DNA from: Macrostomum hystrix
Taxonomy: Eukaryota; Animalia; Platyhelminthes
Direction of reading: 5' to 3'
NCBI GenBank assembly: GCA_950097015.1
Contig: CATNEN010000034.1
Location: 1,178,001 to 1,242,000 of the forward strand
DNA length: 64,000 nt
In this document: positions 1-64,000 of the stretch, in pieces
How the letters are laid out: each line of letters opens with the position of its first letter
How positions within the stretch are numbered: position 1 is the first letter of the stretch
The notes under the pieces: model-generated
Told to the model about the DNA's origin: nothing
Databases searched by the model: none
Seen by the model: only the letters and a program-made list of their open reading frames with translations
Program-made: the position numbers and the translations under genes

Positions 1-60
1 GAAGTTGACTGAATCAAGCCATTACAGTGTGAAATAAGCAATAAACTTAGCAGTTTATTG

Positions 61-420
61 AATATAACCTCACAGGGAGAATAAATCCTATAATTAGATA
101 TTACGAGTACAGCGTAATATAAACCTGTAGGGAGAATAAATCCTGTAATTAGATATTACGAGTACAGTGTAATATAAACATGTAGGGAGAATAAATCCTG
201 TAATTAGATATTACGAGTACAGTGTAATTACAGTGTAATTAGATATTACGAGTACAGTGTAATATAAACCCATAGGGAGAATAAATCCTATAATTAGATA
301 TTACGAGTACAGTGTAATATAAACCCATAGGGAGAATAAATCCTGTAATTAGATATTACGAGTACAGTGTAATATAAACCTGTAGGGAGAATAAATCCTG
401 TAATTAGATATTACAGTGTA
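61..420. repeat. Tandem repeat, 55-bp unit, about 6 copies
   Basis: GGGAGAATAAATCCTGTAATTAGATATTACGAGTACAG recurs at 75, 130 and 185 (55-bp spacing), then continues with one irregular unit. Confidence 0.9.
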
Positions 421-1363
421 CAATAATCCTCAGACAATTGATATCAATTAGGATAATAAAAGTGACAACAATTTTGGTTACAATAGTGAGATTGTAATTG
501 GCACTGGTGGGGTATTAAATAAGCACTAAAACAACTTTGGTGGCATTAGTAGGATTAAAATCAGTCACATGAAAGAATAGAAGTTAGAACTGCAACATAT
601 CTTTCTCTTTGGTTTTGGATTTAGACATAGCTAGCATTCTAGCAATGTTGCGGTTTGTTTTGCATAATTACTTTTGAGTTTGAATTGGTGCCTTAGTATC
701 ACATAGAGTTAGAATTTGACTAGTCATGCCATGTCATTATTCTATGGCCAAAACCAAAGGAAAGTGTTGAAAATGCATACAAACACAATTGAAGGTATGT
801 TGGCCAATGCAGAAATTCATGCAGAAATTCTTAAGCATGCACAGCACATTCTCTATTAGAGAGTCACTTAGGTGGAAGGCGGTAGCAATACGCTAACAAT
901 CTGCTTGGTGCAATTTTCCACTGGATTGCTTATTATCATCTAATGTGAACCATTTTAGCATTGTAACAAAGGCAATAACTGCATAGAATGCCTGCTGTTT
1001 GTGTTTTGTCTGACCATGTTCAATGCTTGGTCACATTTAATGTTAAAAACAATTATGCAAAACAAAACTACAACATTGCCACATATACACTGCCGTATAA
1101 TAAAAAAAACTTACATTCATATAAATACTAGCTTTTTTGCCCGTTGTTTTTGGGGCAGAAATTTAAAGCAAAGCAGTAAGCAATTCACGTCTCTGTATTA
1201 ACTTTATAGTGAAGGTCACCATTTATTTATTTACTGCATTAATGAAAAGTGAAGAGTTTGTTTAAGGGCGTTTTAAGTAAAAAATATGTGAAAAGTTTGT
1301 CCAAACAGCCCCCTCTTGATTACTTCTTTAGAAACATGTCTCTTAGCCACTCCTCTATACAGT

Positions 1364-1616
1364 CAGTGGCAGATCCAGGAATTTTGTTTTGGGGCGGTCT
1401 GTCAGGGGAGCGCCATGAGAATCACAGAGGGGGTGCCAGCGGCCGAAAAAGGGCGCCAGGAGCCAAGAAAGGGCGCCAGCGGCTGAAAAACGGGAGCCAG
1501 AGGCTGAAAAAGGGGCGCCAGTGCTGCGACTGGCGCCCCTGGTGGGGGCATCTAATTCCCATGATTAAAATTTAGGGGGGCGACTGCCCCCCCGCCCCCC
1601 CCTAAATCTGCCTCTG
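1364..1616. mobile_element. hAT-type MITE carried in the Helitron 3' region
   Basis: TIRs CAGTGGCAGAT / ATCTGCCTCTG (1 mismatch); 8-bp TSD TATACAGT at 1356-1363 and 1617-1624; internal GC-rich repeats of about 21 bp. Confidence 0.85.
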
Positions 1617-1768
1617 TATACAGTATGCATGTACACGCGTATACATAAGGAAAATAGCCATGGCATAACAATAACAATGCCAAAGAAACAAAATTAAACT
1701 GTTTCAGAGTTCAGAGTTAGACAGGTCAAGGTCAATTCGTGACTACTTTTCTATTAATTGCTTGCGAG

Positions 1769-2388
1769 TCACCTCAAGGCCTGGGGATACACCACATTCT
1801 TCGTTCTTCCCCTTGGTGCGAAAATGAATAGGCCAGCTGGAGTTCCAACACGGGAGCAGGCGACATAAAACTGCCCATGCGAGAAGCAAGGAGTCTCCAG
1901 GTTGATGCCAGCCACCTTCAGCGACTGTCCCTGAGCCTTGTTAATAGTCATCGCAAAGCACACTCTCACAGGGAACTGCAGTCGCTTGAACTGAAATGGC
2001 AGGTCCGTGGGGATAATTGGAATCTGGGGAACGAACACAGACTCTCCTCTGCCAGATCCAGTCATTATCGTGGCCTCAATCACGTGTGGGAAGAGCCGCC
2101 TGACTATCAGTCTGGTGCCGTTACACAGCCTTGGCGCATTCAGGTTGCGGAGGAGCATAATTGGTGCCCCAACTTTCAGCTGCAAGTTGTGCGATGGAGT
2201 TCCAGGAGGATCTAGAGAGTTCAGAAACTCAACAGGATACTCCACAGCGGTGTCATCAGTCAACGTTGTATCAATTGACTTGTAGGTGAAAACTGCACCT
2301 GGCAACTCCTGAAGCAGTTGGTAGTTAATTTCGTTGGCGGCATCATTTCTAGGACACAGAATTGCCCTCTCTGACTGCCAGTCAACGC
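1769..2388 (-). pseudogene. Helitron PIF1-like helicase, C-terminal fragment
   Basis: RAILCPRN, LKVGAPIMLLRNLN, LCNGTRL, FKRLQFPVRVCFAMTINKAQGQSL and FSHGQFYVACSRV are typical Helitron helicase motifs. The fragment is joined to non-coding 5' sequence at a deletion junction. Confidence 0.93.
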
Positions 2389-3275
2389 CAGCCTCTCTTT
2401 CTTCTATCCCAGGCTGGCTGGAGAGAAATATCGACCGGAGAGCCCTGCGCACTGGGACGCCACCGCACTCACCGCACTCAGTCTCAGTGCTGCTTGGGGG
2501 CCAGTAGACAGTCTAGGGGTTTGGGCTGTGTACATTCACGGCTTGAAATACAATGTACAGGCTTCGGCGCCCGGGGAAGGGAGGGGGTGGCTGTAATTTG
2601 GCCCGCAGAGTGGCGGAGGGGAGTTGGGGTGGCTGTCCTCGGTAAACAAAAAGTGACTCACTTTGAGATGATGCAGCTTTGCTCTGGATTGAGTAGAGAT
2701 GTTCAAAATTGACAGCATTGTTGGAAAACATGTAAAGTGTAGGTGGATCAAATTTGGAGAAAATCTGACAAAGTGGGGCGACGATATGTCGAATTGAGTG
2801 ATTTTTTGACGATTTTTGAGCAGTTTTTTGCACTTTTGAGCAGGAAGGAAATGATTTTTCGGGAATTTGAGTAGCCTATTGCACTCAGCGTAGGTGGTTT
2901 TAGGTATGTGCAAAGTTTGGTGCGATTTGGTTGAGCGGTTTCGGCGTCTATAAAGACAAAAGGTTGCACACAGACAGACAGACAGACAGACAGACAGAGT
3001 TTTCACTTATATATATATAGACTAGCTTTTTTTGCCCGTTGTTTTTGGGGCAGAAATTTAAAGCAAAGCAGTAAGCAATTCACGTCTCTGTATTAACTTT
3101 ATAGTGAAGGTCACCATTTATTTATTTACTGCATTAATGAAAAGTGAAGAGTTTGTTTAAGGGCGTTTTAAGTAAAAAATATGTGAAAAGTTTGTCCAAA
3201 CAGCCCCCTCTTGATTACTTCTTTAGAAACATGTCTCTTAGCCACTCCTCTATACAGTCAGTGGCAGATCCAGGA

Positions 3276-4997
3276 AGCTTCCTTCTCGGACCATTAGCCT
3301 AAAGGCATAGAAGTCCATTGCTGACACATTCTTTGTCGCCGATGGGTTTCCAGTGCGAATGTCAATTTGCCTGATGTTGATGTGGTACCCATCCTCTCCG
3401 TCCCAGAAAATAAGCGGATACTGCAATGTATCATAGGCTTTGTGCAGCTCAGAAATCCTTTGCAACTGATTGCTTCGCAGCTGCATGGAACAATGTCTCG
3501 CTTCTCAAATTCCTGCCCAACAATTTGAATTGCGACATCGTTAACAACTGGTGCGTTATATCTCCTCTCATGCTGGCCTGCAGGCCGTTTATCAGCACGA
3601 ATGACTACTCTGTGCTCCTCTGTGTCCCGTGGCAACCTCTCCATGGCAGTTTTAAATTGACGAACATAATTATTTTTCTCGTGCAGGACTTCCTGTAACT
3701 CAAATACAATGTTGGCACTCACTCCTGGATCGATTCTACATCGGCGCTCAACCTGCTCTTGATGATCTCCCATGAAGTAGATCTGCAGGAACTTTGGCTC
3801 CTCTCCAGGCAGTGGTAGCAATGATCCTGTCATGGTACACCTGACCTTGGACTTTGAATGCAGGCATGAACCCTGGCTCACGGACAATACTTTTAGCTCC
3901 AAAAGAAGTCATTTGAAAGCAGCTGTTGTAGCACCGGATATTAGACAGAAAGTGCTCAGATTCTTCTGTCTCACCCAGCAACAGATGCCGAAGGCATGGT
4001 GGCAGTTCTCGTTCAAAGGTTCAAGTCTGACCTTTCCGTTGGAACAGCACATGCCTGGAGTTTCGTTGGCCCATCTTAATGCATTGCAGCGTGCGCATTT
4101 GACCGACATTCTCGCCATCGCAAGTTTAGGATGGACACCATAGACAACAGTGGGATCATAACTCAGAGCCGCATTCAGTGCCCAAGGACGTGGGCCAGCT
4201 GGCTGATCAGGTTCGTCAACGTTGGGGTTTGTTGGGGCCGGGGGTGGTCCAACAAATTGGAAGGTCTCAGCGCGTTCCCTATGCCGCTCTCGATCATCCT
4301 GCCGACGCACTTCAGCCTGGTTGGCTGTTTCATTGCGACGGGCCTCGGCAGTCTGGTCTCTGTTCTGTTCTTGGCGCTGCTGTGTCTGGACTGCAGTCTC
4401 ATTGCGACAGGTCTCGGCAGTCCGGTCTCTGTTCTGTTCTTGGCGCTGCTGTGTCTGGACTGCAGTCTCATTGCGACGGGCCTCGGCAGTCCGGTCTCTG
4501 TTCTGTTCTTGGCGCTGCTGTGTCTGGACTGCAGTCTCATTGCGACGGGCCTCGGCAGTCCGGTCTCTGTTCTGTTCTTGGCGCTGCTGTGTCTGGACTG
4601 CAGTCTCATTGCGACGGGCCTCGGCAGTCCGGTCTCTGTTCTGTTCTTGGCGCTGCTGTGTCTGGACTGCAGTCTCATTGCGACGGGCCTCGGCAGTTCG
4701 CTCTCTGTTAAGCTCTCGTCGCCTATCTACGTCTCTGCCGTGACTGGCTGTAGAACTTATTGCAGCTCCAGCACTGCTTCCACTGGTGCCTGATGTCTGT
4801 GCTCTTGTCCGAGGTCGAAGGTTATAAGGCTGGACTGGCTCAGCTTCATTTTCACTTGAAACTGCTTGTGGCTGTGCTGAGGTGCTTGGTCTAGGTGCTG
4901 CTGTTGTTGCGCCGTCTTCTACTGCATCGTTTGGCCTTGCTGTTGCTCGTCAAGCTGCTTTAGTCAAGCGACTTAAAAAACTTTTCTTAGGTGGCAT
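3276..4997 (-). pseudogene. Helitron RepHel N-terminal region (23-aa repeats, Zn-finger-like motif, pre-Rep region), disrupted
   Basis: ATG at 4997 (MPPKK) and an in-frame TGA at 4950-4952. These are followed by 23-aa repeats, CARCNALRWANETPGMCCSNGKV, YNSCFQMTSFG, FKVQGQVYH, LQIYF and YDTLQYPLIF, with at least 3 frameshifts. Confidence 0.9.
4331..4697 (-). repeat. 69-bp coding tandem repeat (5 full units plus a partial one) encoding ETAVQTQQRQEQNRDRTAEARRN, STPR-like
   Basis: CATTGCGAC recurs at 4331, 4400, 4469, 4538, 4607 and 4676. The frame continuous with RepHel gives a 23-aa repeat starting with ET. Confidence 0.85.
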
Positions 4998-7900
4998 CTG
5001 AAAGTTAGAAGTAGTCCGAATGACAGGGGACCTGTGTTGAAAAATCTTTCTCTTCTCTTCAGTGGGAGAGGCTAAGCCTCTGTATATTTTAGCAAAGCAC
5101 TGTACGCCAGCCGCTATTTCCTCTCTCTTTCTTCTATCCCAGGCTGGCTGGAGAGAAATATCGACCGGAGAGCCCTGCGCACTGGGACGCCACCGCACTC
5201 ACCGCACTCAGTCTCAGTGCTGCTTGGGGGCCAGTAGACAGTCTAGGGGTTTGGGCTGTGTACATTCACGGCTTGAAATACAATGTACAGTCTGGGGCTT
5301 CGGCGCCCGGGGAAGGGAGGGGGTGGCTGTAATAAAATTTGGCCCGCAGAGTGGCGGAGGGGAGTTGGGGTGGCTGTCCTCGGAAAACAAAAAGTGACTC
5401 ACTTTGAGATGATGCAGCTTTGCTCTGGATTGAGTAGAGATGTTCAAAATTGACAGCATTGTTGGAAAACATGTAAAGTGTAAGTGGATCAAATTTGGAG
5501 AAAATCTGACAAAGTGGGGCGACGATATGTCGAATTGAGTGATTTTTTGACGATTTATGAGCAGTTTTTTGCACTTTTGAGCAGGAAGGAAATGATTTTT
5601 CGGGAATTTGAGTAGCCTATTGCACTCAGCGTAGGTGGTTTTAGGTATGTGCAAAGTTTGGTGCGATTTGGTTGAGCGGTTTCGGCGTCTATAAAGACAA
5701 AAGGTTGCACACACACAGACAGACAGACAGAGTTTTCACTTTTATATATATAGATTAATTAATAATGAATAAAATCGAAACAAATATACTTGGAATTAAA
5801 AACATAACAGCCCTACTTGCATTAGTTTTGAAGAAAACAATACATTTAAGATAAAGCCCTGTGCATGCTAGATGAAAAAGGCCACTTTTCAGCTTTACAT
5901 ATGTAGCATATCTATCAACATGTACAATGTAGTTACAAGCTACCCATTGTCACATTGCCACTGTGTTGGCCTACCTAGCCATGTGTGCTTTCCTTTCTAG
6001 AATGATGTTGTGTAATGATTGTGATTGCAGGCATGTGTTTCCCATTGCAATTTTGAATTAAACCATCCTCCCAGCACAACCCTAACTTGTTTTTTCTCAT
6101 GATGAGTGCCTCGCACTTTCCTTAGCTAGCATAGCTTGCCCCATAGTATCAACTTACCTCCCTTCCTGGCATTAAATGAATTGATTCCTACAAGCATGAT
6201 TCCATGGATTATCCAGCCATTATTTGGGTTCCAATTAACTGGTGTTGATCAACTAGTTGGCATAAGGTGGGGGACAGCTGGCAGTAATGTACAAAAAGTT
6301 GTTTAGGCAATTGTTTGTACTGGACAAGCCCAAAAACTCTGGTTTCATATTTTCTGTAAGGTTTTGATCACTAGCCTTTTGAGTTCAATGGGCTAGGTAA
6401 GGATTTTTCTTTAGAGGCATAGTGCAGTTGGCAATCAGGTGGCCCACCTGGCCATAGAGATAGCAAGGCTTGGCCTATTTGATATTTTCCCTAGGCTAGT
6501 GATAAAGTCATTCTATTCTAGGGGCTAAAGCTTAGTGCCTTGTCTAAGGCATAGGGCAGCTTTAATTGGCTTAGCACAGAATTTTGGATGCTTGAATCAT
6601 CACACCTCTTTCTGAAATAGGTGGCACTCAAACTTGGCTACATAGGCTCCCAATGCCTTTTTCTTGACATTGGCCTCAGACTTAACAGCCTAGATCTGAG
6701 CTGTAGCACACATGGGAGCTTCAAAACCTGGAGCACCCCTACTAGTTCTTTTGCCCATTGGACAAGCTCTTTAGCTAAGGCCTCACACAAACCCTCCTGG
6801 CCCCAAAGCAAAAGCTTTTTGGCTAGCTGCTTATCATGGAGACAATGACAAAATCTAGTCTTAACTAGCAGCTTCAGAGAATGACAATTCAGCACCACAG
6901 GTATATGCTACAAGGCAATCAATGAACTCAGTGATTTATTGTGTGCCTTGCTGAGAGGTGGTAACTAGTTCCATATAGGATTTTTCAGGGGTAGGCCCTA
7001 TTTTATTTTTAGTCAGTATAGTGAGCATGCAGCACAATAAGTGTAGATTCAAAGGGTTGATGGTCATAGCAATAGTTTAGGAAGACTTCCTAGCATTCTG
7101 GTAAGAGCAGAGATACCTGATACCAGCATGGCAGATTGTTGGTCATTGGGGACCTTGCAGGATAGTAACACTATAATGTCACACTATTATATGTTGAGGC
7201 CTAGCTAGCTGTAGTATATACTTGTCAAGTTGACATGACATTAGCAATGACAACTGTAGAATAGTTTAGAGGAAAATTAACAGCAGGTCACAATAAAAGC
7301 CAAATAATGTTTTTTAAGGCAATCATAGATTGATTCCAGAAGTAGTCTAGAAACTAATAAGTTTTCTACAAGGGCCATCGAGTCGAAACTTTCCAAGCAA
7401 TCCTTGGTCAATTAATTTATAATAGATAATAATTTTCCATTTATAATGTATCCTTAACTAATTAAAAAAACTTATTAGAGCATATTACAGTACATAATTT
7501 CAGTTATAATTATTTCGTAGCAAAATGTAAAACAAGTCAAACTATCTGTTTGTGTGCGCGTTATTTCTAATGCATTGTTTTCGAAAGTTAACAATTATAC
7601 ATTGAATGTAAAAACAAAATGAAAAAATGGTATTTAAATGTTCTTAAAGAAAGTAACTGCTTTCTTAAGCGATTTTTTATGTAAATTAGAGGCAGTGCTG
7701 GAGCCGAAGGGTCAACAAAGAGAGACTAGGGCCAGCACGAATTCTTTCTAAGAAAACTCGGAAAAACAGTTGCAGCTTAAAAGAATGCGAAAGAAAGCTG
7801 TCAGCGTAAATGACGAGTACGACTAAAAACGAATATTGGGAGCAATCAGCCCTGATAAGAACTCTTCAGCTAATTCGAGCATACATAAAGCAAGCCTAAT

Positions 7901-8427
7901 AGGCGGAAGCGAGAAAGACTGTAACATTATTTTTATATTTTGTGGCAGCCGCTCTCTCCAGCGCTAGGGCGGTCACTCGAACCAATAGTTTTGACCAACA
8001 CCTGCGCTGTGGGCCGGGCAGTGTGCATAAAGCTTATGCTCATGTTACACGCGCCGGCCTATAAATCACAATCTTTTGGAATGCGCTGCACGTTACCAGT
8101 TCTCCGTCAATTACAAATGAACATTATGTAGCTGCGATCGTCACAATATATAATAAATACAATTTATCTGATCAGATCAGATCAGATCATTCCTTTGATA
8201 CCGAAGTGGCTGTACAGAAGTGGACTGTTACCACAGCGAACATGTTATATGTTCTTAGTGCATGTTCGAAAAGTCTTAGACATTACCGGTTAGTATAAAA
8301 GATCATAGCAAATTTTTCCTCGCTGACTGTTGATCATGTTTCACCGAATAATGTGTGTTTGCCCAGAGCAACAACAACAACAACAACAAAGGACGACAAC
8401 CCAAGGCCGAAGCCAGAGGGGCTGCCG

Positions 8428-10230
8428 TCAAAAGGCACGCGCAAGAGCAGAGTGGCGCAGAATTGTCAGTCCACGAGGGTCAGAGATCTCAGCGTCAGTC
8501 AATAGCAGTTCAGGATAGCGTAGCGCCCTCGCCTGACCACGCCGCCGGGGCCCCTGCAGGGAAAGCAGCAGCACGTCCTGCAGTGGCTCGGGGCAGCGCT
8601 GCTCCGCACGGATGACGTGGCCAGCCAGCTGCAGGCGCCGGATGCGCAGCAGCTGACTTGGCCGGCAGAGCTGGGCCCGGCGATAGAGCTCATCGTTGCT
8701 GGTGTTGGTGACGGCAGTCGGCGAATAGTGGACGCCGAAGGCGGCTCGCAGGAGTCCGGCGTGGGCGGCATCGAGTTGCTTCTCCTGTGTGCCGTTCAGA
8801 GTCCACGTTTGAGCGTTGTAGAGAAAGACGGTCTCTATGACGGCTTGAAACAACCGCCCTCTCAGCCGATCCGGCAGCGTGGGGCACTGCAGGACAGTCC
8901 GCAGGGTGCGAAAGGCTGCCCAGGCAAGCGCCCTGCGTCGCGCCATGTCGTCCAGGATGTCGGGCACTTGACCGCCGAGATAGATGAAGGTCTCGCAGCG
9001 CGGCAGCAATGCCGCTTGCCCATTTACGCTGTGGCAGAGGATCTCGCCGTTGAGGTCATTTGGGACGGTCAGCACCATTGTTTTCTTGGTGTTCACGGAC
9101 AGCCCGACCATTGCCGCCGCCGCAGTCAGCTTGTCCAGCAGATGCTGAGCACCTTCGATTGAGCTGGACAGCAGCGCCAGGTCGTCCGCGTACGCCAGGA
9201 CAGAGAGTCGTCTTTCGGGGTGTCGGCTGCTTGTCCTGCGACAGAGCAGAAAGCCGTTGGCGTCGTCAGGGAGGCCAGTGCGCAGCACCCAGTCCAGGAC
9301 CAGGACGAACAGAAAGGGGGCGAGTGTGTCGCCCTGCAGCACACCGGAGGTCGTGTCGAAGAAATCGGATAGGCCGTCCGGCGTCACAACTGCCGCCCTG
9401 GTCTCCTGGTACAGGGCCATCACAGCCGTTACCAGCTGCTCAGGCACATGGTACGCGCGCAGGATCTTCGGGATGACCCGTCTCGACACCGAGTCGAAGG
9501 CCTTTAGAAAATCCACGAAGATGCAGATGACCGCCGACTGGTGGATACGGGTCTCTTCTAAAATGCGGCGCAAAGCGAGAATCTGATTCACCGTGCCCCT
9601 ACCTGGCCGGAAGCCGTTTTGCTCTCGCCGGAGGAACGGGTCCAACACAGGTTGCAGCCGCGTCAGCAGCACCCTGTTGTACAGCTTCGCGGCGCAGGAC
9701 ATTAGGGATATTCCGCGATGCTCTTCGACCTTGACAGTTCCGGGCTTCTTCGGGATCCCGACGATGTGCGCCGTCCGCCATTCAGCGGGGGCGGGACCTC
9801 CCGCCAGCACGCAGTTCATCACTTGCGTGACTTCTTGCGCCACCAGCGGGAGGCGCAACACTTCGACAGGCACGTCATCGGGTCCGGTGGCTTTGCCGCC
9901 CGGTGTCTTCTTAGCGAGCAGAAGCACCTCGTCAATGGTGATAGGACTGGTGTTGAAAGAGCTTTCTTCTGGCAGTGCGACCTCTGCGGGCAGTGACATG
10001 TCGTCTCTTGGCGGCGGTGGAGACGCGTTAACGATGCCAGAGAAAAAGGCTTTTAGTTCGTTTCGCCTCTCTTCGGGCGTGTCACCAGACAGGTTCAGCG
10101 TACTGCGCCGTTTACGGCCTGTCAATTGGTTTACAACAGACCAAACAGCACGGGGCTTCTTGTCGGGGCCGGCGTCAGTAATTTCTTGAATTGCGGCCTC
10201 AACAGCGGCGCGTTGCCGGGCCTTAAAAAC
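8428..10230 (-). CDS. LINE ORF, reverse transcriptase part (in-frame continuation after the TAG)
   Basis: QNGFRPGR, FVDFLKAFDSV, GVLQGDTLAP, LAYADD and FIYLG motifs. 10230 to 10125 is 35 codons with no stop. Confidence 0.93.
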   Translation of the reverse strand, partial: VFKARQRAAVEAAIQEITDAGPDKKPRAVWSVVNQLTGRKRRSTLNLSGDTPEERRNELKAFFSGIVNASPPPPRDDMSLPAEVALPEESSFNTSPITIDEVLLLAKKTPGGKATGPDDVPVEVLRLPLVAQEVTQVMNCVLAGGPAPAEWRTAHIVGIPKKPGTVKVEEHRGISLMSCAAKLYNRVLLTRLQPVLDPFLRREQNGFRPGRGTVNQILALRRILEETRIHQSAVICIFVDFLKAFDSVSRRVIPKILRAYHVPEQLVTAVMALYQETRAAVVTPDGLSDFFDTTSGVLQGDTLAPFLFVLVLDWVLRTGLPDDANGFLLCRRTSSRHPERRLSVLAYADDLALLSSSIEGAQHLLDKLTAAAAMVGLSVNTKKTMVLTVPNDLNGEILCHSVNGQAALLPRCETFIYLGGQVPDILDDMARRRALAWAAFRTLRTVLQCPTLPDRLRGRLFQAVIETVFLYNAQTWTLNGTQEKQLDAAHAGLLRAAFGVHYSPTAVTNTSNDELYRRAQLCRPSQLLRIRRLQLAGHVIRAEQRCPEPLQDVLLLSLQGPRRRGQARALRYPELLLTDAEISDPRGLTILRHSALARAF

Positions 10231-11619
10231 CTATGCTAAGGCTTTCTCAGCTTCCTCCGCAGGCTGTCCGCTCCTCCGCAGTCTTTCCACAGTTTGCCGG
10301 GCCTGTCGCAGCGCCTCGTCGTTTTGCCATACAGGCTGACCGCTTGCTACTGGTTTCACCAGAGGCAGCGTTTTAGTAGCGGCAGCCTGGACAGCGCTGC
10401 TGACGTCCGAGTATTTGGCAGGTGCTGCTGGTTCCGGTCGTTTGTCTAGCGCGTCGGCAAAGGCCAGGCAGAAACGGCCTCTTGTGCTTGGGTCGCGCAA
10501 GGCGCGGAAAAAGCGCTTTGGCTGCCGCTTCGGTGGTCGGTATAGTGGGTGCCTAAGGCGCAGTTCACAGTAAAGCAGTCTATGGTCAGACCGAATTGCC
10601 AAAGGTGCCACCGTGTCGCAGTTGACTGCACGGCGCCGTTCCCGCCAGCGGATTAGAATGTGGTCCAGCTGTGCGAGTCTTTTTGTGGCAAACTTTCCAC
10701 TGGCGTTCCGGGTCGGGCGCTTGCATCCAGTGAACGTTGCCAGTCTCACAGCTGGTTTCCTAAAGAGAGTGTTCGCTGAGACCAGATCGTGCCGGTCCAC
10801 GAAATCCATTAGTGCATCGGTGTTGTTGTTTTCGCGCGGGGTGACAAAGAGAGCTCGTTCAGATTTTCGCATAACAGCGTTGAGGTCTCCAAGCACCAGC
10901 ACTGAGTCACGCTGAGCAACCGCCTCCAGTTGCGCCGAGAGGAACTCCAGAAATTGACGGTGCTCCGTCGGGTGCGCAGCTGTGGGTGCATAGGCACAGA
11001 ATAAGTGAATATTACGGGTGCGGAGACGAAGGTCGACTCGTAGTAGTCTTGGCGATAAGCTTTCGCATCGAAAACATTTCTGTAGCCGTGGGCTGGTGAG
11101 GACACCAACTCCTCCTCGGCCTTTTGCGTCTGCTGAAGTGAACTGAAGGAGCCAGCCGCCACCGAGGTGCTCCTGATGGAGCCCAGGATCGGTTTTAATA
11201 GATAGCTCCTGCAGCATTACAATGTCTAGTTGCAGATCGGTAGCTAATTTTGCCAGTAGATGTTGCCTCCAACCTGCTCGCAGAGTCCGGCAGTTCCAAG
11301 TCGCGACTCTTAGTTGTTGTTTCTGTTTATGCGGCGTGCAATTTGGTTCAGCTTGGATCCGTTGGTTGTGGACCTCTAGGTCCCCGGCGCCACCCGGAGG
11401 AACCGTACCACTGCGCATAGAGGTTCTGCCAGCAGTGCGACGCTCGCGGGCACGGTGTCGGCCACGGCAGTTTCGCTCGCGGCGTCGTTCAATACGCCGA
11501 CGCACACTGCGTTGTCCTCGTCTGCAGGGTGGTGTGCCGCTCTTGGCAGCCGCAGCAGGTGCGCGGCTCTCCGTTGAGGCCTTGGTACGCAATTCCATTG
11601 TTGGAGCAGGAATTGGCAC
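10231..11619 (-). CDS. LINE ORF, apurinic endonuclease (APE) part
   Basis: LRVATWNCRTL, DIVMLQE, LGDLNA, QLDHIL and SDHRLL motifs. Ends at a TAG that is in frame with the RT part. Confidence 0.92.
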   Translation of the reverse strand: MPIPAPTMELRTKASTESRAPAAAAKSGTPPCRRGQRSVRRRIERRRERNCRGRHRARERRTAGRTSMRSGTVPPGGAGDLEVHNQRIQAEPNCTPHKQKQQLRVATWNCRTLRAGWRQHLLAKLATDLQLDIVMLQELSIKTDPGLHQEHLGGGWLLQFTSADAKGRGGVGVLTSPRLQKCFRCESLSPRLLRVDLRLRTRNIHLFCAYAPTAAHPTEHRQFLEFLSAQLEAVAQRDSVLVLGDLNAVMRKSERALFVTPRENNNTDALMDFVDRHDLVSANTLFRKPAVRLATFTGCKRPTRNASGKFATKRLAQLDHILIRWRERRRAVNCDTVAPLAIRSDHRLLYCELRLRHPLYRPPKRQPKRFFRALRDPSTRGRFCLAFADALDKRPEPAAPAKYSDVSSAVQAAATKTLPLVKPVASGQPVWQNDEALRQARQTVERLRRSGQPAEEAEKALA

Positions 11620-11847
11620 CAGGAGGCGGCGGCGCTATTCAAACGCAGTAGCGTTTAAATAGACTGCAACTTAAATAGACTGCAACTATCTGTTTGCCCA
11701 GAGCCCTCCTGCAATAATATGATTATGACATCAATATCAACAATAGCTAAATTATAATTTAATTGAAATTAATATTCCATTTTAGCCGTCAGTTTTTCAG
11801 ATTCTTTCGTTGTGCTTTATCAGCCGTGATGTCGACTCTTAGGCTAC

Positions 11848-12256
11848 ATCGAACATGCGCGACGGTCGCCTAATAGCCAACTCCGAACATGTTCTTTGTT
11901 CCGAGAACATGTTCTTTTAAATTAATAAGGCTACTTAATGTATATTAAATACCGATAGGTACTGAACACGCGATAATATGCGCTGTTGAAAAAAAGATAT
12001 ATAATTGGTGGCTCATATATTAGGCTAATTAAAAGCTGGTATGCAGATTTTACAGACTTTACAGTAAATTACAGACATTGTAAGCCCCAGTTATCTTTAC
12101 CATTATGTCTTCTTTTTTGGCCTGTAATTTATCTTCACGCAGCTACATATATGTTTTTTACAATACGAAACCATATAAATTAAATGGTTATAAATGTTCT
12201 CGGAACAAATAACATGTTCTGATTTGCCCATTAGTCAACCGTCGCGCATGTTCGAT
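11848..12256. mobile_element. MITE-like inverted repeat pair (about 63-bp arms)
   Basis: 11848-11910 is an imperfect reverse complement of 12194-12256. No TSD found. Confidence 0.55.
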
Positions 12257-15200
12257 TACCGTTTCTTAGACCCTATCTCTGTCAACACGGGTGGCTTTAT
12301 TTAATCAGCTACTTTGTAGACCACGCCATAAATTAATTTGTTATACTCGTACTTTGATGTTCAAAAAGATTTATTTTTGCGCTAAAAATGGATCAATACA
12401 GGCTTCTGTGCAATATTGATATTTATAGCCTAGTTTTTAATTTATTATTTTATATACTTTCGCCTAATCATTTTTTCGCGCGTTTGAGTTCATCTTCTTA
12501 ATAAAAAATATGAAATTATTTATAACTGATTAACTGCTCGTTATCACTCTCGTTTTTCCGCTTTCGTACCAATGTAGAACTGCCTTAACATTTCATACCT
12601 TTCGAACACTTTTTCGAATTCATCCAACTAAACATAAAATGACATTGGCAAAATAGGCTGCTTGCCTGACCCAACCTAACAACCAACCAACAATTTAGTG
12701 CTAATTGCCTAATGCTTAAAATAATCAGCAATGTACGTACATTGTGGTCCCTCTTTCCGGTACCCGGTAAAATGCGGAATCCGCAACGGAATCGGAATGG
12801 AATAGTACGGTAAAACGCGGAATCCGCAGCGGAATGGTAAACTGCGGAACGAAGTGCGGATTCCGCACATTAAAGTAAAACGCGGAATGCGAAAATAAAA
12901 AAAGTAAAATGCGGAATGAAAACTAACTGAATTATACTTTTATTCATCACCTTATATTTAAAAAATCATCTGAAATTTATGTACATTTTTGCTGAACAAA
13001 TTGTTTTTCATTGTCACTATGACACTCAAATCAAATCTGTTGATCTTCCCTTAGCATGAAGATAGAGCTTTGGCAACTTATTTAAGGTAAATTCATACTC
13101 TGGAAGCGAAAGTGCATACTACGTACAATTTTTATATTTAATGTATTTCAAAAGTGCCCGCTGACATGTGGCGAGAAGTCATCCTACATCCTATTGCTGT
13201 CAAAAAAAATCGTAGCATTAAATGTGCATTTCTTAAAAAAAAATTCTATCCGAAACTTTAGGACAAGATAGATTTTAGCGAAGCTAAAATTACGATTTGC
13301 AAGACGCCTTTACGTTTTTAGTGTCAAGAAAGGCAATAAATAGTACAAGGAGCATGGAAAGTCAGATCAGTCAGATCAGTATGGAAGGTCAGTACCCTCT
13401 GGGAAAATCGCCGGCGAATCGCAAGCGAATCGTCAGCGAGACAGCGAAGTAGTGGCGACAATATTTTTTCTTCATTTCCCATATAGAACGTTTCAAAAAG
13501 CTGTGTTTGTCTGGAACTTTTCTTCCTGCAGCATAAAACATAGTTTTTCCACCTCGGTCGCATTGGCGAATCGTCAGCGGAACATTAGCGAAGTTTCGCC
13601 AGCGACTTTTCGCCAGCGACGGGACAGCGAATCGCTGGCGAATAAGCGCTTGATTATTTATTATTGGGGCTCTATTTTGCTAGTAAATATAAGAAAATGT
13701 ATAAAATTATTTGATTTCTCACTTGCATAACAATCTCTTCATTCTATTCTATCGAATTTACCACTGCTTGGGGGTATGAATCAGATAAATAATATATAGT
13801 GACTTCTCTAGGCAATAGAAAGTTAGGTATAACGAGTGGAACTCCTCCACTGGAGGACAAACCCAAGAAATTCGACTCCCCGAATTGTAATGTTGATGCA
13901 GTGTTTGAATCGCGAAGTCAAGGCATAGTATGGAAATTATCAATCTGGGCATCTTATATATATAAAAGTGAAAACTCTGTCTGTCTGTCTGTCTGTCTGT
14001 GTGCAACCTTTTGTCTTTATAGACGCCGAAACCGCTCAACCAAATCGCACCAAACTTTGCACATACCTAAAACCACCTACGCTGAGTGCAATAGGCTACT
14101 CAAATTCCCGAAAAATCATTTCCTTCCTGCTCAAAAGTGCAAAAAACTGCTCAAAAATCGTCAAAAAATCACTCAATTCGACATATCGTCGCCCCACTTT
14201 GTCAGATTTTCTCCAAATTTGATCCACTTACACTTTACATGTTTTCCAACAATGCTGTCAATTTTGAACATCTCTACTCAATCCAGAGCAAAGCTGCATC
14301 ATCTCAAAGTGAGTCACTTTTTGTTTTCCGAGGACAGCCACCCCAACTCCCCTCCGCCACTCTGCGGGCCAAATTTTAATACAGCCACCCCCTCCCTTCC
14401 CCGGGCGCCGAAGCCCCAGACTGTACATTGTATTTCAAGCCGTGAATGTACACAGCCCAAACCCCTAGACTGTCTACTGGCCCCCAAGCAGCACTGAGAC
14501 TGCATCTAACGGCCGCCGGCTAGCCGACACTTCCACTAGTCAAAAAATACTCGGCTAGCCGGGTGATTCCACGTGGACCCACGGGGGGCTAGCCTTACTG
14601 GCGGTGGCCTTGGGGGAATTGCATTCCTAACCCACGTGCATGTAGTAAGAAACTATATAAATAACTTATTTCCAAACATATAGGGAAGCCATTTTTACGG
14701 CGTAGTGTAGAATAACTTCGACTAAGTAGCTCAATGAGATACATGAGATACATACATGACAAAGCCATTTTTCAAAAGAAACCAAACTTGTCCCTAGAAC
14801 TCGAAAGAACTCGAAGCAGTGGCGAACGAATTTCGTATATGGAAAACTCTTGCATAATGAATTATATCTTTTTGGCTAGAACGGCAAGAACTATAATACA
14901 ACACAGGCATATTATATGCATTTTAGAAATGAAATAGATGACAGATCAATAGAAAGGAGGAATGAAAAGAATAAATGACAAAAAGTGATAAGTTTTATTT
15001 CGTCAATTACAAAAATCAAATGTAATTGGTAATCGAGCTAGGGACCTTCCGCATGCGAGGATTCAGCGCTACTCAACAATCTACACGGACTTGATAGAAG
15101 TGAAGGGAAAAAATGTTATTATACTGGCTGGTAGAAAGCCCAACTTAAAAGTTCTTTATCGTTCTTAATCGTTCTTTCATTCTTATTTATTCTATACCGT

Positions 15201-15858
15201 AACAGTTGAACCTAAAATCTGTAATTTAGAAGATACAAGAGAGAATAAGTATACAATTATAAATATAGGAATGAATAAGTAGAAGCTAGGTATGTAAGTA
15301 TGCATAATTTAAAAATTTGGCGCGTTCCGATGCACAAGATTGAGATTCTAAATAGAGGAAGAGGGACTGTGTTTCGTACATTAATAAGGTAATAGTTTGG
15401 TATCTTATCTCCCTCCCGAGTTCCGGCCAACAAATGAATTAGTAATGAATTTCGATTGCTAGGGACCATTGAAAGGTTACACGATCGATCATAACCAATT
15501 GTGAATTATTTGATATTTTTTTTTTCTGCAATCTAAATTCGAAATTTATTCATATACATTCTGTTTTTATTAAACGTTGCTTCATTTTGTGTTCATATGT
15601 GTTTATTTTGGTACGTCCCAATTCCTTCACGCAAACTAAACTCCCGGACGAAAAAATGTTACGTAAACACGTTAAAACAAAACAAACGCTAAAAACAAAA
15701 CGTAGAATTAGTAAAAAATCTCATTTTATTGCACAAAAATTAAAATTGCTTTAACAGTTTTTAGTTACAGACAAGCGCTTTATTGACTTGAAATTTAAAT
15801 TTTAAATTACAGTTTTTGCGGTTGTTTTATTCCTATCCAATATTCTATCCTATTCTAT

Positions 15859-16167
15859 TGTAGTATAACTGGGTTTGAAGGCCGCGAATTTAAACAGTTT
15901 TACTACAGCAATTTAACGTCTTCAGTTTACACGCCGCGCCGCGCCTTACACTTACAATCGATTGCAGCGCGCTTTTCAAACTGGTGCGATTATATTTTAA
16001 TTAGACAACGATTAAAATAATTTATAATTTATATTTGCATTATTTTCAAGGGTCATAAAAGTAGAAATTAATAACATAATAATGTTATTTGCAATCGCTA
16101 TAGTTACTGTATAGCAACAATTAAATATTTAGCGCAATTTTAAAAGAACATTTCCAGCCGCACTACA
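15859..16167. mobile_element. Solo LTR of the Gypsy family at 47928-54751
   Basis: 309 bp, TG...CA ends, 4-bp TSD CTAT, and 3 substitutions seen relative to the full element's LTRs. Confidence 0.92.
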
Positions 16168-16386
16168 CTATGCTATCCTAAACCGATTAGGTTACTTGTG
16201 TTAATTATCTACTGATACTACTACTAGATAATAGATCGATTCTTAAATCTTTAATTTATTTTGAAGTCTCAGTCAAAAGCATTGCGATTTTTTTGTCGCA
16301 GCGCATTTTTATTGCAAAATAGTAAATATAAAGTTTCTAATTAATTTAGATTAAATCGTCAAATTAGCTATTTGTTAAGGTAAGTA

Positions 16387-16951
16387 CCATAGTCCGGATC
16401 ATGTCGTTTACGCCGGAGATCTCCGGCGTAAATCTGGTTTGGGATCGGAGGCTGGCGTAAGTGCTTGGCGTAAGTATAGGCCAAAATGTGCCTTGGCGTA
16501 AGTGCTTGGCGTAAGTACATGGCATAAATCAAGTGGCGTAAATGTTAGCACCAATGAGATCATTCACGATCAAATGTATCACTATAGAACATAACACATT
16601 TGCGTTAAATATGATGTTTGCGTTAATTAGGAGCAGCATTAAAACAAAGTTCATTAAAATATTGCAGTTCGTATAAATGAGATAGCAGAATATCTATTGA
16701 AGGATAGCAAAAGTTTTTTTAGCTTTAAGATGCTTACTTTGATACTTGATTTAGAATTTGCAACTTGTGAGATTTTTAAACAGTTGCAACTTCTGAATTT
16801 AATTAATCACCGATTAACATGATTTGTGAAGGACCTTTTTTTGGGTGGCGTAAGTCAGAGGGACCTTTTTTGGTTGGCGTAAGTCTGGCGTAAGTGCCAA
16901 AAAATGTTGGATTTTTCCTCCGGCGTAAGTCCAGCATGATCCGGACTATGG
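16387..16951. mobile_element. MITE with 17-bp TIR and 8-bp TSD
   Basis: CCATAGTCCGGATCATG / CATGATCCGGACTATGG; TSD GGTAAGTA at 16379-16386 and 16952-16959; many internal GGCGTAA motifs. Confidence 0.88.
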
Positions 16952-17104
16952 GGTAAGTATGACTGTCAGTGCTTTCTATTCACTCATAGGCCCCTATTTT
17001 CCTTAAATATGTTGCCCGTAGTTGTATAGACAACTAATATAATTAATAATTTTTTATTAACCATGCTTTCAGGGCCTAGCTGTGTCCCATAGGAAGTGCT
17101 TATT

Positions 17105-17245
17105 CACATGGTCCTATGCTGATAATTTCAATTTTATCCACGTGGTCCTATGCTGATAATTTCAATTTTATCCACGTGGTCCTATGCTGATAATTTCAAT
17201 TTTATCCACGTGGTCCTATGCTTATAATTTCAATTTTATCCATAT
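17105..17245. repeat. 34-bp tandem repeat, about 4 copies
   Basis: The unit CACGTGGTCCTATGCTGATAATTTCAATTTTATC repeats at 34-bp spacing. Confidence 0.9.
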
Positions 17246-18229
17246 GAATCCATGCTCAAAATTTATGCTTATCTGCTGGTGTTTTGTTTTGCAATCAGTC
17301 CTAAAAACAGACTGGCTGGCTGCCTATATCGATCACCCTCAAACTGCAGCCAATTAAACCTGCCACAGAAAATGAATTCCACTGAGCAATGTAGAGAGCC
17401 TGGCACTTGCTGTCACAGCTAAGACCTGTGATTTCCTTTGGCAAATCAAAATCCCTCTGGGCTTTGAGACAGACAGACCCATCAATTGAAAAGGCAAGAA
17501 TCTCATAACTTTAGTCTCCATGTAAAACGGAACAAAAAGGGAGCCTCACAGTGATATCACCTGCACAATTCTCTCTCACTAGCTGGCCTGAAGAATCAGC
17601 AACAAAAGTTTTAGTGTTGGAGCACAATGCAATAAATCTAGGATTGCCTAGACTTTCCAGCTCACCAGACTGGAATAAACATAATCCAACAATCATGTGT
17701 ACAAAAACATTCAAGACACAATAGTTTTGATGACTATAGTTGGTTGTAGTGTCTCAAACAAACTTTTCTTGTACAACACTTAAGCATGCAGATAACGCCT
17801 ATGCCATATCTATCCATAGTGTGGATCATGTAGTGCAGACAAGAATTTTCCTGTGTGTATTTTCAGAAGTGGCATGCAGTGGTGTACAAATTGGTCAGTG
17901 GCCTGCATAATGCACACTACATAATTACACTGGCATGGCAATGTTGCCAATGCATTTATGCATGCAGCAAAAAACATATTCAACTTTTTTTAAATCTATT
18001 GTATATTAACAGTATAAATAGAGAAACAAAAATTAACATTTGTCTCCACTTGATTTGTGTTGCCTATGGATGAGTTAGCTCTATGTAGCAATGTATGCAG
18101 TGCGCTGCACGTGGCCTACATCTTGAATGTGCATTGACTTCCAAATTGCAGGTACTGCTTGACTGTTTTCACCTGCCTGTGACCAGTCACTTTACAGATA
18201 TTGGCATTTGAGTAACCAACATCAGAAAA

Positions 18230-18385
18230 CTCCTTGCAGAGCTATTGCTGCGGCTGCCTCATGGAATGGTTGGAGCAGCAAATCAAACATGTCGACACCG
18301 GTGACGCCCATCTGAAGTGGTCCCAGACCCTCTGACTTGGCCACCAGCTGGAACACGTCCATGGCGGCAAGAAGGTCGCTGCTGT
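18230..18385 (-). pseudogene. Paralogous fragment of the methyltransferase-like gene at 28440-29320
   Basis: Reads SDLLAAMDVFQLVAKSEGLGPLQMGVTGVDMFDLLLQPFHEAAAA and closely matches 28960-29115 at the DNA level. Confidence 0.7.
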
Positions 18386-18626
18386 TAGCGGCCTGATTAT
18401 GCGAACATCCGATGGGATTCCAATTGCTCTAACAGACATTTGACATTGTTCTAAAATAAGAAAATGCAATGAAATTTACAGAATTTTATCATGTAGTCTA
18501 AAAATTTACTGCAACATGCTAACAAAATATGTGTTAAATTATATTCACCTCATTGAAATTGGAAGGAAATCCATGGAAGTAAAGATGAAAATTTTCAAAG
18601 TCGTTTCTGAAATATTTGTTTTTATA

Positions 18627-19650
18627 CGTAGGGTGTCCCAGAAATAGCGGGAAAAATCGATGCACAGGCAAACTGGTGCAACATAGTTTATTGAAACTTA
18701 CGTCACTGATATATAAACATTCAGCAGTTCTAATGCTTTTTAAATCAAGTAAATATGTCAACTCATTAAAAAGTTTTAGCTAAAATTAGAACAAGGGGTA
18801 AGGGGTAGAGTTACACCAAGTCAAGGCCAGCGGAATCGGTCACGCAGCATCGCCATTGCTGACCTACTTCTTTGACTTAGCGGCAGGGAGCCTCCATGAC
18901 AGACGCAGCGAGGAGGCGGCCGGTGCCGCCCATATCGCTAACCCCTGGCAGCATCGCCATCGCCGTCGACTGACGACTTTTCGACGAAGTCCCCCTTAGC
19001 TCGCAGCACTTAGTCCATCGCGTGAGAAGCGCATTGATGGCATCTGCATAAGCTCGACGCGGAATTTCGTGCAGCAGAACCCGCCTGAATTCACCTTCCA
19101 AGTTGTCGCGATGGTCAAAGATGCGCCCCCGCAGGTGCTTCTTTAACTGAGGGAAAATTGCGTAGTCGCAAGGAGCTAAGTCTGGTGAGTAGGGTGGGTG
19201 CGCAAGCAGATCAAAATTGAGTTCGTTGATACGATCAAGCGTTTTCTTGGCCGTGTGAGGTCGAGCGTTGTCGTGCAACAGGAGGTGAGGCTTCATCGCA
19301 GCCCTGCGCTTGTTGCGGATGTCTGATTTCATCTTAGTCAGCGTCTCCGTGTACCGGTCCGAGTTAACCGTGCTGTTAGGCCCAAGGAAGTCGATGGTCA
19401 GGGTTAGACCCAGAAGGGTCAGGTCAACCTTCTTGATCGAAGAAAAGGGTCAGCATGATCTTCTTGCAGTGCTGGTCTCGCTTCGCTTTCACAGGTGGAT
19501 CTGAACCCTTCAACGCCCACACCTTGCTTTCTGCTTGGTCTCAGGGTCAAAGTGCGGTATCCAGGTTTCATTGCCGGTCACCAGATAGGGTGTATCTGGT
19601 ATTCGCTCGTATTTTAAGCGAATTTTTTTGAAGTTCTGTAAATTCTGTAA
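18627..19650 (-). pseudogene. Tc1/mariner (DD34D) transposase remnant with its 3' TIR
   Basis: VTGNETW (first catalytic Asp changed to Asn), LLHDNARPH and PPYSPDLAPCDY with 34-residue D-D spacing. TA followed by CGTAGGGTGTCCC at 18625-18639. 5'-truncated, with an internal duplication and a stop. Confidence 0.9.
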
Positions 19651-20359
19651 ATTACCGAACTAGGCTACAACAAGCAAAAACAATTACAGTTTAGCATATG
19701 ATAGCTGCCTAAATTCCTGATGTACATAAATATATATCTCGGCTCCATTAGTAAAAAAACACTAACCTGGCAGTTCAATCGCCCAACAGGCTACCTTCTG
19801 CCGCATTCATTTGAGCTGAAATTGGTAGGGATATTATACTCAAATCGCCAGAAGTATAATATCGCCAACTTAAATACTAACGTTAGTTTCCCTTTTGATT
19901 AGTCAAGATTAGTAAACATAGAAGCACAGCCGTTAATTGGCTGCGAACTTTTAATATCTGATTCAATATTGGGAACACTTTGAACTGCAGACTTCACCTC
20001 TAAGTTGTTTAAAGTACTTATTGGTCTCAGTTGCTGCAAGCTGTTGAAACATGGCACAATGATTTCAACCGCTACAACATATTGAACAGAAACTACTTAA
20101 AAATAAATGAAAACGAAAAGTAATAAATTCCAGATCTACCTATCAATCAGACGAGCCAAGAGCTTTCACCTTTAAAGGCATTTTCCGGTAGATTATTTAA
20201 CTCTTAGTCGTTATGATTATATTATTATATATTTTGCGGTGCCCTAAAGTAGTGGATACAAATAATAAGGATTCAAATAGTCCTGGTCAAACATGATATT
20301 TGTTGCATTATTAAACTTCATTAAATCAAATTAAAGTAAGTACATTTTACTTATTTCAG

Positions 20360-23039
20360 ATGTACCGTTTTAAAACCCTGAAGTAAACACGCAAGGTAAC
20401 TTACGTTTCTGGCCTGCGTGGACGACCAAGATCAACAAAATACTCTGCCGGTAAAGACTGTTGGAATCAACATAGTGCTAAATCTGCAGTTCAAAACACT
20501 TCTGGCACGTCCAGTTCTGTTTTTCAAGAAGCAGATTTCGACTTTGAAAGTTCGTCCGATTGCTTTATCGAGTGGGAAAATTATGATTCATTTGTTGAAA
20601 ATTGTTCACCGAGTTATCGGAAGTCATTTATTTTGAGCCAGTGCATACGCTGCCGAGAAAACCAAGGTATTTTTCGCTGTATAACCTGTAACGTGGATCT
20701 ATGTGCTGACTGCAAGGAAGTAACTCATGGAGATTTCGTTGCTCATAAATTTCTACTCTGGAATGTAAGCAAACCTACATATATTTAGTGATCTTTAGCT
20801 CATAAGTGCACTTTTTTAAACGAAACAAGAAAAAAAGATCTCAACAGCAATTTTAGCAATCTATGCCAATCAAAAATGTAAACTAAAATGTAACTTCCTC
20901 CCGCAGATCGATCTACTGATGTTTAGTGAGGAAACTTCCGGGGCAGCCATATCTTTTCCAAAACTTTACTGCTGTAATGACTGTGCGAGAGGCAAAGTAT
21001 TTAATGCAGCGAGCAACGTGCAGTTAATTAACATAACCGGAAGCGTCCAGGCAAAAGTTTTTACATGTGCAGCATGCGACACCTGTTGTGCTTTGCTGTC
21101 TCAGGGCTACTTCCCTGCAACGGCTTCATCAGATGGCGAATGTTTAACTTTTTTTTTCCTTTAGTTTCCTTTCACTTCTTGATTCAATGTGCATGGATGG
21201 ACAGTTGCCTATGCATAGAGCAATTCACTCATTCTTTAAGGGCACAGTCGTGGGACAAGGTTGCTGGAGTCCAGACTTAGCGAAGAGTGTCTACCAACGT
21301 ATTCAGCGGTACGGTGTACTTTTGCGCTTTCGCGAGTTGCAAAACCATAATTCATGTTGGCCAAAAACATGCCTAAGTTGCCCAGAAAAAAACTCTAAAC
21401 GCAAGACTGTTCTATGTGGTGATGGTCTCTTCGGTTGGCAGCAATTTGCAGCGTCGGGTGGAAAGCAGAAGGATTTACCAGGTGATGGTCGTATTTTGCC
21501 TGAACCTCTTATTTACGTAGATGGAAATTCTCAACAAGGTTCTACTGTCCATCATCCTGAGCCTGACAGTTGTCCTAACTGGAGAGCTGGTAGTACAACT
21601 AAAGAGACCTCGAGAGGTGCCTCACGGAACAACGTCTATGGATTCTTTGGTCTGTTCTGCAGACACAATAGGCTTGTGACAGGGTGTAATATAAATACTC
21701 CAGGAGAGCGTCTTTGCTATCCAGAGGAATGCCTGCTTCATTATTTAAAAACGACGCCAGTGTCAAAGCATCTACTGTTTATTTATGACGTTGGTGAGTA
21801 ATCCGATTTAACATGCGTACAGTTTAAATCATATCATTATAATTCATACTTCGTGCAAAATATTTTTAACAGTTTTCCAAAAAATATTGAAAGTGGCATA
21901 AAAAGTTTTCTTGCTCGAATATACTCGAAATCGTTTCAATTTCAGGTTGTCGTGTCTCCAATCGGGTCAAGTCTATCGTTGCACAGTCCGGGGCTGATGT
22001 CCATAGCAGCATGTGTGCTGTTAATGCGTTTCACGTCCTTGGACATAAAACTAGCTGTCAGCTGAATTTATCCGTACGCGTTACTCCGGGAGCTGGCTTG
22101 TGTGACGGTGAGCATTCTGAACGAGCCTGGGCTGCCTTAAGACCGTATGGAAAGTTTTTTAAGTACATGCGGAATGATCGGAGGACAATGTCCATATCCC
22201 ATATTTTACACAATTTCAATGCTCAACAACTTTTAAATGCACATGTGTGGTTTGCGCAAAGGTTGAAATTGATTACAACTACCTCTACAGCAATAAAAAA
22301 CGAAATTCAAGCTCTAATGCATGAAATGGCTGTCTTAAAAAATTCTGGTTGTATTGACACTCGCTTTGACGTATCGGATGAGCAGATTCTGGTCTTAGGC
22401 CAGCAATGGCATATGGAATCAATTTCGGGTCACGCCTCTCTTGAAGAAGATACGCTGGGCTCTTTAAGGTCAGTTGCCACTCAAAGAATATATTGGCTTA
22501 GAGAACTTGGTACTTCCACAGGTCAAAGTCGAACAAAAAGTTGTGCTCGTAGAGTTTTTAGTCTAACTTCGGAAATGCAGAAACTCTATTCCAAATTGCC
22601 ACAAAACGATAGACCAACTTTTACAGAACTTCAAAACCCTAAGCATAGCTTCTATTCCGGAATTGCTAAAAACGATTTTACAGGAAGCTTTCGTAGACGC
22701 GCCATTGACGTAAGTCATAAAAAAGAGAGGCTTGATGAGGAAAAAAACTTTCTTTTTGATGAATGGCGTGATATTCAGAAGCGTATTCAAGAGCATTGTA
22801 TAACTTTAGAAGGTCAACCAGGTCTACCGGCACACTTTCACCGACTGTTTCAGATTATTTACCGGCAAATTGAAAGTGTCCCTATAGCAATGCTCTCAGT
22901 CAACCAAGACTCAATCCAAAGTTTAACTCCCACGGTTGACAGTTTAGACAAAAATGATTCTAACGAACGACTGGACGATCTAGATAACTCATTCAATTCA
23001 GCATCAGATGATTCTGATGATGACGAGACCGCGTGTTAA
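20360..23039 (+). pseudogene. KDZ (Kyakuja/Dileera-like) transposase with an N-terminal CxC zinc cluster; 3 exons (20360-20764, 20907-21793, 21946-23039); two lesions
   Basis: CIRC..FRCITC..LCADC..H..AH..W, then GYFPAT, LCGDGLF, YDVGC, AFHVLGHKTSCQ and DGEHSERAW. Two GT-AG introns join the exons in phase. There is an in-frame TAA at 20384-20386 and one extra T in a T9 run near 21149-21157. Confidence 0.82.
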
Positions 23040-23140
23040 ATATATATTAGCAGCTAAGTGCATCAAACCAAAAAGTCTCATAATATTTAAGTCAAAATGC
23101 AACACTTTACTATTAAGTATCTGCTATCTGACACAAAAAA

Positions 23141-23837
23141 ATGCTGGGACTGTCAATGTGCATTCATTGCTTTGACATTTTTCCCTCTGCAAAAAACTAA
23201 TGCTGGGATTGTCAATGGGCATTCATTGCTTTGACATTTTTCCCTCTGCATAAAACTAATGCTGGGATTGTCAATGGGCATTCATTGCTTTGACATTTTT
23301 CCCTCTGCATAAAACTAATGCTGGGATTGTCAATGGGCATTCATTGCTTTGACATTTTTCCCTCTGCATAAAACTAATGCTGGGATTGTCAATGTGCATT
23401 CATTGCTTTGACATTTTTCCCTCTGCATAAAACTAATGCTGGGATTGTCAATGTGCATTCATTGCTTTGACATTTTCCCTCTGCATAAAACTAATGCTGG
23501 GATTGTCAATGTGCATTCATTGCTTTGACATTTTTCCCTCTGCATAAAACTAATGCTGGGATTGTCAATGTGCATTCATTGCTTTGACATTTTTCCCTCT
23601 GCATAAAACTAATGCTGGGATTGTCAATGTGCATTCATTGCTTTGACATTTTTCCCTCTGCATAAAACTAATGCTGGGATTGTCAATGTGCATTCATTGC
23701 TTTGACATTTTCCCTCTGCATAAAACTAATGCTGGGATTGTCAATGTGCATTCATTGCTTTGACATTTTTCCTCTGCATAAAACTAATGCTGGGATTGTC
23801 AATGTGCATTCATTGCTTTGACATTTTCCCTCTGCAT
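23141..23837. repeat. 59-bp tandem array, about 12 copies
   Basis: ATGCTGGG recurs at 23141, 23200 and 23259 and onward. It is the inverted counterpart of 32874-33274. Confidence 0.95.
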
Positions 23838-25348
23838 TTGTCAGATAAATTTTTCTTTCACGAACGTGACGCGCCTCATCGTGGCGTGAAAGTGAACAGT
23901 GCGCGTTTCAATCTTTTGCACTGGCCAAGACGTCACTACTAGTTAGTCTAGGTGTTTTACAACCTTCTGTACTGAATATCCACGAACCAATCACTTCATA
24001 TATTTTATTCTATCTATTCACATTCTTTATACCCAGAAATTTGCTGTTATAGTAGACTCCCTCTCACAAAGTTGACCTATTTTGTCTTGTTTCCGGTACG
24101 TAAATCAAGAAATCAAAGCAATGAACGCTACTTTTAGTTTAAGATTTAGTATCATTTGCGATTCAGCTCTCAATCTGCGTGTTCTCAATATAATTTCCTG
24201 CTTTCATTCATTTTTTCCCTATGTTCCGTGGTGCACAACTGCTGGACTGGAGAACAATCGCACTCGGCACCAAAAGATGTAGTGGCACTTTTAGGCTTAA
24301 ATACAGGTAAAAGATGCTTTTAATTACTTAAATTTGTGACTTATTTATTGAATTTTATATTCAAGTTCAATTCCCACCCTGCCAGGAAATGCGAACTGGA
24401 CTCGACAGTTTAGATTATTCGGAGGCAGCCTTTCAAAAACAGTGGCGAAGCCTGTCTGTCACGAGCAGAAACCGTAGCCGGCCGTCAGTGTCGGCCACCT
24501 TCGCGATGCGCGGTTTCTCAATGTACGACGGAAGATAATTGCATATTATGCACTGTCTGCATCTACCCATCTAGCCGACTAGCGGGCCTGCCATCCCACC
24601 AATGCAGCGCTGGAATACTGAGTACTGGTTGCTAACTGCAAAGATACATGCTTCTCACCTTAATTTGATATTATTTTGCGCATTCTCAAGTCCGTGTACT
24701 CTGTACTTACCCCCTGTTGAGCAGTTATTGCAATATGCACATTTTTCTTATTTACGAGTAGCTAGTAAATATACAAATTGTACTTCGTCTTACTGCTTGC
24801 TAATAAATAAGTAGCTTACGAAATGCGCCCGATACCATCCCGTATAAAGCCAGTCTTAAATGGCGCATATTTTGTTACACCTACTGTGAGAAGCCTACTA
24901 TGAAAGTGGTTGATAGTATATAACGACGTGTTATTCTTTGGAAATTATATGCTTAACATATCGCCATTCCAGCATTAAAATAATTTTGTGTACAATTTGT
25001 TACTTAATAAAAAATTAATCAATTTTCGATATGTACAGCAAGCAAACCGATGCCTTAAGTACCCAAGTTCAGCCGACTGTACTTTTGAAAAAACAAGAAA
25101 GTGTTTCGTGTTTAAGATTTTAACAGTAACGGCATTGAGGTCGATTGCTGGTAATGTACTGTACGTATCGAGTACAATCGTAACAAGTAGCTCTACATGT
25201 ACCTCAATCTCAGCAAAAATTAGATTAATTGGATGTCAGTATAGAAGTGGATTTCTCATCTCAATCTGATACGAATTTAACGCCAAAAGCCCCAGAACTC
25301 TGTTTCCTGAAGTGCAAGTGTAAATTAATTGTCATGATAGTCGAATTT

Positions 25349-27787
25349 AAGCAGTATGTATTCAACTCAGTGTAACCACTGATGAATCCGTAAATGTACC
25401 CGCACTTCAACAGTTCAGATAGTCAACTATAGGCAGTATATATTCAACTCAGTGTAACCACTGATGAATCCGTAAATGTACCCCCACTTCAACAGTTCAG
25501 ATAGTCAACTATAAGCAGTATATATTCAACTCAGTGTAACCACTGATGAATCCGTAAATGTACCCCCACTTCAACAGTTCAGATAGTCAACTATAAGCCG
25601 TATATATTCAACTCAGTGTAACCACTGATGAATCCGTAAATGTACCCCCACTTCAACAGTTCAGATAGTCAACTATAAGCAGTATATATTCAACTCAGTG
25701 TAACCACTGATGAATCCGTAAATGTACCCCCACTTCAACAGTTCAGATAGTCAACTATAAGCCGTATATATTCAACTCAGTGTAACCACTGATGAATCCG
25801 TAAATGTACCCCCACTTCAACAGTTCAGATAGTCAACTATAAGCCGTATATATTCAACTCAGTGTAACCACTGATGAATCCGTAAATGTACCCGGCCACT
25901 TCAACAGTTCAGATAGTCAACTATAAGCCGTATATATTCAACTCAGTGTAACCATGCACTGATGAATCCGTAAATGTACCCCCACTTCAACAGTTCAGAT
26001 AGTCAACTATAAGCAGTATATATTCAACTCAGTGTAACCACTGATGAATCCGTAAATGTACCCCCACTTCAACAGTTCAGATAGTCAACTATAAGCAGTA
26101 TATATTCAACTCAGTGTAACCACTGATGAATCCGTAAATGTACCCTCACTTCAACAGTTCAGATAGTCAACTATAAGCCGTATATATTCAACTCAGTGTA
26201 ACCACTGATGAATCCGTAAATGTACCCCCACTTCAACAGTTCAGATAGTCAACTATAAGCAGTATATATTCAACTCAGTGTAACCACTGATGAATCCGTA
26301 AATGTACCCTCACTTCAACAGTTCAGATAGTCAACTATAAGCAGTATATATTCAACTCAGTGTAACCACTGATGAATCCGTAAATGTACCCTCACTTCAA
26401 CAGTTCAGATAGTCAACTATAAGCCGTATATATTCAACTCAGTGTAACCACTGATGAATCCGTAAATGTACCCCCACTTCAACAGTTCAGATAGTCAACT
26501 ATAAGCCGTATATATTCAACTCAGTGTAACCACTGATGAATCCGTAAATGTACCCCCACTTCAACAGTTCAGATAGTCAACTATAAGCAGTATATATTCA
26601 ACTCAGTGTAACCACTGATGAATCCGTAAATGTACCCTCACTTCAACAGTTCAGATAGTCAACTATAAGCAGTATATATTCAACTCAGTGTAACCACTGA
26701 TGAATCCGTAAATGTACCCCCACTTCAACAGTTCAGATAGTCAACTATAAGCCGTATATATTCAACTCAGTGTAACCACTGATGAATCCGTAAATGTACC
26801 CCCACTTCAACAGTTCAGATAGTCAACTATAAGCCGTATATATTCAACTCAGTGTAACCACTGATGAATCCGTAAATGTACCCCCACTTCAACAGTTCAG
26901 ATAGTCAACTATAAGCCGTATATATTCAACTCAGTGTAACCACTGATGAATCCGTAAATGTACCCTCACTTCAACAGTTCAGATAGTCAACTATAAGCAG
27001 TATATATTCAACTCAGTGTAACCACTGATGAATCCGTAAATGTACCCTCACTTCAACAGTTCAGATAGTCAACTATAAGCAGTATATATTCAACTCAGTG
27101 TAACCACTGATGAATCCGTAAATGTACCCCCACTTCGACAGTTCAGATAGTCAACTATAAGCCGTATATATTCAACTCAGTGTAACCACTGATGAATCCG
27201 TAAATGTACCCTCACTTCAACAGTTCAGATAGTCAACTATAAGCCGTATATATTCAACTCAGTGTAACCACTGATGAATCCGTAAATGTACCCCCACTTC
27301 AACAGTTCAGATAGTCAACTATAAGCCGTATATATTCAACTCAGTGTAACCACTGATGAATCCGTAAATGTACCCCCACTTCAACAGTTCAGATAGTCAA
27401 CTATAAGCCGTATATATTCAACTCAGTGTAACCACTGATGAATCCGTAAATGTACCCCCACTTCAACAGTTCAGATAGTCAACTATAAGCAGTATATATT
27501 CAACTCAGTGTAACCACTGATGAATCCGTAAATGTACCCTCACTTCAACAGTTCAGATAGTCAACTATAAGCCGTATATATTCAACTCAGTGTAACCACT
27601 GATGAATCCGTAAATGTACCCCCACTTCAACAGTTCAGATAGTCAACTATAAGCAGTATATATTCAACTCAGTGTAACCACTGATGAATCCGTAAATGTA
27701 CCCTCACTTCAACAGTTCAGATAGTCAACTATAAGCCGTATATATTCAACTCAGTGTAACCACTGATGAATCCGTAAATGTACCCCC
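25349..27787. repeat. 82-bp satellite array, about 30 copies
   Basis: TATTCAACTCAG occurs at 25441 and 25523 and onward. Units are nearly identical, with two recurrent variable sites. Confidence 0.96.
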
Positions 27788-28439
27788 TAAGTTTGTAGAA
27801 CAGGTGCACATCTGGAATCGCGCATGCCGTTATTGGATAGCCCCTGATGTGCCGTCAAAAATTCAGCATCCGAAACTTAAAAAAATAACGATATTCGCAC
27901 TTCAAAAAACTAACTTTTAGCTTTTGATGAATAAAAGTGCTAATTTTCTAAAACGCATAACAAAAATTAAGAGATTTTAAAGCTAAGGCCCTATTTGGCT
28001 ATCACCGGGGTCATTATGTTTTACACTTGCTTCCGTTAGAAGCTCATAGCGGATGAAAGTTACGGGATAGATGAAGTTGAGGGTAGAAGCTTGCCCACTG
28101 AGCTCAGGCAGAATGCCGAATAAAATAAAGAACGCTGATAATAGAAAGGCCAAAAGTATTAAAATTGGTGAGCGTAATGTCTTTTGCTCGCCTCAGATTT
28201 GAACTCAAGTGACTCTGGGTTTTCGCTCATGCAAGTAATAGCTGGTTTACTAATAACGCAGACTCAAACCACACAAGGGATGATTCACACGAAGGAATAA
28301 ACGACTCAATGAACTTAATAAACAGGTTAGAGCCTAATAAACAAATAAACACAGAGGATAAGCGAGGCTGCTTACTAATAGAATTGATAAGGTGATGCTG
28401 CTTACTCATAAAATTGATAAGGGTTTCAAACAATTTTCC

Positions 28440-29320
28440 TAAGATCTGCGTCTAGCACCAGCAGCAGATAATCAACAACAGCGTTAATAGCAAAAATGAC
28501 AACACAAATTATTGCACTTTTAGCAGCTGCGGCAGCCAGTCGGTGACGAAACTTGTCTTAGAGCCGCACCTCGGCATAGCTCAGCAGGATAAGGTCGTAG
28601 CAACATCCGTAGTCCCACGTAGTCTCCGTAGTCTGCTAGTTAGTAATAAAAAATTGAAAATTATGAAAAATATATTCAAGTTTTTTTATAAAATAACTAA
28701 AATTAATAAATAATAAATAAATAGAGCAAAGAAGTAAAATCAGGGACATTCCATCGTGGGCCAATTCCTTATATACTTATTTATAACAAACATATTTATA
28801 ACGAACGTTTCAATAATATATAAAATACAAACTACAAACCAAGATTAAATTAAGTTAACGGATGCGCACCTGACATGACTTATAGACTTTTCTTTGGGTT
28901 TTAGTTGTCCCTGGCTGTGGCCCAGGTGAAACTGCTCCGGGAAGCTGCTGATTAGCCCCTGCAGAGCTAACGCTGCGGCTGCCTCATGGAATGGCTAGAG
29001 CAGCCAATCAAACATGTCGACACCGGTGACGCCGCGCGCCCATCTGAAGTGGTCCCAGACCCTCTGACTTGGCCACCAGCTGGGACACGTCCATGGCGGC
29101 AAGAAGGTCGCTGCCTGGGCCGCAGCCGAGTGACAGGACCTCATAGCTGGTGCTGCTGGTGTTTGAGCCCATGATGGCGTCATAGAGCTCAGCTTGAATC
29201 AGCTGGCGAATGGACAACCGCTTCTTCGGGAGCTCGCACACTGTGTATGCGGCCCTAAATTCACTAGATTGGTAGAACCCTAAGTTTCCTTTGTCGCCTG
29301 ACTGACTGGAAAACAAAAGT
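28440..29320 (-). pseudogene. Class I SAM-dependent methyltransferase-like pseudogene
   Basis: In order on the minus strand: VLSLGCGPGSDL (motif I), VTGVDMFDW (motif II-like), YDLILLSY (28576-28599) and LLVLD. It carries a 7-nt insertion frameshift and TAG/TAA stops. Confidence 0.68.
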
Positions 29321-30134
29321 AGAATATTTTACTAATTTCAACAAAAATGTTTTTAAAATATATTTTGTGAGCACAGGCTATGGAATCTGAGTCTCTATAG
29401 CACCTGAGTCTATCCTATCTAGGCCAATGAGATCTGAGTCTATGCCATGAATTTCTATCTGAGTATGAAAAGGCAAAATAATGAAAATAGGAGACAAACA
29501 CATCAAACACATTGAGATTAACCCGGCTTAATTATATAATAATTAATTAAGAAGTCATATTGCTTAAAAAAACACAGAGGATAAGCGAGGCTGCTTACTA
29601 ATAGAATTGATAAGGTGATGCTGCTTACTAATAGAATTGATAAGGTGATGCTGCTTACTCATAGAATTGATAATGTTTAACGGGTTTCAAACAATTTTAC
29701 TAAAGCACTCCCGCTGGCGCACCGGCTCGATGTCATTGTCGATGACGAATATTCGGCTGCCAAGTCTTAACACGTGAAACAAAGCAACTATGATGATTTC
29801 TAGAGAAGCATCATAGTTGCTTCTATGATGCTGCAGCAGCAGTCAGTCAGCAGTCAGCCAGTCAGTGACTGATCTACCAGACTGGATGCTCGTTGACACT
29901 ACGTACTTTCCCTCCGAGGTCCACATCGCCGAACTGGCTGGCGGGCTGGAAAACAAAAGTAGAATATTTTACTAATTTCAACAAATATGTTTTTAGAGAG
30001 GCAGTCGATATCGAAATAATTATGGAAATTCGTCAGTAATAAGATAGGGCTTATAGGGCCCGACTTTCTCATCGTCTGGCAGTGTACACTATCGCTGTGC
30101 CCCTAAGTCTTCTCTCCGCGGCTGCGTTCAAAAT

Positions 30135-30210
30135 GAATGTGGCCTCGCCGCGGAATCGAGCTCAGGGACCTCGGTGCGAGAGGCCAACGCGTTAGACCGA
30201 TTTGCCACTC
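30135..30210 (-). mobile_element. tRNA-derived SINE-like head
   Basis: Minus strand GTGGCAAATCGG (A-box-like) and GCTCGATTCC (B-box-like) with tRNA-like spacing. Confidence 0.5.
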
Positions 30211-31274
30211 ACCCGGCCCTAACCAATGTTACAAGCTCACTGAGTAGGAATTTTGTAGCTTATCTCAGCTGTTTACTACACAAAATGATTGAAGCAAACA
30301 ACAATTTTTTTCTAATTGTTGCTTTATTTGAATGGAATAAAATGAGCATATGATGAGCAGCGATAAGTAAATAACAAAACAGAGCATTAGTAGAGCTAAC
30401 TAACATTAACACAATACAAGAACGGTACGTTTTTTGTATTTTACTACTGCAATATCTATAAGAAAGTATTAAAATAACAGTGCACTATATCTGAATAACA
30501 ATTTTATATTAATTAATAAAGGTTTGTACTAGCTAACTATATTTTTGTAGAAAGCTTTGCACGTTAAAAAAAAGAACGGGAATTTAATTTGGCATAGAAT
30601 TTAATTAGCGAGACATTGTAAACATATATGCTCATACTTAATTACATTCGTGGAGCTTAGTAAAATAACTTTCGGAGCACTAACACAAGCTCCAAAATTT
30701 ATGGCAATCATTTTTCATCTCCATTTTTGGATATTTTCATTTTGAATTAGTGCTACTGATACTGATACTGATACTGGCACTGCTACTGACGTGTCAGAAA
30801 GACGTGGCAGTGTCTATGGAAAGTGTGAACGAACTGTTCTGTGTTTTATTGTTTAAAATCATTTTCATAGATTTTTGAGCTTGTGTAACACTACCCCTGA
30901 CCTTCGCGCACGTTTCTTGCTGCAGCTCCTGAATAGAAAAAGATATGAACATGATTTTAATTTTGTTTTCTTTCTGACAAAATTTCCTTTCATTTGACAC
31001 CATGGGCGTGAAATTTCATGGCTCCGTTGAAGAGCAACGTTGGACATTCCGGGAACTTTTGGGACACCCCTCGTAAAATTTATAAAAAATCGAATGCTTT
31101 TAGTTCAGAAAAACACACGCAAAGGATGAATGTATAAGTACTTATAGGCATTGTAGTTTACAGACAAGCAAGCGGCGACAAAAATCGCAGTTTTTATCTT
31201 ACTGAGTACGGAGATACACCCGAATTAGTAGTAGTAAAAACTAAAATTATTAATCGTTTAAAGTCATTTTTACC

Positions 31275-31487
31275 ATTGTTGCCAATGCCACCGGTGCCGC
31301 TCTCGCCTAGCAACAGCCGCGAGTCGTCCATCAGGCTGGGCTGCGGTCTCTTAGCAACCAATGCGCGAGGCAGCTTGTCGTGGTACAACTGATAGACGTC
31401 ACGGTCGGCCGGACAGCTACAACGGAAGGCCTCGCATTCGTACATGGCCGAATAATAGGCTTGCAGATGCTGCAGCTCTGATGGCAC
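31275..31487 (-). CDS. GC-rich putative exon of unknown function (possibly an upstream exon of the methyltransferase-like gene)
   Basis: Open frame MPSELQHLQAYYSAMYEC...GGIGNN ending at a donor-like G|GTAAAA. No recognisable domain. Confidence 0.35.
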
Positions 31488-32117
31488 ATCGAAGTCGCGA
31501 TAGAACTGAAATGTATCGACGATGCGAACAATTGAATCACGCCTGTCTCATCTCTCTGATCTCACCCAAGACGTCTCATCTCTCCGATCTCACCTCACCC
31601 CTGTCTCGTCTCTCCGATCTCACCTCACCCCTGTCTCATCTCTCCTCTGTCTAATCTGAACACTGTCACATGCATCTTGGCCCTGATTCATGTCTTCACT
31701 GTCTCATATCTTCCCTGTTTTATCTCCCGTCTTATCTCTCCTCTGTATAAAACTGTGCCGTGTCTTACATCTTCCATGTCACATCTCTCGCCTGTCTCAT
31801 CTTTATCCTGTCTCATCTCTTTCCTATCTGATTTCACAGTCAATACCGACCCGCATTCATTTTAGAATCTATCTTTAGCCCGCTGGAGCTAAATAGACTC
31901 TGAGATTAAAAAAGCATTCGAACCCTGGCAGACAAACAGGGAATTCTACCTTAGCGGCCATTTTCAGATGATGCAGTTTAGGCATGAGTTGGCAATCCGC
32001 GTAGGTTAGCTCATCTGAGAGCAGGTAGCGACAACTTAGCGACAATTTGTACATGTGGTTCGGACTGCGCGGCTTCGGTCGATACTTAAGGCGCAGAGGC
32101 TCAACTGGATCACACCA

Positions 32118-32779
32118 TCAGCAACATCACCTCATCAATTCTATGTGACAGCAGCATCATATTATCAATTCTATAAGTTAGCAACATCATATTATCAATT
32201 CTATAAGTCAGCAGCATCATATTATCAATTCTATGTGACAGCAGCATCATATTATCAATTCTATGTGTCAGCAGCATCATATTATCAATTCTATGTGACA
32301 GCAGCATCATATTATCAATTCTATGTGTCAGCATCATCATATTATCAATTCTATAAGTCAGCATCATCATATTATCAATTCTATGTGTCAGCAGCATCAT
32401 ATTATCAATTCTATGTGACAGCAGCATCATATTATCAATTCTATGTGTCAGCATCATCATATTATCAATTCTATAAGTCAGCAGCATCATATTATTAATT
32501 CTATGTGACAGCAGCATCATATTATCAATTCTGTAAGTCAGCAGCATCATATTATCAATTCTATGTGTCAGCAGCATCATATTATCAATTCTATGTGACA
32601 GCAGCATCATATTATCAATTCTATAAGTCAGCAGCATGATATTATCAATTCTATGTGACAGCAGCATCATATTATCAATTCTATAAGTCAGCAGCATCAT
32701 ATTATCAATTCTATGAGTCAGCAGCATCATATTATCAATTCTATAAGTCAGCAGCATCATATTATCAATTCTATGTGAC
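32118..32779. repeat. 30-bp satellite, about 22 copies
   Basis: Unit ATTATCAATTCTAT(GTGAC/AAGTC/GTGTC)AGCAGCATCAT. The YYQFY and MMLL ORFs arise from this repeat. Confidence 0.95.
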
Positions 32780-32873
32780 GTCTTGGCAAGTGCAAAAGAT
32801 TGAAACGCGCACTGTTCACTTTCACGCCACGATGAGGCGCGTCACGTTCGTGAAAGAAAAATTTATCTGACAA

Positions 32874-33274
32874 ATGCAGAGGGAAAATGTCAAAGCAATG
32901 AATGCACATTGACAATCCCAGCATTAGTTTTATGCAGAGGGAAAAATGTCAAAGCAATGAATGCACAGTGACAATCCCAGCATTAGTTTTATGCAGAGGG
33001 AAAAATGTCAAAGCAATGAATGCACATTGACAATCCCAGCATTAGTTTTATGCAGAGGGAAAAATGTCAAAGCAATGAATGCACATTGACAATCCCAGCA
33101 TTAGTTTTATGCAGAGGAAAAATGTCAAAGCAATGAATGCACATTGACAATCCCAGCATTAGTTTTATGCAGAGGAAAAATGTCAAAGCAATGAATGCAC
33201 AGTGACAATCCCAGCATTAGTTTTATGCAGAGGAAAAATGTCAAAGCAATAAATGCACATTGACAATCCCAGCA
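32874..33274. repeat. 59-bp tandem array (inverted relative to 23141-23837), about 7 copies
   Basis: The unit ATGCAGAGGGAAAAATGTCAAAGCAATGAATGCACATTGACAATCCCAGCATTAGTTTT is the reverse complement of the left array unit. Confidence 0.95.
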
Positions 33275-33445
33275 ATATTTGACAGAATATAGACTCTAGT
33301 CCCTGTAAAGATAGCAGCTCTCTGCACAGTGACTATTTTCGGCTGAAAACATTGAAAACCATAGCATATTGCATCTTAAATATACTATCTAATATTAAGC
33401 TATTGGCGTCGTGTGGGCCTCTAATAATTGTTTCATATTAAAATT

Positions 33446-34698
33446 TCATTCCGTTTGTCTAGTATCTAGTCTAAGCGTAATGTTGGGTGCAGAGCTCGCC
33501 CCATATAAAGATGACTGAGCAAGTCTATTTGCGTCATTTACAAATGGAGTATTGAAAGGATTAAAATTTGTTGAACTTTCACTTTCGTGAAAGTGTTGCC
33601 GATATTTCGCGGTTACAGAAGTCAGTGCCGTATCTCCTTCACTCTCCAAGTCACTTGTGGTGATATTATGGTAGTCATCGACTTGTAGCCCTTCTTCCAT
33701 CACTTGAGCCTGTTGTTGATGCAGATGAGAGGCACTTATTGGTGTATCATGATCAGGTGATACATCAATGGAAACTGAATTACAAAATGTCAGTTCTGTA
33801 TTTTCGAGTTCCTTTAAAATGGCTACACATTTTTCTCTGGATAAGTGATGGGGGTCCTTCAATTCTGGAATGAATTTGCAACTTCTTCCGACAAGGCTCC
33901 ATGGAATCTTGCCGTCGAAACCTGTCGCTGTTTTATGTGCAATTTTAGCCCTTAAAAAAATTTCTTGTCGCATTTTTTTCACATCGCTATAAACAGAAGC
34001 TAGGTTTCGTGGCTGACTAGTTTCAGCAAGCTGAACATCACTGCGCTCATTTGCCATATTTTGTTGTTCTGCTTTTTTCGCGTCATCCATTAGTTCTGCT
34101 ATTTTATTTATATGGGGCTCCATAGCGCTTCTAACATTAGGCGATATGTCATTGGACGTGGTAAAATCGGTTCCACGTCGGGTTAATATAATAAGTACGT
34201 ATGTCTCACCTGTACGTTTTAAATCATTTACCACTTTTCTTATTTTCTTCTGCTGATTTTTAGCTTCTTCTTGAAGACGTCGCTTTTCTTCGATTGGCAG
34301 ACTCATATACTCGCGACGCAGTTCGGCGGTCCACACTAGAATTAAAGGAAGATTTGAATTTTTAAATTTTACCAAAACATAGTGACTAATTATTATATTT
34401 ATTTATTTCTAGCTTTTATGTAAATTAATAGATGCACCCCACAGAGAATATAACATATGATGTAGCCTAGAAAATACAACAATATTCAAGACTTTTAGAA
34501 AAAAACAATGTTATGCTGCATAAATGGACTAAAATGTTTTGTATTAAAAATAATGCTGCCTACTCATACATTACTATTTCTTGAGTTCTAGTCTTACTAT
34601 ATATCCCTGTAGTATATTTTTAAGTAATACTGACCATAAGAAAACTTACCTGCCTTTCCTTTGTTTTGCAAAAACACATTGGCACCAGTTAGAACCAT
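33446..34698 (-). CDS. Intact 2-exon gene (34698-34650, 34335-33446), about 310 aa, degenerate HMG-box-like N-terminus
   Basis: The spliced product starts MVLTGANVFLQNKGKAVWTAELRREYMSLPIEEKRRLQEEAK. The GTAAG donor and AG acceptor join in phase 1. The exon structure is well supported; the HMG resemblance is by eye only. Confidence 0.65.
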
Positions 34699-35386
34699 CT
34701 GTGTGTAAGAAAAAAATTAGAATTACAAAATAAAACCATTTTATTGCACTATTTCTTATGCACTTTAATTTAAGACTCAAACTGAAATACGAAGCTTTAG
34801 TGCCTACTTTATGCTTTAAAATTTGAGTTAATTTAAATTTAAATTTCCTTTGTTTCTTTTTTGGTTTGATAATCTCAATTTCTTATAATATAATCAGTAC
34901 TGACCATAATAATCTTATTTCATCTTGTAACTCTTGTATTATGTATGCCTGTACCATAATAATATAAAAATATTATAGGGGTAGGGCCTAGTGAGAATAT
35001 TATGTCACAAAAGGGTTGCTGTTCTATAAAAAGGTGTACAAGCGCATGGCATAAATTTACTTTTGTTTGCAAAATTATTTTTATGAATAAATTTAAAATT
35101 GCGCTAAATGAAACAAAAAGTGCAGTGCAGAAACAATTCAGTTTATAGTATTCGTAACAATTCAGTTCAATTCAGTTCAGTTCAGGTTAGTTTAGTTTAC
35201 TTGGCTGTTATATAGCCACAGGGTAGTAGTGACAAATCCAGTAAAAAATGCTACAGAATGCTTGGAAGTTGGAAGCTTGGAAATATTGCCTGATTGAAGT
35301 CACTAATAAAGGTTAGAAATGTAGCTGCGATTCTTTCTGCTCTTTGGATGCTGCCGAGCTGGTTATGGCCAAAGACAATTATGAAA

Positions 35387-35870
35387 GGCAGTGCTTATCC
35401 CCACGGTACCGTAGAAATAATTTTTGTCTTATTCCTACGGTACAGTGGGAATAATTTCCTGCTTATCTGCACGGCACACTGATGAGATAGCTGTCCTATC
35501 TTCAACATAGCTCCAGAGATGCGTAAAGTAATAGACTGGATTATAGGCTTAGAAGGCTTGAGCTATAAGATTATAAAAATACACACTTCAGTTGTATTCT
35601 TTTAAATATATAAATAATAGTAATATATATTTTATATACTTAAAAAGCCACCGTATTGGTTAACTAATTGCAAAAAAAGCAGAAAACTTTTATTTGTTTA
35701 CTTGCTTTTAAAAACCGGAAGAAAAAAAAATTGCAGTCACGATAAAAAGATAGATGATTAGGACAGCTATCTTATCAGTGTGCCGTGCGGATAAGCAGGA
35801 AATTATTCCCACGGTACCGTAGGAAAAAGACAAAAATTATTTCTACAGTACCATGGGGATAAGCACTGCC
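35387..35870. mobile_element. Mutator-type MITE
   Basis: TIRs of about 125 bp starting GGCAGTGCTTATCCCCA; 9-bp TSD ATTATGAAA at 35378-35386 and 35871-35879. Confidence 0.9.
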
Positions 35871-38208
35871 ATTATGAAAAATTCCACACCACATTATTTA
35901 TGCCAGGTATATTAATTATTATTGTTGCAAGGCAGGTAGTAACGTTGTACAATTTTGGGAGGAGCAAAAAATTGTTTTGACATGCACTCTACCACTTTTC
36001 TGACTATGGCATGGTAGGGGGTTAAAGCTATAACAAATCTGATTAAAAATGAAATCAGCACATCAAAAAGCCTTAGTAGCCACAGATTTATCATCCTATC
36101 AAAACAAGAACTATTTTATATAGACCTAAAGTTCAAGAGACCCTCGCCTCCCCGCTGGGTCCATGGACCACCCTGCAGCTAAGTCTAGTAAGTCAAAGTT
36201 CAAGAAGCCCAAAAAGCAAGCAAAGTTAAAATGTATTAAAAACTTGAAGTCTATACTTTATAGCAATTATCATTTTGGTTTAAAAAATTTAGCTAGTCAG
36301 CCAGACCACTGACTGATAATTTGGATATAAGTTGCATTAGTAACACTCTTAGTAGTTTAGTCTTAGGTTTTAACTAACATCTATTATTAACTTTACATGT
36401 AACATTTTCATTGTGTCAGTTAATAAATGTTGAAAATCAAAACAATTGGATTGGGATTTCGATTTGCTGGCATAAGTAGTACTAGTAACTAAATTTAAAA
36501 CGAAAAAACATTTGTTATAACCTTTGTTATAAAAAAATTAATAGAAAATTTCAATACTTAAATTGACAAAGTAACTTTAAAAAATACCTTCTCTAGACAC
36601 AGTAAAGTACAATCTGTTATGGATGTAATGATATCCTAAGTGTAAAATACCAACTAAACTAGTTTGGTGGCGCAGCGCATTAGGGCGCGTTTTTTATTTA
36701 AACAATTCTAAACTATTGAATAAAAACTTAAATAAAAAATTATACTACAACGTAACTAAGAAAATCTTTTTTTGAGAAGTACTAATACACTTTTTTTAAT
36801 GCGCATACTTAGTTCTGTATAATTATTTGTTATACCATACGCACGTAAAGTTATGAAATTGACGTAAAATCCGGACTATTCAGACTCGTTTTTGACATGT
36901 AAAAAGAGTATTTATAAAAATACAATTCTTTCTTTCCATGTAACACTAAAAAAGTGACGAATTCTATAGACAAATGAATACAATTATATTGAGAATGATT
37001 GCAGAAGGACTGCGGGCAATGGCACATCATTTAGTGACACTAGACCCACAGCGAGCTATTTTTTGCTAATACCTTATTCGGATCATTGTCATAAATAATT
37101 ACGAGTACATAATCAGTCTTACTTGTTTCTGTTTCGTTTCTTTTAAGGCACTGTAGAGTTATACCGCTATACTTTCTGGAATTTTAGAACTGATTCTGGT
37201 TCTGGAATTCTGGGTAGAATGAATGACTGATTCTGATTTCTGGGTAGAATGAAAAGCCTATTTTACGGGTTGGAGAGCTGGGTAAAACAGCTTTAATTTA
37301 ATTTTTTAATTAACTGCCCGCCGTCAAAAATAAAGCCAATATAATCTAGCAACCAAGTTATATAAATATGAGTAATTTAAAATAAAAATAAATATGATTT
37401 GATTTTGTTTTTTTCTTATAACTAGTATAAATATGTCTTTCTATGCATGTATAACTCAACCTGTGTGGCGTGTTGATAGAGAGAGCGCTCTGTTTGAGTG
37501 TTACGAGGGGGGTTCGAATTTTTTCCGTATTATTTTTACTAATGAATTTTTTTGATCCGATATTTTATTGTGATGCTAAATATTTACTAATTATTTCGTT
37601 TTATAGCCATTTTATACAGTGGATGTGTTGTAATTTTAGTTCTGGCTTCTGATAAGCCATTAAGCCCTCGCTGTTAAGGTGGAAGTATCATTTGTTTGAG
37701 ACGGGGTGATCACTTCTTGGTTCTTACTTAGCACGATAGAAAAGCGTCATATATCTATTACACGTAAAATCCACTTAATCAGTAAGTCCCATCTAAACTC
37801 ATTCAGCTTTAGTTGTATTGTATTAATTAGTATGAACTGTGGTTTGCTTGCCTATATGTTTGGAAATAAATGATTATCAGTGCAAAGGAAAAATATTTAG
37901 ATAGCCAGTTACATACTTCATATTTCATACTTTCTACTTGCAGTAGACGAGTAGCATGATCCATGTAAAATTTATCGGAAGTCTACCCCCTACCCCCTAC
38001 CCCCCCGTGGGTCCACATGGATTCACCCGGCTAGCCGAGTATTTTTTGACTAGTGGAAGTGTCGGCTAGCCGGCGGCCGCGAGCTGGAGACTGAGTGCGG
38101 TGAGTGCGGTGGCGTCCCAGTGCGCAGGGCTCTCCGGTCAATATTTCTCTCCAGCCAGCCTGGGATAGAAGAAAGAGAGAGGCTGGCGTACAGTGCTTTG
38201 CTAAAATA

Positions 38209-39787
38209 CAAGACGGTTATCCGCTGTATCGACGGAGATCACGTGAGGATGGCGGCTTTACCACTCGCATTATTCTATGCAGCCATGGGAATGAAGAGAT
38301 CGATCTGGACAACAGATGGGTCGTTCCCTACTGCCCGCTACTGTCCAAGGTGTTCAATCCACACATCAACGTTGAGTACTGCAACTCTGTTAAATCAATC
38401 AAGTACATTTGCAAGTACGTGAACAAGGGTAGCGACCAAGCAGTGTTCAACATTGAGGGACCTGGAGGCATAGTAAACGAATTTGACGAAGTCAATCGCT
38501 TCAAGAGCGGAAGGTATCAGCTCTAACGAGGCAATGTGGCGAATCTTCGGATTCTCTATTCATGAACGCCACCCAACTGTCATGCACCTCAGTGTGCACC
38601 TGGAAAACGGTCAGAGAGTATACTTTACGGAGGAGAACATCCAGCAGCGTGCTCAAAGGCCACAGGACACTACTCTTACTGCTTTCTTCAAGTTGTGCGC
38701 TGAAGACCCCTTTGCCAGGACTTTGCTGTACCACCAGGTGCCTGCCTATTACACATGGAACGCCTCTTCGAAAGGATGGAAGCGGCGGGTTCAAGGCGCT
38801 GCAGTTCCAGGCCATCCTGAAATACGACAGACTGATGCATTAGCCAGAGTACACGGTGCACCCAAACCACAGTGAATGCTACTACCTGCTACACACCGTG
38901 ATTGGTCCGACGTCATTTAGACACATTAGAACGGTGGAAGGCCATACCTGCCAAACTTTTCATGAAGCATGTCAGCGACTGGGACTGCTGGAAGAGCTGG
39001 ATGACCAGGAGCAGCTGGGACAGTTCATAGAGGAGAATGAGCCCCGACTCATGCCTGAGCAGCTAGAGGCGTACCGCGAGCTATTGCGCAGAGTCAACAA
39101 CAACGTTGGTGGCATGGTTTTTCTTGATGCTCCAGGTGGCACAGGAAAAAAATTTCTAATCAACCTCCTTCTGGCAAAGGTCAGGCAACGAGGCGACGTT
39201 GCCATTGCTGTAGCTTCCTCTGGAATTACAGCCACCTTGCTGCCATGCGGTCGCACTGCCCACTCAGCACTGAAGTTGCCGCTTGATCTGTCTTGAGCGG
39301 AGAATCCGCTGTGCAACATCAAGAAAAACACAGGCACTGCCAGAGTGCTTCAGGCTTGCAAGCTTATCGTCTGGGATGAGTGTACCATGTCCCACAAACT
39401 GGCATTTGAAGCACTCAACTTAACTTTGAAAGACCTGCGCAATAGCAATCAACTGATGGGTGGTGTCACTCTGCTGCTGTCTGGAGACTTTAGACAGACG
39501 CTGCCTGTGATTCCGCGAGGCACTCCTGCTGATGAGATTAATGCTTTCCTAAAATCATCTCACCTGTGGCCATCGGTTGTGAAGTTGCACCTACGAACAA
39601 ACATGAGAGCTACAATTCAAGGAGACGAAACAGCTCATGAGTTCTCTGCCAATCTATTGCGAATCGGCAATGGTCTGCTGGAGATTAGCACAGAGAATGG
39701 GCAGTCATCGATCGCTACAATCGGAACCATTGTGCAGTCAGTGCAGGAGCTCAAGGCAAAAGTTTACCCGAACCTGATGGTTCGATA
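38209..39787 (+). pseudogene. Helitron RepHel middle region (end of Rep domain, helicase N-half), frameshifted
   Basis: GYPLYRRR, DNRWVVPY, HINVEYC, KYICKYVNKGSD, FLDAPGGTGK, GRTAHS, WDECTM and GDFRQTLPV. Several frameshifts and stops, and interrupted by the hAT element. Confidence 0.92.
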
Positions 39788-42700
39788 TAGGGATGCCAAA
39801 AACCGTGCTCTTTTGAGAACCGGTTAACCGGTTTTAAAAACCGTATTTTTCAGGAAACCGGTTTTTAAAAACCGGTTTGTGCGTCAATTTCGTAAACAAA
39901 TAACAAATGAACTTGCGGCTTTAAAATGCATGCTAGATACCTCTTTTACATATTTGTCATTTGTTTCCCCCTGCTTTGTTTGACCCTTGAAGGCTTTGAC
40001 TTGCTGTTGCTGTTTAATATTATAATTTGCGAAGCATAATACTATTGAATAAATTAATAAGTTATAATAAACACGAGGCACGAATCTGACTAATAATGTC
40101 AGTGACGTGCTTTATTGTCATTTCATTCTCTTAATTCGTTGGCAACTTGGCAATTGGCATCAGCCAGCATTCTCACATTTCAGACAGTCATGTTTTTTTC
40201 TTCAAAAATTATTCGGCATTTGGCATTGGAATTGGCGCAAGCAAACAAAAAACAAGATAAAGAAAAAGACCAGACACAGACACAAAGACAATTTTGTCGT
40301 AAAAAATTGCGCAACAAACCCTGCAGGCTTCAAGCTACAAACTAGTTTCTACTCTACTCGAACTCGAAGTGCATGTGTATAGGAGTTTAGCTACTTCCAT
40401 ATCTTCTACTCTACTCTATCATTTTTTCCACACTATTCCACTCAACTTATCTCATCTGCTGTCATTATCCTGCTCAATCTAAATGTATCTCTTCTTATTG
40501 TCAACTTCTCAAAACTCTTTCACTCTTCAGTCTTTTCTTAGTAATCCAACTCTAATATGGTCATGTGACTCATGTCCTATTCTAGGACAATTGACTTTTA
40601 ACTTAATTTCACTTCCATAAGTCCTTGAAATGTTTGACAATACAGGGAGGGAAATGTGAATGCAATGCAATCATGTGTCCCTTTCACGCTTTAAAAAGTA
40701 ATGGCGGAGCATGACGAGCCTTGACAGTGTAGTGTCAGTCAGTCGAGATCGCACTTTCGACAGGAAAGATCCACTTGCAGAAAACGCACGTTCAGCCTCG
40801 ACACTTGTAGGTGGAATTAGCTGAAGTCCTTGGTATAGTTGCGTGAGCAAAGTGCCTCGTTGCTGTGCAATACGGAGGAACTCAATCTCGCGGCCAATTC
40901 GACTTTCTAGTGTCATGCTTTGGTTTCGATTTCGAGGCTGCTCATTCTTCTGTTGCAAAAATAACTTCAGCTGGTCTTCTAGGCCTATGCAGACCTCTTG
41001 CTGATTTGCCCGATTGCTGTCGATTGCTTCAGCTGGTCTTGAACACGCAGCTACTGGTGCTGGTAAAGATGATGCTGCCAACTCCTCCGAGCGTGTTGAC
41101 AATTCCAGATTCATGTTAAGACCTGCTGCAGCTGCTCCACTTTCACTAGCAGTTTGATCGGCATTGTCCTCAGGCTGTGCACACAGTTCTAGTTTCTTGG
41201 CGAGAGCAATTAAAGTATACTTAACGGCATTGAGCTCAGATTTTGAGTCAGTAGCTCCATATTGGAAGAGAAACTTGGCTGCAGTGACTATGGGTCCGCT
41301 GCGCTCTTGAATACGCAGCTTAAGTGAGCTGGAAAGATCCTGTGCAGGGTCACTTTCTTGGCTTGACAGCTTCAGTATGGCGAACTCTACTGCATTGATT
41401 GCAGTGACGATTGTGCAATCACGCTGGCATAGTGTCTTCACAATTAGCTCTACAGGTTTGAGGGCCTGGTTGATTTCATTCAAGCGTGCAATGTCTTGGC
41501 GATCCAATGGGAATTCGAGATCAAGTTGCAAGAGTGCTCGCTGTATGGGCTTCAAAAGCAGCAAGAAGCGATCCACCATACTCAGCAAGGAATTCCACCG
41601 AGTCCGACAATCAAGGATGAGACTAAGCTCAGATCCATGACTTGCCTTCACAAATGACTGAAGTGTGTCATTGCGCACAGGTTTTCCGCGAAAACACTTG
41701 ACAACATCGCGAACTTTGACAATGAGTTCTTGAATAGTAGGATTCAGTTGCATAGCATTGCCATCAGTTCCTTCATCAGACAAGTCCCACAGCATGGCCA
41801 CTTCAGCATCATCACATGCATCAGCTTCGACATCAGAAACAGAAACAGTAGATGTAACTGCGGTAGCAACAGGACAATAAAGCACATCAGATACAGCCAG
41901 ATGAATTGCATGTGCAAAACACAGGTGGTGCTCAGCATGAATTAACCTTCCAAACTTCACCATCACTGATGCTCCGTCTGTAGTACAAGCAATGATGTCT
42001 TTGGTGACATCTACTCCAAACTTGCTGACATGTTCAGTTACAAGCTGCAAACAAGCCTCAGCATTCATTGATCCATGAACTCTTACAAGTCCAAGATTGT
42101 GATGACTTCGATTGGCTAAGTGAATGTTCACATTCATATAACGACGATTGTTTATACCTGTCCACTCATCAAGTGTCAGGGCAAACCTTTCACCACATTT
42201 GCGTCGCGCACAAAGATCTGTCTTTATTTCAGCCTCAACTGAGTCTGCAAACAACATCACCCGAGCCTTGATTGTCTCCCTTGACTTGGGGACATGCACT
42301 CCACGTGCTTGGAGACCACTTCGAATATCCTCAGATGTTACAAACAATCGAAATGCAATTCCATCCTTGGCTACCATTCTGGCAAAAATAGCATTATCAT
42401 CCACTGGCTTACGAGACAGAAATTCAACTATTTTTGACTGCTTTGCAGGTGTTGGGCCAGCTAGGGCAGCTTGGACAACTGGGCCAGCTGCAGCTGTGGC
42501 AGTGGGGGCAGCTTGGCTATCTTGCAAAGGTTGGCTAATGCTGCTAGTAGCACGAGGCATTCTGCTATTTCCAGACTTAGTATTTGTCCCAGAAACAGGA
42601 AGTTTGATATCATGTAACTTCTTCAGATGCGCATGCATGGCCGAAGTGGATCCTCCCTTAGTCTGGATTGTAGTCTTGCAAATATTGCAACTAGCTTGCT

Positions 42701-44439
42701 TTTCAGAAATTCTCTGAAAATTCGTCCATATGCTAGACTTTGGAAGACTAGACATTTGTATCTTTGCTGATGTCCTGAATCCTGATGATGATCTGCAATT
42801 AATTAGATTAGATTTTTTTACTTATATTCAATGGTAGTTGTTATTTATTACTTATGAATTCAAATAAAATATTTAGAAATATGTAAAAAAATATTATTAG
42901 GCCTACCCTATCATTTTATATATGATATAACCATGGAGATTTCACTTTGAAATTTGACAGAAATATATAGTTGGCTAAGGCTAATGACTTATGACTTAAG
43001 GCTAATGAGTAGTAATGACGAATGGCTAAAGCCCACCTGGTTGCACCTTTACCCTTAGGACCCTTTGGGCTTTCCCTTGGCTATATAAGTAATTCAAACC
43101 TTTCCTAAGAAATTTTACTATATGATATATATATATACTTGCAATTACAAATTTACAAAAAAATTATTCATTTTCTTAGCATTTATATTTAGAATTAAAT
43201 AAATTTATTTAATTGTCATTGACAATAGTCAGGCTTAACTCACATATTTTGAATTTGGATTTTAAAGTGCCACACAGCCCACACTGGCCCATGCATAGTA
43301 CAATGCACTTTGTACATATTTAATTATGCTTATAGATTACAGTTACATATAGTTACAGATGATAGTAGACTATATATAGAGCTCCTTCATTAGACTGATT
43401 AGAAGAGAAATTAGCAAATGGTTGGGCTTGGACACTTGGGCCTATACTCAATAGTAAATACTAAATAGTAAATACCTAACCTAACTCCTAGACTCCTGAG
43501 TCCTGAGTCCTGACTCCTGACTCCTGTCCTGTCCTGAGTAAAGATAATGCTGAGCTAATGGCAATGGCAATGCTGCCTGCCAGTGCCAGCCAGTGATATG
43601 ATATGGAAACCCGTACAAACAACAATCCGACATCAGCCAATGTTGGCGACTTTTTTCGACGTTGGCCAACGTCGCTGTAGCATTACCGCTTTTACCATCT
43701 CCTGAGTCCTGAGTCCTGACCACCAACACCAACCAACCGACGTTTGACGTTTATTTAGATTTAGACGTCTGCTAGACGTCGGGTCGGGTCGGGATCGGAT
43801 TCGGGACTCGGGACCGGGAGATAGGAAAAGTGGTAATGTTACATTACAGCGATGTCGGCCGACGGTCGACGTCGGGATCGGGTCGGGAGTCGGGACTCGG
43901 ATTGTTGTACTTGTACTTGTACGTTGTACTTGTACGTTGTACGGGAAACTAGAAAGCTGAAAGCTAAAAGTTAAAACTTCTGGATCTGGAAGCCCTGAAA
44001 AATGACTGAATCTGAATCACTGAATGCTGAAAGCCTAGCTGAAAGTCTGAAACCCATCCTAGTAGCCGTAGGTGGTGATACGAAAGTTACGAAACACAAA
44101 TTGCCCAAGACAAATCCCATTCTATTTTACGTTATAATATTTTCACTTTTGATTTCGAAGAAATTATTGAATTTAAATTTCTAATTTTCAAGAGTCACGA
44201 CTCACGTTGAATTGTTTGCGACATTATGAATTGTGATGTGTATTGTTGTGGTTGTGACATTTGTCACGTTGTTGTGAGTCTTGTGACTCTTTATATCTAG
44301 ATTGTATTCCATTTTAGAATTTTAATAAGCATGTGAAAAACCGTGAAAAACCGGACCAAAAAACCGGTTTTTTCAAAACCGGTTTTTCGGCCCGAAACCG
44401 GTTTTTTGGCAAACCGGTTAACCGGAGTTGGCATCCCTA
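39788..44439 (-). mobile_element. Autonomous-looking hAT transposon
   Basis: TIRs TAGGGATGCCAA / TTGGCATCCCTA; 8-bp TSD GTTCGATA at 39780-39787 and 44440-44447; subterminal AACCGG repeats at both ends. Confidence 0.95.
40671..42755 (-). CDS. hAT transposase, 694 aa, intact
   Basis: BED finger (SSIWTNF..CNIC..HLKKLH), LTLDEWT, CTTDGAS, CFAHAIHL, RWNS, and C-terminal PPTSVEAERAFS. Confidence 0.94.
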   Translation of the reverse strand: MSSLPKSSIWTNFQRISEKQASCNICKTTIQTKGGSTSAMHAHLKKLHDIKLPVSGTNTKSGNSRMPRATSSISQPLQDSQAAPTATAAAGPVVQAALAGPTPAKQSKIVEFLSRKPVDDNAIFARMVAKDGIAFRLFVTSEDIRSGLQARGVHVPKSRETIKARVMLFADSVEAEIKTDLCARRKCGERFALTLDEWTGINNRRYMNVNIHLANRSHHNLGLVRVHGSMNAEACLQLVTEHVSKFGVDVTKDIIACTTDGASVMVKFGRLIHAEHHLCFAHAIHLAVSDVLYCPVATAVTSTVSVSDVEADACDDAEVAMLWDLSDEGTDGNAMQLNPTIQELIVKVRDVVKCFRGKPVRNDTLQSFVKASHGSELSLILDCRTRWNSLLSMVDRFLLLLKPIQRALLQLDLEFPLDRQDIARLNEINQALKPVELIVKTLCQRDCTIVTAINAVEFAILKLSSQESDPAQDLSSSLKLRIQERSGPIVTAAKFLFQYGATDSKSELNAVKYTLIALAKKLELCAQPEDNADQTASESGAAAAGLNMNLELSTRSEELAASSLPAPVAACSRPAEAIDSNRANQQEVCIGLEDQLKLFLQQKNEQPRNRNQSMTLESRIGREIEFLRIAQQRGTLLTQLYQGLQLIPPTSVEAERAFSASGSFLSKVRSRLTDTTLSRLVMLRHYFLKRERDT

Positions 44440-45265
44440 GTTCGATATGCTGACGTTGACTGGCTGTCAGAGCCAGTACGCCCTTAAACAAACTCTTCAC
44501 TTTTCATTCATGCAGTAAATAAATAAATGGTGACCTTCACTATAAAGTTAATACAGAGACGTGAATTGCTTACTGCTTTGCTTTAAATTTCTGCCACAAA
44601 AACAACGGGCAAAAAAAGCTAGTCTATATATATAAAAGTGAAAACTCTGTCTGTCTGTCTGTCTGTCTGTGTGCAACCTTTTGTCTTTATAGACGCCGAA
44701 ACCGCTCAACCAAATCGCACCAAACTTTGCACATACCTAAAACCACCTACGCTGAGTGCAATAGGCTACTCAAATTCCCGAAAAATCATTTCCTTCCTGC
44801 TCAAAAGTGCAAAAAACTGCTCAAAAATCGTCAAAAAATCACTCAATTCGACATATCGTCGCCCCACTTTGTCAGATTTTCTCCAAATTTGATCCACTTA
44901 CACTTTAAATGTTTTCCAACAATGCTGTCAATTTTGAACATCTCTACTCAATCCAGAGCAAAGCTGCATCATCTCAAAGTGAGTCACTTTTTGTTTTCCG
45001 AGGACAGCCACCCCAACTCCCCTCCGCCACTCTGCGGGCCAAATTTTATTACAGCCACCCCCTCCCTTCCCCGGGCGCCGAAGCCCCAGACTGTACATTG
45101 TATTTCAAGCCGTGAATGTACACAGCCCAAACCCCTAGACTGTCTACTGGCCCCCAAGCAGCACTGAGACTGAGTGCGGTGAGTGCGGTGGCGTCCCAGT
45201 GCGCAGGGCTCTCCGGTCGATATTTCTCTCCAGCCAGCCTGGGGTAGAAGAAAGAGAGAGGCTGG

Positions 45266-45884
45266 CGTTGACTGGCTGTCAGAGAGGGCAATTCTGTGTC
45301 CTAGAAATGATGCCGCCAACGAAATTAACTACCAACTGCTTCAGGAGTTGCCAGGTGCAGTTTTCACCTACAAGTCAATTGATACAACGTTGACTGATGA
45401 CACCGCTGTGGAGTATCCTGTTGAGTTTCTGAACTCTCTAGATCCTCCTGGAACTCCATCGCACAACTTGCAGCTGAAAGTTGGGGCACCAATTATGCTC
45501 CTCCGCAACCTGAATGCGCCAAGGCTGTGTAACGGCACCAGACTGATAGTCAGGCGGCTCTTCCCACACGTGATTGAGGCCACGATAATGACTGGATCTG
45601 GCAGAGGAGAGTCTGTGTTCGTTCCCCGGATTCCAATTATCCCCACGGACCTGCCATTTCAGTTCAAGCGACTGCAGTTCCCTGTGAGAGTGTGCTTTGC
45701 GATGACTATTAACAAGGCTCAGGGACAGTCGCTGAAGGTGGCTGGCATCAACCTGGAGACTCCTTGCTTCTCGCATGGGCAGCTTTATGTCGCCTGCTCC
45801 CGTGTTGGAACTCCAGCTGGCCTATTCATTTTCGCACCAAGGGGAAGAACGAAGAATGTGGTGTATCCCCAGGCCTTGAGGTGA
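45266..45884 (+). pseudogene. Helitron helicase C-terminal fragment
   Basis: Same motifs as 1769-2388, with a few amino-acid differences (PRIP/PQIP, QLY/QFY, WLS/WQS). Confidence 0.93.
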
Positions 45885-46036
45885 CTCGCAAGCAATTAAT
45901 AGAAAAGTAGTCACGAATTGACCTTGACCTGTCTAACTCTGAACTCTGAAACAGTTTAATTTTGTTTCTTTGACATTGTTATTGTTATGCCATGGCTATT
46001 TTCCTTATGTATACGCGTGTACATGCATACTGTATA

Positions 46037-46310
46037 CAGAGGCAGATTTAGGGGGGGGGCGGGGGGGCAGTCGCCCCCCTAAATTTTAATCATGGGAATA
46101 AGATGCCCCCACCAGGGGCGCCAGTCGCAGCACTGACGCCCCTTTTCGGCCACTGGCGCCCCTTTTTCAGCCGCTGGCTCCCGTTTTTCAACCGCTGGCG
46201 CCCTTTCTTGGCTCCTGGCGCCCTTTTTCGGCCGCTGGCACCCCCTCTGTGATTCTCATGGCGCTCCCCTGACAGACCGCCCCAAAACAAAATTCCTGGA
46301 TCTGCCACTG
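46037..46310. mobile_element. hAT-type MITE in Helitron D
   Basis: TSD ACTGTATA on both sides. It is 21 bp longer than the copy in B because of one extra internal repeat unit. Confidence 0.85.
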
Positions 46311-49289
46311 ACTGTATAGAGGAGTGGCTAAGAGACATGTTTCTAAAGAAGTAATCAAGAGGGGGCTGTTTGGACAAACTTTTCACTTATTTTTTACTTA
46401 AAACGCCCTTAAACAAACTCTTCACTTTTCATTAATGCAGTGAATAAATAAATGGTGACCTTCACTATAAAGTTAATACAGAGACGTGAATTGCTTACTG
46501 CTTTGCTTTAAATTTCTGCCCCAAAAACAACGGGCAAAAAAAGCTAGTACGTTTATATTTATAGTTGCACATCGGGTTCCGGAGTAACTATTACAAAAAA
46601 GGGCATTGTTTTTATCGCAACCTTTTTGTTAACTTTATTAATCTATGCCTGCAAATAGTGCCTACTTCTAAGGACACAAATCAATTGGCCCTATTTTGAG
46701 AGCATATTTTGAGAGCATATTTTGCTAAATTTTCCATCTTTTGGTTTCTAAATTTTTGTTGTAAAACACTGACGCCTTAATAATTTGATTAGACAATTTT
46801 GTATGACATTTTTTTGTTTTGCACAAGCTAAAATCCCTGCGCAACTGTAATGGTGATTATATTGTAAAGATTGTTTGGCTTAGTTTTCATGTATTGTATT
46901 CATCATCCTTATTTGGGTCATTTACTATTTGGTTATGAGAGATTAGAGACTAATATCTGATGGCCATGGCACAATATATTCGACAAATAAGTTTTTGTTA
47001 GTATGTCAAGCTACTAAAGGAAACAAAGTGACCTAAGCTAACTGAAAAAAGACAATTAGATTAATCTTTCGAAATAGTAACCAATTCCTTTTTGGAACGA
47101 CTACTAAATGACTACTAAAATTATGTTAAATCATGTTCGTGTGCTAAATTTACTGTCCATTCCATTTAAATTGTCAAAAAGGATCTAGTCTATAAACGTG
47201 GCTTGGTCGCTTTCTAGTTTCTTTTAGTTGGACTCTTGTCAGCAGCCTCCTAACTCGTGCACCAATCAAATTTGCAATGCGCTTTTTTATTAGTTATTTA
47301 GTTTTTTGTCGACGTTTAACTAGTAATTACAGACTGCAGTCTTTTAGAGTTGGTGAGGGAACTGAAATTGAAGCCAAGCTGATTATGCTTGTGACTGATT
47401 AAAGCCTACGGCTGTTGTTCAACTGCTGGGCTGTTGTTTCGGGTCATAGTCACATAGAGGCTCTACCCGCACACCCGTAAAGCAGGTTGTTGTCGCCTGT
47501 AAACCCTCTTCGGAACTTAATCTCGTGGGCTTTGTCCACAGAAAAGTTAATGCATAGATTCAATCAAACAGTACATTTAGAAAATTAGCTGTTAATAGTT
47601 GGTCGCATCAAAAAGGATGTCCAGGAAAGGGTTTTGCTTGTACGTTAGGTTCCCTTGTAGCACATTTTGGCACTTGGAAATAAGGCCAGGTCCATGCATA
47701 AGCACTTTTTAATATCATGATATATTGTGATAAACTGGCGCGGAAGCCTAACGCAAGTGAGCATCATGGTAACACTTCCGAATGCATTTGCAAGATAGGC
47801 AAATGGAATAGTTAAACATTTCTTGCAAAGAAATTTATTTCTGTATTTTTAGCGTATACTTATTTCCGAAAACTGCACAATATGTTGTTAATATACATTC
47901 CGATGATAGAAACTTTATTTGACACTATGTAGTATAACTGGGTTTGAAGGCCGCGAATTTAAACAGTTTTACTACAGCAATTTAACGTCTTCAGCTTACA
48001 CGCCGCGCCGCGCCTTACACTTACAATCGATTGCAGCGCGCTTTTCAAACTGGTGCGATTATATTTTAATTAGACAACGATTAAAATAATTTATAATTAA
48101 TATTTGCATTATTTTCAAGGGTCATAAAAGTAGAAATTAATAACATAATAATGTTATTTGCAATCGCTATAGTTACTGTATAGCAACAATTAAATATTTA
48201 GCGCAATTTTAAAAGAACATTTCCAGCCGTACTACACAACACTCCTCTACGACAAGGCAATGTCCTCATTGCAAACAGGCGCGGACAACGATAGGCACGA
48301 GAGCACAAAATAACTGGGCGGCATTCAACGCAAAATCCGGCAATCAGAACGAAATACGCATAACCCTTGCTGGGCTCAACCACACTACTAGCAGTAGGCA
48401 GGGTCGTAAAAGGCCAGACATCCACGCATGAGAAAGCGCTAACTAGAGCATACAATACAGGAAAGTATCAGATATGAGAAAATATCAAAGCGATTAAAAC
48501 AACAGCATTAAACACCTTGCTCAAGAGCAGGGGATAATACGCACGACACGCTGAACGGCGCACGCGAACAAATACGATAAGAGTTTTGGTTAACAAAGGG
48601 TTGACCGGCAAGAGGTGGACTGGTGCGGCAGGGAAAAATTCGCACTGCTTGACTCGCACACGCTCGCGACACAGATACAAGTAAGTGCTCAAGATGGCTT
48701 AACAACGGGAACACAGTGATTTCCGCAGGCCACAGAGGGCATTTGACACAAAGGAAAAAAAACGCGAGATCAAAACAATTTGACGGCGAACATAATGCAA
48801 CGGGAACAGTTAAAATAGAAAAATATACCCAATCACAAAATGCAATTTTACATAAGGGCATCACAACAGGGTGTTACAGTACACACCCAGACTGAGTTTC
48901 CAGGATTCGAGAGATTAATAACGGCACAGCGTACATGTACATTAATATTGAAATATTGAAATTAGATATTGAGTATTAAGGATAAAGCTTTCCTAACAGG
49001 GAATTAACAACTGCTCGGATCGGAAACAATCCGCGGCAGTCAGGTTGTAAGAGATTTGTAAAAGTTAAAAAAATTGTAAGACACTGGTCAATGTAAAAAA
49101 ATTGCAAATGCAAAACAATTGCTAAAATTCAACATCACTCAAGTGAACGCCCGACGACCAGGCCACTCGCCTGCAACACGCACCCAATCAGAACGCTGCT
49201 CAACAAAGAAAAACAATACAGCGATGATAATAGCAGCCCAGACGACAAAGACTGTCCGAAGAGAAAAAAAAGGTTGCTCCAGCCTGCGC

Positions 49290-52200
49290 TTACACAAGCA
49301 CCCAATCAGCGTCGAGGGCGTCGGTGCTGACGTCACTGACCGCCTCGTCCTGCTGACCGTCAGCGGGGCGGGGCTGGTGCGCTCGTTTCAACTTGTTCAC
49401 GTGGACGACGCGCCCTTTGACCTCTCCGTCCTTGTAATCGACTGGCCGCACCAGGTAGTTCACCGGCGAGGTCCTGCATAGAACTTTGAAGGGTCCTGTC
49501 CATGGCGCCTGATGTTTAGGGGGCAGGCCGTTGGTCCTGGACAGCACGGCAGGCGGCACAAAAAGCCACACGGTGTCTCCAGCGCGGAACTTGCGCTTCT
49601 GGGCCTTCAAGTCGTAGTAGCGTCGCTGTCGTCGCTGAGCTGTCCCGGTCGCTCTCCGCACGGTGTCGAAGGCGTCTTGGAGCCTGTAAACTGTCTCCGC
49701 CGCGTACTGGCCGACGATCGCTGGGGGCTCCGGAACCCGATAGACCACATCAAGCGGCAGCACCACCTCCCGGCCGGTCATCAGGAAGTGCGGAGAAAAT
49801 CCAGTTGTCGCATTGATGCTGCTCCGGTAAGCCAGAAGGCAATGTGGCAGAACGTCCTCCCAGTCCAACGGGTCGACTGCTTGAAGGTGGCAGCGCAGCA
49901 TGTGATGAAGAGTGCGGTGGAATCTCTCAACAAGGCCATCACACTGCGGGTGGTAACCGGACGTCCGGGTCTTGCTGATGTCCAGCAGCTTGCAGAGGCT
50001 GCGGATGATGCGGCCGTCGATGCTCCGACCACGATCGGAGTGGAGAATGTGCGGAGCGCCCCACCGCGCAATCCAGTTGTTGAAAAGCGCTGCGGCGATG
50101 GTTGTAGCCTTCTCGTCAGGAATTGGCACCAGCTCCACCCATTTGCTAAAATAATCAACGATTGTAAGCAGTCGATCGTTGCCGTTCTTGGAGACGCCGA
50201 CCTTCACCACGTCAAAACCGACGCGCTGCATCGGAAAACCAGCTGCGATGGACTGCAGCGGTGCGCGCTTGATGACAGGCGTCTTGGCTCGCTGGCACGC
50301 TTCACAGGAACGGACTGCCAGCCGGACGCTGTCAGCCATCTTCGGCCAGTAGTACCGCATCTTCAAGCTGGCTAGCGTCTTGTCTTCACCCAGATGGCCG
50401 ATGCCGTGTATTTCGTCGATGATCCCGCGTTGCAGGCTGCAGGGCACGACGGGTACAGGCTTCGAGTTGATCAGCCGATGCATAATGCCATTCACGAAGC
50501 AGAGTTCATGCCCCTTCTGAGCCAGTAATAAGCTCTCAGGTGGCACACGATCTCGCTGCTGCTCGCTGAACTTAGATTTTCCGTCGGAAAGTAGCCGGAA
50601 CACCGGGCCGATGATCGGATCATGAAGCTGCTGCGTGCGCAACGGCTGCGCCGCGCTGCAGTCCGCTGGTGCTTCGCTGTCTTCAGGTGCCTCGTCTTCG
50701 CTGCTCTCTTCTTCACTCTCATTCGGTAAAGGCCGAAGCTCCTGCTTGCGCCTTGACTGCAGGGCACTGACGTTGGTGACTTCCGTCACGGCTGCCGGGC
50801 GAGCTCCAGTCGGTCCTGACTGCCCTGCAGACGCCACGTTGACCCTGACGACGACAGCTGGCTCGACTTTGTCGTCGGTCTGACAGGCCACTGCGGAAGT
50901 CACCTTGCTTGTGATTGCTGGATCTGGCCGGCAGACTCTACACTGGTTAGTGCATCGCTGCTGACGTCGAGAGAGAGAGTCGGCGTTGTTGTGCTGCCGT
51001 CCCGGTCGGAAAACCACCTTGAAGTCGAACTCGTCAAGCACCTGGAGCCACCGCGCCAGCTGCCCTTCGGGCTCCTTGAATGTCAGCAGGTGCGTCAAGG
51101 ACTGGTGATCGACGCGCACAGTGAACCTTCTAGGCAGCAGATAAGTCCGAAACTTCCTGACGTGCTCAACGACCGAGAGCAGTTCTCGCCTTGTGACGCA
51201 GTAGTTTCGTTCGGCCTTCGAAAGCGCTCGGCTGGAGTACGCAATGACACGCTCCACGCCCGCCTGCACCTGGGAAAGCACCGCGCCGACGGCGCAATCA
51301 CTGGCGTCCGTGTCCAAAATGTACTCGGAGCTGGTCGGGCTGGTGTCCGGAAAGGCTAGGATCGGTGCCGATGTCAGTGCCACCTTCAACTCGTTGAATG
51401 CAGCCTCCGCTGCCGGTGTCCACTGAAATCTCTCCGTCGGCAGGGTCAGGCGTCGAAGCGGTTCGGCGATCTTAGAGTAGTCCCGGACGAATCGCCGATA
51501 GTAAGATGTAAGGCCCAGGAAACTCTTGACCTCCTTGGAATTTCGCGGTGTCGGCCAATCGCGAACGGCCGCCGTCTTCGATTCGTCCACGGCGATGCCG
51601 GCCTTTGAGACTCGATGGCCGAGGGCAATCATTGACGTATTGGCAAAACGGCACTTAGATGGCTTCAGCCGCAAGTTTGCCTCCCGCAGACGCTCGAGCA
51701 CTGCCCGCAGCCGATCATTATGCTCAGCGATTGTCCGGCCCATAATGATGACATCATCGATGAAGACCAGACAGGCTTGCCAGGTCAGGCCTTGGAGGAC
51801 AAGTTGCATAAGTCGTTGAAATGTGGCTGGTGCGTTTCGGAGCCCAAACGGCATGACATTAAATTCAAAGAGGCCCTGATGACAGATGAAGGCAGTTTTC
51901 TCTTTGTCGCGCTCATCGACCTCGACCTGCCAATAACCACTCTCCAGGTCGAGTGCCGAAAAGTAGGCGTTGCCTTCCAGCGCGTCCAGAGTGTCATCGA
52001 TGCGTGGGATCGGGAAAGCGTCTGGCTTGGTGACTTCGTTGAGCAACCGATAGTCCAAGCAGAACCGAGCTGTTCCGTCCTTCTTCTTAACTAGCACGAT
52101 TGGCGACGCCCATGGCGATGATGACGGTCGAATGACCCCCTTGGCCAGCATGTCGTCGACTAGCTCTGCCTGCTTGTCGATGACGGGGCGCGCCGCTCGT

Positions 52201-53216
52201 CGAAGGCCCTGCCGAATCGGTTGTGCCACACCCGTGTCGATGCGGTGACGCAAGATGGCAGTCTGTCCGGTGCTGCCAGGTGACGCGAAGACGTCGGTGA
52301 ACTCCAATAGCAGCTCCTTGACAGACTGTTGCTCTTCAGCCGAGATGCTGGGTTCGATTTGGATGCTACTAAGCCATTCAGCTGGTGGGCGCGCCACTAC
52401 TGAAGCTGATGCTACGAATGTCATGTCTCTAGCAACCTTGCTGGCTGCAGTGGTCGCCACTGTCGCTGTTGAACCGACGACAGCCGCCGCTGTCGCCGAT
52501 GAGCCAGCGGGGGCTAAGTGGATAAGCGGCTGACTTCCTAATGGCGAGAAGTTACCGATGGCGTCACCGTCCGTGATGCTGATCATCTGGTCACTGATGT
52601 TGATTGCTGCCAACCCCATGCCACTGTCAGCAAGCTTTGCAATGCAGCGAGCCAGCAGAAGGCCTTGCCGCTTTGTCCCTGTGATGATGCCTGGGGCTGC
52701 TGACTGAGTCCAAGAGGTAGGCTGCGCTGGTTTGATGGGAATGATCCAGTGCTGTCCAGGCTGCAGTTGCACAGAGGCCGCTGACACCAGCCTGCAAGTC
52801 TGTGGTGCTTCCTTGCTTTGCCGAATAGGGACTGAAACATTCACGCGATTGAATGTGATGCAGCCAGCTTGTAGGTGAATGGAGATGTCATGCTCACTTA
52901 GTAGGTCGCAGCCTAGGATGACTGATGCTGGATACAGCTTCTCTAGCACAACAAAACGATGCTGAATTCTCACAGTTCCAATCTGCAGTATCGCAGTTGT
53001 CTCACCCAGCACAGGTTGTAAGTTTCCGTCCACGCCTTTGATGGTGATGTTGCTGGGCTGCAGCCGCCGCCTGGCCTTCTGACAGATGTTGGCACTGATG
53101 CAGGACACCTCTGCTCCGGTATCGATCAGGCAGTGGCGTCGTCGTCTGAAGATGCGCGCGGTCACGAAGCGTGCATTACTAGGCTGGCAGCTGCTGGGGC
53201 GTGGAACGGAGGCCAA
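49290..53216 (-). CDS. pol: Gypsy Pol (protease, RT, RNase H, integrase)
   Basis: LIDTGAEVS, FCLDYRLLN, FIDD, DTDAS, GHLG..CEAC, SDRG, VERFHRTL and WTGPF. No ATG start; lies in the -1 frame relative to gag. Confidence 0.97.
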   Translation of the reverse strand: MASVPRPSSCQPSNARFVTARIFRRRRHCLIDTGAEVSCISANICQKARRRLQPSNITIKGVDGNLQPVLGETTAILQIGTVRIQHRFVVLEKLYPASVILGCDLLSEHDISIHLQAGCITFNRVNVSVPIRQSKEAPQTCRLVSAASVQLQPGQHWIIPIKPAQPTSWTQSAAPGIITGTKRQGLLLARCIAKLADSGMGLAAINISDQMISITDGDAIGNFSPLGSQPLIHLAPAGSSATAAAVVGSTATVATTAASKVARDMTFVASASVVARPPAEWLSSIQIEPSISAEEQQSVKELLLEFTDVFASPGSTGQTAILRHRIDTGVAQPIRQGLRRAARPVIDKQAELVDDMLAKGVIRPSSSPWASPIVLVKKKDGTARFCLDYRLLNEVTKPDAFPIPRIDDTLDALEGNAYFSALDLESGYWQVEVDERDKEKTAFICHQGLFEFNVMPFGLRNAPATFQRLMQLVLQGLTWQACLVFIDDVIIMGRTIAEHNDRLRAVLERLREANLRLKPSKCRFANTSMIALGHRVSKAGIAVDESKTAAVRDWPTPRNSKEVKSFLGLTSYYRRFVRDYSKIAEPLRRLTLPTERFQWTPAAEAAFNELKVALTSAPILAFPDTSPTSSEYILDTDASDCAVGAVLSQVQAGVERVIAYSSRALSKAERNYCVTRRELLSVVEHVRKFRTYLLPRRFTVRVDHQSLTHLLTFKEPEGQLARWLQVLDEFDFKVVFRPGRQHNNADSLSRRQQRCTNQCRVCRPDPAITSKVTSAVACQTDDKVEPAVVVRVNVASAGQSGPTGARPAAVTEVTNVSALQSRRKQELRPLPNESEEESSEDEAPEDSEAPADCSAAQPLRTQQLHDPIIGPVFRLLSDGKSKFSEQQRDRVPPESLLLAQKGHELCFVNGIMHRLINSKPVPVVPCSLQRGIIDEIHGIGHLGEDKTLASLKMRYYWPKMADSVRLAVRSCEACQRAKTPVIKRAPLQSIAAGFPMQRVGFDVVKVGVSKNGNDRLLTIVDYFSKWVELVPIPDEKATTIAAALFNNWIARWGAPHILHSDRGRSIDGRIIRSLCKLLDISKTRTSGYHPQCDGLVERFHRTLHHMLRCHLQAVDPLDWEDVLPHCLLAYRSSINATTGFSPHFLMTGREVVLPLDVVYRVPEPPAIVGQYAAETVYRLQDAFDTVRRATGTAQRRQRRYYDLKAQKRKFRAGDTVWLFVPPAVLSRTNGLPPKHQAPWTGPFKVLCRTSPVNYLVRPVDYKDGEVKGRVVHVNKLKRAHQPRPADGQQDEAVSDVSTDALDADWVLV

Positions 53217-53221
53217 ATGTC

Positions 53222-54415
53222 TTAGTGCTGAGAGGGCCAGTGCTGGCCTCGTGGACCAGCCCCCTCGGCGTTTGGGCAGTTGCGTCGGATGTGGCCTGGT
53301 CGATTACAGCCGAAACAGACTGGGCCTGCAGCTACTGGCTGATGCTGCTCACGCCTCTCAGATGAGATCGGCCGCTGGTTAATAGGTTGCTTAGGCTGCA
53401 CCGAAGCTTTAGGTGGCACTGGCAAGCTTTTTGGCAGAAACTCACTGCTAAATACTCGTCCTGATCCAGTGCTGCTACTGGCAGTAGCCATGTATGCCTG
53501 CGTCTCGCGAAACTGTTGGGCAATTCGCAGTGCTTGCTCCGCAGTCCCTGGCGGTACTGGCTGGTTCAGCAGTCTCTCCGTGACATAGTTGTCGTTGAGC
53601 CCGTGCATGAACTGCTCGAGGACCATCTGCTGTACGTAGGCTTGAGCTCTCACGTCCGGGTAGGCCCTTGCCGCCAATCGCTGTAGCTCCGTCAGGTATG
53701 TCTCGAATCGCTCTTCGGGGCGACGCTGCCGGGCACGGAATTCGCGACGAATAAGTGCAGCACTTTTCGAGCCACCGTGACGCGATCGGAGGTGCTCGAC
53801 CAGGTTCTCGTAAGAAAGTTCCGGAAGCTGGTCCGGTGTTGTGCTCGGTGGGAGGCCAAAATGGGCGCACTGCATCGCCAGCCATGTGGTGTACGTTATG
53901 AAAGCAGGTCCCAGATAGGACGTCAGAGTACTGACCTTGTCTGAATCTAAAAGGCCGGGAAAACGGCCCATGTAGGCGCCAATTCGCAATAGGAAGTCAT
54001 CAAAATCCTCTCGACCGTTGTACGCAGCAGGTTTTGGCACCGGCGGCAGGACACAACGCTGTGGCTGAACCTGATATTCTGACAACTGTTGGCAATGTTG
54101 CTGATGAGGCGACTGGAAAAACGGGTGATTCAATGCTGGAGGATGCTGGTCAAACTGCGGCAGGAATGGGTTTGTCGATATTAATGAAACCGGAGCATGC
54201 CGCATCTCTGTCTCTCGTACATTCTCGGATGACAGAAACGGGTTTGTCGCCTGGCCGGTAGAGTGATAGTGTGACCGCGCACTCATGGATTCAGATGGTT
54301 CATAGAATGACGCTGCGGCTGCCGTGGCGTCAATAGCGTGCCCGTTTTGACGTCTCACAAGTCGACCTCGGAGTTCCAAAAAATCGTCGTCATCCAGGTT
54401 CTGGTCGTTCCACAT
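53222..54415 (-). CDS. gag: Gypsy Gag, 397 aa
   Basis: PAAYNGREDF, RRQRRPEE..YLTEL and the CCHC knuckle CFGCNRPGHIRRNC. Confidence 0.93.
   Translation of the reverse strand: MWNDQNLDDDDFLELRGRLVRRQNGHAIDATAAAASFYEPSESMSARSHYHSTGQATNPFLSSENVRETEMRHAPVSLISTNPFLPQFDQHPPALNHPFFQSPHQQHCQQLSEYQVQPQRCVLPPVPKPAAYNGREDFDDFLLRIGAYMGRFPGLLDSDKVSTLTSYLGPAFITYTTWLAMQCAHFGLPPSTTPDQLPELSYENLVEHLRSRHGGSKSAALIRREFRARQRRPEERFETYLTELQRLAARAYPDVRAQAYVQQMVLEQFMHGLNDNYVTERLLNQPVPPGTAEQALRIAQQFRETQAYMATASSSTGSGRVFSSEFLPKSLPVPPKASVQPKQPINQRPISSERREQHQPVAAGPVCFGCNRPGHIRRNCPNAEGAGPRGQHWPSQH
53270..53276 (-). promoter_or_regulatory. Putative -1 ribosomal frameshift heptamer C CCA AAC
   Basis: X XXY YYZ pattern in the gag frame, inside the short gag/pol overlap, followed by a GC-rich potential stem. 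Confidence 0.6.
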
Positions 54416-54422
54416 AATAGTA

Positions 54423-54440
54423 GAGCTGGCGTGGTCGCCA
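54423..54440 (-). promoter_or_regulatory. Primer binding site TGGCGACCACG...
   Basis: Starts with TGG 2 nt inside the 5' LTR. The priming tRNA was not determined (TGGCGACC is compatible with tRNA-Arg). Confidence 0.7.
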
Positions 54441-56838
54441 AATGTAGTATAACTGGGTTTGAAGGCCGCGAATTTAAACAGTTTTACTACAGCAATTTAA
54501 CGTCTTCAGCTTACACGCCGCGCCGCGCCTTACACTTACAATCGATTGCAGCGCGCTTTTCAAACTGGTGCGATTATATTTTAATTAGACAACGATTAAA
54601 ATAATTTATAATTAATATTTGCATTATTTTCAAGGGTCATAAAAGTAGAAATTAATAACATAATAATGTTATTTGCAATCGCTATAGTTACTGTATAGCA
54701 ACAATTAAATATTTAGCGCAATTTTAAAAGAACATTTCCAGCCGTACTACAACTACAAAAAATCAGCTTCTAAATAAATTATATAAATTAAGCTATATAT
54801 ACATGTAGCTAGATAGCTATTTGTAGTCTTTAGTACATGTTGATGTTGATGAATAAAAGTATAATTCAGTTAGTTTTCATTCCGCATTTTACTTTTTTTA
54901 TTTTCGCATTCCGCGTTTTACTTTAATGTGCGGAATCCGCACTTCGTTCCGCAGTTTACCATTCCGCTGCGGATTCCGCGTTTTACCGTACTATTCCATT
55001 CCGATTCCGTTGCGGATTCCGCATTTTACCGGGTACCCCTCTTTCCAGCTAACAGCAGCGGCCTTGCACTAAATATAGTCGGTATAAATTCGGCACTATT
55101 CGCAAAGCCAAAGGACCATGTCGATAAGCAGTGCTCTAAATTTAATGAAATTAAGTAGTTTATTTCTAGCACAAAAATATACTTACATCTTTTCTGTAAT
55201 CACTGAACCATGTAAACTTTAGATAAATAAATTTTTTAATTTACTTATTGAAAGTTCAAAGTTGAATTTTTTTCTGACTTCAAGCTTCTATGTTCATATT
55301 TAATCATATGCATTCTTATATTTTTTCCACTATTTATATTTCTAGAGAAAAAATGGAATGCATTGCTATATACTATAGATTAAAAATCCACAATGCAAAG
55401 GGCTAGGCCTACCTACTCAGCTTAGCATTTGTTAAGATATATTGCTTTTAAACAAAAATACACATTTTAGCTATCAGGTCATTGAAAGGCTATTTCTAAA
55501 AACTTGCTATTCCTATTCTCTACTTTAAGGCCATGATAAACACTAAACATATATAAATCATAAATTGTAGCCTAAACTAATCCTAATTCTAATACTATAT
55601 CATGTCCTGTACCTGGACACTTCATCATCTTACACTTTTGTCATCCAGATGATGATCTGTCCAATATCTCAGAGGGTGGATGACAAAGTGATTTAGACTT
55701 GTGGACACTTTGTTATCTATAAAAAAAGTTTTTAAAGTTAAAACAGGACCACCCTCCCCACCCCTCCCCACATTGTGTTGGCACCTATCTTTTAACTCTA
55801 AACAATGAAATCAGTTTTGACACCTCTTTTTGACAATTTAGAGTGTGAAATGTGTTCACACCTCTGCCCCACCACTCTACCCTCACTTTATTCCAAATGA
55901 AGCAAGCACAAAAGCACCTCCATATCATATCCCACCCTTCAAGTTTTCATATCTGCATCAAGTTGTACATGTATGCAGAAGCATCTGTTAATTGAGTCTA
56001 TAGACAATGCTTGTTATTAGTAGTTTACAAACTGGCCAAAATTTTAAGCATGCCAATTTGATGGATAAAAAAGTGTCTAGGATCCATCATGTCCTATCTA
56101 AACTTTAAATTTTCACAACTAGGTCTAGAGACTGCAGCAAGAGACTGCCTAGAAATAGGCCATAATAGTTAGTTTGTAAAAACACTTTCTGCTTTCCTAA
56201 CTTTAAACAAAGTGGGCAAACTATTGCCATTAATAGAATAATATAAATAATGCCTATTTTCAATAGCCAAACAGGCTTATTTTGGGCTTTTAAAAACTTT
56301 TTTGAACTGACATGTTGACTTCACAGCCATGACCCCATCTTGCTCTGGGGTGCAATTGATTCATTCAATAATAAATAGCATTGAAACTTGTTTTAGAATA
56401 TTTAACCCCCTTAACATTTCAGTTTTTTTAACTCAAAAAGTTAAGCATTTTTGCCTGAAAATTGAAGATTTTTTGGTGAAATTTTTTTTACAATTTGTTA
56501 ACCTGTTTTTTTAAACCATCACATGCAAAGAAACAGCATAGAATTAGTATATATATATATATATACATCTGATGTCTTTCTCATTGTCAGGCCGTGTACA
56601 CTCTCACAGCACCTTGGAGGTTTGGCCCTCAATGGTGTAATTTGCAATACTAGCCCCTAAGGTTTTTTTCTCTGTGACTATGCCCCAAATGAATGTGGCT
56701 TTGCCAAAGAATTGAACTCGTGGACATGAGTTCAATTGGCAAATGGATTAATTGCTCTGTCACAGACCCTCACTTTGTAGATGTATATTACTGGAATGCA
56801 TTTAATTTGCTTACAATATCTTTTACTTTCAGGCAGCA

Positions 56839-59480
56839 ATGTCAGCCAAACTGCCTTTTAAAAGGCGCTCCGTTGCTAGCCCAATATCTCATAATAATAG
56901 TTATAATAATAGCAAGCAGCAGCCGCAGTCACCATCTGTGTCTGCGGCCAAGAAGGCTGCCTCCCCTGCCCTGCTTCGCCTGGCCACCGCTCAGGCTAGT
57001 AGTGTCCGTCAGCAACAGCAGCAGCAGTCAAAGCCAGAGTCGAATTCAAATAATTTTGCCACCCCAGTTGGTACGCCAGCCAATTCAACTCGCCGCCAAT
57101 CTCAGCAACAGCAGCAGGAGCATCAACATTTTCGCTCGCCTGGAGTTCGATTTTCGACTCCAGCTGCACCGCGTCCACCGTCGTCTTTGTCTACGCAGTC
57201 GCAGCAGCAGCAGCAGCAGCAGCAGCTGAATCGCAGCTTGACTTCGATGCCAAAGCGTGTTCCAATGGCCAGAAAGTCCACTGACTTGTTGCGCATTCGC
57301 GATCCGGAATTGCGCTTCTTGGCCCTACTAAATTCGCCAATGATCGACTCCAGGCCCCGGGGTCGCCGCTCGATGGCCTCGGCTAGTCGAGTCGGTATCG
57401 GCGGCGAGAGCAGCCGGCACAGCATCTGCTGCCTGCCGTCTAGCCCTGGCTTCGCCGTCCGCCGCTTCGCCGATGCGGCCGCCGCGGCTAACCCAGCCGG
57501 CCGGTGAGGACGGCACCTCGCCGCAAGCGGTCTGGCGCACACTCTTCTGCGATGATGTTGAAGAAGCTGACGAAGAGTCAGGCCAGGACGCGCATGAGAA
57601 GGTGACAGCGGCCGCTAACAACATCGATTTGAAAGAGGCTATCGGCAAATATCGCATGCTGCTGCATCATCAGTGGGAGCTGCTGCGCTTCTTAGTTGAC
57701 GATTGGAAAGAGGTAAGGCTGCGAACTCGACTTCTCCAGTCTGGATCCTGTATTTAATGTTTTTTAGAGATTTCTAGAACCTGGCCTGACTTTTAATTTA
57801 GGGATTTCTAGAACCTGGCCTGTGTTTTAATTAAGGGATTTCTAGAACCTGGCCTGTGTTTTTATTTAGTGATTTCTAGAACCTGGCCTGTGTTTTAATT
57901 TAGGGATTTCTAGAACCTGGCCTGTGTTTTAATTAAGGGATTTCTAGGACCTGGCCTGTGTTTTAATTTAGTGATTTCTAGAACCTGGCCTGTGTTTTAA
58001 TTTAGGGATTTCTAGAACCTGGCCTGTGTTTTAATTAAGGGATTTCTAGAACCTGGCCTGTGTTTTAATTTAGGGATTTCTAGAACCTGGCCTGTGTTTT
58101 AATGTAGGGATTTCTAGGACCAGGCCTGTGTTTAAATTTTGGGATTTCTAGGACCTGGCCTGTCTTTTAATTTAGGGATTTCTAGAACCTGGCCTGTGTT
58201 TTAATGTAGGGATTTCTAGGACCTGGCCTGTGTTTAAATTTTGGGATTTCTAGGACCTGGCCTGCGTTTTAATTTAGGGATTTCTAGAACCTGGCCTGTG
58301 TTTTAATTTAGGGATTTCTAGGACCTGGCCTGTGTTTAAATTTTGGGATTTCTAGGACCTGGCCTGCGTTTTAATTTAGGGATTTCTAGAACCTGGCCTG
58401 TGTTTTAATTAAGGGATTTCTAGGACCTGGCCTGTGTTTTAATTTAGGGATTTCTAGAACCTGGCCTGTGTTTTAATGTAGGGATTTCTAGGACCTGGCC
58501 TGTGTTTTAATTAAGGGATTTCTAGGACCTGGCCTGCGTTTTAATTTAGGGATTTCTAGAACCTGGCCTGTGTTTTAATTTAGGGATTTCTAGGACCTGG
58601 CCTGTGTTTTAATTTAAGGATTTCTAGAACCTGGCCTGTGTTTTAATGTAGGGATTTCTAGAACCTGGCCTGTGTTTTAATTTAGGGATTTCTAGAACCT
58701 GGCCTGACTTTTAATTTAAGGATTTCTAGAACCTGGCCTGTGTTTTAATGTAGGGATTTCTAGGACCTGGCCTGTGTTTTAATGTAGGGATTTCTAGGAC
58801 CTGGCCTGTGTTTTAATGTAGGGATTTCTAGGACCTGGCCTGTGTTTTAATTAAGGGATTTCTAGGACCTGGCCTGTGTTTTAATTAAGGGATTTCTAGG
58901 ACCTGGCCTGTGTTTTAATGTAGGGATTTCTAGGACCTGGCCTGTGTTTTAATGTAGGGATTTTTACAACCTGGCCTGTGTTTTGATTTGTGGATTTCTA
59001 GAGCTATATTTGTGTTTTTCTTTCAGGATTTCTCGATCCTAGGTTAGTGTTAAATTAAAACATTTCTAAATCCTTGGCTAATTTTTAATTCAGTGATTTC
59101 TAGATCCTGTATTTTTATGTTAGCAGATTAAGTTTACCGTTCTCACTTGAAGTTGAGTTGGCACCTTTCCATCGCAGGTGGCGGCAAGCGAATCCGTGCC
59201 GTCGCATCTGTCGCCAAGCCTAGAAGCCGCTCTGGCCGCCGTGAGCCGCCTGACTAGAGAGACTCTGCCGCGCTTCGAGGGAGGCCTTCAGGCGGCTTCG
59301 TCAGCGGCAGCTCTGCACGCCGCCTGGTCCGGTGTTGAGGCTGACATTCTGGCTGTGCGACAGAAATTCGCCGAATTGGAAGCCAGCAGACTGGGCGGAT
59401 GGCCGCCATTGGCTGCCGCTGTTGGGGTCGCCGATGGCGTGGGAGGCGAGAACCGTCGGGCCAGTGTGCAGCGGCAACAG
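56839..59480 (+). CDS. Host gene fragment, exons 56839-57712 and 59178-59480; Q/S/P-rich N-terminus then a helical, possibly spectrin-like region; one apparent frameshift near 57500
   Basis: An acceptor just precedes the ATG, and GAG|GTAAGG joins CAG|GTG in phase 0. The frame switches between ORFs 56839-57507 and 57473-57757. Confidence 0.55.
57768..58990. repeat. Intronic 34-bp tandem array, about 36 copies
   Basis: Unit GGGATTTCTAGAACCTGGCCTGTGTTTTAATTTA at 57801, 57835 and onward. Confidence 0.95.
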
Positions 59481-60789
59481 GTGCGTCGCAGTCTGCGCGT
59501 GGCATAGTAGACGCCGAATTTAATTTCGAATGTTACTACAAATCAATTACTCTAATTTTATTAATAACGGTTTTGTTGGGGCAGTGAAGCTCATTTTAAT
59601 CAGCATTTGCATGCTAGATTGCGACTAAAACTTATTTTGTAATCTCTAGCTGTTGTTTATTAACTTACATACTTATATTAATACATTTCGCTAGGCACTT
59701 TCAAGCATTTTATTATTTTTATATATATATTTATTTATCTGTTGCACAAGCGTTTCCGAAACTGAAACTGGTGCTACTGTAGTAATCTCCTAGCTAAGCA
59801 ATTATACCATTTTTAAACCGTTTTATTTGTTCATTCGTAGCGCATGCTTTTTCGACTAGTTAAGTACTTCTATATGTATTTTTTACTAAAAGTAGTATAA
59901 GGCATGATGCATTGGTAACATTACTGTTGCGGCTTTTATTGTGATTGTCCGTAAGTATGTTCTAATATTTCATAAATTGTATGTACCATAAGTATCAGTC
60001 ATCAATAATAAAATACAGAATTAAATAGTTCAGCAGGCCCGATTGTGTGGGACTGAAACTAGAAACTTTATTTTGGTTTAAAATATATTATGAATTCTGC
60101 TTGACGTGTTATTGGACTTATTTTTATTTTCATATTTTTATGTTCCGCAATAATTATCTGTTGTTGGTCTAATATGCCAATTCTGCTACTCGCTACTAGC
60201 TTTCAACAGTAGCAAGTGACACATTTTAGCGTCTAAATTTAATATATGGAAAAATGACGAGGAATTCCGCGATTGGATCTCGTTCTCTCTCTCTCTCTCT
60301 CTCTCTCTTATCTTTCCCTCCCCGCGCCCGGAGCCCCAGCAGTCCCATAAAAGAGTTGACCATCATGCTTTAAGCCGCAAGCATATTGTCTGGATCCTAG
60401 ATTTTCTCCCTTGCGTCCCCCTGTTTACATCCCTATAAAATGGGTTCCGCTGAAAATTCGCTAATGAGCGACTGAAAATTGCTTTAGTCCAGTTAGTTGT
60501 CCTGGCTGTCAGCTGTTGGTCCTCTTACCCTCGCTCCATCCACCGCCTGTTAGGAAGGGTAAGTGAGCATTTTTTTCGAAGGTGCGAAGCTTGCCGACCC
60601 GTCAGTCTTCTAGTTTTGTATATCGGCTCGGGTTTGTCGGGCTAAACTTGTGTTTCTTAAATTGTCTTTCGCAGTTTGTTGTCAAACGGGATGCTGGCGA
60701 CTTTTTGAAGGATCCTCTTACGCAAGAAAACTACTTATAAACATTCAGGTAATAAATCTGCTATAATAAAAACATACAAGTGGAGGTTG

Positions 60790-60960
60790 TAGCGAATACG
60801 CTAGGCCAGAGCTTTAGACTGCTGAATTATAGGTCGGAAGTTCGACCCTGATTTTAGCCCATTGGAAAAATTAGCCTTGAGAAAGACGTTGATTGCACAC
60901 CGCTTCAGTTGACCCAGCTGTTCTTTAAAATGGGTTTCCGCATTAGATGAGACATTTAGG
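60790..60960 (+). mobile_element. Degenerate SINE-like element
   Basis: A B-box-like AGTTCGACCC, plus GACCCAGCTG..AAATGGG shared with 61900-62100. Confidence 0.4.
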
Positions 60961-61125
60961 TGGGTTGAGAATAGGCGGACTGAGCAGCTGTATCTAGCTC
61001 GTGCATTATACAGGATGGCATTTCACCCAGCCCAGTTGGGCCACATGCACAGCAAGGTTTTGCGTTTTCAAAAGGCTGTGTACAGTTCTGTTCAGTCCGA
61101 GGACTGGGGTGTGGGGAGCCATCCT

Positions 61126-61550
61126 GTCACAGACCCCTCTCACAGATCCCGTTCACAGATCATTGTCACCGATCACTGTCACAGATCCTTGTCACAGATC
61201 CCTGTCACAGATCCTTGTCACAGATCCTTGTCACCGATCACTGTCACAGATCACTGTCACAGATCCCTGTCACCGATCACTGTCACAGATCCCTGTCACA
61301 GATCCCTGTCACCGATCACTGTCACAGATCCCTGTCACAGATCCTTGTCACCGATCACTGTCACAGATCACTGTCACAGATCCCTGTCACAGATCACTGT
61401 CACAGATCCCTGTCACCGATCACTGTCACCGATCACTGTCACAGATCCCTGTCACAGATCACTGTCACAGATCCCTGTCACAGATCCCTGTCACCGATCA
61501 CTGTCACAGATCCCTGTCACAGATCACTGTCACAGATCCTTGTCACAGAA
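61126..61550. repeat. 13-bp minisatellite (GTCACAGATCCCT variants)
   Basis: Direct inspection; explains the ORFs at 61001-61657. Confidence 0.93.
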
Positions 61551-61899
61551 TCCTGTCTCTGACCGAATTCTCATCACAATATTTTAGGTATCCTATTGTG
61601 TCCGGCTTCCATGCAATTATACAACTATACATGTACTATGAGTGTCTATGCAAGTAGTTCTGTAGTTTTTTTTACAAATTCGTTTTTTCTGTTCTAGGAT
61701 AATTCTTTGCCTGGTTATCGACACCAAATCGAATTTTGCTTCGTTTGATGTTGACAAAAAGGTGCAGCTTTTTAATCACAAATTTGATATCCTTTTTTGA
61801 ATTCATTGATCCCAGGTTGTACAATATTAATAATAATCCATGTGCAGCAGACAGCACAGCAGCTGCTAGTGCGCGGTGCATCTGAAGGCTGCGTACGGC

Positions 61900-62100
61900 T
61901 GTTCAGTCCATGGACTGGGGGCGCCACACCCACCCTCAATTGCCCCAGCTGATGCTGGTACCCATTTAACAGCTGGGTGATCTGAAACAATGCAGAGTGA
62001 ATTGTCTAGCTAAAGGACACATGTTGTTCCAGTGGAGTCGGGAATCGAACCCCCGACCTTCAAGTCGTGAGTCCGACGCTCTATCAAGTAGGCTATATCC
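61900..62100 (-). mobile_element. tRNA-derived SINE
   Basis: Minus-strand tRNA-like head with B box GGTTCGATTCC, followed by CACCCAGCTGTTAAATGGGTACC, a motif of the kind found in conserved SINE central domains. Confidence 0.7.
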
Positions 62101-62565
62101 CAACCCCAAACTTTATTTAGTTGTACAAAGCAAAATGAGCGGGCAAATATCTGAATTGTAATAAATCTAATGCTTATAGGAGCATAAAAAAAGGACAGAA
62201 ATTTTAATTCACACGAATTCTAGTCCAGTAAGATGGATTGAGCAGATGGAGTGCAAAGATTATCTGATTCTTTTGAAGGCTGGACAGGATAGAAAGGCAT
62301 GTTTTTGCTAAGTTGCAAATGGTTAAAGCCAACCTATAGGAGCGGACAAACGAGAAAATGTTAAAATGATGGATAGGCGAGGGACTTGAAGATTAGGGTG
62401 AGTAAGTAAAAAGCGAGATGGAATAAGTAACAAAGCAGGCAGCGAACTGAACACTGCTTAGGCTCTGCTCATCGTCAAGATTGAAATTCACGACTCCATC
62501 TGACTGCGCGTGTTAGTACTTGCTTACTAGCTGTATAACCATTACATCTGCTGCAGATAGATAGA

Positions 62566-63178
62566 TGGATAACTGTTAGATAGATGGATAACTGTTAGAT
62601 AGATGGATAACTGTTAGATAGATGGATAACAGTTAGATAGATGGATAACTGTTAGATGGATAACTGTTAGACAGATGGATAACTGTTAGATAGATGGATA
62701 ACAGTTAGATGGATGGATAACAGTTAGATGGATGGATAACAGTTAGTTATATGGATAACTGTTAGATAGATGGATGACTGTTAGATAAATAGACAGGCAA
62801 GCAGACAAACAGACCGAAGGACAGACAGACAGATAGGCAGGCATACAGACTGACAGACAGGCAGACAGACAGACGGACGGACAGACAGGCAGACAGACAG
62901 ACAGGCAGACAGGCAGACAGGCAGACAGACAGATAGGCAGACAGGCAGACTGACAGACAGGCAGACAGACAGACGGACAGACAGGCAGACAGACAGACAG
63001 GCAGACAGACAGACAGACAGACGGACGGACAGACAGGCAGACAGACAGACGGACGGACAGACAGGCAGACAGACAGACGGACGGACAGACAGGCAGACAG
63101 ACAGACGGACGGACAGACAGGCAGACAGACAGACGGACGGACAGACAGGCAGACAGACAGACGGACGGACAGACATAG
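62566..63178. repeat. 20-bp minisatellite followed by an (AGAC/AGGC/GGAC)n microsatellite
   Basis: GATAGATGGATAACTGTTA repeats to about 62785, then tetranucleotide repeats follow. Confidence 0.93.
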
Positions 63179-63668
63179 ATAGTCGGGCATTGCAATTAGG
63201 ACAGCTGCATACGAGCGAAGAATGAGAGATATTGCCTCGTTGTTGGCAGTGTTTTTGTTGTTTTCTATGATGACATTTTCCTTCTTTCTACCTGAAGCGT
63301 CCAACCTGAATTGTTAGTATTGTTTCCCTTACACACCTTTGCTTATTGTTTTATTATCTTCCCCTCTGTTCGATCATGAAAACAGTCTCTACGCCGTGTC
63401 GTTCATTTGTGAAGCTTGTTCAGGCCTTAGAGTTCGAATATGCGCTCTTAATTGCCACACAGAAGGCACGTATACTAGCTTCCGCATAGAAGCAAAAACG
63501 AAAAGCTAATTGCTGAATGGGAAACACGCGATCTATAGGTGCCGGAGCGTGGGAGGATCGGCAAAGCACGTTGGAAAGCAGATGGAGCACAATGGGATCA
63601 ACTCAGGTTTAAAGTTTTTTTCGCAAAACCAAAATTCGGATTATTATAACAAAAAAACAATTCCAAGA

Positions 63669-64000
63669 ATGCTTGCAATCATCGGCTGGCTCGGCCTGAT
63701 GTCGGCGTTGGCCTCTGCCGCTGTCTCTTCTGTCGACTCAGTGCAGCGAGCGATACGACTGACCCACACCTTCGAGGAGGAGCTGCCAGTAGGTACCGGC
63801 GTGGCCAACATCCGCCAGCTCTGCCAGAAGCTGCTGCAGTCGCCGACGCTAGTCACAAACTCGGCGGCTCCGGCCTCGCTGGTGGCAGCCTTCTTGGAGT
63901 GCGGCAGAAACTGCCGCTTCAGGACGTTGGAGGCTGGCAGCAGGCAGCATTTCCGATTGGATGCCACAACTGGCGATGTCACCCTGGCCAGACGGGTGAG
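63669..64000 (+). CDS. Protocadherin/cadherin-like gene, N-terminus (runs off the window)
   Basis: MLAIIGWLGLMSALASAA (signal-peptide-like), FEEELPVGTGVANI and HFRLDATTGDVTLARRV, matching the start of a first cadherin repeat. It is missing from the ORF track because no stop falls inside the window. Confidence 0.8.
   Translation, partial: MLAIIGWLGLMSALASAAVSSVDSVQRAIRLTHTFEEELPVGTGVANIRQLCQKLLQSPTLVTNSAAPASLVAAFLECGRNCRFRTLEAGSRQHFRLDATTGDVTLARRV

Follow-up and report, generated by a model that had tools for sequence, protein, structure and literature searches.

The element and its boundaries

A 64-kb stretch of the Macrostomum hystrix genome (the window, referring to the whole of the DNA analysed) contains a large interruption in a repeated host sequence, raising the questions of whether the interrupting DNA arrived as one element, which enzyme moved it, and whether the gene-like sequences within it are functional cargo. 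Our analysis strongly favors a DNA transposon of the KDZ superfamily, with a DDE-type cut-and-paste mechanism, present here as a young copy that is already defective. The insertion occupies positions 14503-38086 (23,584 bp) and has inverted ends of ~90 bp, flanked by a perfect 7-bp target site duplication (TSD), GAGACTG. Its terminal inverted repeats (TIRs), TSD copies, and corresponding empty sites are as follows.

14496-14502, no strand: left TSD copy GAGACTG, single in three uninterrupted paralogous sites
14503-14592, plus strand: left TIR, starting CATCTAAC-GGCCGCC, with three GGCTAGCC boxes
37997-38086, minus strand: right TIR, ending ...GGCGGCC-GCGAGCTG, with two GGCTAGCC boxes at 38029 and 38064
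38087-38093, no strand: right TSD copy GAGACTG, placed by the boundary and by flank comparison with host-repeat copies
45166-45172, no strand: paralogous empty site in host-repeat copy D, from flank overlap
5209-5215 and 2479-2485: other paralogous empty sites, from flank overlap

At three further host-repeat copies, alignments of the left and right flanks shared exactly 7 bp, and all three empty sites, found in the same window, read ...CACTGAGACTGAGTG... with one GAGACTG each. Because shifting either boundary by one base abolishes the duplication, the TSD is unambiguously 7 bp. The ends, TSD, and empty sites support an earlier note on this DNA, which had proposed one TIR-bounded DNA transposon of ~23.6 kb with GAGACTG as its TSD: the duplicate lies at both flanks, the sequence is single in the three uninterrupted copies, and the whole 23,584 bp entered repeated host sequence as a single unit, duplicating 7 bp. 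The same note held that a Helitron had been split; uninterrupted copies of the repeat were indeed found, while its Helitron identity was seen only as a 5'-TC after CTAG, the extent to which that label was checked.

The TIRs, previously put at 86 bp and measured here at ~90 bp, were 96% identical over 83 bp in inverted orientation. Their eight terminal bases (CATCTAAC versus CAGCTCGC) match at five of eight positions and are directly followed by GGCCGCC at both ends. These terminal bases give the element 5'-CA...TG-3' termini, starting CATC... and finishing ...GCTG. The left-TIR GGCTAGCC boxes (14518, 14553, and 14587) are spaced ~35 bp apart, and all five occurrences of this motif in the window fall inside the two TIRs (three left, two right). 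ACTAGT was also found in both TIRs, as the earlier note had described.

A spliced but disabled KDZ transposase gene

The presence of a KDZ gene within the element was confirmed by matches to Pfam PF18758 on both gene pieces (28.1 and 54 bits; gathering cut-off, 26.6 bits).

20360-23039, plus strand: KDZ transposase gene, delimited by Pfam, spliced contigs, alignment to Macrostomum lignano proteins, and conserved columns

Three exons (20360-20764, 20907-21793, and 21946-23039) encode a product of ~795 aa with B-box, CxC (weak), and KDZ domains. Matches to CxC1 (E=0.004) and CxC2 (E=0.08) were both under the gathering score, with the conserved Cys columns present. All 31 near-invariant KDZ columns, defined as at least 95% conserved among 20 relatives, were kept, including those of the candidate D, D, and E; the acidic columns retained are D308, D430, E487, and E490 in the numbering of the element's KDZ protein.

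Both introns (20765-20906 and 21794-21945) were spliced out at GT..AG borders in contigs of the public runs X9, X5, and X1, labeled 'RNA', '?', and 'DNA?', respectively. If X1 really is DNA, its spliced contigs could derive from processed copies; the RNA-labeled run X9 contains both splice joints. The element carries a single full-length transposase gene, and some member of its family transcribes and splices this gene. The gene of the present copy is dead, carrying a nonsense codon (TAA at 20384-20386, codon 9) and a 1-base frameshift, one extra T within the T-run at 21149-21157. Position 20384 is A (Lys, codon 9) in all run contigs, and the T-run of the X9 contig is one T shorter, restoring the reading frame.

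Related elements in Macrostomum lignano

The only close relatives of the KDZ protein were two M. lignano families, represented by PAA68011.1 and PAA74961.1 with their copies, all uncharacterized 'B box-type domain-containing proteins'. The KDZ model aligned end to end with the M. lignano proteins P0001 and P0002 at 45-46% identity and grouped with both at 100/100 support. A word-indexed protein search with the exon 3 piece as query returned no match, and a profile built from 20 KDZ proteins recovered only three proteins, all from M. lignano and none of them a labeled Kyakuja, Dileera, or Zisupton reference. The element most likely belongs to a flatworm-specific clade, with a predicted transposase that unites a B-box and a CxC zinc cluster with the KDZ catalytic domain.

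The left termini of the M. lignano elements were precise: four loci share CAGTTTATGGCCGCC..., and two others share CAGAGCATATTCCCAGGCTAGCC.... Flanks were unrelated at each of these six loci, which represent both families, and the KDZ gene followed the terminus at a distance of 5-9.5 kb downstream. Over ~110 nt, the TIR of the present element could be aligned with the family-2 terminus, and the GGCTAGCC boxes fell at matching positions (80.6% over 67 nt, E 4e-9). The M. lignano elements begin CAG, and the present element shares with them this 5'-CAG-type end, GGCCGCC, GGCTAGCC or CGTTAGCG boxes ~35 bp apart, a gene located 5-9.5 kb from the left end, and long internal satellites. Counted from the left terminus to the end of the locus sequence analyzed, the M. 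lignano elements span at least 18-22 kb. No right ends were detected by BLAST and fuzzy pattern search up to 10 kb downstream of the M. lignano KDZ genes. One contig holds two family-1 copies in a tail-to-tail arrangement with no TSD in common, and no flanking TIRs were found where the sister-lineage protein P0004 is encoded.

The gene content of the two species differs. A SET-domain gene follows KDZ on the same strand in the M. lignano families, whereas no homologue of SET or of the other ORFs of those elements was found within the present element; conversely, its ORF2, CLIC, and methyltransferase-like pieces are absent from the M. lignano families. A broader and tentative reading, which we consider possible but rather unlikely, is that macrostomid flatworms harbor a distinct clade of very large KDZ elements (at least 18-24 kb) of Kyakuja-like type, so far missing from catalogues, with conserved ends (5'-CAG, GGCCGCC, and GGCTAGCC-type boxes ~35 bp apart) and a recurrent tendency to carry or capture genes related to chromatin. 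One such gene would be SET in M. lignano, and the present copy would be a decayed member that lost its chromatin-related gene. Such a clade would form an animal counterpart of the fungal TET-carrying KDZ elements.

Content of the element and the question of cargo

Much of the element's size is owed to satellites, totaling about 4.6 kb, and to nested elements. Outside the KDZ gene, the following features were identified.

15855-16170, no strand: nested MITE-like repeat of ~314 bp, from repeat comparison
18225-18428, minus strand: short methyltransferase-like fragment, paralogous in part to the 28848-29328 piece
18880-19659, minus strand: nested Tc1/mariner-type transposase fragment, C-terminal part of DDE_3 only
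23135-23936, plus strand: 3' module behind the KDZ gene, comprising 12 copies of a 59-bp satellite and ~100 bp of unique sequence
25336-27787, no strand: 82-bp satellite, 30 copies
28848-29328, minus strand: methyltransferase-like pseudo-fragment with a VLSLGCGPGSDL motif and at least two frame changes
31197-32099, minus strand: CLIC (chloride intracellular channel) gene fragment, two exon-like pieces
32118-32777, no strand: 30-bp satellite, 22 copies
32775-33280, minus strand: 3' module behind ORF2, an inverted copy of 23135-23936
33449-34402, minus strand: ORF2, an orphan frame open over 318 codons and oriented convergently to the KDZ gene
35387-35870, no strand: nested MITE flanked by a 9-bp TSD of its own, ATTATGAAA (35378-35386 and 35871-35879)

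Further copies of the MITE-like repeat, 98.7% identical, occur at 47925-48239 and 54443-54757. The inverted arms at 23135-23936 and 32775-33280 were considered as a nested transposon; their outer edges have no TSD, and they were therefore kept as internal modules. The two CLIC pieces, 31878-32099 and 31197-31547, correspond to approximately residues 150-260 of the channel protein, and the 30-bp satellite truncates the fragment on its upstream side. Neither Rfam families nor tRNAs were found inside the element.

The earlier note had credited the element with methyltransferase cargo and an accessory gene. The former proved to be a degraded, frameshifted, exon-like fragment of about 160 codons, present in two copies (18232-18382 and 28957-29114 are paralogous at 91%), and the 28848-29328 piece matched neither Pfam families nor PDB sequences. 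Its language-model features fell in Rossmann-fold methyltransferase clusters with a high score for the best named one, which serves as a lead only. The proposed accessory gene, ORF2, is an orphan: no relatives were retrieved when it was used as query in a word-indexed protein search, and its single-sequence AlphaFold model (pLDDT 44) gave no confident fold. Since the surrounding DNA is AT-rich (33-37% GC) and the frame nevertheless stays open over a long distance, ORF2 may be a real second gene.

Were the element a genuine cargo carrier, ORF2 and the methyltransferase-like sequence would be functional companions, for instance proteins that modify chromatin or epigenetic marks and so shield the element. 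Parallels are offered by the TET genes found in KDZ elements of fungi and by the SET genes directly downstream of KDZ in the M. lignano relatives, and both the open frame of ORF2 and the Rossmann-fold signal are consistent with such a role. Against it stand the frame breaks of the methyltransferase-like piece and its recurrence as a shorter 150-bp scrap, the absence of a SET homologue from the present element, an ORF2 with neither relatives nor a confident fold, and a CLIC piece reduced to the C-terminal third of its gene. We consider functional cargo improbable here. The rest of the element is functional cargo in no demonstrable sense; its non-KDZ content is made up of satellites, later nested insertions, captured host-gene fragments (CLIC and the methyltransferase-like exon), and an orphan ORF. 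This cautions that the large size and 'cargo' of such elements can be mainly satellites and gene scraps.

The probable cognate transposase

At six M. lignano loci in two families, each with different flanks, the closest KDZ genes are preceded by homologous termini, which indicates that the KDZ gene is very probably the element's cognate transposase, in support of what the earlier note had inferred. It is highly improbable that KDZ is a passenger and that a different enzyme, for example one of P-like or hAT7-like type that likewise makes 7-8-bp TSDs, acts on the ~90-bp TIRs, a reading to which the single copy seen with both ends and the lack of superfamily specificity of a 7-bp TSD alone (hAT7, PMC12730594) would lend themselves. 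Counter to this, the homologous termini occur beside KDZ genes in another species, the divergence of the termini between the two M. lignano families parallels that of their transposases, and the ORFs tested held no other transposase domain except the truncated mariner. Tc1/mariner transposases make TA duplications, and this type was rejected as the source of the ends given a TSD of GAGACTG and only a C-terminal transposase fragment inside.

With KDZ as the cognate enzyme, the transposase would bind each TIR at the GGCTAGCC boxes, which lie ~35 bp from one another, probably via the N-terminal zinc modules of the protein, cut at the 5'-CA...TG-3' ends, and insert the element through 7-bp staggered cuts. 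The present copy would now be mobile only with enzyme from an intact relative. The evidence for KDZ as cognate transposase is the new part of this work. Together with the Macrostomum loci, the conserved GGCTAGCC boxes provide a first, candidate DNA-level clue to recognition by the transposase of this clade, which opens the cognate-transposase question to binding and excision assays.

Comparison with known KDZ systems

Good descriptions of KDZ transposons exist for fungi and, under the name Zisupton, for fish. The literature searched yielded few animal examples whose ends are proven, and the present copy contributes base-exact boundaries with a 7-bp duplication. Kyakuja elements of Agaricomycotina fungi have a 7-bp TSD and CA..TG termini (Kojima 2025; PMC12730594). 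The 7-bp TSD, listed earlier among the features of a possibly undescribed family, is hence no departure from the class. The present element resembles Kyakuja in its KDZ transposase, 7-bp TSD, and 5'-CA...TG-3' termini. Both are multi-kilobase elements with extra genes, and the fungal Kyakuja consensus sequences likewise have repeated short palindromic boxes near their ends. Unlike Kyakuja, the present element resides in an animal host, adds an N-terminal B-box to its transposase, and has no TET/JBP gene; its ~90-bp TIRs are clear, whereas Laccaria Kyakuja families are described as TIR-less.

Assignment to Zisupton was rejected on account of a TSD of 7 bp rather than 8 bp and of domain content, Zisupton having CxC4 and SWIM, both absent here, in place of the B-box and weak CxC1/2-like cluster of the present transposase. 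Zisupton and the Dileera-type KDZ1-3 elements of Cryptococcus share 8-bp TSDs, and the latter are large (~10 kb) and have been termed 'gigantic' (PMC11343200). The present element is more than twice the length of the Cryptococcus elements and has in common with them and with Zisupton the KDZ catalytic domain, TIRs, and a multi-exon transposase gene.

Boundaries of the element

The earlier note had proposed a TIR-bounded insertion with a 7-bp target-site duplication (TSD), and the element, 23,584 bp at window 14503-38086, is real and well bounded.

Features of the element boundaries and of the uninterrupted host-repeat sites (window coordinates)
14503-14592, + strand, left TIR, from inverted-repeat comparison
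37997-38086, - strand, right TIR, from inverted-repeat comparison
45166-45172, uninterrupted host-repeat site, single GAGACTG
5209-5215, uninterrupted host-repeat site, single GAGACTG
2479-2485, uninterrupted host-repeat site, single GAGACTG

The strongest evidence for these boundaries is provided by the uninterrupted copies of the host repeat, the Helitron-like sequence split by the element, all three of which read CACTGAGACTGAGTG at the site and carry GAGACTG once. Matches to the left and right flanks overlap by exactly 7 bases in each of these copies (3/3), hence 23,584 bp were inserted as one unit and 7 bp were duplicated. GAGACTG is present at both element borders, and a 1-base shift of either boundary destroys the duplication. 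Whether this repeat is a Helitron was examined as far as the 5'-TC immediately following CTAG. The TIRs are 96% complementary across 83 bp, while their outermost 8 bases match at five positions (CATCTAAC vs CAGCTCGC, followed by GGCCGCC in each), and from these terminal bases the element begins 5'-CA and finishes TG-3'. The target is bordered by a short palindrome, CACT-GAGACTG-AGTG (14492-14502, 38087-38097), a single case from which no preference can be claimed.

A spliced but disrupted KDZ gene

The KDZ domain (PF18758) was detected by Pfam on two ORF pieces of the element, with a B-box zinc finger and a weak match to a CxC1/CxC2 cluster 5' of it. Contigs of the public sequencing runs X9 (labelled RNA), X1 (listed as 'DNA?') and X5 (listed as '?') were compared with window 17500-23400. 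Two GT..AG joints, 20764>20907 and 21793>21946, occurred in contigs of all three runs, giving the gene three exons.

Exons of the KDZ gene, from spliced run contigs
20360-20764, exon
20907-21793, exon
21946-23039, exon

Should X1 be DNA, processed copies could account for its spliced contigs; X9 by itself has both joints. In an X5 contig, 24 non-genomic letters are joined exactly at the AG acceptor before the ATG (20359-20360), as would be expected if the KDZ mRNA carried either a further 5' exon from upstream or a trans-spliced leader.

Two lesions interrupt the reading frame. Codon 9 is TAA in the window, where all run contigs read A at 20384, restoring Lys, and a frameshift lies at a T-run (21149-21157) that is nine T long in the window as well as in X5 and X1 contigs; an X9 contig has eight, which restores the frame. 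Different copies are the simplest explanation for this length difference between runs, slippage being a possible alternative. Read with X at both breaks, the product of ~795 aa aligns end to end with two Macrostomum lignano proteins (44.8% and 46.2% identity) and retains 31/31 columns nearly invariant across twenty relatives, the candidate catalytic residues D, D, E among them. Given only two lesions, the retained columns and the splicing of the family, the gene is a very recent pseudogene of a transcribed and spliced family.

Relatives and the probable cognate transposase

Only four proteins fell below 1e-30 when 1.84 billion representatives were searched exhaustively with HMMER, every named one from M. 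lignano. The next-closest KDZ proteins were from sea cucumber, amphioxus and cavefish, with fungal ones more distant. In the tree, the element's protein clustered with M. lignano element families 1 and 2 (support 100/100), which suggests that the host genome is that of a flatworm allied to M. lignano yet distinct from it.

Seven M. lignano loci were fetched for these families. Similarity among family 1 copies starts exactly at CAGTTTATGGCCGCCCGTTAGCGG in four loci whose upstream flanks are unrelated, and that among family 2 copies at CAGAGCATATTCCCAGGCTAGCC in two loci; the KDZ genes follow 5-9.5 kb downstream of these left termini. Over ~110 nt, the terminus of family 2 is alignable with the element TIR (80.6% across 67 nt, E 4e-9), with AAAAATA and GTGGRYCCAC blocks and three GGCTAGCC boxes, spaced 34-35 bp from one another, in register. 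Family 1 shares CAG-N5-GGCCGCC with the element's right end and carries CGTTAGCG in place of GGCTAGCC; all five occurrences of the latter in the 64-kb window fall within the TIRs. Across the three families, ends and transposases have thus diverged in step, which fits cognate pairs and argues against the KDZ gene being a passenger. Among the ORFs tested, no transposase domain other than KDZ was found, save a truncated mariner. The earlier suggestion that the KDZ gene is the cognate transposase is strengthened by these homologous termini, and the element very probably pairs with its own KDZ transposase.

In the fetched loci no right end was found for the M. lignano elements, which run for at least 18-22 kb from their left termini. 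On M. lignano contig NIVC01001431.1, two family 1 elements (L004 and L001) lie tail to tail, their inverted left ends ~41.8 kb apart with 387-bp satellites between, and the pair has no TSD in common. Window 9545-9702 shows 82% protein-level identity to a short ORF inside family 1 elements (L001:16653-16943). The product of window 49554-51212 (- strand) shares 32% identity across 308 aa with a 1375-codon ORF outside the M. lignano KDZ element (L003:110-4234) and is probably another mobile-element protein.

Internal sequence and putative cargo

Other features of the element
18880-19659, mariner fragment, later insertion
15855-16170, 314-bp repeat, later insertion, two other copies in the window
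35387-35870, later insertion, nested MITE of ~484 bp with a perfect 9-bp duplication ATTATGAAA (35378-35879 overall)
28848-29328, - strand, methyltransferase-like stretch, single exon-like piece, VLSLGCGPGSDL motif, frame broken at least twice
18232-18382, 150-bp methyltransferase-like scrap, recurrence of the 28848-29328 sequence
31878-32099 and 31197-31547, - strand, chloride intracellular channel (CLIC)-like exon pieces, C-terminal third, E 1e-4 to 1e-6
33449-34402, - strand, ORF2, 318 codons, convergent with the KDZ gene

Satellites total ~4.6 kb of the element (82 bp x30; 59 bp x12 and x7; 30 bp x22; smaller arrays), and the nested MITE has GGCAGTGCTTATCCCCA-type inverted ends. A shared module of 59-bp repeats and ~100 unique bases lies 3' of both the KDZ gene and ORF2, mutually inverted; no TSD was found at the outer edge of either arm, and both were therefore treated as internal features. 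In X1 and X5, contig word depth over the 59-bp satellite 3' of the KDZ gene (23213-23400) was 30-100x that of the KDZ exons, so this satellite is also abundant outside this site, be it in the genome or in the transcriptome.

The methyltransferase cargo proposed earlier did not hold up: the broken, single exon-like stretch had no sequence match in Pfam or PDB, and Rossmann-fold methyltransferases were indicated by language-model features only. The CLIC-like pieces, separated by a ~330-bp intron, are truncated by the 30-bp satellite, so they represent part of a host gene captured at the DNA level. For ORF2, neither relatives nor a confident fold were found, and the SET gene 3' of the M. lignano KDZ gene has no counterpart in the element. 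The 'cargo' is not demonstrably functional.

Proposed mechanism and comparison with known KDZ elements

By analogy with DDE transposases generally, the enzyme would bind the repeated GGCTAGCC boxes in each TIR, at ends that are kept across species, cut at CA...TG and join these termini to a target cleaved at positions staggered by 7 bp; the single insertion carries a 7-bp duplication. With its gene intact bar the two lesions, in a family with spliced transcripts, the defective copy would now rely on enzyme from an intact relative.

Zisupton and Dileera generate 8-bp duplications, while Agaricomycotina Kyakuja have 7-bp duplications and CA..TG ends and are described as without TIRs (PMC12730594). 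Cryptococcus KDZ1-3 are ~10 kb with TIRs and 8-bp duplications (PMC11343200). No paper on KDZ elements in flatworms was found in the literature searched. The element does not conform to Zisupton. By end features alone it agrees with Kyakuja in both its 7-bp duplication and its CA..TG ends, but differs in its long TIRs and B-box, and is a defective representative of the known KDZ class.
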